From the NCBI RefSeq assembly GCF_963967315.1, contig NZ_OZ017288.1, positions 360,001-392,000 on the forward strand: DNA of 32,000 bases, in the 5' to 3' direction. Shown here piece after piece: positions 1 through 32,000 of the stretch (its first letter is position 1; each line of letters opens with the position of its first letter). The translations under genes and the position numbers were made by a program. Below the pieces are notes generated by a model. That model had not been told where the DNA came from and made no database searches. It worked only from the letters and a program-made list of their open reading frames with translations. The stretch is from Candidatus Minimicrobia sp. QA0096. Its GTDB lineage: Bacteria > Patescibacteriota > Saccharimonadia > Saccharimonadales > Saccharimonadaceae.

Positions 1-5
1 TTATG

Positions 6-14
6 TGATATACT
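6..14 (+). promoter_or_regulatory. extended -10 box TGaTATACT, 6 nt before the response-regulator ATG
   Basis: Read directly. No SD fits in the 6-nt gap. Confidence 0.5.
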
Positions 15-20
15 TAAAGC

Positions 21-392
21 ATGATAAAAATCGCTATCATTGAAGACGACCCTACCATCAGCCAGATGTACCGAATGAAGTTCGAATCGGACGGGTTTGA
101 CGTTCGCTTGGCCGCCAACGGACAAATCGGCATAGAAGTAGTCGAAAAGTTTCAGCCAGATATTATTTTGCTAGATTTACAAATGCCAGAAATGGACGGC
201 GCGGAAGCCTTAAAGCGAATTAGGTCTAAAGATTGGGGCAAAACTATTCCCGTTATCGTCCTCACTAATCTCGGCGAAGAAGAAGCTCCGCGCGATTTGA
301 AGAAATTAGGAATTCATAGCTACATCGTAAAAGCAAACCTCACGCCGCGCCAAGTTGTCGAGCAAGTCAAAGCCGCCATAAAAGCTGCTTAG
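21..392 (+). CDS. stand-alone response-regulator receiver (CheY-like REC) protein
   Basis: 123 aa. REC hallmarks are present: EDD near the N-terminus, the phospho-acceptor Asp in IILLDLQMP, Thr in VIVLTN and Lys in YIVKA. There is no output domain. The stop overlaps the convergent folD stop by 4 nt. Confidence 0.9.
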   Translation: MIKIAIIEDDPTISQMYRMKFESDGFDVRLAANGQIGIEVVEKFQPDIILLDLQMPEMDGAEALKRIRSKDWGKTIPVIVLTNLGEEEAPRDLKKLGIHSYIVKANLTPRQVVEQVKAAIKAA

Positions 393-1201
393 TTTTTTGA
401 TTGATTCGCAATTTTCAAACAAGCCGTAATTACATTATCAAACAGCGCAGAAACCGTTAATGGACCGACTCCGCCTTTTTTTGGTGTAATAATTACATCA
501 TTACGCTGACGCACTTCTTCAGATACGTCGCCAACAATTTTTCCATTTTCCGAAGCAGTTCCCGCGTCAATAACAACCGCCTTAGTCTTAATCATCTGAC
601 TTTTAATCAGCCCTGGAACTCCAGTTGCCGACACGATAATATCGTAATTTATCAATTGAGATAAATCGTCACCTTTTTCAAAAACCGTCACATCAACGCC
701 AGACTTTAGCCACATTTTCTCAAGAGGCGCACCAACCAAACGGCCTCGCCCGACAATTGCGACTTTTTTATTTTTCAAGTCAACGCCATATCCAGCTAGC
801 AGCCAACTAATAGCCGTTGGCGTGGCTGCCTGAAAAATCGCCCTCTTGCGCAGACCGTCAACATCTTTATCTTCTCGAATACTCTCGAGTAGTTCCTCAG
901 TCTGACCAGGATTACTAATCGGCAATTGCAGAATTATTCCTTGAACATCGTCTCGATTGTTCAATTCTTGAATCACCTCCAAAGCACCGCCCGCAGGGAC
1001 TCGATGAATCTCCACGTCAATCAAAATATCAGCGCCATACCTCTGCTTCAAACGCATATACGTTTCAATGACTGGATTTTCGACATCAGTAACAATTGCC
1101 AAACGAGGATTAATGTGCCAAGCCTGCCTTAAAGCTCGCACCTGTTTCGCCTGGCGCTCCTTGATAAATCCAGCTAATTCTGAGCCATTTAGTTCTCTCA
1201 T
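389..1201 (-). CDS. folD: bifunctional methylenetetrahydrofolate dehydrogenase/cyclohydrolase FolD
   Basis: The protein matches the FolD family over its whole length (ELAGFIKERQ..., GRGRLVGAPL Rossmann loop, PKKGGVGPLTVSAL C-terminal motif). The ORF is open to 1228, but the Met at 1201 (MRELNGSEL...) fits family N-termini and lies 8 nt downstream of a TGcTATACT box. Confidence 0.9.
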   Translation of the reverse strand: MRELNGSELAGFIKERQAKQVRALRQAWHINPRLAIVTDVENPVIETYMRLKQRYGADILIDVEIHRVPAGGALEVIQELNNRDDVQGIILQLPISNPGQTEELLESIREDKDVDGLRKRAIFQAATPTAISWLLAGYGVDLKNKKVAIVGRGRLVGAPLEKMWLKSGVDVTVFEKGDDLSQLINYDIIVSATGVPGLIKSQMIKTKAVVIDAGTASENGKIVGDVSEEVRQRNDVIITPKKGGVGPLTVSALFDNVITACLKIANQSKN

Positions 1202-1209
1202 TGTCATTA

Positions 1210-1218
1210 AGTATAGCA
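1210..1218 (-). promoter_or_regulatory. extended -10 box TGcTATACT, 8 nt before folD ATG 1201
   Basis: Reverse strand reads TTGCTATACTTAATGACAATGAGA. Confidence 0.45.
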
Positions 1219-1229
1219 ATTTTACCATC

Positions 1230-1258
1230 TTGAGTACAGATATAGTATGTGCTATAAT
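1230..1258 (+). promoter_or_regulatory. tRNA-His promoter: -35 TTGAGT, 17-nt spacer, TGcTATAAT
   Basis: Hexamers at 1230-1235 and 1253-1258, with TG at 1250-1251. The tRNA starts 18 nt after the -10 box. Confidence 0.6.
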
Positions 1259-1276
1259 TTGAAAAGCTTGGTTTAT

Positions 1277-1355
1277 GGCGGATGTAGCTCAGTTTGGTTA
1301 GAGCGCTGGATTGTGGCTCCGGAGGCCGTGGGTTCGAACCCCATCATTCGCCCCA
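1277..1355 (+). tRNA. tRNA-His (anticodon GTG) with encoded G-1 and encoded CCA
   Basis: Hand-folded cloverleaf: acceptor GCGGATG/CATTCGC, D arm GCTC/GAGC, anticodon stem CTGGA/TCCGG with loop TTGTGGC, T arm GTGGG-TTCGAAC-CCCAT. An extra 5' G at 1277 opposes discriminator C, which is the His identity element. Confidence 0.9.
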
Positions 1356-1404
1356 AGTTTTACAACAATTTATTCACACCGATAAATTATTTTCAATAAA
1401 ACGG

Positions 1405-1432
1405 TAGACATTTTTATTAATTGTTGTATAAT
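1405..1432 (+). promoter_or_regulatory. tRNA-Lys promoter: -35 TAGACA, 16-nt spacer, -10 TATAAT
   Basis: The -10 box ends 8 nt before the mature tRNA 5' end. Confidence 0.5.
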
Positions 1433-1440
1433 GAAATCGT

Positions 1441-1517
1441 GGGCCAGTAGCTCAGCTGGTTAGAGCACCTGCCTCTTAAGCAGGGTGTCGAGGGTTCGAG
1501 CCCCTCCTGGCCCTCCA
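1441..1517 (+). tRNA. tRNA-Lys (anticodon CTT), CCA encoded
   Basis: Acceptor GGGCCAG/CTGGCCC, anticodon stem CCTGC/GCAGG with loop CTCTTAA, T arm GAGGG-TTCGAGC-CCCTC. Confidence 0.92.
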
Positions 1518-1553
1518 AAAAATAACCTCACACGAAGTGAGGATTTTTTATTT
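1517..1553. terminator. bidirectional intrinsic terminator
   Basis: Stem CCTCAC/GTGAGG with loop ACGAA, flanked by an A-run on one side and a T-run on the other. It lies between tRNA-Lys (plus strand) and the 136-aa ORF (minus strand). Confidence 0.7.
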
Positions 1554-1962
1554 ATCCAAACGGATTATATCCACGAGAAGGTGGTTCATGAAAAGTAGTT
1601 CGATTAGCGTTAAACGATTGACGAGAGTTATTCGCACCTGACGGAACACTGTTATTTTGTAGACCATTGACTCGTCGATTCCCGCCAGACAGACCAGCGT
1701 CATCAGGATTGTTGTTAGCGACTCTCGACCGAGGCGCTACACTTATTTCCGCACCAAATCGTCTTCGATTGTCATAATTATTGGCAGATATCGAAGATCC
1801 GTATCCTTTAATATATCGGCGCTCCGAATTCACGCTACGATTAGCGGTCGGCATTCTGCCCGTATCTCCATACGCTTTAAAACCATCAATTGATCTTCTT
1901 AAGGAGCCAGATAACCTAATCATCATTTCCCGCGTCATTTGCGGTTTTTTATTCGCATCCAT
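1552..1962 (-). CDS. hypothetical Arg/Asn/Ser/Gly-rich, probably disordered basic protein
   Basis: 136-aa ORF with no TM segment or signal peptide. A GGGGG Shine-Dalgarno-like run lies 4 nt before the ATG. The ORF starts 24 nt after tRNA-Arg(TCT) and ends in the 1517-1553 hairpin. I recognise no family. Confidence 0.45.
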   Translation of the reverse strand: MDANKKPQMTREMMIRLSGSLRRSIDGFKAYGDTGRMPTANRSVNSERRYIKGYGSSISANNYDNRRRFGAEISVAPRSRVANNNPDDAGLSGGNRRVNGLQNNSVPSGANNSRQSFNANRTTFHEPPSRGYNPFG

Positions 1963-1986
1963 ATATCCCCCATTAGTTATATGAAA

Positions 1987-2063
1987 TGGCGCCCCGAGTA
2001 GGATTCGAACCTACGACCTTAGGCTTAGAAGTCCTCTGCTCTATCCAACTGAGCTATCAGGGC
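1987..2063 (-). tRNA. tRNA-Arg (anticodon TCT), CCA encoded
   Basis: On the reverse strand: acceptor GCCCTGA/TCGGGGC, D arm GCTC/GAGC, anticodon loop CTTCTAA, T arm GTAGG-TTCGAAT-CCTAC. The anticodon stem GAGGA/GCCTA has only 3 Watson-Crick pairs (G27.A43 and A31.G39 mismatches). Confidence 0.78.
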
Positions 2064-2066
2064 GTA

Positions 2067-2095
2067 TTCACATTATAACATCTTTCTGCTACAAT
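2067..2095 (+). promoter_or_regulatory. tRNA-Gly promoter: -35 TTCACA, 17-nt spacer, TGcTACAAT
   Basis: Hexamers at 2067-2072 and 2090-2095. Confidence 0.6.
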
Positions 2096-2100
2096 AGTAA
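2072..2100 (-). promoter_or_regulatory. tRNA-Arg(TCT) promoter: -35 TTACTA, 17-nt spacer, TGtTATAAT
   Basis: Reverse-strand hexamers at 2095-2100 and 2072-2077. The -10 box ends 8 nt before the tRNA 5' end. Confidence 0.6.
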
Positions 2101-2106
2101 AAGCTT

Positions 2107-2181
2107 GCGGGTGTAGTACAGCGGTTAGTATGCAAGTTTTCCAAACTTGAGATGGGAGTTCGATTCTCCCCACCCGCACCA
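2107..2181 (+). tRNA. tRNA-Gly (anticodon TCC), CCA encoded
   Basis: Acceptor GCGGGTG/CACCCGC, anticodon stem CAAGT/ACTTG with loop TTTCCAA, T arm GGGAG-TTCGATT-CTCCC. Confidence 0.92.
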
Positions 2182-2213
2182 AGTTTGACAATTTCAATCC
2201 ATAAAGGGCATCG

Positions 2214-4019
2214 ATGGATCCATATATTTATACAGAAAAGCCAAAATACCAGCCGCATGATATTGAAGATGCGTCCGAATTTTATGATGTAATTGAACGA
2301 AGCAGCTTAACGCATCAATTGTCTGAAAACCGACCATATGTCTATTGGACGATGGAGATTTATGATAAATCCAATGGTATTAAAGGCGGCGGCGGACTTG
2401 GAGTTTTAGCGGCGGACACGCGACGTGTAGCTGAAAAATTAGAAGTTCCATTCGTAGTAGTAGCACCGTTTTACCGTAGCGAATCACACCAGAAAATCAC
2501 CGACCTCGCACAAGAAGAGTTTTCGGAATCCGTTTCACCTCAAGATTACGGATTTGAATATATTGACGAAGTTTTCGTAAGTTCAAATGGATTCCCAGAT
2601 GCAAGCTTAAGCATTTTTAAGAAGACGCTCGGTTCAACACAATTTGTTACAATTTCAGAACCGAACTTTGGACAATTGTACGAAGGCGACGGATCTGGCG
2701 ATCATAGACTATACCAAGAAGTAGCGCTGGGATTTGGCGGCTATAAAGCATTAAAGCTCCTCGGTATTAAGCCGGCTGTTATTCAACTTAATGAGACCGC
2801 AACGATTTTTGCTGCATTGGCACGACTAGACGAGCTGTGCGCTAACGGAATGAATTTATACGAAGCCATCGTTTACGTTCGCAAGCACACACTTTATACA
2901 AACCATACGCTTCTTCAAGCGGCCGAACCGGAATTTCATCGTTCGCAATTTGAAAAATTAGTTCTGCCAAATATAAAGAGCAACGCCGTACGTTGCTGGC
3001 TAATGGAACAATTTCGCAACGACAGACTGAGGCCGAATCTTTTGGCAATTGAACTTACTGAAGCGAAGAATGGTGTAAGTAAACTACACGCCCGTGTAGC
3101 AAATTTCCGCGACCGCAACAACGACAAAGTTAAATTTCAAGCCATTACTAATGGAATAGATCTCGAAACGTGGATGCTACCTGAAACATTGCAAACATAT
3201 CGCAATCATGGCATTATCGATAAATTTGGGCTGCCCACAAATGATTTTTCTGAAAAATTAGACTCGTTGAGTAGTGCGGATTTGAGGTATTTGAAAAAAC
3301 TCGGTCGAAAGGAGTTGAATCGAGTCCTATTGAGTCGCAAAGATCAGTACGGAAAATCCATACAAATCCCAGAAAATGCAATATTATTCGACTTCAAGCG
3401 AAGATTCGCCAATTACAAACGACCTTATATGCCGTTTGAAAACCCAGATTCATTACGACAAATTCTCATTAGCCATAACGCGCATTATATTCTGACAGGA
3501 AAAGTTCACCAAGGTGACGTGACGATGTATCAGAAATTGCTCGAAGTATTAAAATTGATTGACAACGATCCAGTCCTCAAGGAGCGTGTTCATTACATAC
3601 AAGATTACGATGAAGAGTTGGGGCGAGCGTTAGCAATCGGCTCAGATGCCTCGATAAATATTCCTATTGTCGGATTAGAAGCGTGCGGCACTTCATGGGA
3701 GAAAGACGTCGCCAACTTGAAACTCCTCATCTCCACTAGTGACGGCGGCGTTGCTGATGTCCAGCCAATCGCTTGCCTCGAGGTTACCGGGAGAAACTAC
3801 GAAGCCGAAGTTTCATCTCTGTACGTCAACATGCATAAAGCTGCCGCTATTTTGAAAAATGATCAATTATTGGAAAAACATGTTCGCCACCAATTAAGCA
3901 ACTATTTGCCAATTATCTCTGGCGCTCGAATGATGAAAGATTATCTCAAATTTATTTTTCCAAAACCGCAAATCCAGCCTAAAAAAGAACCACAGATCAA
4001 GCGAATTCCTATTCAATAA
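2214..4019 (+). CDS. glgP: alpha-glucan (glycogen/maltodextrin) phosphorylase family protein, GT35, short and divergent
   Basis: 601 aa. GT35 motifs appear in the correct order: GGGGLGVLAAD, YTNHTLLQAAEPEF, NGVSKLHA, ITNGI, FDFKRRFANYKR, TGKVHQGD, and EACGTSWEK (the PLP-lysine position). An AAGGG SD lies 6 nt before the ATG. Confidence 0.75.
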   Translation: MDPYIYTEKPKYQPHDIEDASEFYDVIERSSLTHQLSENRPYVYWTMEIYDKSNGIKGGGGLGVLAADTRRVAEKLEVPFVVVAPFYRSESHQKITDLAQEEFSESVSPQDYGFEYIDEVFVSSNGFPDASLSIFKKTLGSTQFVTISEPNFGQLYEGDGSGDHRLYQEVALGFGGYKALKLLGIKPAVIQLNETATIFAALARLDELCANGMNLYEAIVYVRKHTLYTNHTLLQAAEPEFHRSQFEKLVLPNIKSNAVRCWLMEQFRNDRLRPNLLAIELTEAKNGVSKLHARVANFRDRNNDKVKFQAITNGIDLETWMLPETLQTYRNHGIIDKFGLPTNDFSEKLDSLSSADLRYLKKLGRKELNRVLLSRKDQYGKSIQIPENAILFDFKRRFANYKRPYMPFENPDSLRQILISHNAHYILTGKVHQGDVTMYQKLLEVLKLIDNDPVLKERVHYIQDYDEELGRALAIGSDASINIPIVGLEACGTSWEKDVANLKLLISTSDGGVADVQPIACLEVTGRNYEAEVSSLYVNMHKAAAILKNDQLLEKHVRHQLSNYLPIISGARMMKDYLKFIFPKPQIQPKKEPQIKRIPIQ

Positions 4020-5532
4020 TCACTTCAATCTCAGCACCTAACGAGTTTAAGCGTGTCGCCAATTCCTCGTATCCGCGATTAATCGAATATACATCGCGCA
4101 GAATCGACACACCTGGAGCAGCAAGCATTGCCAAAAGTATCACAACGGACGGACGAAGCGCTGGCGGAGCAACAACGTCGGCCGGCTTCCATCTTGTTGG
4201 ACCAGTGATATAAACACGGTGTGGGTCAACCAGTTCAATTTGTGCATTTAGTTTACTGAGCTCTGTAAAGTAAATTGCTCGGTTCTCGTAACTCCAGTCG
4301 TGAACCAACGTGCGTCCCTCAGCTACCGTCGCAATAAGCCCCAAGAACGGCAAATTGTCCATATTAATTCCCGGGAACGGCAAGGCGTGTAGCTTATCCT
4401 TGGCTGCCTGGAGTTTGGAACGCCGCAATTTAATATCAACCAAACGAGTTTGTCCATTATTAGCAAAATATTCCTTGCTGAGTTCAAATTTAAGACCCAT
4501 CTCCGCCAATGTCGCTAATTCAATTTCCAAGAACTCAATCGGCGCACGACGAACAGTAATTTCCGAATCCGTCACTGCAGCCGCCGCAATAAAACTCATC
4601 GCTTCAATCGGATCTTCGCTCGGATAATAGTCCAGATTTTTACTAATTCGTTTACGACCCGTGATTTTCAAGGTTGTCGTACCAATTCCCTCAATTTTCA
4701 CACCCAACTTCTTCAAGAAGAAGCAGACGTCTTGAACCATGTAATTTGGGCTAGCGTTGCGGATGATGGTAGTGTTTGGCGACAACGCCGCAGCCATAAT
4801 GATATTTTCCGTCACCGTATCGCCGCGCTCCGTCAGCAAAATCGTTCGATCGCCAGAATTGACATCAGTTTTTGCGTGATAATAATCAGTTTCCGCCGTA
4901 ACGTTCATTCCAAAATGTCTCAAACCACTAAGATGCGGCTCGACCGTGCGCTTGCCTAAATTACAGCCGCCAGCAAACGGCAATTTGAAATCGTCATATT
5001 GATGCAGTAGCGGACCAAGGAACATAATTACCGTCCTAGTTCTCTTCGCCGCAGCAATATCCATATCTTCAAGTTTCAAGCGCGCTGGCGGCACGATCTC
5101 AAGATCACTACCGTCCAACCAGCGAGTTTTAACACCAATCGAATTCAAAACCTCGATAATTCGGTTGACCTCCTCAATTCGCGCCACTTTCCTAAGCGTC
5201 GTTTTTCCCTTATTCAACAAACTCGCACAAAGAAGACCTACTGCAGCGTTTTTACTAGTCTTAACTTGTATCTCACCAGACAATTTTTTGCCGCCAGTGA
5301 CCTTAAAATTCATTTTTCCGGAATGATTTACGGTTACGATATTGTTATTAAGCACCTCGCTAATTCGAGCGATCATATCAATACTAATATTCTGACCTCC
5401 GTTTTCAATGCGATTAATAGCACTCTGAGATGTACCAATTGCTTCAGCCAACTGAGTCTGAGTTAGCCCCTGTTTTTGACGATTTTCAGCGATTAAATTG
5501 CCGATTTTTTGAAGATACTTGTCTTTTATCAT
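4009..5532 (-). CDS. murA: XRE-type helix-turn-helix domain fused to UDP-N-acetylglucosamine 1-carboxyvinyltransferase (MurA)
   Basis: 507 aa. Residues ~8-66 form an XRE HTH (GLTQTQLAEAIGTSQSAINRIENG). From Met74 the sequence is MurA-like: TSKNAAV (the Lys22 region), AGGCNLGKRTVEPH (catalytic Cys and Arg), and NRGYEELATRLNSLGAEIE at the C-terminus. No stop separates the two parts. Confidence 0.85.
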   Translation of the reverse strand: MIKDKYLQKIGNLIAENRQKQGLTQTQLAEAIGTSQSAINRIENGGQNISIDMIARISEVLNNNIVTVNHSGKMNFKVTGGKKLSGEIQVKTSKNAAVGLLCASLLNKGKTTLRKVARIEEVNRIIEVLNSIGVKTRWLDGSDLEIVPPARLKLEDMDIAAAKRTRTVIMFLGPLLHQYDDFKLPFAGGCNLGKRTVEPHLSGLRHFGMNVTAETDYYHAKTDVNSGDRTILLTERGDTVTENIIMAAALSPNTTIIRNASPNYMVQDVCFFLKKLGVKIEGIGTTTLKITGRKRISKNLDYYPSEDPIEAMSFIAAAAVTDSEITVRRAPIEFLEIELATLAEMGLKFELSKEYFANNGQTRLVDIKLRRSKLQAAKDKLHALPFPGINMDNLPFLGLIATVAEGRTLVHDWSYENRAIYFTELSKLNAQIELVDPHRVYITGPTRWKPADVVAPPALRPSVVILLAMLAAPGVSILRDVYSINRGYEELATRLNSLGAEIEVIIE

Positions 5533-5538
5533 GCGTAA

Positions 5539-5547
5539 ATTATATCA
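5539..5547 (-). promoter_or_regulatory. extended -10 box TGaTATAAT, 6 nt before the HTH-murA ATG
   Basis: Reverse strand reads TTAGTGATATAATTTACGCATG. Confidence 0.55.
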
Positions 5548-5558
5548 CTAATGATATA
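5541..5558. promoter_or_regulatory. perfect 7-4-7 inverted repeat TATATCA-CTAA-TGATATA (candidate operator)
   Basis: Read directly. It overlaps the HTH-murA -10 box. A third TGATATA copy at 5568-5574 lies in the glyA -10 box. Confidence 0.35.
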
Positions 5559-5567
5559 TATAAGCAA

Positions 5568-5576
5568 TGATATAAT
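5568..5576 (+). promoter_or_regulatory. glyA promoter, extended -10 box TGaTATAAT
   Basis: Followed by the GGAGG SD (5587-5591) and ATG 5599, giving a predicted leader of about 16 nt. Confidence 0.55.
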
Positions 5577-5598
5577 AAGTATTAACGGAGGTTTAGTC

Positions 5599-6867
5599 AT
5601 GAAAGACAAGCAAATTGAAGAACTTATAAAAGCAGAAAAAAAGCGTCAAACGGACGGCCTGGAACTAATTCCTAGCGAGAATTACGTTTCGTCAGATGTA
5701 CTTCAGGCGCTCGGTAGTGTTTTCACTAATAAATATTCAGAAGGCTATCCTGGTCGACGCTATTACGGTGGACAAGAAAACACCGATCAAGTCGAACAAC
5801 TGGCGATTGACCGCGCTAAGAAACTTTTCAAAGCAGATCACGCTAACGTCCAGCCACATTCTGGCGCACAGGCTAATGAGGCGGTTTATTACGCTTGGTG
5901 CGAGCCTGGCGACACTATTCTGGCTATGGATTTGGCTCACGGCGGACATCTTACGCACGGCGCCCCAGTTACTCGTAGCGCCAGAGAGTATAACTTCATT
6001 CGCTATGGCATAAAAAATATCGACACTGGCGAAATTGACTATGAAGAAATTCGTCAATTAGCCTTAAAACACAAACCAAAGATCATTCTGGCGGGATTTT
6101 CGGCATATCCACGAGAGTTAGATTACGAAAAATTTGCCGAAATTGGCAATGAAGTCGGCGCCATGCTAATGGCAGATATGAGCCATATTGCGGGGCTAAT
6201 CGTTAGTGGTGTTGCCAAAAACCCGTTCGATTACGGTTTTCACGTAATTACCACAACAACTCATAAAACTCTACGTGGACCACGAGGCGGGTTGATTCTT
6301 AGTCGAGGAATAGTTGGCAATCCATTGAAAAAACCAGAGAAAACTCTCGAGAATTTACCTACGTTGATTGATCGAGCGGTATTCCCTGGCACGCAAGGCG
6401 GACCACACATGCACACCATCGCTGCAAAAGCCGTAGCGTTCGGTGAAGCTTTGCAGTCAGAATTCAAAGATTACGCCGAGCAAATTGTCAAAAATGCAAA
6501 AAGACTGGCGGAAGAGTTGCAAAAGCGTGGCTTTAAGTTAGTAACTGGCGGCACCAGTAACCATTTGATTCTGGCAGATATTCACAGTAGCTTCGGCATT
6601 GATGGCAAGGAAGCGGAAATCGCCATGGATAAAATTGGTCTGACACTGAATGCCAATGCGATTCCAGACGACCCACTACCAAGATTTAGGCCAAGCGGTA
6701 TTCGCTTAGGCACGCCAGCCGTCACGACGCGAGGCGCCGAAGAAGACGACATGGAAAAAATCGCAGAATGGATGAGGCGGTCAATAGATAATCGCGACAA
6801 TAACGAAATGTTGGCTGAACTCCGTAAAGAAGTTATGGAATTCTGCCATACTCTACGCGATATTTAA
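5599..6867 (+). CDS. glyA: serine hydroxymethyltransferase GlyA
   Basis: Family-wide similarity ([35 protein letters not shown] with the PLP lysine). The ORF is open from 5551, but GGAGG at 5587-5591 lies 7 nt before the ATG at 5599 (MKDKQIEEL...). Confidence 0.93.
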
Positions 6868-6882
6868 TGTAAATCCGCACAT

Positions 6883-6914
6883 AAAAAAACTCTGGCTTAA
6901 TGCCAGAGTTTTTT
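6883..6914. terminator. bidirectional intrinsic terminator between glyA and pilA
   Basis: A7 run, stem CTCTGGC/GCCAGAG with loop TTAAT, then a T6 run. Confidence 0.8.
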
Positions 6915-6929
6915 ATTACCTATACCGAA

Positions 6930-7397
6930 TTACGAAGCACAAGAACCGATTGTTCGCTCTTCTACCTTGCTTGTCGAGAAATTGTAGTACTTAACGTGCG
7001 CACCCGTAGCATCACCCGTATCCGGACATGGCTTATACTCAATAGTATTAGCTTCTCCTGGGGCGTGACCGTCAGCAAGAGCTGTGGTAGTAGTCTTAAC
7101 AGTACTCTCGTCTAAGTAGTATGGTTCGCCAGTCTGCGAAACAGAAGAAGTGCCATCAGTAACAGTCTTATTTGTTAAGTCTGATAGTTGATGTGGATAT
7201 TTGCTCTTTGCTGTGTTGTATAGCTCAGCTTTCTTAGCAACAGCGTCAGCAGCAGATTTAGCAGCAGATGTCTTTGCCTGGTTTTGCAAACCGTTGTATG
7301 CAACCAAAGAAACAACTGTCAAAATTGCGATGATCACGATAACGATCAAAAGCTCAACTAGTGTAAAACCTTGATTTTTGATATTCTTTGTAGTCAC
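6930..7397 (-). CDS. pilA: type IV major pilin (PilA-like prepilin)
   Basis: 155 aa with a class III signal (MTTKNIKNQG|FTLVELLIVIVIIAIL, Glu at +5) and a C-terminal Cys pair (C124, C153). GTG start with an AGGGGG SD 9 nt upstream. It is the last gene of the pilin operon and is followed by a strong hairpin. Confidence 0.85.
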   Translation of the reverse strand: MTTKNIKNQGFTLVELLIVIVIIAILTVVSLVAYNGLQNQAKTSAAKSAADAVAKKAELYNTAKSKYPHQLSDLTNKTVTDGTSSVSQTGEPYYLDESTVKTTTTALADGHAPGEANTIEYKPCPDTGDATGAHVKYYNFSTSKVEERTIGSCAS

Positions 7398-7438
7398 GAT
7401 AATGTGCCCCCTAAATTGTTAGTTTGATTTGTAACTTG

Positions 7439-7467
7439 ATAATACTACAACGTTTTTAAAAGCGCAA
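7439..7467 (-). promoter_or_regulatory. possible pilA-specific promoter: -35 TTGCGC, 17-nt spacer, -10 TATTAT
   Basis: Located in the 78-nt gap between the RCC1-pilin stop and the pilA GTG. The match is weak. Confidence 0.3.
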
Positions 7468-7475
7468 GCGTTTTT

Positions 7476-9254
7476 TTAATATATATATCGATTTTGTACT
7501 GGACGCAAGAATAAAGATTCCGTCGGGCTGAACCTATTATTTTCACTACCTGAAGTTCCGTCACCAATCTGCCCATTATCATTCAATCCCCAACAGTAAG
7601 AGCGCTTGTCCGACATAATTGCACAGCCGCGGTTTGCCCCAGCAGACAAACTCACTACACTCTCTGAAGCAGGAAGCCCATTTGGACCAACATTAACTGG
7701 CCGAGGAGTAAATGAATATTGAACGTCCGCCCTATTTGCTCCAAGTTGACCCAATCTGTTATCGCCCCAACAATAGACTTTCTTAGTACCAGCATCGTTC
7801 ATCAAGGCGCAAGAATGAGCAATGCCAACCTCAACCTGCAGTGCCACCCCAGGCAAACCACCGACCAACCTCGGCTCAATATGCTTTTTAGGAGTACCAC
7901 TCCCCGGAGATCCAGCCTGTCCGCGCCCAGCGCCACCCCAGCAGTACACTTTACCTGCAGCAATAGCGCAGGTGTGAGTTACATAATCAGGAGAGCCCGA
8001 CCAAGTGTATCCATCTTGAGATATATCAGTCACATCCTCCAAGCCCTTAACTCTGGTAGCATTACCATAGCCGCTATAATGCGGCACACCAATACCTAAC
8101 TGCCCAAACCTAGCTTGCCCCCAACAGTAAGCTCTTTTTTCGGTGGTTATAACGCACATAGTTTCTGAACGAGATCCGCCAGTTGATAACTTAGTAGCAG
8201 AATAATTATTAGGAAGCCTGTCGGGGCCGCCCGAATTAATACGCACTGGCGTTGCGCTGGACTTAGGGCTGCCGGGGCTCCCGTAACCCAATTGACCTAT
8301 ATTATTACTACCCCAACAATACACCTTTCCTGCAGCAATAGCACACGAAACATCACCAGTTCCTCCAATTGCACTAATATTATTTCCAGCAAAATCTGCA
8401 GCTAGTGCGCCAGTAGGCGGTTTAACCTCGACTGGGACACTAGAATATTTGCCGTCGCCAAAATCTCCATTACCTAGTTGTCCAAATTTATTATTACCCC
8501 AACAATATATTTTCCTGACAGAACTAAATTCAGTCAATACACAGCTATGAAATTGTGCCGCAAATATATCAATAATCTTCCCGTTTCTCATATCGCCCAC
8601 AGAACGCACCTTTACGGGTACATTAGAACTAACAGTAGTTCCGTCGCCCAATTGACCCATAGTATATTCATTACTTTCATACTTGTCATTATTGCCCCAA
8701 CACCAAACATTATTCGACAATATAGCGCACGTGCGATAAGTGCCGCTTACTGTGCGCGTTGCGTCAATATCAGCTGGCCAAGTAACTGATTTTTTTACAA
8801 CAGCAGTATAAGTTTTTAAGACTGTGCCACTACCATTTGTTATTTCAACGCGACCAGTTGACGAAATTTGAGCGGTAGCAGCCGACAAGGCTGCACTTTT
8901 AGTTGACGCTTCCAAATTGCCAACTTCAAAAGTCGTTCTTAACTTGCTATTCTCAAATACATATCTATTACCAGGAAAAGCTACAGCCCCCTTGCAATTA
9001 GTTTCCGGGCGAAGCGGACCAATTCCACCAGGAACCGAACCCCATGATTGCTCAGCTCCATTAGAATCCAAGCAAGCGTTGGCATACGCCGTACCTGCCT
9101 CGCCAGCCTCTTGAGCTAACTTATAATAATACTCTTCCTGAGAGTAGACATACGACTGAGTTACAACCCTCATAGCTCCAGCCAAAAGCGCCAGTATAAA
9201 AGTACTCATAAGTACAATTAACACCAAAGAATAGCCGTTTTTTTGTCGAATCAT
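7476..9254 (-). CDS. modular minor pilin: PilX-type N-terminal segment fused to a seven-blade RCC1-like beta-propeller
   Basis: 592 aa. The N-terminus MIRQKNG|YSLVLIVLMSTFILALLAGAMRVV resembles PilX_N and has no Glu5. Seven repeats carry x(W/Y)CWG...GQ(L/I/A)G, with Cys at aa 185, 251, 313, 377, 438, 495 and 554. The start overlaps the upstream gene by 4 nt (ATGA). Confidence 0.8.
   Translation of the reverse strand: MIRQKNGYSLVLIVLMSTFILALLAGAMRVVTQSYVYSQEEYYYKLAQEAGEAGTAYANACLDSNGAEQSWGSVPGGIGPLRPETNCKGAVAFPGNRYVFENSKLRTTFEVGNLEASTKSAALSAATAQISSTGRVEITNGSGTVLKTYTAVVKKSVTWPADIDATRTVSGTYRTCAILSNNVWCWGNNDKYESNEYTMGQLGDGTTVSSNVPVKVRSVGDMRNGKIIDIFAAQFHSCVLTEFSSVRKIYCWGNNKFGQLGNGDFGDGKYSSVPVEVKPPTGALAADFAGNNISAIGGTGDVSCAIAAGKVYCWGSNNIGQLGYGSPGSPKSSATPVRINSGGPDRLPNNYSATKLSTGGSRSETMCVITTEKRAYCWGQARFGQLGIGVPHYSGYGNATRVKGLEDVTDISQDGYTWSGSPDYVTHTCAIAAGKVYCWGGAGRGQAGSPGSGTPKKHIEPRLVGGLPGVALQVEVGIAHSCALMNDAGTKKVYCWGDNRLGQLGANRADVQYSFTPRPVNVGPNGLPASESVVSLSAGANRGCAIMSDKRSYCWGLNDNGQIGDGTSGSENNRFSPTESLFLRPVQNRYIY
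7479..8747 (-). repeat. seven tandem RCC1-type blade repeats (protein-level, 57-66 aa period) inside the pilin-like CDS
   Basis: The motifs are VWCWGNN..GQLGDG, IYCWGNNKFGQLGNG, VYCWGSNNIGQLGYG, AYCWGQARFGQLGIG, VYCWGGAGRGQAG, VYCWGDNRLGQLG and SYCWGLNDNGQIGDG. The DNA copies are diverged, and I saw no long exact repeats. Confidence 0.8.
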
Positions 9255-10105
9255 AAGTTATTTATCTTTCGTATTGTTAAGGTTTGCGAATCAGAAACTT
9301 GCTTACTTGGTGATTGTATCGTTAAAGTAACCTCTACATTATCCGCGCCATCAAGAGCTTTCTTATCGCTATCTGGAGCGTCGCTATTTTTGCTTATTAG
9401 CGTTTTTCCATCATAGTAATTAATCTTAAATTCCGAAACTCCAGTCGCTAAAATCGAATCTTCACGAAGCTTCATAGCTCGATCTTTAAACTTATCAGCA
9501 TCCAGGCTATTCATACAGAAATATCCCGCAGCAGACCCTGAGTATGGCGCTGGAGGGTAACTGGAGAAATCAACTAAATCATTATAGATAGTCCGTCGAT
9601 GCAGCTCTCCATTCTTCAAAAAATATATGACTATTTTTTTATACTTCGGTTGCTGAGTCTTATTTACATTACAGTCAAACTTTGGAGTTCTTAGATACAC
9701 AATCTCCCTAGAATCAGCGCCTCTGCCCATATTTGTAGCATATTGAAGCAGTATAAGTGAGTTCTTTTCGGGATCAGTAATGGCGCTACTTGAATACGGA
9801 TTACTTCTATATCTCCATTCTCTAGGCGTCGCACTAGGGAAATTTTTATCGGTAGCAAACGTATCCTCTCCATCATAACTACTCACCTTAAAACGCGAAG
9901 CTTGACGAACATCAGTTTCAATTGCATCCATGGAATTGTGCATATTTCGACTAATCTCGACTTTTGCCTTGCTGATAGACGCACTTTGGTTTGCTGAAAT
10001 TAACATCTGACTAAACACGCCGACGACCATTGCGACAATGACCATCACCATTGCCAATTCGACTACGGTAAAGCCCTCCTCATTAGAACGCCACATATGT
10101 CGCAT
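9251..10105 (-). CDS. minor pilin, PilW-like
   Basis: Prepilin motif SNEEG|FTVVELAMVMVIVAMVV followed by a ~260-aa globular part. The ORF is open to 10150. Met codons at 10105 and 10096 give an 11- or 8-aa leader peptide, and the exact start is uncertain. The gene overlaps its upstream neighbour. Confidence 0.7.
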   Translation of the reverse strand: MRHMWRSNEEGFTVVELAMVMVIVAMVVGVFSQMLISANQSASISKAKVEISRNMHNSMDAIETDVRQASRFKVSSYDGEDTFATDKNFPSATPREWRYRSNPYSSSAITDPEKNSLILLQYATNMGRGADSREIVYLRTPKFDCNVNKTQQPKYKKIVIYFLKNGELHRRTIYNDLVDFSSYPPAPYSGSAAGYFCMNSLDADKFKDRAMKLREDSILATGVSEFKINYYDGKTLISKNSDAPDSDKKALDGADNVEVTLTIQSPSKQVSDSQTLTIRKINNL

Positions 10106-10547
10106 GTACCACCTTCTTTCCACTACCCACACCAGAGCTTGGCAATCCATACTCTACGATAGACTCCACTTTAACCGGCATCCCCAGGCTAACCGTTCCA
10201 CTCTTACATCCGTATGGCGCTGATGCATATACTTCCTGCTTAACCGTTCCTGGTAGCCCGTCAATATTACCCACACTTTCCTCAACTTTATATCTAGAAC
10301 CCGGAGCCCTAAAGATCGGAGGAGGGTCTGTACATTTAAACCAAGACGGAGCGGAATCATTCGCGTAACGACGCATATTATTATATGCCAGAAGACTCGC
10401 CTTGTTGTACTGGGCATTCATGACTGATATCTGGCTAACTTGCGCTTGCATACTCAATATAACAGCCATGAAAATACCAATAACAACCAGAGTAACTGCA
10501 ACTTCGACAATAGTAAATCCATCGCTTTTTCCCACTAGTCGCGCCAT
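10083..10547 (-). CDS. minor pilin, PilV-like
   Basis: 154 aa with prepilin motif MARLVGKSDG|FTIVEVAVTLVVIGIF. Overlaps the upstream pilin gene by 13 nt. Confidence 0.75.
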   Translation of the reverse strand: MARLVGKSDGFTIVEVAVTLVVIGIFMAVILSMQAQVSQISVMNAQYNKASLLAYNNMRRYANDSAPSWFKCTDPPPIFRAPGSRYKVEESVGNIDGLPGTVKQEVYASAPYGCKSGTVSLGMPVKVESIVEYGLPSSGVGSGKKVVHATYVAF

Positions 10548-11020
10548 ACACTATCCACCTTCTTCTCTACTCCTGTTGAAAACTCTTTATATATAATGCT
10601 ATATTTCACACAAGTTACCGCTACAACATCAGACACAGGACCGGACGCAGGCTTCGTGCAATCGCCGTCATCCACATTCGAAGCTTCATACAATAACTCA
10701 CCATTATTTCCGCCAGCCCAATCACTACGATTACACTTGATCATCTCCTTTTTCAGAGAATCACCTCCTACAATTGATGAAAAATCCTTAATTAAATCAG
10801 CACAGGAAGGATACTCGTGACCGATAGAACTAACATTTTTATACTTGTAATATCGTTCCAACCTCAAGGACAGTTCAGACACATCAGCCCTCTGCTCCTG
10901 ATCTTTAGTTAGGTTCAAAAATCTTCCGCCACCAACAAAGGCAATGCTAGCCAAAATTGCAACAACCACCACTACTATCGCCAATTCAATTATCGTATAA
11001 CCACCCGTCCCACGATTCAT
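10535..11020 (-). CDS. minor pilin (FimU/PilE-like), first gene of the minor-pilin operon
   Basis: Prepilin motif MNRGTGG|YTIIELAIVVVVVAIL. The track ORF starts at a TTG (11038), but the ATG at 11020 gives a typical 7-aa leader and lies 6 nt downstream of TACAAT. Confidence 0.75.
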   Translation of the reverse strand: MNRGTGGYTIIELAIVVVVVAILASIAFVGGGRFLNLTKDQEQRADVSELSLRLERYYKYKNVSSIGHEYPSCADLIKDFSSIVGGDSLKKEMIKCNRSDWAGGNNGELLYEASNVDDGDCTKPASGPVSDVVAVTCVKYSIIYKEFSTGVEKKVDSVWRD

Positions 11021-11026
11021 ATCAAT

Positions 11027-11032
11027 ATTGTA
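11027..11032 (-). promoter_or_regulatory. -10 box TACAAT, 6 nt before the minor-pilin ATG 11020
   Basis: Reverse strand reads GCTACAATATTGATATG. Confidence 0.45.
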
Positions 11033-11061
11033 GCGCAAATCTACAAAAAAGCATATGCTTA

Positions 11062-12087
11062 TTATCGGGAAAGTTCTAGCGGCTCTTGCTCAATTTTTAT
11101 ACCGAACTTGTCAAAGACAATTTGCACAATTTCCTCACGAATCGCCGCCAAGTCATCATATCCCGTTGCCGAATCATTCACAAGCACCAACGCATTTTTT
11201 TCATAAACCCGCATGCCGTGACTGCGATAACCCCTTAAGCCAGCCTTATCTATCAACCAACCTGTCGGGATTTTATATCTTCCGTCCGACATTGCATAAT
11301 TTGGAATGTCGCTATATTCTTTTTGCAATTCTTCCAATTTCCATTTTTCAACCAGCGCGTTTTTGAAGAAAGAACCTGCACTTGGCAATTCCGCTGGGTC
11401 TGGCAATTTTTCCGAACGAATGTTAAGAACTGCCACGCGAATCACTGACAAATTGACCTCGCGAATATCATTTTCATCAATATATTTCTGCAAAGAAGCG
11501 TAGTATGGCGGTTTCGGCTCTGATTTATTTAGTCGCAAAGTAATATTCAGAATGCAATATCGTCCTTTTTCCTTGTCACGAAAAATACTGTTTCGATAAG
11601 AAAAATCACATTCGTCAGCGGAAATAGTTACAATTGTGTCGGTTTTTGAATCGTAAGCCTCCAGACTAATCAACGTATCAGCGATTTCTTGACCGTACGC
11701 CCCAACGTTCTGGACTGGCGCAGCTCCAGCCGTTCCGGGAATTCCCGACATAGCCTCAACTCCCTGAAGTCCAAGCCCAATAGCCCTCTCAACAACCTCG
11801 TCCCAGACTTCGCCCGCACCAATTTTCACATCAGTTGTTTCGTCAGTTTCAGAGATAACCTCAAAACCTTTAATCTTATTCAACAGTACGATTCCCTCAA
11901 AAACCTCATCATGCGTAATCACATTACTGCCACCACCCAACACAAAAATCGGCAAATTTTCCTTTCGAGCATTACGATATAGCGACACAACATCACTAGC
12001 AGAATCCGCTGTCGCCATATAGCGAGTCTCACCTCCCAATTTCATAGTTGTATATTGTTTCAGTGATATATTAGTCATGACGTCCAT
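11062..12087 (-). CDS. murB: UDP-N-acetylenolpyruvoylglucosamine reductase MurB
   Basis: 341 aa. FAD-binding N-terminus (LKQYTTMKLGGETRY, FVLGGGSNVI) and MurB C-terminal motifs (GSFFKN, PTGWLIDKAGLRG). Confidence 0.9.
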   Translation of the reverse strand: MDVMTNISLKQYTTMKLGGETRYMATADSASDVVSLYRNARKENLPIFVLGGGSNVITHDEVFEGIVLLNKIKGFEVISETDETTDVKIGAGEVWDEVVERAIGLGLQGVEAMSGIPGTAGAAPVQNVGAYGQEIADTLISLEAYDSKTDTIVTISADECDFSYRNSIFRDKEKGRYCILNITLRLNKSEPKPPYYASLQKYIDENDIREVNLSVIRVAVLNIRSEKLPDPAELPSAGSFFKNALVEKWKLEELQKEYSDIPNYAMSDGRYKIPTGWLIDKAGLRGYRSHGMRVYEKNALVLVNDSATGYDDLAAIREEIVQIVFDKFGIKIEQEPLELSR

Positions 12088-12093
12088 ACATAT

Positions 12094-12102
12094 AGTATAT
12101 CA
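12094..12102 (-). promoter_or_regulatory. extended -10 box TGaTATACT, 6 nt before the murB ATG
   Basis: Reverse strand reads AAATGATATACTATATGTATG. Confidence 0.55.
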
Positions 12103-12122
12103 TTTTACTCGGCCGTCATCTA

Positions 12123-12131
12123 TGATATAAT
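12123..12131 (+). promoter_or_regulatory. tRNA-Arg(TCG) promoter, extended -10 box TGaTATAAT
   Basis: Lies 10 nt before the tRNA 5' end. Confidence 0.55.
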
Positions 12132-12141
12132 AACTTCATAC

Positions 12142-12218
12142 GCACCCGTAGCTCAGCGGATTAGAGTACTTGGCTTCGAACCAAGGGGTCGCAAGTTCGA
12201 ATCTTGCCGGGTGTACCA
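12142..12218 (+). tRNA. tRNA-Arg (anticodon TCG), CCA encoded
   Basis: Acceptor GCACCCG/CGGGTGT, anticodon stem CTTGG/CCAAG with loop CTTCGAA, T arm GCAAG-TTCGAAT-CTTGC. Confidence 0.9.
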
Positions 12219-12224
12219 AAATAG

Positions 12225-12246
12225 CTCGTCATTATGACGGGTTTTT
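12225..12246 (+). terminator. intrinsic terminator after tRNA-Arg(TCG)
   Basis: Stem CTCGTCA/TGACGGG with loop TTA, followed by TTTTT. Confidence 0.6.
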
Positions 12247-12285
12247 ATTTATGATGATCATAAAAACACTAGTCAAGCGGCTGAG

Positions 12286-14736
12286 CTAGCTATTCAATGG
12301 CGGGTTCTGAATTCCTGACGGCATTTGCGCAGATTGCGAACCTAAAATTTGGCGAATTTGATCAGCCGTAATAATTGTAGTCGAACCGGGCGCGACAGTT
12401 CCCGCCAGCATTTGCTTGGCGACGGTATTCTCGACAGCTCGCTGGACGACGCGGCGCATCGGGCGAGCTCCCAATCTTGGATCATAGCCAGCCTCGACCA
12501 ACAATTTCTTACCTTCTTCCTCGACCGCAACTTGAATTTTTTGCGGCGCCAAGGTCTTATTGACTCCCGCCAAAATCAAATCAACAACCTGCAGCAACTC
12601 CTCTTTTCCTAGCGGACGGAACAGAACAATTTCATCAAAACGATTCAAGAATTCTGGGCGGAATAAATTGGCATTAATCAGCTCGTTAATAAACGTTTGT
12701 TCGAATTGCTCCAATTGATAACCGCGCTCAATATATTCACGAATTCTATCCGCGCCAGCATTTGACGTCGCAATTACAATCGTATCGCGAAAACTAATTT
12801 CTCGGTTATTTTCATCGCGAAGTATTCCCTCATCCAAAAGCTGCAAAAGCGTCGTCAAAACCTGAGGATGAGCCTTTTCAATTTCGTCCAAAAGCACGAC
12901 AGAGAACGGACGCTTCTGAACTTGAGCAGTCAAACTCCCTGGATCTCGCGCGCCATCCACAATCAACCTAGCCACGTCATCTGGCCTGACAAATTCGTTC
13001 AAATCCAAACGAATCATATTACCTTCGCCGCCAAAATAAACATCCGCCAAAGCTTTAGAAAGCTCCGTTTTACCAACACCAGTCGGACCAAGAAATAGGA
13101 ATGCGCCAATCGGTCGATTCTGATTTCTAACACCTGTGCGCGCGCGGCGAATAGCGTCAGAAACAACTGTCACGGCTCGCGTTTGATTGATCATTCGCTG
13201 ATGAATTAATGACTCCAAGTTTAACAATTTTTCCTTTTCGTCACTCAAAGATGCTACCGAAATTTTTATACCAAGAGTCTTTTCAATCGCGTCATCCACA
13301 GATTGCGCAGTCACTAGCCCACCACTCGCATAACTTGCCGCTGCTTCCAAAATTTTCAACGCCTTACCTGGCATTACTAAGTCCTGAACATAACGATCGC
13401 CAACACGATACGCCTCCGCCAGCGCCTGATACATATATGTCACTTTGTGCTGTGCCTCAAATAAAACCAATTGATCGCGCATAATTTTCATAGTTTCAGG
13501 TTCGTTTGACGGCTGAATTGCAATTGTGTTCAAAGCGTGAGCAAGCTGCGGCTTAGTCTGAGAAATTTGCAAAAATCGCTGATCGTCCATCGTTAAAATC
13601 GTCCTAAGTCTGCCCGCCTCCAGAATTGGTAATAATACATTACTCAGGTCAACCGAACCAACGCCTTCTTCAAAGAATAATTGCGCATTGTCCAGACATA
13701 AAATCACGTTTTTCGACAGAAAAGCTTCGTTCAAAATCATCGTGACTAGATTTTCCAATTCCCCGCGACCCGACGCCACGCTAATCAACGACGACGCATC
13801 CAGCATAAAAACCTGCTGATACATCAGCGAACCAGGAACGCCTCGATGTCCATCAATCAGCATTTCCGCAAACGCCGACACGACAGTACTTTTTCCCGCA
13901 CCGTCAGCACCAACCAGCGTAATATTCTGCCGCCCGCCAGAACTAAACGTTTTAAGCATCTGCCCCAGCGCCTCCTCGTGCGCAGCCAACTTAGTTGTAA
14001 ACGCGCCGCCAGATACACTGACGCTAATATTCTGAGCAAATCGACTCAGCAGTGGCGTATAACCAAAAGACCAATCCCTAGCAATTCCGCCCGTATTTAA
14101 CGGCTTCTCTTTATATTGGTCAATCAGCGCCTTTATTCGCTCGTACCATCGAATAGCCTCCTCTATATCATGAAAATCGATCTTCATATTCGCCAGCAAA
14201 GAATCGTGCTGTGGCAATTGTTTTACTATCGCCGCTGCCAAAACCGCGCTAGTAATCTTCGGACTTTCCGTGCTCTGCCAAATTTCAATCGCTGCCTTCC
14301 AAATCTGCTCCGTTCGATCCGGATCGTCGACGGAAATATTACGCAAGAAATTCGGTGTCAAACCCAGCCGCACTGCCAAAAATTGCCCGGCTCGCGTGCC
14401 TGTAATCGCCTCAGCAATATCAATCGGCGTCGGTCTGCGCGGCAATTTGCCCAAAACGTCCGCCGCCATCACATCGTCAATTGTCTTAGGATTTTTACTA
14501 ATTTCCGCAGTCTTAAGATCTTTTTCCCACCAAATTGACACCATAATCATTGGACCGCTCAGACCAAATAATAGCCAGCCAATCGATCCATGCTCAATCA
14601 ACGACCATACGCCAAGCAAAACTAACATAACGCCGACAGCTATTGCCACGATATGCCAAGCATTGCCAAATCTTACAGAAAATCGCGCCTTCTGAGCTCG
14701 CAAACTGTCGTAATTAAATCTCGGCTCTATTTCCAT
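12286..14736 (-). CDS. membrane-anchored Hsp100/Clp-family double AAA+ ATPase (degenerate D1, canonical D2)
   Basis: Two N-terminal hydrophobic helices (AWHIVAIAVGVMLVLLGVWSLI, IGWLLFGLSGPMIMVSIWW). D1 has Walker A GADGAGKST and Walker B region ILCLDNAQ. D2 has GPTGVGKTE, VVLLDEIEKAH, ATSNAG, RPEFLNRFDE and GARPMRR. The start is set at ATG 14736, with GGGAG 7 nt upstream; the ORF is open to 14823. Confidence 0.8.
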   Translation of the reverse strand: MEIEPRFNYDSLRAQKARFSVRFGNAWHIVAIAVGVMLVLLGVWSLIEHGSIGWLLFGLSGPMIMVSIWWEKDLKTAEISKNPKTIDDVMAADVLGKLPRRPTPIDIAEAITGTRAGQFLAVRLGLTPNFLRNISVDDPDRTEQIWKAAIEIWQSTESPKITSAVLAAAIVKQLPQHDSLLANMKIDFHDIEEAIRWYERIKALIDQYKEKPLNTGGIARDWSFGYTPLLSRFAQNISVSVSGGAFTTKLAAHEEALGQMLKTFSSGGRQNITLVGADGAGKSTVVSAFAEMLIDGHRGVPGSLMYQQVFMLDASSLISVASGRGELENLVTMILNEAFLSKNVILCLDNAQLFFEEGVGSVDLSNVLLPILEAGRLRTILTMDDQRFLQISQTKPQLAHALNTIAIQPSNEPETMKIMRDQLVLFEAQHKVTYMYQALAEAYRVGDRYVQDLVMPGKALKILEAAASYASGGLVTAQSVDDAIEKTLGIKISVASLSDEKEKLLNLESLIHQRMINQTRAVTVVSDAIRRARTGVRNQNRPIGAFLFLGPTGVGKTELSKALADVYFGGEGNMIRLDLNEFVRPDDVARLIVDGARDPGSLTAQVQKRPFSVVLLDEIEKAHPQVLTTLLQLLDEGILRDENNREISFRDTIVIATSNAGADRIREYIERGYQLEQFEQTFINELINANLFRPEFLNRFDEIVLFRPLGKEELLQVVDLILAGVNKTLAPQKIQVAVEEEGKKLLVEAGYDPRLGARPMRRVVQRAVENTVAKQMLAGTVAPGSTTIITADQIRQILGSQSAQMPSGIQNPPLNS

Positions 14737-15107
14737 ACAGAAACTCCCAATTGCCATAAAATAATTCCGATAAACGGCATCAGCGGCAGCGCCAGCCACA
14801 TAATAATTCCTAAAATCATCCACAAAAATCGTAGTAATATCATCAATATTCCAATAATTATCACCATGGAGCGCACCACCGCGCCAATTACTCGCGAGAA
14901 CATCTTGTCAAAAAACGCAGATAGCTGCACAGATAAGTCGCCGCCAACCGGAGCGGCTGAAATCTGGCGAAACGGATTGAATAAGGTTTTCAAAAGCAGC
15001 CCGACTGAGAAAAAATCCGCGGTTCGTAAAACCCCTAGAAAACTTTGTCGGATATATTGCAACAAGCCATTGCCGTACCACCACTGAAAGATACCCACCA
15101 AAAACAT
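14727..15107 (-). CDS. hypothetical small membrane protein, translationally coupled to the Clp-like gene
   Basis: 126 aa from ATG 15107 (MFLVGIFQWWYGNG...), with two C-terminal hydrophobic helices. Its stop overlaps the Clp-like start (GTATGGAAATAG). TGcTACAAT lies 6 nt upstream of this ATG. I recognise no family. Confidence 0.55.
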   Translation of the reverse strand: MFLVGIFQWWYGNGLLQYIRQSFLGVLRTADFFSVGLLLKTLFNPFRQISAAPVGGDLSVQLSAFFDKMFSRVIGAVVRSMVIIIGILMILLRFLWMILGIIMWLALPLMPFIGIILWQLGVSVWK

Positions 15108-15113
15108 ATTGAT

Positions 15114-15122
15114 ATTGTAGCA
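15114..15122 (-). promoter_or_regulatory. extended -10 box TGcTACAAT, 6 nt before membrane-protein ATG 15107
   Basis: Reverse strand reads GATGTGCTACAATATCAATATG. Confidence 0.55.
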
Positions 15123-15144
15123 CATCGACCCGGCAGAGTATAAT
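15115..15144 (+). promoter_or_regulatory. murT promoter: -35 TTGTAG, 18-nt spacer, -10 TATAAT, 7 nt before the ATG
   Basis: Hexamers at 15115-15120 and 15139-15144; ATG at 15152. Confidence 0.5.
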
Positions 15145-15151
15145 AGACAAT

Positions 15152-16414
15152 ATGGCAAGACAGATGATTAGTACTATTATTGGCAAAAGCGTCAAGAAAG
15201 TCGCTAAATTACGCGGTGGCGGTTCAGCCTTGCCGGGTTTGGTGATTGAAAAAATTGACCCAAAATTTATTCAGAGAACGCTGGCGGATTTACCGCAAGG
15301 CGTGGTGATTATCAGCGGAACGAATGGGAAAACAACGACGACAAAAATCGTCGTAGAGTTGCTGGAATCAGTCGGGCTGAAAGTCTTCACTAATCGCACT
15401 GGTAGCAATTTTTCCCGAGGTGTGGCAGCGGCGCTACTTGATGAGGTCAATATCCGCGGCAAGCTGGACGCCGACATTGCGGTTCTGGAACTGGACGAGG
15501 CTTGGGCGGTTAAGTTTGTACAAATTGTTCGTCCGCGCTTTTCCCTGCTTCTGAATGTTATGCGTGATCAATTGGACAGATTTGGAGAAATCGACAATAC
15601 AGCCGCATTGCTCCAAAAAATAGCTGAAGCAACCAGCGACACTGTCGTTCTCAACAGCGACGATCCGCGAATTTTTAAGATTAGCGAACATATTCAGGCT
15701 AAAAAAGCTTTCTTCGGCACAACCAGCGAATTACTTCAATTGATGCCAACGGACGACACTCTAAAATACGGAACCGCGGTCGCAAATCAAAGCGTAGTTG
15801 CCGATGTCTTATTGAAAAAAATTAACGCTCAACAGGCAACTTTTCAAATTGACAATAAAGAAATTGACGTAGATCTGCAACTCACTGGAGTTTACAATCT
15901 TCTCAATGCGGCGGCGGCGGTTGCTCTGGCTCGACAAATAGCGGGACCGGAAATTACCGATACGATTTTATCTGCGCTGGAAAATATAAAGCCGGCGTTT
16001 GGTCGTGGCGAAACGATTTACCTGAATGGCACGCCAATTGAGCTTATTTTGGTGAAAAATCCAAGTGGTTTTCGGTTGGCACTTCTGTCATTCGCCAAAA
16101 ATAATAGTACTACGATGATCGCTGTTAATGACAATTACGCCGATGGACGAGATGTCAGTTGGTTCTGGGACGTCGATTTTTCACTATTGAAAAACGTAGT
16201 AATGATCAGCGGCGCACGCGCTTATGATATGGCTTTGCGGCTTCAATACGACGACATTCCAATTGGAAAAATTGACACCAATATTTCGAAGGCCTTGGAA
16301 GATTTCATTAATACTAATCCCGACGAGCCAAAACAGATTTTTTGTAGCTACACAGCCATGACAGCGATTCGTCGCCTGCTGAGCGAAAAAACCGACGTGG
16401 AGGAAATATCATAA
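15152..16414 (+). CDS. murT: lipid II isoglutaminyl synthase subunit MurT (Mur ligase family)
   Basis: Mur ligase P-loop ISGTNGKTTTT, plus the MurT C-terminal signature YADGRDVSWFWDVDF. It is followed immediately by gatD. Confidence 0.85.
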   Translation: MARQMISTIIGKSVKKVAKLRGGGSALPGLVIEKIDPKFIQRTLADLPQGVVIISGTNGKTTTTKIVVELLESVGLKVFTNRTGSNFSRGVAAALLDEVNIRGKLDADIAVLELDEAWAVKFVQIVRPRFSLLLNVMRDQLDRFGEIDNTAALLQKIAEATSDTVVLNSDDPRIFKISEHIQAKKAFFGTTSELLQLMPTDDTLKYGTAVANQSVVADVLLKKINAQQATFQIDNKEIDVDLQLTGVYNLLNAAAAVALARQIAGPEITDTILSALENIKPAFGRGETIYLNGTPIELILVKNPSGFRLALLSFAKNNSTTMIAVNDNYADGRDVSWFWDVDFSLLKNVVMISGARAYDMALRLQYDDIPIGKIDTNISKALEDFINTNPDEPKQIFCSYTAMTAIRRLLSEKTDVEEIS

Positions 16415-17136
16415 TGAAAATAACAATTGCGCAACTTTATCCGCGAGATATGAATCTTTATGGCGACTGGGGCAACACGCTAGTCCTGAAAAAACGACTA
16501 GAACGACGCGGCTTCGAGGTTGAGATTATCGATCACAATCCAGGCGATTCAACGGATTTTTCTAAAATTGATATTTTTGTCGGCGGCGGCGGACAAGATT
16601 CTGGGCAGACGATTATCCAAAATGATCTTCTGGCGCGAGCTGATGAACTGCGACAATTAGCAAAAGACGGTGTGCCGATGTTAATGATTTGCGGAATGTA
16701 CCAATTATTTGGTCGATTTTTCCGAACGCTCAAGGGCGAGGAAATTGTTGGCGCTAATATTCTGCCAATTGAAACAATTGCTGGCGACGAGCGGATGATT
16801 GGTAACATTGTCATCAAAAGCCAGGAATTTGGAGATATCGTTGGCTATGAAAATCACAGCGGACAAACTTTCTTAGACAAGACCGCCAAACCTCTTGGAC
16901 AAGTTATTAAAGGCGCTGGCAATAATATGATCGACGCAAATGAAGGCGTTCGCTATAACAACATCATTGCCACTTACCTCCACGGCCCAATTTTGCCTAA
17001 AAACCCGCAAATTGCAGATTTTCTTATTGGCAAGGCGCTAGAGCGACGCGACGTAAGTTCAGATTCGGGGCTGGAAAAAATTGATGATACTTTAGCGAAT
17101 AAAGCGAGAGAGGTAGCGTTAAAATTATCCAGATAA
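16414..17136 (+). CDS. gatD: glutamine amidotransferase subunit GatD (CobQ-type GATase) of the MurT/GatD complex
   Basis: MNLYGDWGN at the N-terminus, nucleophile Cys in MICGMYQLFG, His in YLHGP. Shares 1 nt with the murT stop (TAATG). Confidence 0.85.
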   Translation: MKITIAQLYPRDMNLYGDWGNTLVLKKRLERRGFEVEIIDHNPGDSTDFSKIDIFVGGGGQDSGQTIIQNDLLARADELRQLAKDGVPMLMICGMYQLFGRFFRTLKGEEIVGANILPIETIAGDERMIGNIVIKSQEFGDIVGYENHSGQTFLDKTAKPLGQVIKGAGNNMIDANEGVRYNNIIATYLHGPILPKNPQIADFLIGKALERRDVSSDSGLEKIDDTLANKAREVALKLSR

Positions 17137-17139
17137 TTC

Positions 17140-18660
17140 ATGAAAAAAATCCGTATATATCTTAAAAAGCTATATGCATTTCTTTATAAAATGCCAGGTT
17201 GGATTTGGCTAATTCCAATCTTAATTTTAGCCGTCAACGTTCGACTTACCTATTTAACAAAAGCCGATATTTGGCATGACGAAGGATATACGGCAGCCAT
17301 CATTCAGCAGCCGATCAGGGAAATTATCGCCATTACGACCACGGATGTCCACCCGCCGCTTTATTACGTTATTATGCATGTTTGGCAATCGATTTTCGGC
17401 AATTCCGTAGCTTCACTCAGAGGGTTTAGTGTTACGTGCGGAATTCTTACAATTGCCCTATTATTTCTATTACTCCAAAAACTTTTCTCTAAAAGAATCG
17501 CCGTATTTGGAAGTTTTTTAGCAGCGCTAGGACCGTTCTTAATCCGCTATAGCGACGAAGCTCGAATGTATGCGCTGGCGGCACTTTTGGCTGTAGCAAT
17601 GACATACGCATTCGTCGTGGCGGTCGAGCACAAAAATAAGAAGTTCTGGTGGGCGCTATACGGAATTTTAGTAGCACTCGGTCTTTATACACAATATTTC
17701 CTAGCGTTAATACTACCCGCGCATTTCGTATATATTTGGCTAAAGCTTGGCGGAAATCGCACTGCCATAAAAAATATATTTAAGGACAAAAACGTTTGGC
17801 TTGCCGCAGAAACATGCTTTTTACTATTCCTCCCCTGGCTACCAGTTATGATCTCCCAAACCAGCCGAGTAAGCGGCGGCTTCTGGATCCCCGAAGTTAC
17901 TAAATTTACCATACCAACAACATTATCAATGTTCTTGACTTACGACGACAGGATTGTCCGCTATTTTGGATTGTTACTGCCGCCAATTATAATCGCAATT
18001 TCATTCACCCTAGCCAAAAAACACCCAAAATACCAAGCAGCAATTTGGATTTTAACAATCTGGTCGCTACTACCAATGATTATTATTTACATACTTAGCC
18101 AGGGTCGACCAGTTTACTTAGATCGATACTTCACTTATTCAGCGCCGGCGTTTTACGGCTTGATTGCGGTATTCATCGGGCTTATTTTTTCTAATAAAAA
18201 ATGGTGGCCTATTGGAATATCTATTGTCCTGACATTATTTATTGGTCATTACATGTGGCATATTGGCGGTAAGAATATTGCGGAATCATCCTGGAACAAC
18301 ACCAGCACAGCCATGAATCATATAAATGAAAATATCCAGAGTAGTGATGCTATTATCTCTGGCGAAATCTACACTTACTTTCACACTTCCTATTACAACC
18401 GCACAAATAAAGAAATTATACTTCTGAAGCCGAAAGAAGAGCTAGGTTGGGTTGGCGAATGGGGATTAATTAAAAAATTAAATACTCCAGAAATTAGCTC
18501 TTTAGAGTCAGTAAAATCCCCAAGAATCTGGCTTATTCTTCGCGAAAAAACATATGATGAATATAAAAAACAAGTTCCACTCTATTGGCAATTAAAGCAA
18601 GAATTTCATGATGGCGATTTGATTATTGGACTATACGAAAATAAAAAAATAACTGGTTAA
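17140..18660 (+). CDS. GT-C fold polyprenyl-phosphate-sugar dependent glycosyltransferase (ArnT/PMT, GT39-like)
   Basis: 506 aa with about 10 or more hydrophobic helices. The first-loop acidic motif ADIWHDEGY and DVHPPLYY are typical of this family. Begins 3 nt after gatD. Confidence 0.72.
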   Translation: MKKIRIYLKKLYAFLYKMPGWIWLIPILILAVNVRLTYLTKADIWHDEGYTAAIIQQPIREIIAITTTDVHPPLYYVIMHVWQSIFGNSVASLRGFSVTCGILTIALLFLLLQKLFSKRIAVFGSFLAALGPFLIRYSDEARMYALAALLAVAMTYAFVVAVEHKNKKFWWALYGILVALGLYTQYFLALILPAHFVYIWLKLGGNRTAIKNIFKDKNVWLAAETCFLLFLPWLPVMISQTSRVSGGFWIPEVTKFTIPTTLSMFLTYDDRIVRYFGLLLPPIIIAISFTLAKKHPKYQAAIWILTIWSLLPMIIIYILSQGRPVYLDRYFTYSAPAFYGLIAVFIGLIFSNKKWWPIGISIVLTLFIGHYMWHIGGKNIAESSWNNTSTAMNHINENIQSSDAIISGEIYTYFHTSYYNRTNKEIILLKPKEELGWVGEWGLIKKLNTPEISSLESVKSPRIWLILREKTYDEYKKQVPLYWQLKQEFHDGDLIIGLYENKKITG

Positions 18661-18675
18661 ACGCCAGTTATTTTA
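18649..18675 (+). terminator. probable terminator after the GT39-like gene
   Basis: Stem ATAACTGG/CCAGTTAT with a 7-nt loop and a short T-run. Confidence 0.45.
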
Positions 18676-18695
18676 ATACGTTGAATGATTTCAAT

Positions 18696-18772
18696 TGGTC
18701 GGGGTGAAAGGACTCGAACCTTCGACCTCACGGTCCCAAACCGCGCGCGCTAGCCAACTGCGCCACACCCCG
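18696..18772 (-). tRNA. tRNA-Pro (anticodon TGG), CCA encoded
   Basis: On the reverse strand: acceptor CGGGGTG/CACCCCG, anticodon stem CGCGG/CCGTG with loop TTTGGGA, T arm GAAGG-TTCGAGT-CCTTT. Confidence 0.9.
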
Positions 18773-18874
18773 AAGATATCTCTATCATTCACTCTGATCT
18801 ATCTTAACATATATCGCTAAATAAGTACAGGAAAATCCCATAAAACTTAAAAGAGATCACTAAAAGTACAACAG

Positions 18875-19510
18875 CTAAGCATTCACAGCTTCAATCTCAA
18901 CTGACAGCACTTCTTTTTTGATTGGCAAAGATTGACCGGGCTCGAACGTATAAACCAGCAATTGACCAAACGGCATTTCTACATTCGCTATCTCGACCTC
19001 TGGAACTTGGTCGAGATGTTTAATTAAAGCCCGAATAGAATTGCCGTGAGCCACCAATAAAATATTCTCACCATTCTGCAATTTCGGCAAAATCTCTTGC
19101 TCAAAATATGGAACAACCCGCGCATAAACATCTTTCAAAGTTTCGCCGCCCGGCACTGGATAATCCCAACCGCGTCGAATACCATTAAAAGCTTCTTCGC
19201 CAATCTCCGCTTTAACTTCCCATTTATTTTTTCCAGTCAAATCGCCATAATCACGCTCATTTAACTCAGTTGCATGCGTTGTTGGTAGATTTTCGACTCC
19301 GCATCCTTCGAGTAGCGCAGCCAAAGTTTGTTGTGTGCGTTTTAATGATGAAGTGTAAGCTTCATTAAATGACAAGTCTTTCAATAAAGCGCCCAATCGC
19401 ACTGTGTCATTATGACCCTTTTCCGTCAAATTAACATCCGTCCAGCCAGTCCACTTACCGAGCAGATTCCATTCACTCTCACCGTGCCGACTAATAACTA
19501 ATATTCCCAT
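18875..19510 (-). CDS. gpmA: 2,3-bisphosphoglycerate-dependent phosphoglycerate mutase (histidine phosphatase family), short form
   Basis: SRHGESEWN catalytic motif, SSLKRTQQT, ELNERDYGDLTG, RRGWDYPVPGGE and VAHGNSIRAL. Confidence 0.8.
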   Translation of the reverse strand: MGILVISRHGESEWNLLGKWTGWTDVNLTEKGHNDTVRLGALLKDLSFNEAYTSSLKRTQQTLAALLEGCGVENLPTTHATELNERDYGDLTGKNKWEVKAEIGEEAFNGIRRGWDYPVPGGETLKDVYARVVPYFEQEILPKLQNGENILLVAHGNSIRALIKHLDQVPEVEIANVEMPFGQLLVYTFEPGQSLPIKKEVLSVEIEAVNA

Positions 19511-20037
19511 TATTTCCCTCCAATCATCGGCGCAAAAAAATCTACAACTTCTTTTTTCACGCCGTCATTATCAATAATTTTCGTATTTACGTAACCGAAT
19601 TTATCAATTGCCCAAAATCTTATTGCCCAGAGCAGCGACATGTCTTCAAAATCAACCTCATTTTTGGCAATAAATTTGCTAGCCACAATTTCCGATTCCT
19701 GCAATTTTATCTCAGAAAAAGCATCGTTTTCTAACTTTGTAAAAAACACAAATTGATGTGTCAAAAATTCATCAGAATGACGCGAAGCAACCATTGCAAG
19801 CTTCAAATCCTTAGAGTCGACTTGAATATCAACTTCTTCTTTCACCTCGCGCACCGCCGCTTCCAACGGGGATTCTCCAGCGTCAACAATGCCGCCAGGC
19901 AGCGACCAATGATCTTTATAGCCAGCCTTGACGATCAATAGTTCGCCCTGCTCATTTTCAATTAACACCGCCGCACTAGAAAAACGCCTGTCCAAACTTG
20001 CCAGCCAAGCCCGTCGCTCTTCATCTGTAAATTTCAT
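19510..20037 (-). CDS. NUDIX hydrolase
   Basis: Nudix box GGIVDAGESPLEAAVREVKEEVDI. The gene has 1-nt overlaps with rny upstream and gpmA downstream. Confidence 0.85.
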   Translation of the reverse strand: MKFTDEERRAWLASLDRRFSSAAVLIENEQGELLIVKAGYKDHWSLPGGIVDAGESPLEAAVREVKEEVDIQVDSKDLKLAMVASRHSDEFLTHQFVFFTKLENDAFSEIKLQESEIVASKFIAKNEVDFEDMSLLWAIRFWAIDKFGYVNTKIIDNDGVKKEVVDFFAPMIGGK

Positions 20038-21533
20038 TATTTAGCAAACTCAATCGCTCGCGTTTCGCGAATCACGTTAACCTTAATCGTGCCAGGATAT
20101 TGCATCGTCGACTCAATTTTCGTCGCAATATCTCGCGCCAATTTAATCGCCGACAAATCATCAATCGTCTGAGGCTTCACAATCACACGAACTTCACGGC
20201 CGGCAGAAATCGCGTAAGCCTTATCAATTCCCTCAAAGCTGGTAGCAACATTTTCCAAATCGCGCATTCGCTCTGCAAAGTTTTCAGCAGAAACGTTACG
20301 CGCACCCGGACGCGCCGCCGAAGCCGCATCACAGACTCGAACAATAATTGCCTCTGGAGTTGTCGCTTCGATATCATCGTGGTGTGCTTCGATTGCGTGA
20401 ACAATTCTCTCATCCATACCATATTTACGAGCCAATTCCGCCCCAATATGATGATGCTTGCCCTCAATTTTATGTGACACAGCCTTACCAACGTCATGAA
20501 GAAGTGTAGCAATTTTCGTAATACGCACATCCGCACCAATTTCCTCAGCAATCATTCCAGCAATTTGTGCCATCTCAGTCGAATGCTTCAAAACGTTCTG
20601 CCCGAAGCTGGTACGAAACTTCAATTCACCAAGAAGCAATAGCATCTCCTTCGGAATACCAACCACGCCAGTTTCACGCATAGCATCTTCACCGGCTTGT
20701 CGAACCTCTTTTTCAATCTGTTTCTTAGCTTTAGCAACAACCTCTTCGATGCGCGCAGGATGGATACGACCATCCTTCATCAGCATCTCAAGACTAAGAC
20801 GAGCCACTTGTCGACGAACAGGATCAAAACTCGACAAAATAATCATGCCAGGTGTGTCGTCAACTAAAATATCGACGCCAGTTTCGCGCTGGAGCGCCTG
20901 AATATTACGCCCTTCCTTGCCAATAATTCGACCCTTCATCTCGTCATCAGTCAGTTTGACTGCAGTCACCGTGCGCTCAGCGGTAACTTCACTGCTCATT
21001 CGTTCCATTGCAGTCACCAAAATCATTTGCGCCCGTTCTTCAGCGTCATCCATTGCATCATGTTGTAGTTTCGACACCAAACCGACCAAGTCTTGCTTAA
21101 TGTCACGCTCAGTCATCTGCATTAACTTGTCAGCAGCGTCTTTTTTCTTCAATCCAGCGATTTTTTCCAATTTCTCTTGCTGTCTGGAGCGGATGTCACG
21201 AATTTCATTTTTAAGATTATCAACTTCATCCTCATGCGCGCGCAATTTTTCTGCTCGTCGATCAAGCTCTTCCAGCTTATTATCCAGGGTCTTCTCGCGA
21301 TCCGCCAAACGATTTTCGGTCTTTTGCCACTCCTTGCGACGTTCATTTTCAATCTTAAGCGCCTCATCCTTAGCCTTAAGGACGATGTCGCTCGCCTTAG
21401 TTTTCGCATCTGCCAGATCTCGCTCAATCTGATTTTTACCGTTAATTTGGCGAGTTCTCTGATATCCAACAAGACCAGCAGCACCCGCGCCAGCTCCAAC
21501 AGCCGCAGCAATAATTACTTCTATCATTATCAT
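20037..21533 (-). CDS. rny: ribonuclease Y
   Basis: N-terminal TM helix, K/E-rich coiled coil, KH domain (IIGKEGRNIQALQRETGVDI) and HD domain (LLHDVGK, HH...EAHH). An AAAGGA SD lies before the ATG; an in-frame ATG 2 codons downstream is also possible. Confidence 0.9.
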   Translation of the reverse strand: MIMIEVIIAAAVGAGAGAAGLVGYQRTRQINGKNQIERDLADAKTKASDIVLKAKDEALKIENERRKEWQKTENRLADREKTLDNKLEELDRRAEKLRAHEDEVDNLKNEIRDIRSRQQEKLEKIAGLKKKDAADKLMQMTERDIKQDLVGLVSKLQHDAMDDAEERAQMILVTAMERMSSEVTAERTVTAVKLTDDEMKGRIIGKEGRNIQALQRETGVDILVDDTPGMIILSSFDPVRRQVARLSLEMLMKDGRIHPARIEEVVAKAKKQIEKEVRQAGEDAMRETGVVGIPKEMLLLLGELKFRTSFGQNVLKHSTEMAQIAGMIAEEIGADVRITKIATLLHDVGKAVSHKIEGKHHHIGAELARKYGMDERIVHAIEAHHDDIEATTPEAIIVRVCDAASAARPGARNVSAENFAERMRDLENVATSFEGIDKAYAISAGREVRVIVKPQTIDDLSAIKLARDIATKIESTMQYPGTIKVNVIRETRAIEFAK

Positions 21534-21645
21534 TCCTTTCCGATCAGCCGCCCCTGAGTGTTCGCCTCAAGGAAAAATATCAACAGCCAATCAACTTCAA
21601 ACTATCTAATTCGGCGAATCAAAAATCACAAACCGCCGTAATTTA

Positions 21646-21651
21646 ATTATA
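21646..21651 (-). promoter_or_regulatory. possible rny promoter -10 box TATAAT
   Basis: Reverse strand reads CCGTGTATAATTAAAT and would give a leader of about 105 nt. I found no good -35 hexamer. Confidence 0.3.
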
Positions 21652-21680
21652 CACGGTTTTGACGGTTTGGGCGATAAAAA

Positions 21681-22055
21681 TTATTTTCGCGGCGCAGTGA
21701 TATTCGCAGCAGCACCGTACTCTGGCATAACAATTTTTTCATTCTCGCCAGAATGCAATTTACCCAAAGCCAAATCACGCCAATTGTCACCCATCGCACT
21801 AACAATAGGGATATTCAAGCTGTCCGCCAAGGTATTCACAACCGTCAAACCAATTCTCAGTCCCGTAAAACTTCCTGGTCCTTTCATCACGCCAATGCCG
21901 CTTATCAGATGCAAATCGCCAGTCTTTTCTTCCAAAAATTTCAACAAATTCCGCGCCAACGTTCGCTCAGCTTCCCATTCAAAATCCTGACGATTTTCTC
22001 CATTGACTATTGTCAAAAAACATGTTGATGTTGAAGTGTCCAATAAAATTATCAC
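21681..22055 (-). CDS. tsaB: TsaB-like t6A biosynthesis protein, N-terminal domain only
   Basis: 124 aa. ILLDTSTS start and GVMKGPGSFTGLRIGLTVVNTLA motif. Overlaps tsaE by 4 nt. Confidence 0.7.
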   Translation of the reverse strand: MIILLDTSTSTCFLTIVNGENRQDFEWEAERTLARNLLKFLEEKTGDLHLISGIGVMKGPGSFTGLRIGLTVVNTLADSLNIPIVSAMGDNWRDLALGKLHSGENEKIVMPEYGAAANITAPRK

Positions 22056-22510
22056 GCCATATTCTCCTTTATTTTTCCCAAAAGTTCATCAGATTTTTTG
22101 CCGCCAGGATAAAATTCCACAAGTCGCCCTTCTTCGCTGATCGCAGTAATTTTTATCACCAACCGATCGCTCGGCAATGCATCATCGACAGCACCAGCCC
22201 ATTCAACTACAACAACCGAATTAGAATCCGCCACTTCACGAATCTCTTCGCTCATAATTCCAGCATTTCCCAATCTATAAAAATCGTAATGCGCCAAACT
22301 CAGACCGCGAGGCGAATCGTACACGCGCGAAATTGTGAATGTTGGACTCTGAACCGGCTCGTTGATCTCTAAAGCTTGCGCAATTCCCTTCGTCAACGTG
22401 GTTTTCCCCGCGCCAATATCACCGACCAATTCCAGAACCTCCCCACCAGAAACAGCCCGGCCAATTGCCGCGCCCAATTCTCGCATTTTCTCTTCACCAG
22501 AAATATTCAC
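22052..22510 (-). CDS. tsaE: t6A biosynthesis ATPase TsaE
   Basis: GDIGAGKTTLTKG P-loop, SPTFT, HYDFYRL and VVVVEW. The track start is a GTG at 22510; an in-frame ATG 8 codons downstream is an alternative. Confidence 0.85.
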   Translation of the reverse strand: MNISGEEKMRELGAAIGRAVSGGEVLELVGDIGAGKTTLTKGIAQALEINEPVQSPTFTISRVYDSPRGLSLAHYDFYRLGNAGIMSEEIREVADSNSVVVVEWAGAVDDALPSDRLVIKITAISEEGRLVEFYPGGKKSDELLGKIKENMA

Positions 22511-22516
22511 TCTTTT

Positions 22517-22522
22517 ATTATA
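22517..22522 (-). promoter_or_regulatory. -10 box TATAAT, 6 nt before the tsaE GTG start
   Basis: Reverse strand reads GCATAGTATAATAAAAGAGTG. Confidence 0.4.
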
Positions 22523-22551
22523 CTATGCTAGCTTTTTTTTGGCGATGATAG

Positions 22552-22557
22552 TACAAT
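22552..22557 (+). promoter_or_regulatory. possible pilB promoter -10 box TACAAT, 13 nt before the ATG
   Basis: Read directly. Would give a very short leader. Confidence 0.3.
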
Positions 22558-22570
22558 AACCATAAGAGTT

Positions 22571-24349
22571 ATGCGTGTTTCAGACCAGACAATTGAGAGC
22601 ATTCTGGAACAAGGTGGGGTTGTTGATGAGCCGCAGCTTGCTGATTTGAAATTGATAGCTGAACGGTCAAAGCAAACATTGCAAGAAACCGCTATTGAAC
22701 AAAAAGTCATTTCTGAGGAAGATTTGACAAAGTTGATCGGCGATTATATCGGTGTACCTTTCGTGCGAATTGAGCCAAAGGATATTCCCGAAGATATATT
22801 GAAACGAATTCCCGAACATATCGCACGCCAGTATAATGTTGTGCTTTTTGAGAAAAACGAGGACGACAGCCTGTCGCTTGCGATGGAAGACCCAGATGAC
22901 GTACAGGCGCTGAACTTCATCCAAAAAGAAATTGGCTACAACACTAAGGTTTTCCTAGCGACAAAAAGCAACATTTTAGACTGTTTGGAAAATTATCGCG
23001 GCAATATTAACGCCGAGCTTGACGAAGTTATTGCGGTGCAAAAAGACGCGTCTGCCGAAGACCAAAATGTTAGTCAAGACGATTTTGCGGAAAATTCACC
23101 AATTGCCCAAACTGTTAATTTACTACTGGAATATGCCATAAAATCCAACGCTTCTGACATTCACATTGAGCCACGCGAAGATTACGTTCAGGTTCGTTAT
23201 CGAATTGACGGTGTTTTGAAGGAAGTTAACAAATTGCCACGAAACGTTCACGGCGCTTTAGTGAGCCGCATTAAAATTCTCTCCAATCTGAAAATTGACG
23301 AACGCCGCGTACCACAGGACGGCCGATTTAAGATAAAAGTTTCAGGAAAACAATACGCGCTTCGTGTTTCGACATTGCCAATCGCTGACGGCGAAAAAGT
23401 AGTTATGCGTATTTTGGACGAATCGAACCAGGCTGTTAAACTGGATCAGCTTGGCTATTGGGGTCTGTCGCTCGCAACCGTAAAAGACGCAATGGCTCAG
23501 CCGAACGGAATGATTCTGGTGACTGGACCGACTGGATCGGGAAAATCGACCAGTTTGTTTAGCGTCTTGTCGGAGCTTAATACTCCAGATGTCAATATTT
23601 CCACAATTGAAGACCCAGTAGAATATAAAATCCCAGGGGTCAATCAAACCCAGACCAACGCCAAAGCTGGGATGACTTTCGCTTCAGGGCTAAGGGCGCT
23701 ACTTCGCCAAGACCCAAATATCATCATGGTCGGAGAAATTCGCGACGGCGAAACCGCAAACCTTGGTGTTCAAGCGGCGCTAACTGGACACCTGGTATTC
23801 TCCACTCTACACACAAATAACGCCGCAACATGTTTGCCGCGTCTGCTGGATATGGGAATTGAGCCATTCTTGATCGCTTCAACCGTGAAGGCGGTGATTG
23901 GACAGCGCCTAGTTAGGCGCCTGTGTATGAATTGTCGCCAAGAATACACTCCAAACGAAGAAGAAATAAAGTATATCACCGAGATGTTTAAGATAAACAC
24001 CGAGTCGATTAAAAAAATTCACAATCTCGAAGAACAGGCTTTTGAGGATAAAATTGGCGGCGACACGCCTATGGGGTCAACCGATTCAGGAATTGAACGA
24101 TTATGGAGGCCGAACCCAGAAGGCTGCGATAAGTGTGGACATAATGGATTCAAGGGTCGCGTTGGCATTTACGAGGTTCTTGGTATCTCCATCCCTATCC
24201 AAAAAATGATTACCGCCAACGCCACCAGCAACGATATTCAAGATCAAGCGATTTCCGAAGGCATGGTGACAATGCAGATGGACGGACTTATTAAATCACT
24301 GCGCGGGATCACCACCGTGGACGAAGTTTTGAGGGCAACAAGGGAGTAA
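22571..24349 (+). CDS. pilB: type IV pilus assembly ATPase PilB (GspE family)
   Basis: 592 aa. T2SSE_N-like N-terminus, Walker A GPTGSGKST, Asp/His boxes, and the tetracysteine CMNC...CDKC motif. Confidence 0.9.
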   Translation: MRVSDQTIESILEQGGVVDEPQLADLKLIAERSKQTLQETAIEQKVISEEDLTKLIGDYIGVPFVRIEPKDIPEDILKRIPEHIARQYNVVLFEKNEDDSLSLAMEDPDDVQALNFIQKEIGYNTKVFLATKSNILDCLENYRGNINAELDEVIAVQKDASAEDQNVSQDDFAENSPIAQTVNLLLEYAIKSNASDIHIEPREDYVQVRYRIDGVLKEVNKLPRNVHGALVSRIKILSNLKIDERRVPQDGRFKIKVSGKQYALRVSTLPIADGEKVVMRILDESNQAVKLDQLGYWGLSLATVKDAMAQPNGMILVTGPTGSGKSTSLFSVLSELNTPDVNISTIEDPVEYKIPGVNQTQTNAKAGMTFASGLRALLRQDPNIIMVGEIRDGETANLGVQAALTGHLVFSTLHTNNAATCLPRLLDMGIEPFLIASTVKAVIGQRLVRRLCMNCRQEYTPNEEEIKYITEMFKINTESIKKIHNLEEQAFEDKIGGDTPMGSTDSGIERLWRPNPEGCDKCGHNGFKGRVGIYEVLGISIPIQKMITANATSNDIQDQAISEGMVTMQMDGLIKSLRGITTVDEVLRATRE

Positions 24350-24353
24350 CATT

Positions 24354-25580
24354 ATGCCAATTTTTGAATATTTGCTTGTCAATAAAAAGAAAGAGACCGT
24401 CTCTTCAACGATTGAAGCGGCCGACAAACTATCTGCCATTAACAATTTGAGGTCACGCGGACAATTAATAAAAATTGAAGAAAAAGGCGCAAAAAAAGAG
24501 CTTAGTTTTTCTTTCGGCAAGAAAAAGAAAGGTGCCAAGACTGAAGAATTGGTGATGTTTACTCGTCAATTAAGCGCCATGGTTTCAGCCGGCGTTCCTA
24601 TTCTTCGCTCCCTTAACTCTATGGCAAAACACGCCGAAAGCGCCAATTTCCGAGACACGATCAACGCTGTTATTAAAGACATTGAAGGTGGTATGTCTTT
24701 CGCGGATGCCCTGAGCAAACACCCAGAAACCTTCAATGATATTTACGTGAATATGGTTGCTGCGGGTGAAACTGGAGGTATTTTGGACGATATCTTAAAA
24801 CGTCTAGCTTTACAACAAGAAAAAAACTCATCCATGAAGAAAAAAATTAAAGGCGCCATGACATATCCGATCGTACTTTTAATTATTACGATTATTGCCT
24901 TCTTTATCCTGATGATTTTCATTATTCCAGTTATCGGTAAAACCATTAAAGACATGGGCGGACCTGACGCCAAATTGCCACTTCTTACTGAGATTATGCT
25001 CGGAATTAGCGATTTCGTAGTGTCGTTTTGGTATATAATCATTCCAATATTTGTCGGAAGCATTTGGCTATTGATTCGCTACATTAAAACCCCAAAAGGT
25101 CGCGTCAAATTTCACAATATCATCATCAAAGTTCCAGCTGTCGGTCCAATTGTTAAGAAGGTGGCAATCGCTCGCTTTACTCGAACCTTCTCCGCCCTTA
25201 TCGGTGCGGGCGTGGCTGTGCTTGAAGCGCTGGACGTAACTTCGCGTGCCGTCGGAAATGTCGCTTACGAAAAGTCCCTAAAAGAAGCCACCAAGCGAGT
25301 CCAAAACGGTGAAGTCTTGTCAAAAATTATTGCCGAACGAGATGATTTATATCCGCCAATCGTAGCACAGATGTTGTCCGTTGGTGAAGAAACCGGACAA
25401 ACAGACAAAGTTCTGATTAAAGTTGCCGACTTTTATGAGGAAGAAGTTGACACTGCGATTGACGGCGTTAGTTCTATCATTGAGCCAGTAATGATCGTTG
25501 CTATGGGTGTTGTTATTGCCCTAGTGGCGGTTAGTGTTATGGGCCCAATTACAAGTATGGCAGGTCAAGTTAAGGAATAA
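24354..25580 (+). CDS. pilC: type IV pilus platform protein PilC (GspF family)
   Basis: 408 aa with duplicated T2SSF domains and 3 hydrophobic helices. A GGGAG SD lies at the end of pilB. Confidence 0.9.
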   Translation: MPIFEYLLVNKKKETVSSTIEAADKLSAINNLRSRGQLIKIEEKGAKKELSFSFGKKKKGAKTEELVMFTRQLSAMVSAGVPILRSLNSMAKHAESANFRDTINAVIKDIEGGMSFADALSKHPETFNDIYVNMVAAGETGGILDDILKRLALQQEKNSSMKKKIKGAMTYPIVLLIITIIAFFILMIFIIPVIGKTIKDMGGPDAKLPLLTEIMLGISDFVVSFWYIIIPIFVGSIWLLIRYIKTPKGRVKFHNIIIKVPAVGPIVKKVAIARFTRTFSALIGAGVAVLEALDVTSRAVGNVAYEKSLKEATKRVQNGEVLSKIIAERDDLYPPIVAQMLSVGEETGQTDKVLIKVADFYEEEVDTAIDGVSSIIEPVMIVAMGVVIALVAVSVMGPITSMAGQVKE

Positions 25581-25600
25581 TGGTTTTTCAAAAAAGCTTA

Positions 25601-25609
25601 TGTTATAAT
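25601..25609 (+). promoter_or_regulatory. internal promoter upstream of pilM, extended -10 box TGtTATAAT
   Basis: Located in the 57-nt pilC-pilM gap, followed by a GGTGGG SD and the GTG start. Confidence 0.45.
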
Positions 25610-25637
25610 ACCGATATATAGGTGGGAAAATAATAAC

Positions 25638-26690
25638 GTGTCGAGCATATTTTATAGAAAAAAACCAATTATCGGCCTAGATATCAGCCGAACAAGCATA
25701 AAAGTAATGTCGATTGATAGAAATCGGATGCTGGTTCATGGATATGGATCGATTAACCTTGATTCTCAAAAAAGCGACGGAAATTCTACAGACAACACTG
25801 AATATTTAGCGCAGAATATCAAAACGTTATTGAAGAAAAACGTCGTAGGACAAATTAATAGCAACCGCGTGGCGCTAGGCATACCGACCAACCGAACATT
25901 TTCGCGGACATTCAGCTTACCTGTGAAAGAAGAAAGCAATATTCGCAGTGCGGTAAATTTGGAAGCCGAACAATACATTCCAGCTCCGTTAGATTCTCTT
26001 TATTTGGACTATCGAATCATCAATCGTACGAAAGATGAGCTTAGTGTGCTAATGTGTGCTGCACCGAAGAAAATGATCGACAGCATGTTAGACGCCACAA
26101 AACAATGTGGTCTGGAAGTTGCAATAATTGAGCCGAACATCAGCGCAATCGCTAGACTTCTGAAGCGCACAGAAGAAGGAATACTTCCTACTATTATTGT
26201 CGATATAGGCACATCAACTACAGATATTGCAATTCTAGATTCCGATATACGTGTGACGGGCGGCTTAAATGTTGGCGGCTATTCACTCACCTTAAATTTA
26301 GCTAAAAAAATGAACGTACCAATTGAAACAGCTCATCAATTTAAGGTATTAAACGGATTAAATCCCGGCCCAAGGCAAGCCAGAATCGCAGGAGCCTTGC
26401 ACCCAAGTTTGGAAAAAATGACCAATGAAGTTAAGCGCGTTATGCGATATTACACAGACCGCTTCCCTGATGAGAAAAAAATCGAGCAAATTCTCATAGT
26501 CGGCGGCGGCGGTAATTTACCAGGAATTGGTGATTTTTTCACAAACGAGTTATTAATGCCAGCACGCGTGGCAAGTCCGTGGCAAATGCTGAATTTCGAT
26601 GGACTAGAGCAGCCGGCAAAACAGCTTCGCTCCCAGCTATCACCAGTCGCGGGACTAGCCTTAATCAAGCAGGAGGATATTTATGATTAA
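25638..26690 (+). CDS. pilM: type IV pilus assembly protein PilM (actin-like ATPase fold)
   Basis: IIGLDISRTSIKVMSI N-terminus, IVDIGTSTTDIAIL and ILIVGGGGNLPG motifs. GTG start with a GGTGGG SD. Confidence 0.85.
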   Translation: MSSIFYRKKPIIGLDISRTSIKVMSIDRNRMLVHGYGSINLDSQKSDGNSTDNTEYLAQNIKTLLKKNVVGQINSNRVALGIPTNRTFSRTFSLPVKEESNIRSAVNLEAEQYIPAPLDSLYLDYRIINRTKDELSVLMCAAPKKMIDSMLDATKQCGLEVAIIEPNISAIARLLKRTEEGILPTIIVDIGTSTTDIAILDSDIRVTGGLNVGGYSLTLNLAKKMNVPIETAHQFKVLNGLNPGPRQARIAGALHPSLEKMTNEVKRVMRYYTDRFPDEKKIEQILIVGGGGNLPGIGDFFTNELLMPARVASPWQMLNFDGLEQPAKQLRSQLSPVAGLALIKQEDIYD

Positions 26691-27258
26691 CCTCCTCCCT
26701 CCTCAAGAAAAAAAGCAAATCAGCGCCGGGCGAGTAAATGTCATCTTAAGGCGGTACTGTATCATATCATTGATATTTGCAGGTTTACTATTCTTAACTA
26801 TTGGCGGATTTTATCTATTCTTAGAAAATAGCCGCACCTCAGCTCAAGCCAACATCGACGAAGGAAACGCTAAGCTTGCTCAATACCAATCGACACAAAA
26901 AGAAGTTAGCGAGTTTAAGAAAGACCTCGACTCGGCTAAGGCGATAATTAGCAACGAGGCTCATTACTCTACAATTATCCCAAAAATTGCACAGTACATC
27001 CCATCAGGTATGGTTTTGGACTCTCTGACGCTAGACACTTCAGCGTTAGATAAACCATTGTCATTAACAGCTCTTGGAAAAAATAAGGATGACGCTATTC
27101 GAATAAAAACCAGCTTAGAAAAGTCAGAAATATTTAGTGACGTTCACTTGGAGACTGTTGTTTATAGCGATGGAAGCCAATCGTCAGACAAGCCTGCGGA
27201 TTATCCAATCACTATAACAATTAGCGTTACACCAAAGCCAGAGGTCTTAAAACAATGA
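26683..27258 (+). CDS. pilN: PilN-like bitopic pilus alignment protein
   Basis: MINLLPP N-terminus, which is the PilM-binding peptide in known systems, then a single TM helix. AGGAGG SD. Overlaps pilM by 8 nt. Confidence 0.7.
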   Translation: MINLLPPQEKKQISAGRVNVILRRYCIISLIFAGLLFLTIGGFYLFLENSRTSAQANIDEGNAKLAQYQSTQKEVSEFKKDLDSAKAIISNEAHYSTIIPKIAQYIPSGMVLDSLTLDTSALDKPLSLTALGKNKDDAIRIKTSLEKSEIFSDVHLETVVYSDGSQSSDKPADYPITITISVTPKPEVLKQ

Positions 27259-27848
27259 AAAAAGTTCTAAATGCCAGTATTGCGCGAATTGTCCTGTCGT
27301 TACTATTGCTCATAATATTATCAGCAATGGTGGGACTAGTTATTTTCGCCTATTCATTCTTAAGTAAAACATCAGAAGAAGTTGGAAAAATGCAAACAGA
27401 AGCAATTGCAGTTGATGCAAAAATACAAAGTTTGCTAGCGTCAAAATCTCAGCTCGACCGCAATTCCGACACAGTTAAAAAAGCAAAGAATATCGTCTCA
27501 GAATCGAAACTTTATCAATACCAGAATCAGATTATTAAGGATTTAAATACCTACGCTGACCGCGCCGGTATTCCGATTAAAGCTTTCTCTTTCCAAAACG
27601 AACCAACAACTTCTGCTAAGACAGCGAAATCTAGCAAGCGGACACCCGCCAGCCCTGCTGGGGTGAAAAGTACTTTCGTATCAATTCAATTGGGAGATCA
27701 CATAGATTATACGAAATTCCTACATTTCCTTAGTCTTATTGAAAAAAATGTCACTCGAATGCAGCTTTTAGGCGTGTCAATTTCCAGAGGTGCAAATAAT
27801 CATGAAATATCAATCCAATCACTTGAAGTAAAGGTTTATACACGATGA
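27255..27848 (+). CDS. pilO: PilO-like bitopic pilus alignment protein
   Basis: Single N-terminal TM helix followed by a coiled-coil segment. It occupies the operon position after pilN and has an ATGA overlap. Confidence 0.55.
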   Translation: MKKVLNASIARIVLSLLLLIILSAMVGLVIFAYSFLSKTSEEVGKMQTEAIAVDAKIQSLLASKSQLDRNSDTVKKAKNIVSESKLYQYQNQIIKDLNTYADRAGIPIKAFSFQNEPTTSAKTAKSSKRTPASPAGVKSTFVSIQLGDHIDYTKFLHFLSLIEKNVTRMQLLGVSISRGANNHEISIQSLEVKVYTR

Positions 27849-28129
27849 GTCCATCAATATCAGAACAGCTTGAACCAATCGTAAAATCACTGTCCAAATT
27901 CCTGTGGCGATTTCATGTGATAATATATAGCGTTGTCGTAATCGGAGGCGTAGCAATCGCGATATTTCTTTTGAGTGGACTTTTAGCAGTTCCTACCGAA
28001 GAACCACAAACCGCATCAATAAGTTTTGACAAAAAAACCATGAAAATTATTAAAGACTTCCGACCATCAACTTCAACAAACGACTCATTTAGTCTGCCGG
28101 CTGGTCGCTCCAATCCGTTTGCCGAATAG
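27845..28129 (+). CDS. small single-pass membrane protein in the pil operon (PilP position)
   Basis: 94 aa with one TM helix (VIIYSVVVIGGVAIAIFLLSGLL). ATGA overlap with pilO. I recognise no family. Confidence 0.45.
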   Translation: MSPSISEQLEPIVKSLSKFLWRFHVIIYSVVVIGGVAIAIFLLSGLLAVPTEEPQTASISFDKKTMKIIKDFRPSTSTNDSFSLPAGRSNPFAE

Positions 28130-28141
28130 AACGTAACCGTT

Positions 28142-28147
28142 TATAAT
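28142..28147 (+). promoter_or_regulatory. -10 box TATAAT, 6 nt before the PRC-barrel gene ATG
   Basis: Reads GTTTATAATATAGTTATG. Confidence 0.45.
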
Positions 28148-28153
28148 ATAGTT

Positions 28154-28741
28154 ATGCTTATATCCGCAGATCGCTTCCTTGATATTCCCGTCATGAGTCT
28201 TCAGACGGGCTCCGAACTGGCGCGAACATCGCGAGAAATTATCAATCCGAAGAATCTGTCTATAATCGCATATGAGCTTGAGGGGCGACTTTTGGACCAA
28301 CATCCTAGTTTACTTCGCGTTGACGATGTCAGAGAAATTGGGCCGCTCGGTATGATTATTGATTCAACCGATGAGATCATAGGCATTGATGATGTTATTG
28401 CTATAAAAGAAATTTATGAAATCAATTTTGCATTAAAAGACAAGTTGGTTATTGATGAAAAGAATAAGAAAATCGGAAAAGTTATCGGATATACGTTGGC
28501 GGCTGGGAATTTTATTATACAACAGCTCCGAATTCGGCGACCATTCTTGAAAAGTTTTGGCGACACAGAGCTACTTATTCATCGTTCTCAGATTGTAAAA
28601 GTGACCGATGATAAAATCGTTGTAAAATCAGCAACTATCTCGCATATAGCCGAAAAAACACCTATTCCGCAGATAAATTCATACGAAAACCCATTCCGCA
28701 AGCAGCCTCGTCCACAACCAGAATCTACAAAAGTTGATTAA
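28154..28741 (+). CDS. tandem PRC-barrel-like domain protein
   Basis: 195 aa. Two segments resemble PRC barrels (IPVMSLQTGSELARTSREIINPKNLSIIAYELEG and LVIDEKNKKIGKVIGYTLAAGNFIIQQLRI). The domain call rests on remembered pattern only. Confidence 0.5.
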   Translation: MLISADRFLDIPVMSLQTGSELARTSREIINPKNLSIIAYELEGRLLDQHPSLLRVDDVREIGPLGMIIDSTDEIIGIDDVIAIKEIYEINFALKDKLVIDEKNKKIGKVIGYTLAAGNFIIQQLRIRRPFLKSFGDTELLIHRSQIVKVTDDKIVVKSATISHIAEKTPIPQINSYENPFRKQPRPQPESTKVD

Positions 28742-29391
28742 TCATTTGGGTTTTCAAGAGCCTTCTTAATGTCGTCGTAAGAAAACCCCTGCCTAGCCAA
28801 ATATTGCATAAACTTCTGTTGGTCGCTATATCGATAACGTTTTTTAGCAATAATCTTCCGCAATTCCTCGTCATCAGAGCGAATGTTCTCTTTAACTAAC
28901 GACTCAATCGTTGTATTATCAATTCCCTTTTGCGCCAGTTCCAATTTCAAACGGCGAATACTGGCGCCTTTTTTCATGAACCGCTGCTCAAACCAAAATC
29001 GAGCAAATTTTTCATCGTCCAAATATTTTTTCTCAATAAGACGATCTAAGACGCGCTCAGTAATCTCCGGCTTCACTCCAGGACGTTCAATAATTTTTCC
29101 AGTTTTCGCCGAACGTCGACGAGTAGCTAGTGTTTTCCGACGCAGATAATCACGCACTTCTTTGATGGCTCGCGGACGCATTAAGCAGTATTCTATAGAC
29201 CTAGCATACAACTTGCCAAACTGGCTATCGTCTTCTAGTTTCGAAATTTCCTCTTCCGTATATTCGCGACCAATCTTAATGCCTAGTTCGCCGACCTGAA
29301 ATACGTCCAAGCTAAAACGATATTTTCCGTCAACGCTTACATTGACGCGATTTTTATCACGAGCCTGAAGAGAAATATCGGTGATTTTCAT
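28738..29391 (-). CDS. recX: RecA regulator RecX
   Basis: 217 aa with helical repeats. The N-terminus (RVNVSVDGKYRFSLD) is typical of RecX. The gene lies 11 nt downstream of recA. Confidence 0.85.
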   Translation of the reverse strand: MKITDISLQARDKNRVNVSVDGKYRFSLDVFQVGELGIKIGREYTEEEISKLEDDSQFGKLYARSIEYCLMRPRAIKEVRDYLRRKTLATRRRSAKTGKIIERPGVKPEITERVLDRLIEKKYLDDEKFARFWFEQRFMKKGASIRRLKLELAQKGIDNTTIESLVKENIRSDDEELRKIIAKKRYRYSDQQKFMQYLARQGFSYDDIKKALENPND

Positions 29392-29402
29392 CTATATATG
29401 AA

Positions 29403-30458
29403 TTAACTTTCAGCTTCCTTCACTTTATCACGCACTTTCTGATCAATTTCCGCCAAAACCTCAGGATTTTCCTTCAAATAATTCTTCGTCTTGTCACGCC
29501 CCTGACCAATCGTTTCGCCGTTATATTTATAAAACGCACCAGATTTTTCAACTATACCGTGCGTTGCCGCCAAGTCCAGAATATCGCCAGTTTTACTAAT
29601 TCCCTCGTTGTACATAATGTCAAATTCAGCCACACGGAACGGCGGTGCAATCTTATTTTTCACAACCTTAATTTTTGTGCGATTACCAATAATATCATCG
29701 CCAACTTTGATCTGACCAATTCGACGAATATCAATTCGCTGCGACGCGTAAAATTTCAAGGCATTACCGCCAGTTGTCGTTTCAGGATTGCCAAACATCA
29801 CGCCAATTTTCATACGAATCTGATTGATAAAGATAACCGTGGCTTTTGATTTATTGATGATTCCCGTCAATTTACGTAGAGCCTGACTCATCAATCGAGC
29901 CTGAAGACCCATATGAGAATCGCCCATATCGCCATCAATTTCAGCCTGTGGCGTCAAGGCAGCCACCGAGTCAACTATCACCAAATCCACCGCATTAGAA
30001 CGAACCAACGTTTCTGTAATTTCCAATGCTTGCTCGCCGTTATCTGGCTGAGAAACCAACAAATTTTCCGTATCTACACCCAGACGCTTAGCGTATGCTG
30101 GATCAAGGGCGTGCTCAGCATCAATAAACGCTGCCGTTCCACCCTGCTTCTGAATTTCTGCAATAGCGTGAAGCGTCAATGTTGTCTTACCCGAGCTTTC
30201 TGGACCATAGATTTCTATGATACGACCTTTTGGATATCCGCCACCGAGCGCCAAATCCAAACTCAAAGCACCAGAAGGAATTACTTCAACATCGACTTTA
30301 TGAGCCTCGCCCAATTTCATAATTGATCCGTCGCCAAATTGCTTGGTGATTTGATCCATTGCTAGACCAAGCGCCTTAAGCTTGCCTTCATCAACTTTTT
30401 TATCCGATGCCTGACTTGACTTTTCTGGATTTACTGTTTTACTGTCTGATTTTGCCAT
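29403..30458 (-). CDS. recA: recombinase RecA
   Basis: [14 protein letters not shown]-loop, FIDAEHALD and [18 protein letters not shown]. Confidence 0.97.
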
Positions 30459-30485
30459 AGCATTCCCTCCTTAGTTACTTCTTTT

Positions 30486-30491
30486 ATTATA
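30486..30491 (-). promoter_or_regulatory. possible recA promoter -10 box TATAAT
   Basis: Reverse strand reads CGGTATAATAAAAGAAGTAACTAAGGAGGGAATGCTATG. This unit is SD-led. Confidence 0.4.
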
Positions 30492-30509
30492 CCGATTTGT
30501 CGCAAGATT

Positions 30510-30518
30510 TGCTATAAT
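30510..30518 (+). promoter_or_regulatory. extended -10 box TGcTATAAT, 7 nt before the orphan pilin ATG
   Basis: Reads TTTGCTATAATTACATTCATG. Confidence 0.55.
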
Positions 30519-30525
30519 TACATTC

Positions 30526-30918
30526 ATGAATAAGCGAAACGGTTTCACTATTATTGAACTTTTGGTTGTAGCGACTTTCTTGATTGTTATCGCAATCTTA
30601 GGTTTCTCACAATATACAAAATTGACCAACGAATCAAACAACGCCAAAAAACGCACCGCGATTAACGCTATGCATTATAGCCTGGAAGAAGGTTTTTACG
30701 TTAAAAATGGCTATTACCCAGAGAAGCTAGAAGAAGGTACGCTTCCAACTATGGATCCCGCATTGTTAAAAGATCCACAAGGTAAGAAAATTGGCGAAAA
30801 AGACAGCAGTTACCGCTATGAATCTTCAAATTGTAATGACGGAAAATGTAAGTCATACAAACTTGTCGCGACGCTTGTCGATGAAGATGACTATATAAAA
30901 GAAAGTCGCCACAAATAA
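30526..30918 (+). CDS. orphan type IV pilin / pseudopilin-like protein
   Basis: 130 aa with prepilin motif MNKRNG|FTIIELLVVATFLIVIAIL and a C-terminal CNDGKC pair. Confidence 0.8.
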   Translation: MNKRNGFTIIELLVVATFLIVIAILGFSQYTKLTNESNNAKKRTAINAMHYSLEEGFYVKNGYYPEKLEEGTLPTMDPALLKDPQGKKIGEKDSSYRYESSNCNDGKCKSYKLVATLVDEDDYIKESRHK

Positions 30919-30922
30919 TTAG

Positions 30923-31759
30923 CTAATCATCACAAACAGGACGGCCATTCTTAAAGTCTTCAATGGCATTATTGATTATCGCAATTTGCTTGCGTGGATT
31001 TGCCACAAAATGGAATATGTATGTCGTTTCTTCACCCTCAGTGCTGAGGCGAATCGTGCCATAATTGAAAAGAGTCTGAATAATGCCTGATTGGCGGAAG
31101 CTTGCATCTTCAATACTGCCTAAGCTCACCGTTTGCTCGTGTCGATAAAATAAGCTACCTTGGATTTCCTGAATCACACTTTCGTTGGTCATGTAAAAAT
31201 GATTCTGCAAATATATCCACAAGGACACCGCACCACCAAGCGCCACCAGCCCAATAAGCAGCATCGCCACGCCAAACATATCGGTTAGTGACGGCATTGG
31301 CGAAATAATCGAATCTCGAGCAATTGACGGATAAAACATCACAAACACCATGATCATCACCACTAAGAAAACCGAGATTCCCGTCGGGATTAGCATACCA
31401 ATCGGATGACGCTTAATATCCAAAATAATATATTCGCCTTCACTCAAATTGAGGTTTGGGTATTGCTGAACTGATTTTTCATGTTTTTGCTTCAAATCAT
31501 CGCTAATAGTAAACGGCTTCGGGTCAATATCCCTGGCAACATGGACAACTTGCGGTTCATTAGCATACTGACTACGTAATCGCGGATCAAAATTCTCCCC
31601 ATCAATAATTTCTGGTCTTGCCGTCACATAAGAATTCGTCTGCGCCACAACCGGAGCTGGACGACCAGTCTGTGGTGGATGGTGGTACAGTGGTCGACCA
31701 TCAGCATCATACGCAACAGGCTGCGTTAAATCTTCTGACGAGGATGTTTGTGGATTCAT
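30923..31759 (-). CDS. membrane protein with bacterial PH (bPH_2/YdbS-YdbT-like) domain and Pro-rich N-terminus
   Basis: 278 aa. EGEYIILDIKRHPIGML is followed by two TM helices and a C-terminal RHEQTVSLGSIEDASFRQSGIIQTLFNYGTIRLST segment. The family call is from remembered pattern. Confidence 0.6.
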   Translation of the reverse strand: MNPQTSSSEDLTQPVAYDADGRPLYHHPPQTGRPAPVVAQTNSYVTARPEIIDGENFDPRLRSQYANEPQVVHVARDIDPKPFTISDDLKQKHEKSVQQYPNLNLSEGEYIILDIKRHPIGMLIPTGISVFLVVMIMVFVMFYPSIARDSIISPMPSLTDMFGVAMLLIGLVALGGAVSLWIYLQNHFYMTNESVIQEIQGSLFYRHEQTVSLGSIEDASFRQSGIIQTLFNYGTIRLSTEGEETTYIFHFVANPRKQIAIINNAIEDFKNGRPVCDD

Positions 31760-31765
31760 GCCTAT

Positions 31766-31774
31766 ATTATAACA
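31766..31774 (-). promoter_or_regulatory. extended -10 box TGtTATAAT, 6 nt before the PH-domain protein ATG
   Basis: Reverse strand reads CGTGTTATAATATAGGCATG. Confidence 0.55.
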
Positions 31775-31871
31775 CGACAGAACTTAAGATAGTCTTGTTT
31801 TTTGCCCATGGCGGCTCCTAGTTAAGTTTGTCTGGTTTTATTAAACCACAAAAAACCAAGGAATACGATAA

Positions 31872-32000
31872 CTATTTTCCCAAATGTCGCTTTGCCTTAA
31901 TCGTCACTCGACGACCACGCGGCGTACGCTCAATAAAACCAATTTGTAGCAAATATGGTTCATAAAAATCCTCAATTGTTGTCGCTTCGTCGCCAGTCAA
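31872..32000 (-). CDS. ruvB: Holliday junction helicase RuvB, C-terminal 42 codons (truncated by window edge)
   Basis: My reverse-strand translation is [42 protein letters not shown], which matches the conserved RuvB C-terminal winged-helix segment. It is not in the ORF track because its start lies outside the window. Confidence 0.8.

What the first reader, a model, noticed from the sequence alone, without database searches (positions are those of the whole stretch)
1..31774. Recurrent -10 box exactly 6-8 nt upstream of start codons: pervasive leaderless mRNAs
At 11 first-in-unit genes a TAnAAT/TATACT hexamer, usually with the extended TGn, lies 6-8 nt before the start codon, leaving no room for an SD. 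The cases, given as start codon, box and spacer, are listed here. Start 21(+): TGaTATACT, spacer 6. Start 1201(-): TGcTATACT, spacer 8. Start 5532(-): TGaTATAAT, spacer 6. Start 11020(-): TACAAT, spacer 6. Start 12087(-): TGaTATACT, spacer 6. Start 15107(-): TGcTACAAT, spacer 6. Start 15152(+): TATAAT, spacer 7. Start 22510(-, GTG): TATAAT, spacer 6. Start 28154(+): TATAAT, spacer 6. Start 30526(+): TGcTATAAT, spacer 7. Start 31759(-): TGtTATAAT, spacer 6. By contrast, operon-internal or leadered genes carry clear SDs: glyA GGAGG, recA AAGGAGGG, pilN AGGAGG, pilC GGGAG and the Clp-like gene GGGAG. A -10 to +1 distance of about 7 nt places the transcription start on the A of the ATG. The pattern also resolves several ambiguous starts in the ORF track (folD, the first minor pilin, the small membrane protein). 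Leaderless initiation is well known in Actinobacteria and Deinococcus. I do not know of it being characterised for this kind of reduced-genome lineage.
Basis: seen in the sequence. Interest (0 to 1): 0.62.

Follow-up and report, generated by a model that had tools for sequence, protein, structure and literature searches.

The report
Leaderless gene starts in a Saccharibacteria genome
In this tiny (689 kb) Saccharibacteria/TM7 genome, about a quarter of genes have a promoter -10 box only 6-8 bases before the start codon, so their mRNAs very probably begin at the AUG with no ribosome-binding leader; this way of starting translation is well known in other bacteria but I found no published description of it for this lineage.

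Summary
All 11 sites are in the sequence as described. An ATG follows TATAAT at a spacer of 6/7 nt 59/43 times genome-wide, against about 12 at other spacers. With no start selection, 172 ORF starts have a -10 box 5-9 nt upstream, against about 38 per neighbouring 5-nt bin.

The box is a promoter, not a ribosome-binding site. It carries an unselected TG extension and a weak TTG 17 bp upstream. It also sits 8-20 nt before 27 of 43 tRNA genes, and 20-29 nt before unit-first genes that have a Shine-Dalgarno (SD) sequence.

In spacer-6 genes the base before the ATG is a pyrimidine in 90% (50% in SD genes), which is a transcription-start signature. Leaderless-type starts make up 35-43% of unit-first genes and 9% of operon-internal genes. 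93% of them use ATG.

The layout is conserved at murB (24/30) and folD (18/30) orthologues. It is enriched in all 8 other genomes sampled from the class, and patchily elsewhere in the phylum. E. coli shows none.

The mechanism is known (GeneMarkS-2 group C), so this is a new lineage for a known kind. This scan has already reported the same pattern on several other Saccharibacteria genomes.

The parts
6..23 (+). TGaTATACT (hexamer 9-14), spacer 6, ATG 21: response-regulator receiver gene (123 aa)
   Evidence: PF00072 aligns from residue 4; C at -1
1199..1218 (-). TGcTATACT (hexamer 1210-1215), spacer 8, ATG 1201: folD (270 aa)
   Evidence: FolD profiles align from residue 1-4; 18/30 orthologues have a box 5-9 nt before the homologous start, which favours 1201 over 1228
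5530..5547 (-). TGaTATAAT (hexamer 5539-5544), spacer 6, ATG 5532: HTH_3-MurA fusion (507 aa)
   Evidence: no in-frame start upstream; C at -1
11018..11032 (-). TACAAT (11027-11032, no TG), spacer 6, ATG 11020: first minor prepilin (MNRGTG|GYTIIE). This is the weakest box of the 11 (score 10).
   Evidence: the N_methyl motif at residues 5-28 fits a 6-aa prepilin leader
12085..12102 (-). TGaTATACT (hexamer 12094-12099), spacer 6, ATG 12087: murB (341 aa)
   Evidence: about 24/30 orthologues across the class keep a -10-like box 6-9 nt before the homologous ATG
15105..15122 (-). TGcTACAAT (hexamer 15114-15119), spacer 6, ATG 15107: 126-aa membrane protein, first gene of the unit with the Clp-like gene
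   Evidence: the in-frame ATG 15125 and TTG 15158 lie upstream of the box
15139..15154 (+). TATAAT (15139-15144), spacer 7, ATG 15152: murT (420 aa). It is divergent from 15107 across a 44-bp intergenic region that holds both boxes.
   Evidence: the MurT profile aligns from residue 5
22508..22545 (-). -35 TCGCCA (22540-22545), 17 bp, TATAAT (22517-22522), spacer 6, GTG 22510: tsaE (152 aa)
   Evidence: the box is conserved only in close relatives (5/29); A at -1
28119..28156 (+). -35 TTGCCG (28119-28124), 17 bp, TATAAT (28142-28147), spacer 6, ATG 28154: 195-aa protein with no family match
30510..30528 (+). TGcTATAAT (hexamer 30513-30518), spacer 7, ATG 30526: 130-aa prepilin
   Evidence: N_methyl motif from residue 1
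31757..31774 (-). TGtTATAAT (hexamer 31766-31771), spacer 6, ATG 31759: 278-aa protein
5568..5601 (+). Leadered contrast, glyA: TGaTATAAT (hexamer 5571-5576), 22 nt containing SD GGAGG (5587-5591), ATG 5599
   Evidence: the same box at promoter distance from an SD-led start
30456..30491 (-). Leadered contrast, recA: TATAAT (30486-30491), 27 nt containing SD AAGGAGGG (30465-30472), ATG 30458
1250..1278 (+). Control: TGcTATAAT (hexamer 1253-1258) 19 nt before tRNA-His (1278-1355)
2063..2080 (-). Control: TGtTATAAT (hexamer 2072-2077) 8 nt before tRNA-Arg(tct) (2063-1987)
2087..2107 (+). Control: TGcTACAAT (hexamer 2090-2095) 11 nt before tRNA-Gly (2107-2181)
12123..12142 (+). Control: TGaTATAAT (hexamer 12126-12131) 10 nt before tRNA-Arg(tcg) (12142-12218)

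Best explanation
These are sigma-70-type promoters, mostly TG-extended -10 with a weak -35. They are placed so that RNA polymerase starts on, or 1-3 nt before, the A (or G) of the start codon. The first gene of about 35-43% of transcription units in this Saccharibacteria genome is therefore expressed as a leaderless mRNA with no Shine-Dalgarno sequence. By analogy with studied leaderless systems, its 5'-terminal AUG would be bound directly by the ribosome and initiator tRNA. Operon-internal genes and the remaining unit-first genes use short leaders (about 15-25 nt) with a classical SD that pairs with an intact anti-SD. What is shown: the motif, its spacing, its statistics, its promoter anatomy, its dependence on operon position and its conservation. 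What is inferred: that transcription really starts at the ATG, and that translation starts there without a leader.
For: (1) A sharp spacing peak at 6-7 nt, with a flat reversed-hexamer control. (2) Unselected promoter features: TG at -3/-2 of the hexamer (T 67%, G 72%) and TTG at 17-bp spacing. (3) The same box sits 8-20 nt before 27/43 tRNA genes and never closer than 8 nt. It also sits 20-29 nt before unit-first SD genes, while internal SD genes are flat. So it is a promoter element, and the start lies about 7 nt after it. (4) Pyrimidine at -1 in 73/81 spacer-6 genes against 153/309 SD genes (p = 4e-12) and 46% of internal ATGs. (5) Leaderless-type starts: 144/406 unit-first genes against 21/230 internal genes (p = 2e-14); SD shows the opposite trend. 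(6) Start codon ATG in 153/165 against 241/309 SD genes (p = 3e-5), with TTG only 5. (7) Family profiles align from residue 1-5 of the proposed proteins. (8) The box is kept at murB (about 24/30) and folD (18/30) orthologues at 28-59% protein identity, while the surrounding DNA is not conserved. (9) The 5-9 nt bin is enriched in all 8 other sampled genomes of the class. E. coli has 1 box there and peaks at 35-39 nt. (10) The anti-SD is intact and SD is enriched at internal genes, so two initiation modes coexist, as in GeneMarkS-2 group C (PMC6028130).
Against: Most of the 11 promoters lack a good -35, and the built-in two-hexamer scan finds only 2 of them and is barely above shuffles overall. 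About 22% of leaderless-type genes have spacers of 8-9 nt, which may give leaders of 1-3 nt. Boxes of similar score occur inside genes (8 in this window). The first 40 nt of leaderless-type genes are not significantly less structured than those of SD genes (p = 0.10). The tsaE box is conserved only in close relatives. Additional upstream promoters giving leadered isoforms cannot be excluded.
Confidence: 0.8

Rival explanations
1. Mixed transcripts: the boxes are real promoters, but many of these genes are also, or mainly, transcribed from promoters further upstream or by read-through. The leaderless form would then be a minor isoform, and translation would mostly use some non-SD, leadered route.
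For: 49 + 24 leaderless-type genes follow a same-strand neighbour at gaps of 26-80 or more than 80 nt, and 21 follow at 25 nt or less, so read-through is conceivable. -35 elements are weak.
Against: No SD or other conserved element lies upstream of these ATGs (only 4 genes have both signals at the same start). 71 leaderless-type genes face a divergent neighbour, often across only 40-70 bp, which leaves no room for another promoter plus a leader. The Y-1/R+1 signature sits exactly at the ATG.
Confidence: 0.12
2. The TATAAT-like box is a translation signal in the mRNA (an AT-rich, non-SD ribosome-binding or S1-binding element, as in GeneMarkS-2 group B genomes) and not a promoter.
For: It lies where an RBS would lie, and a short S1 homologue is present.
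Against: The same box with a TG extension precedes 27/43 tRNA genes. It lies 20-29 nt upstream of SD-led unit-first genes. It is nearly absent from operon-internal genes. It has a TTG at 17-bp spacing.
Confidence: 0.03
3. Chance, composition or an annotation artefact: AT-rich intergenic DNA plus free choice among start codons creates an apparent pattern.
For: Intragenic boxes followed by ATG do occur. My classifier chooses among candidate starts.
Against: Tests that select neither starts nor genes give the same peak. The reversed hexamer and E. coli controls are flat. Expected false calls are about 11 against 165 observed. Orthologue and profile alignments fix the starts independently.
Confidence: 0.02

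Closest known systems
Bacterial leaderless gene organisation: GeneMarkS-2 'group C' genomes (Actinobacteria such as Mycobacterium tuberculosis, M. smegmatis, Corynebacterium and Streptomyces; Deinococcus-Thermus). Lomsadze et al. 2018, PMC6028130
   Same: [quoted passage not shown] 25-50% of operons are leaderless. Internal and other genes carry an SD at the same distance. The anti-SD is retained. Here the figures are 35-43% of unit-first genes, with modal spacers of 6-7 nt.
   Different: The lineage is an ultrasmall episymbiont of Patescibacteria/CPR. The genome has moderate GC (43%), and the box is a near-consensus TGnTATAAT, not the degenerate TANNNT of high-GC Actinobacteria. ATG dominates (93%), whereas to my knowledge GTG is also common in mycobacterial leaderless genes. 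No experimental TSS map supports it yet.
Extended -10 (TGnTATAAT) sigma-70 promoters (E. coli, Bacillus, Streptococcus; my own knowledge)
   Same: A TG one base upstream of the -10 hexamer, a weak or dispensable -35, and a start about 7 nt downstream at a purine preceded by a pyrimidine.
   Different: Here the class is used systematically to abut start codons and tRNA 5' ends, which allows divergent promoter pairs within 43-67 bp.
Nanosynbacter lyticus TM7x RNA-seq-inferred start sites used in Promoter Architecture Scanner study (PMC12641261, citing PMID 35975994)
   Same: A related organism. 188 start sites were inferred and -10 elements were recognised by an E. coli-trained model.
   Different: The starts were inferred indirectly from coverage, the -10-to-start distance was reported as unusually variable, and leaderless mRNAs in this organism are not discussed. 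The preprint of the transcriptome paper does not mention start sites, UTRs or operons.

Membership tests
Bacterial leaderless gene architecture (GeneMarkS-2 group C) | -10 (Pribnow) box localised about 6-8 nt upstream of the start codons of first genes in operons | tested here: met
   Peak at spacers 6 (84) and 7 (47) with no start selection. Of 165 leaderless-type genes, 127 have spacer 6-7.
Bacterial leaderless gene architecture (GeneMarkS-2 group C) | A substantial fraction of transcription units affected (25-50% in group C) | tested here: met
   144/406 (35%) of unit-first genes and 71/166 (43%) of genes with a divergent upstream neighbour. The excess over background is about 20% of all ORFs.
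Bacterial leaderless gene architecture (GeneMarkS-2 group C) | Remaining genes (operon-internal or leadered) use an RBS, and the anti-SD is present | tested here: met
   16S rRNA ends ...GGATTACCTCCTTTCT. SD (dG <= -7) at 139/230 internal genes.
Bacterial leaderless gene architecture (GeneMarkS-2 group C) | Primary transcript 5' ends map to the start codon (dRNA-seq, 5' RACE) | not testable with these tools
The only indirect evidence is the Y-1/R+1 signature at the ATG and the tRNA spacing of at least 8 nt.
Bacterial leaderless gene architecture (GeneMarkS-2 group C) | Translation begins at the 5'-terminal AUG/GUG (N-terminal proteomics or reporters) | not testable with these tools
   Indirect only. 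Family profiles align from residue 1-5 and orthologue N-termini coincide.
Sigma-70 extended -10 promoter | TG one base upstream of a TATAAT-like hexamer, active without a strong -35, and used for untranslated genes as well | tested here: met
   TG enrichment was not selected for. The -35 is weak. 27/43 tRNA genes carry the box 8-20 nt upstream. Promoter activity itself was not tested.
Saccharibacteria (TM7), the organism | 16S rRNA carries TM7-specific probe and primer sites | tested here: met
   Exact matches to TM7-905, TM7-567, 580F and 1177R (probe sequences recalled from memory) in the single 16S gene. The genome is 689 kb.

The most novel reading that the evidence does not exclude
Leaderless initiation is not a quirk of this strain. 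It would be the ancestral, class-wide default for unit-first genes in Saccharimonadia, and it recurs in some but not all other Patescibacteria families (strong in three genomes of family f28, absent in f46 and f32). It would belong to a general removal of 5' leaders that also places promoters 8-12 nt from tRNA 5' ends and lets divergent genes share intergenic regions of 40-70 bp. If so, CPR bacteria would be a third large bacterial radiation, after Actinobacteria and Deinococcus-Thermus, with a mixed leaderless/SD translation regime. That bears on gene-start annotation for thousands of CPR genomes and on whether leaderless initiation is an old Terrabacteria-like trait.
Probability: 0.5. Interest if true: 0.55.

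Novelty: new member of a known kind. Interest (0 to 1): 0.4.

Why it matters
Saccharibacteria are only beginning to be cultured and genetically manipulated, and almost nothing is known about how they control gene expression. If a third or more of their transcription units are leaderless, three things follow.

1. Gene-start calls that assume an SD will be wrong for many genes. In this window that affects folD, a minor pilin and a small membrane protein.
2. Expression cassettes for these organisms can be built from a 9-bp TGnTATAAT box plus 6 nt.
3. Regulation must act on very compact promoters that overlap the start codon and often overlap the neighbouring divergent promoter.

The finding also adds a deep-branching, reduced-genome lineage to the list of bacteria with mixed leaderless/SD initiation, which is relevant to how translation initiation evolved. 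The mechanism itself is well known, and this scan has already reported the same pattern in several other Saccharibacteria genomes, so the surprise is moderate.

Tried and rejected
- **Literature.** Seven searches combined leaderless or Shine-Dalgarno with Saccharibacteria, Patescibacteria, CPR or TM7, or looked for the TM7x transcriptome paper. None found a description of leaderless initiation in this lineage. The GeneMarkS-2 supplementary tables that list group C genomes are not held, so I cannot exclude that a TM7 genome is already listed there. The NAR 2025 supplement with the TM7x start sites is not held. The TM7x transcriptome preprint has no text on start sites or UTRs.
- **Built-in promoter scan.** It needs a good -35, recovers only 2 of the 11 sites and is barely above shuffles, so it is not useful for this promoter class.
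- **5' mRNA structure.** Leaderless-type and SD genes do not differ significantly (-3.19 vs -3.74 kcal/mol, p = 0.10), so this does not discriminate.
- **tsaE orthologues.** The box is kept only in close relatives (5/29). Elsewhere the gene is operon-internal, so it gives no support for deep conservation at that gene.
- **S1 or IF3 loss as a correlate.** Rejected, because a short rpsA homologue and infC are both present.
- **My own classifier's start for the minor pilin.** It first chose GTG 10882, which would remove the N-methylation motif.

Full report
**Setting.** The window is bases 360001-392000 of a single-contig genome of 689,351 bp. The genome has 43.3% GC and uses the standard code. 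Its single 16S rRNA gene contains exact matches to four TM7-specific probe and primer sequences (the sequences were recalled from memory). The organism is therefore a Saccharibacteria (TM7) bacterium, in agreement with earlier notes of this scan that call it an oral Nanosynbacter.

**Check of the observation.** Seven carry the TG extension. Nine have a pyrimidine directly before the start codon. Seven have no in-frame start codon further upstream before a stop. The SD contrasts are also real: glyA GGAGG, recA AAGGAGGG, pilN AGGAGG, pilC GGGAG, and the Clp-like gene with GGGAG before ATG 14736.

**Is it more than chance?** I ran three tests.
- Test 1 used no gene model. I counted ATG at every distance after every TATAAT on both strands. 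The counts are 59 and 43 at spacers 6 and 7, against about 12 elsewhere, and the reversed hexamer ATTATA is flat.
- Test 2 made no start choice. I took the first ATG of every ORF of at least 120 codons. 172 have a -10 box (score >= 10) 5-9 nt upstream, against 38.5 per other 5-nt bin (Poisson p = 6e-56). The peak is at 6 (84) and 7 (47).
- Test 3 compared start types. A box scoring >= 11 at spacer 5-9 precedes 20.6% of first starts but only 0.36% of 3611 internal in-frame ATGs.

With my own simple gene caller (636 genes, 88% coverage), 165 genes (26%) are leaderless-type, against about 11 expected false calls. A further 309 have an SD (duplex dG <= -7 kcal/mol with the 16S tail), and 162 have neither. 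The eleventh (11020, TACAAT without TG) scores just below the threshold.

**Is the box a promoter or a ribosome-binding signal?** Four results that I did not select for say promoter.
1. Aligning 131 seed sites on the hexamer shows T (67%) and G (72%) at the extended -10 positions, and a weak T-T-G 23-21 nt upstream of the hexamer start, which is a -35 at 17-bp spacing.
2. The same TGnTATAAT boxes precede tRNA genes, which are never translated. Five tRNAs in the window have one. Genome-wide, 27 of 43 tRNAs have one at spacers of 8-20 nt (mode 8-12), and none is closer than 8 nt.
3. In unit-first genes that have an SD, the box peaks 20-29 nt upstream of the ATG, while operon-internal SD genes show nothing. 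glyA (22 nt) and recA (27 nt) in the window are examples.
4. In the 81 spacer-6 genes the base before the ATG is C or T in 90%, against 50% in SD genes (p = 4e-12) and 46% at internal ATGs. This is the pyrimidine(-1)/purine(+1) preference of bacterial transcription start sites, and it falls exactly on the start codon.

Taken together with the tRNA minimum of 8 nt, this places the start about 7 nt after the hexamer. That is the A of the ATG for spacer 6, and 0-3 nt upstream for spacers 7-9.

**Fit to the biology of leaderless genes.**
- Leaderless-type starts are 144/406 (35%) among unit-first genes and 71/166 (43%) where the upstream neighbour is divergent. They are only 21/230 (9%) among genes packed within 25 nt of a same-strand neighbour (p = 2e-14). 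SD shows the opposite trend.
- 93% of leaderless-type starts are ATG and only 3% are TTG, against 78% ATG for SD genes (p = 3e-5). This is expected if the first transcribed base must be a purine and a 5'-terminal AUG is needed.
- The 16S 3' end keeps CCUCC, and a short S1 homologue and IF3 are present. The organism therefore runs two initiation modes side by side.

**Are the chosen starts right?** NCBIfam and Pfam profiles align from residue 1-5 of the proposed FolD, MurB, MurT, TsaE and response-regulator proteins. Both prepilins carry the N-methylation motif at the very N-terminus. Starting at 11020, the minor pilin reads MNRGTG|GYTIIE, a typical short prepilin leader.

**Conservation.** I fetched orthologous loci from genomes of the same class (25 families).
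- At murB, about 24 of 30 orthologues (28-59% protein identity) have a TATAAT/TATACT/TAAAAT/TAGAAT box 6-9 nt before the homologous ATG, although the surrounding DNA is unalignable.
- At folD, 18 of 30 do, and the homologous start corresponds to 1201 and not 1228.
- At tsaE, only 5 of 29 (close relatives) do. Elsewhere tsaE follows another gene directly. So the layout tracks first-in-unit status and not the gene.

**Breadth.** I applied the no-selection test to 100-kb samples of 20 other genomes.
- All 8 sampled genomes of the class are enriched in the 5-9 nt bin (p from 0.04 to 4e-9; excess equal to 5-22% of ORFs).
- Outside the class the picture is patchy. Three genomes of family f28 are strong (12-21%). 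f85 and f40 are moderate, f45 is weak, and f46, f32, f60 and f39 show nothing.
- 100 kb of E. coli K-12 has one box at 5-9 nt and a peak at 35-39 nt.
- These genomes are related and the samples are small, so the p-values are descriptive only.

**What is missing.** The built-in two-hexamer promoter scan recovers only the two sites with a decent -35 (22510 and 28154) and is barely above shuffles. This shows that the promoters depend on the extended -10 and have weak -35 elements. Boxes of similar score also occur inside genes (8 in this window). 5' structure does not separate leaderless-type genes from SD genes. Leadered isoforms from upstream promoters cannot be excluded.

**Comparison with what is known.** The architecture matches the definition of GeneMarkS-2 group C: a Pribnow box 6-8 nt from the start of first genes in operons, 25-50% of operons leaderless, and an RBS elsewhere. 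That group is described for Actinobacteria and Deinococcus-Thermus (PMC6028130).

I found no paper in the searchable library that describes leaderless initiation in Saccharibacteria, Patescibacteria or CPR.
- A study of CPR ribosomes reports loss of the anti-SD in some Parcubacteria but does not discuss leaderless mRNAs (PMC9297842).
- A promoter study used 188 coverage-inferred start sites of N. lyticus TM7x and noted variable -10-to-start distances, without comment on leaders (PMC12641261).
- The group C genome list is not held, so an implicit earlier prediction cannot be excluded.

Within this scan, the same pattern has already been reported and confirmed at the sequence level on several other Saccharibacteria genomes. 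I treated those notes only as leads. All numbers here come from this genome and the loci I fetched.

**Verdict.** It is a new lineage for a known mechanism. Interest is moderate. It is useful for annotating and engineering Saccharibacteria, and suggestive for how translation initiation evolved, but the mechanism is not surprising and the finding is no longer new to this scan.

Noticed in passing
window 1250-1278, 1427-1441, 2063-2080, 2087-2107, 12123-12142; genome-wide: tRNA genes carry the same TGnTATAAT box only 8-12 nt (up to 20) before the mature 5' end. This holds for 27/43 tRNAs, and none is closer than 8 nt. Pre-tRNAs would therefore have 5' leaders of only about 1-6 nt for RNase P to remove.
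   Followed up: partly
window 4009-5532 (-): One uninterrupted 507-aa ORF fuses an XRE-type HTH_3 domain (residues 11-62) to a full-length MurA (residues 75-505). Its leaderless-type promoter overlaps the divergent glyA promoter within a 66-bp intergenic region.
   Followed up: no
window 15108-15151: Two divergent leaderless-type genes (the 126-aa membrane protein and murT) are separated by only 44 bp. Each -10 box lies where the other promoter's -35 would be.
   Followed up: no
window 14727-14736 (-): The Clp-like ATPase gene (start 14736, SD GGGAG) overlaps the end of the upstream 126-aa membrane-protein gene by 10 nt. The pair looks like a leaderless first gene followed by a coupled, SD-led second gene.
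   Followed up: no
G000:C1:642655-643656 (+): The only good ribosomal protein S1 homologue is short: a 393-aa open frame that matches positions 16-346 of the 516-position rpsA model and scores below the family cut-off.
   Followed up: no
loci L052-L056, L174-L183 (G063, G089, G110; family f28, another class of the phylum): Three genomes of one family outside the class show the same enrichment of -10 boxes 5-9 nt from starts (excess 12-21% of ORFs). Families f46 and f32 show none. The trait is patchy across the phylum.
   Followed up: partly
window 22523-22570: The pilB-like gene (ATG 22571) has neither an SD nor a box at 5-9 nt. A TACAAT lies 13 nt upstream, which would give a leader of about 6 nt with no SD. 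162 genes genome-wide fall in this 'neither' class, and how they initiate is unexplained.
   Followed up: no

Follow-up and report, generated by a model that had tools for sequence, protein, structure and literature searches.

The window, by which we mean the whole 32,000-nucleotide stretch of DNA that was analysed, carries at 7476..9254 an open reading frame for a 592-aa protein that combines a pilin-like N-terminus with RCC1-like repeats, and which we refer to as the pilX2 orthologue. As a preliminary description of the sequence had proposed, the frame is real; it lies on the minus strand, with an ATG start and a stop codon at 7476-7478; read on the plus strand, the interval is riddled with stops in frame.

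The gene belongs to a pilin operon transcribed from the same strand. The first gene is the pilZ2 orthologue (10535..11038, GG/YTIIEL; slashes mark the prepilin junction), a minor pilin recognised by N_methyl/TIGR02532 and by synteny with TM7x-like loci, and it is followed by the minor pilin orthologues of pilV2 (10083..10547, SDG/FTIVEV), which matches N_methyl (E = 7.9e-5) and weakly the PilV model TIGR02523, and of pilW2 (9251..10150, EEG/FTVVEL), which matches N_methyl and is GspJ-like by a weak gspJ match (E = 2.4e-4). The 299-aa pilW2 frame shares 4 nt with pilX2 in the ATGA overlap noted previously, and its true start is probably an internal methionine, since the orthologues are 281-284 aa long. 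The pilA2 orthologue (6930..7397, 155 aa, QG/FTLVELL), the major pilin of the thin T4P-2 filament, begins 78 nt downstream of pilX2, has a strong N_methyl motif (E = 1.8e-8) and is ComGC/GspG-like by profile. In the slot once likened to that of pilX and pilY1 in the Pseudomonas operon, pilX2 is the last gene of a minor-pilin cluster in H-I-J-K order, directly before the major pilin. Promoter and terminator scans of the pilin operon gave results no better than those for shuffled sequence.

Further pilus genes lie on the plus strand. The T4P-2 assembly machinery occupies 22571..27848 and comprises pilB2 (22571-24349), pilC2 (24354-25580), pilM2 (25638-26690), pilN2 (26683-27258) and a putative pilO2 (27255-27848), identified by Pfam matches to T2SSE, T2SSF, PilM_2 and PilN; it has the same content as TM7x locus two. 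That locus has one pilin beside RecAX (PMC12206443), and in the window a pilJ-like orphan pilin (30526..30918), whose translation begins MNKRNG/FTIIELL, lies beside recA/recX. A 195-aa frame at 28154-28741 was considered as PilJ and ruled out, as it has no hydrophobic N-terminus; PilJ is the frame at 30526-30918.

The pilin-like anchor

The N-terminus reads as the preliminary description had it, MIRQKNG/YSLVLIVLMSTFILALLAGAMRVV, with glycine at -1 and leucine instead of glutamate at +5. The leader (aa 1-7, 9234..9254; this and the other features of the protein are on the minus strand) is short and basic, and its glycine is followed by about 20 hydrophobic residues (MIRQKNG/YSLVLIVLMSTFILALLAGAM), as in class III signal peptides. 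Its junction is conserved, Gly7-Tyr8 being invariant in 49 PilX2 orthologues, and in the wider anchor family position -1 is glycine in 134 of 143 sequences with a basic residue just upstream, position +1 is Phe or Tyr in 135 of 143, and position +5 is Glu in 0 of 143. The anchor profile and the prepilin junctions of PpdC and PilA2 align in register, and we infer a putative class III cleavage by prepilin peptidase after Gly7.

An AF2 model of the N-terminal module built on a 45-sequence alignment (pLDDT 90.3) contains a 57-residue alpha1 helix (aa 8-64, 9063..9233), hydrophobic in its N-terminal half, and a head (aa 65-165, 8760..9062) that packs on it and is made of a loop pinned by Cys61 and Cys87 together with a three-stranded antiparallel sheet (strands 105-111, 125-139 and 145-160). 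A long alpha1 packed on an antiparallel sheet is the type IV pilin arrangement, and the model supports residues 1-165 as a confidently predicted pilin "lollipop". The two cysteines, singled out earlier as a pair, show no variation in 63 distant members of the family, and C61, W71, L81, C87 and G89 are invariant across the anchor family. The C-terminal half of alpha1 (aa 34-62) is almost invariant, with an entropy of 0.03 and a dN/dS of 0.007.

The preliminary description called the N-terminus PilX-type, a label that here lacks profile support and has position, the missing Glu5 and fold as its basis: PilX_N (PF14341) matches neither the whole protein nor residues 1-171 alone at E <= 10, T2SSK and ComGG match neither the 592-aa protein nor residues 1-171, and N_methyl/TIGR02532 gives no match to the PilX2 orthologue. 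Among 45 anchor relatives, two touch PilX_N (best E = 0.0018), one touches ComGG_2, and 29 anchor modules weakly match the prepilin model NF007660/PRK10332. An assignment of that model to the K-type pilin YgdB of E. coli was ruled out; the model is PpdC, a Glu5 prepilin, so these matches support a prepilin-type N-terminus only and not a K-type one. Comparison of the anchor profile with YgdB by hhalign gives no similarity (probability 0.2%), and against PDB sequences nothing is significant, the best relevant match being a geopilin leader (E = 1.3). Searches for homologues by word index, in which the N-terminal module was used either as one sequence or as a profile, returned only fragments of close orthologues; the wider anchor family was found by exhaustive HMMER search.

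The protein nevertheless shares with the K-type pilins GspK, PilX, PilK and ComGG the lack of Glu5, the last place in an H-I-J-K-ordered cluster, here immediately behind the GspJ-like PilW2, and a size larger than that of the other minor pilins, and like them it is expected to be topmost in the cap. The missing Glu5 and N_methyl motif are an expected exception for minor pilins of this kind. It differs from GspK in having no alpha-domain, its head being the small three-stranded sheet with one disulfide.

The RCC1 propeller and its relatives

Residues 166-580 (7515..8759) are occupied by an RCC1-like beta-propeller of seven predicted blades. The seven (W/Y)CWG...GQ(L/I/A)G repeats reported from inspection of the translation are present, with cysteines at 185, 251, 313, 377, 438, 495 and 554 and a spacing of 57-66 aa, and the RCC1-like Pfam profiles (PF00415 / PF25390) exceed their curated cut-offs. 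RCC1 matches in 7 stretches (E = 1.3e-40, 138.1 bits, cut-off 21.7), RCC1_2 matches with E = 3.5e-35 (119.3 bits, cut-off 22) and WD40_RLD with E = 5e-54 (184.4 bits, cut-off 150), a seven-repeat signal that is far beyond chance. AF2 prediction places 28 strands in residues 165-580 as a propeller (pLDDT 80-95), for which the best Foldseek match is UVR8 (E = 1e-28, TM 0.88), with RPGR, HERC2 and RCC1 also found. These eukaryote-type proteins have the same seven four-stranded blades and CWG...GQLG signature, and their solved structures superimpose at TM 0.74-0.88, but sequence identity is 20-25%, the PilX2 propeller would be extracellular and pilus-borne, and there is no reason for expecting GEF activity from it. 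A PLL-lectin resemblance of the PilX2 propeller has been published; PLL-lectin is absent among the best 50 Foldseek matches, all of which are RCC1-like or related propellers.

Anchor and propeller fold separately in AF2, in keeping with the earlier view of a propeller grafted onto a pilin-like anchor. A pilin-fold N-terminal module followed by an independently folded C-terminal one is the plan of the modular pilins of Streptococcus sanguinis, another monoderm, where PilB bears a vWA and PilC a lectin binding module. Those pilins carry Glu5, the IPR012902 motif and a canonical signal peptide of class III, whereas the PilX2 anchor family has neither Glu5 nor IPR012902, and the modules described for S. 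sanguinis do not include RCC1. Because both features are absent, a catalogue of modular pilins that relies on such motifs (N_methyl) is likely to overlook the anchor family, which comprises 498 sequence clusters with a conserved G/F..P junction, no Glu5 and varied binding modules; besides RCC1 these include NHL, ricin-B, PA14, ConA-like, phage tail-collar, CBM and fibrinogen-C modules.

A different comparison is with PilY1 of P. aeruginosa and PilC of Neisseria, beta-propeller adhesins of diderm T4aP that are likewise encoded at the end of a minor-pilin operon and displayed by the minor-pilin cap. PilY1/PilC proteins are non-pilins that have a Sec signal and a propeller of the IPR008707 type, and the protein described here has instead a pilin-type N-terminus and an RCC1-type propeller, with no match of the 592-aa protein to Pfam PilC/PilY1.

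Sequence comparison shows the gene to be the orthologue of pilX2 of Nanosynbacter lyticus TM7x, the assignment being settled through the published pilX2 knockout primers. These bracket the frame, with Up_R at 9251 (3 mismatches in 32), where it encodes the pilW2 C-terminus LTIRKINNL, and Dwn_F at 7452-7473 (2 in 22); the primers for pilA2 and pilW2 likewise map in the window, PilA2_Down_F at 7398 with 1 mismatch. Three loci to which the primers match without any mismatch (L020, L021 and L025) encode proteins 72-74% identical to ours over residues 1-592. Gene order is identical to that of TM7x-like loci (murT, clpB-like, murB, pilZ2, pilV2, pilW2, pilX2, pilA2, glyA, murA, glgP), and pilX2 lies between pilW2 and pilA2 as in the five-pilin locus three of TM7x (TM7x_02975-02995). 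The two proteins share operon, flanks, ATGA junction, leader, helix and the seven-bladed RCC1 propeller on a lollipop pilin that lacks a canonical PilD signal, at about 73% identity. They differ in lineage at the species level, the window being from a Nanosynbacter of HMT-352 type, and about one quarter of the residues differ, mostly in propeller loops; the experiments concern the TM7x allele only. Full-length orthologues 64-98% identical occur in 50 Saccharibacteria genomes, in line with the source organism guessed earlier from gene content.

PilX2 with its RCC1 propeller was described and tested in TM7x in 2024-2026 (Grossman et al., ISME J 2025, PMC12206443; Nat Commun 2026, PMC13194787), and the statement in the preliminary description that type IV pilins were not known to bear an RCC1 module no longer holds. 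Deletion of pilX2 halves host binding, a defect equal to those of ΔpilA2 and ΔpilB2, while thin filaments persist at near wild-type counts with changed diameter and length statistics, and SignalP 6 calls no PilD signal in TM7x PilX2 (PMC12206443). Purified propeller binds TLR2, and ΔpilX2 loses epithelial binding (Nat Commun 2026, PMC13194787). The host-recognition role guessed from the sequence agrees with these findings, and as ΔpilX2 lowers host binding by only about half, other adhesins exist. A pilin-anchored RCC1 propeller acting as an adhesin is therefore already known from TM7x PilX2, and the additions made here are modest: the anchor family of 498 clusters, the contrast in constraint between anchor and loops, and the invariant C-terminal tail.

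Proposed tip display, selection and the C-terminal tail

Saccharibacteria are obligate epibionts, and host recognition is a central question in their biology. We consider it likely that the frame is a PilX2 orthologue serving as the minor pilin that bears the adhesin in the second type IV pilus of oral Saccharibacteria, the thin T4P-2, in a Nanosynbacter of HMT-352 type; what had been observed of the protein at 7476-9254 is confirmed, and the interpretation then offered is supported. A plausible course of events begins with removal of the short basic leader after Gly7 by prepilin peptidase, the hydrophobic alpha1 then holding PilX2 in the membrane and later entering the filament core. PilX2 would be the top subunit of a minor-pilin cap, because it lacks Glu5 and comes last in a PilZ2-PilV2-PilW2-PilX2 series ordered like GspH-I-J-K, and on this cap PilA2 would polymerise, driven by the PilB2/PilC2/PilM2/PilN2/PilO2 machinery encoded 13 kb away. 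The propeller would thereby arrive at the pilus tip, a location presumed here as it is in the literature, and could bind a putative ligand on the surface of the host actinobacterium as well as TLR2 of human cells, tethering the epibiont ahead of closer contact.

It is improbable, we think, that PilX2 is instead no pilus subunit at all and that its N-terminus is an uncleaved signal anchor, with the propeller a membrane-tethered surface adhesin that is co-regulated with T4P-2 and acts independently of the filament. Such a protein would account for the lack of Glu5 and of any N_methyl or PilX_N match, for the SignalP 6 result and for the thin filaments of ΔpilX2, and as Saccharibacteria are monoderm a membrane-anchored propeller could reach the outside. 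An uncleaved anchor, though, has no need of glycine at -1 and an aromatic residue at +1 in about 94% of the family with a basic residue just upstream, nor would it call for a 57-residue alpha1 and sheet in a pilin fold; the dN/dS of 0.007 in the C-terminal half of alpha1 is what packing in a filament core would give. The ATGA overlap with pilW2 sets the gene inside the pilin operon, the binding defect of ΔpilX2 equals that of mutants in the major pilin and PilB2, and the Glu5-less K-type minor pilins GspK, PilX and PilK are genuine filament subunits. A role of PilX2 mainly in priming assembly and stabilising the cap, with the propeller having no direct adhesin function and the binding defect arising indirectly from altered filament number, length or composition, is very improbable: K-type minor pilins do prime assembly in other systems, and ΔpilX2 does shift filament diameter and length statistics, but thin filaments are near wild-type in number, direct binding of TLR2 has been shown with the purified propeller, evolution is fastest in the blade loops, and other family members have in place of this C-terminal module domains such as ricin-B, PA14, ConA-like, CBM or fibrinogen-C, a set of lectin-type exchanges which argues that this module is a ligand binder.

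For the adhesin that makes first contact with the host, PilX2 is the best current candidate, and it contacts human TLR2 as well. The argument was already made and tested in TM7x, and the window contributes one more allele only. Comparison of the alleles nonetheless shows a near-frozen anchor and blade loops that diverge between species-level lineages with different actinobacterial hosts, the conserved anchor and variable blade loops that the preliminary description had suggested looking for. The loops after each GQLG evolve fastest, with a dN/dS of 0.32 compared with 0.10 in the propeller core and 0.007 in the C-terminal half of alpha1. At the level of these regions there is no sign of positive selection, 0.32 being the maximum. 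With the anchor frozen and the loops divergent, the blade loops are the obvious place to seek host-range determinants.

The last 12 residues (LFLRPVQNRYIY, aa 581-592, 7479..7514) lie outside the 28-strand core and form an invariant tail, with an entropy of 0.15 and a dN/dS of 0.09 at a dS of 0.52. Neisseria PilC also ends in a 12-residue disordered tail, a plug described only recently, which docks on the Glu5-less pilin PilK by beta-augmentation, and the tail of the PilX2 orthologue is likewise unplaced by AF2 (pLDDT below 50); it resembles the PilY1 "plug", and a similar role is hypothetical. We tentatively suggest, as a possibility that is rather unlikely to hold in full, that PilX2 is a single-chain equivalent of PilK plus PilY1/PilC, in which the tail would plug its own head or PilW2 by beta-strand augmentation and the 165-residue anchor would be a tip platform on which modules have been swapped in the 498 clusters. 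Such a plug, if true, would lock the propeller on the cap, and the tail and platform together would link the monoderm 'modular pilin' and the diderm 'PilY1 plus plug' ways of decorating a tip. A terminal Tyr or Phe is found in 83 of 87 propeller-bearing family members, compared with 2 of 19 non-pilin RCC1 proteins.

Orthology of the RCC1 protein with TM7x PilX2

The 592-aa open reading frame at 7476–9254 exists, as the preliminary description had it, and opens with an ATG; its strand is corrected here to minus, the plus-strand frame across this interval being riddled with stops. The product begins MIRQKNG/YSLVLIVLMSTFILALLAGAMRVV (the slash marks the putative cleavage site), contains Cys61 and Cys87, and has seven (W/Y)CWG...GQ(L/I/A)G repeats with Cys at residues 185, 251, 313, 377, 438, 495 and 554, all as previously described; the seven-repeat pattern is not due to chance. 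The anticipated RCC1 match is strong in Pfam: the RCC1-like domain scores 184 bits against a cut-off of 150 (E = 5e-54), seven stretches match RCC1 (E = 1.3e-40), and RCC1_2 reaches E = 3.5e-35. PilX_N, the other profile expected to match, failed to do so with the whole protein or with residues 1–171 alone at E ≤ 10. With these two corrections, of strand and of PilX_N, the earlier observation is confirmed and its interpretation as a pilin-anchored candidate adhesin is supported.

Full-length relatives with 64–98% identity are present in fifty oral Saccharibacteria genomes (Nanosynbacter, TM7 HOT-352 and 'Minimicrobia'), the nearest being those of UBA6209 and TM7 HOT-352 (97–98%), and this distribution bears out the suggestion that the organism is a Saccharibacterium. 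Grossman et al. (preprint PMC11623550; ISME J 2025, PMC12206443) described T4P loci two and three in Nanosynbacter lyticus TM7x, and the window shares their layout; locus three carries pilA2, pilX2, pilW2, pilV2 and pilZ2. As a test of orthology, the published TM7x knockout primers were mapped onto the window. The genome-specific part of PilX2_Up_R maps at 9251 with 3 mismatches in 32 and encodes ...LTIRKINNL-stop overlapping the ATG, PilX2_Dwn_F has 2 mismatches in 22 at 7452–7473, directly past the stop codon, and PilA2_Down_F has a single mismatch at 7398. At three loci of relatives (L020, L021 and L025) the TM7x primers fit without mismatch, and the encoded proteins share 72–74% identity with the window protein across residues 1–592. 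Primer mapping and this identity together identify the ORF, by sequence, as the PilX2 orthologue. A pilin-anchored RCC1 propeller protein of T4P-2, the second, thin type IV pilus of oral Saccharibacteria, is already known, having been described and tested in TM7x.

We note that in the complete genome of 'Candidatus Minimicrobia vallesae' IHU2 (CP076459; L047, 6001–7785) the tblastn match spans residues 1–592, yet the ORF read from the start codon is cut short at 137 aa. The early end reflects a frameshift, pseudogene formation or an assembly error. Two MAGs each hold two pilX2 alleles, with 96% and 78% identity to the window protein in JCVI_6_bin.3 (L006 and L011) and 96% and 65% in JCVI_3_bin.14 (L005 and L046); probably two Nanosynbacter strains are mixed in each bin, or the gene is duplicated.

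Organization of the pilin operon and machinery genes

Both the ATGA overlap with a pilW-like gene and the place ahead of the major pilin are seen in the sequence: pilX2 shares ATGA with an upstream 299-aa pilin gene, and 78 nt downstream begins the gene for a 155-aa pilin whose N-methylation motif is strong. Two more small pilins are encoded upstream. The 299-aa gene, pilW2 (9251–10150, minus strand), is a mechanical ORF that starts at least 20 residues before the prepilin junction (...SNEEG/FTVVEL) and overlaps the end of pilV2; since its orthologues are called at 281–284 aa, translation probably starts at an internal Met. The order murT, clpB-like, murB, three minor pilins, RCC1 protein, major pilin, glyA, HTH-murA, glgP is kept in the window and related loci. 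PilB, PilC, PilM, PilN and a PilO-like protein are encoded within the window 13 kb from the pilin operon, adjoined by recX, recA and an orphan pilin (130 aa, MNKRNG/FTIIELL; 30526–30918, plus strand), which matches PilJ, reported as essential in the TM7x paper. Past the PilO-like gene, a 195-aa ORF (28154–28741, plus strand) has neither a hydrophobic N-terminus nor a Pfam match.

Between the pilin operon and the machinery genes lies a gene for a 506-aa PMT_2/dolichyl-phosphate-mannose-type glycosyltransferase (17140–18660, plus strand), an enzyme that may bear on O-glycosylation, which published work predicts for PilX2 and PilA1. MurA (EPSP_synthase fold, 507 aa; 4009–5532, minus strand) has an N-terminal XRE-type HTH, a fusion kept in related loci. 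Six tRNA genes (His-GTG, Lys-CTT, Arg-TCT, Gly-TCC, Arg-TCG and Pro-TGG) lie at 1278–2181, 12142–12218 and 18696–18772, and tRNA-Arg(TCG) separates murB from the clpB-like gene, immediately ahead of the pilin operon.

Pilin anchor, propeller and selection

Structure prediction gives a confident propeller and a pilin-type N-terminal module, as had been expected. The propeller was modelled with AF2 on a 37-sequence orthologue alignment, at which shallow depth the N-terminal part is poorly resolved; residues 165–580 form 28 strands, the propeller has pLDDT 80–95, and Foldseek matches it to UVR8 (E = 1e-28, TM 0.88) as well as RPGR, HERC2 and RCC1. An exhaustive HMMER search with residues 1–166 found 498 representative clusters sharing this Glu5-less module of 165 aa, always N-terminally. 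The AF2 model of residues 1–168 on 45 members of this family (pLDDT 90.3) has a 57-residue helix (8–64), a loop region and an antiparallel sheet of three strands, a predicted fold that is the pilin lollipop. A50, G54, C61, W71, L81, C87 and G89 are invariant across the family, and a putative Cys61–Cys87 disulfide fits.

Among 143 anchor-family members, position -1 is Gly in 134, +1 is Phe or Tyr in 135, +4 is Pro in 126 and +5 is Glu in none, and in 130 a Lys or Arg is among the six residues that precede the junction. The anchor profile (rGFaLPtv) is in register with E. coli PpdC (QGFSLPEV) and the window PilA2 (QGFTLVEL), and the PpdC model NF007660 is weakly matched by 29 of 45 anchor modules. 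Because of this conservation, alignment and weak matching, the leader looks like a class III cleavage site in which Glu5 has been replaced. That PilX2 instead stays uncleaved as a membrane-anchored adhesin, as the negative SignalP call in the literature would favour and the conserved junction argues against, we regard as unlikely.

The 'K-type' label (GspK/PilX/PilK/ComGG) rests on the missing Glu5 and on the last place in an H-I-J-K-like cluster, and a GspJ-like gene lies directly upstream. Sequence profiles do not support this assignment, PilX_N being touched by just two of 45 relatives and ComGG by one, and hhalign against E. coli YgdB found no similarity of the anchor. The anchor profile found nothing significant among PDB sequences, and Foldseek matched no solved pilin below E = 0.1.

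When 49 distinct orthologues are compared with the window protein, identity is 97% in residues 34–62, 85% in the head and 72% in the propeller, where variation peaks in the loops following each GQLG. Region-average dN/dS (Nei-Gojobori, 351 pairs) is 0.007 in the C-terminal half of alpha1, 0.07 in the leader and N-terminal helix, 0.13 in the head, 0.10 in the propeller core, 0.32 in the post-GQLG loops and 0.09 in the last twelve residues, and exceeds 1 in no PilX2 region. By both measures a conserved anchor carries variable blade loops, as had been predicted.

Proposed tip presentation and a possible modular anchor

Grossman et al. proposed that the thin T4P-2 uses PilX2 as its adhesin (PMC12206443). 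In TM7x ΔpilX2, host binding falls from 10.6% to 4.6%, equal to ΔpilA2 and ΔpilB2, and thin filaments still form (PMC12206443); gingival epithelial cell binding is also lost, and the purified TM7x propeller (P159 to stop) binds TLR2 (Nat Commun 2026, PMC13194787). The most likely scenario is that PilX2 would be cut after Gly7 and then top a PilZ2-PilV2-PilW2-PilX2 cap, on which PilA2 would polymerise via the PilB2/PilC2/PilM2/PilN2/PilO2 machinery. The RCC1 propeller would be presented at the tip of the thin T4P-2, tethering the epibiont to its actinobacterial host, presumably by direct binding, and to TLR2 on epithelial cells. That PilX2 acts chiefly in structure or priming would accord with the altered filament diameter and length statistics of TM7x ΔpilX2 and sits poorly with persisting filaments and a TLR2-binding propeller; we consider it very improbable.

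The C-terminal tail LFLRPVQNRYIY (aa 581–592; 7479–7514, minus strand) lies outside the propeller core, beyond the complete 28-strand propeller (pLDDT <50, AF2). These 12 residues are invariant among orthologues and constrained at the protein level (dS 0.52), and a C-terminal Tyr or Phe is found in 83 of 87 propeller-bearing anchor-family members versus 2 of 19 non-pilin RCC1 proteins from other phyla. The tail recalls the 12-residue PilC/PilY1 'plug', which docks on the Glu5-less pilin PilK via beta-strand augmentation; fusing the plug to PilK makes PilC dispensable. From this likeness we hypothesize that PilX2 may be a natural single-chain PilK + PilY1 + plug. A second hypothesis is that the anchor is a platform for varied modules, and these two readings are the sole parts that exceed published work on PilX2.

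RCC1 propellers are carried by 46 of 63 full-length anchor relatives and ricin-B lectin domains by 19 of 63; other modules are Gly_rich_2, phage tail-collar/Gp10_C, NHL, PA14, ConA-like, fibrinogen-C and CBM4_9, and some relatives have ~13–14 blades. A 916-aa relative in TM7 HOT-348 SAG2 (L053, 5590–8340, plus strand) with the same G/Y Glu5-less anchor and ~13 CWG blades is likely a double propeller; its gene has the same operon position, after pilV2- and pilW2-like genes, and adjoins murB. RCC1-on-pilin occurs also in another predatory lineage, where the Bdellovibrionaceae MAG ND5_Bin_38_1 encodes a 645-aa protein (L076, 5410–7347, plus strand), possibly an independent fusion. Its N-terminus is of pilin type (KSGG/FTLLNFIIVIVL) and has Asn at +5, a ~195-aa head and an RCC1 propeller follow, and two other pilin-like genes flank it.
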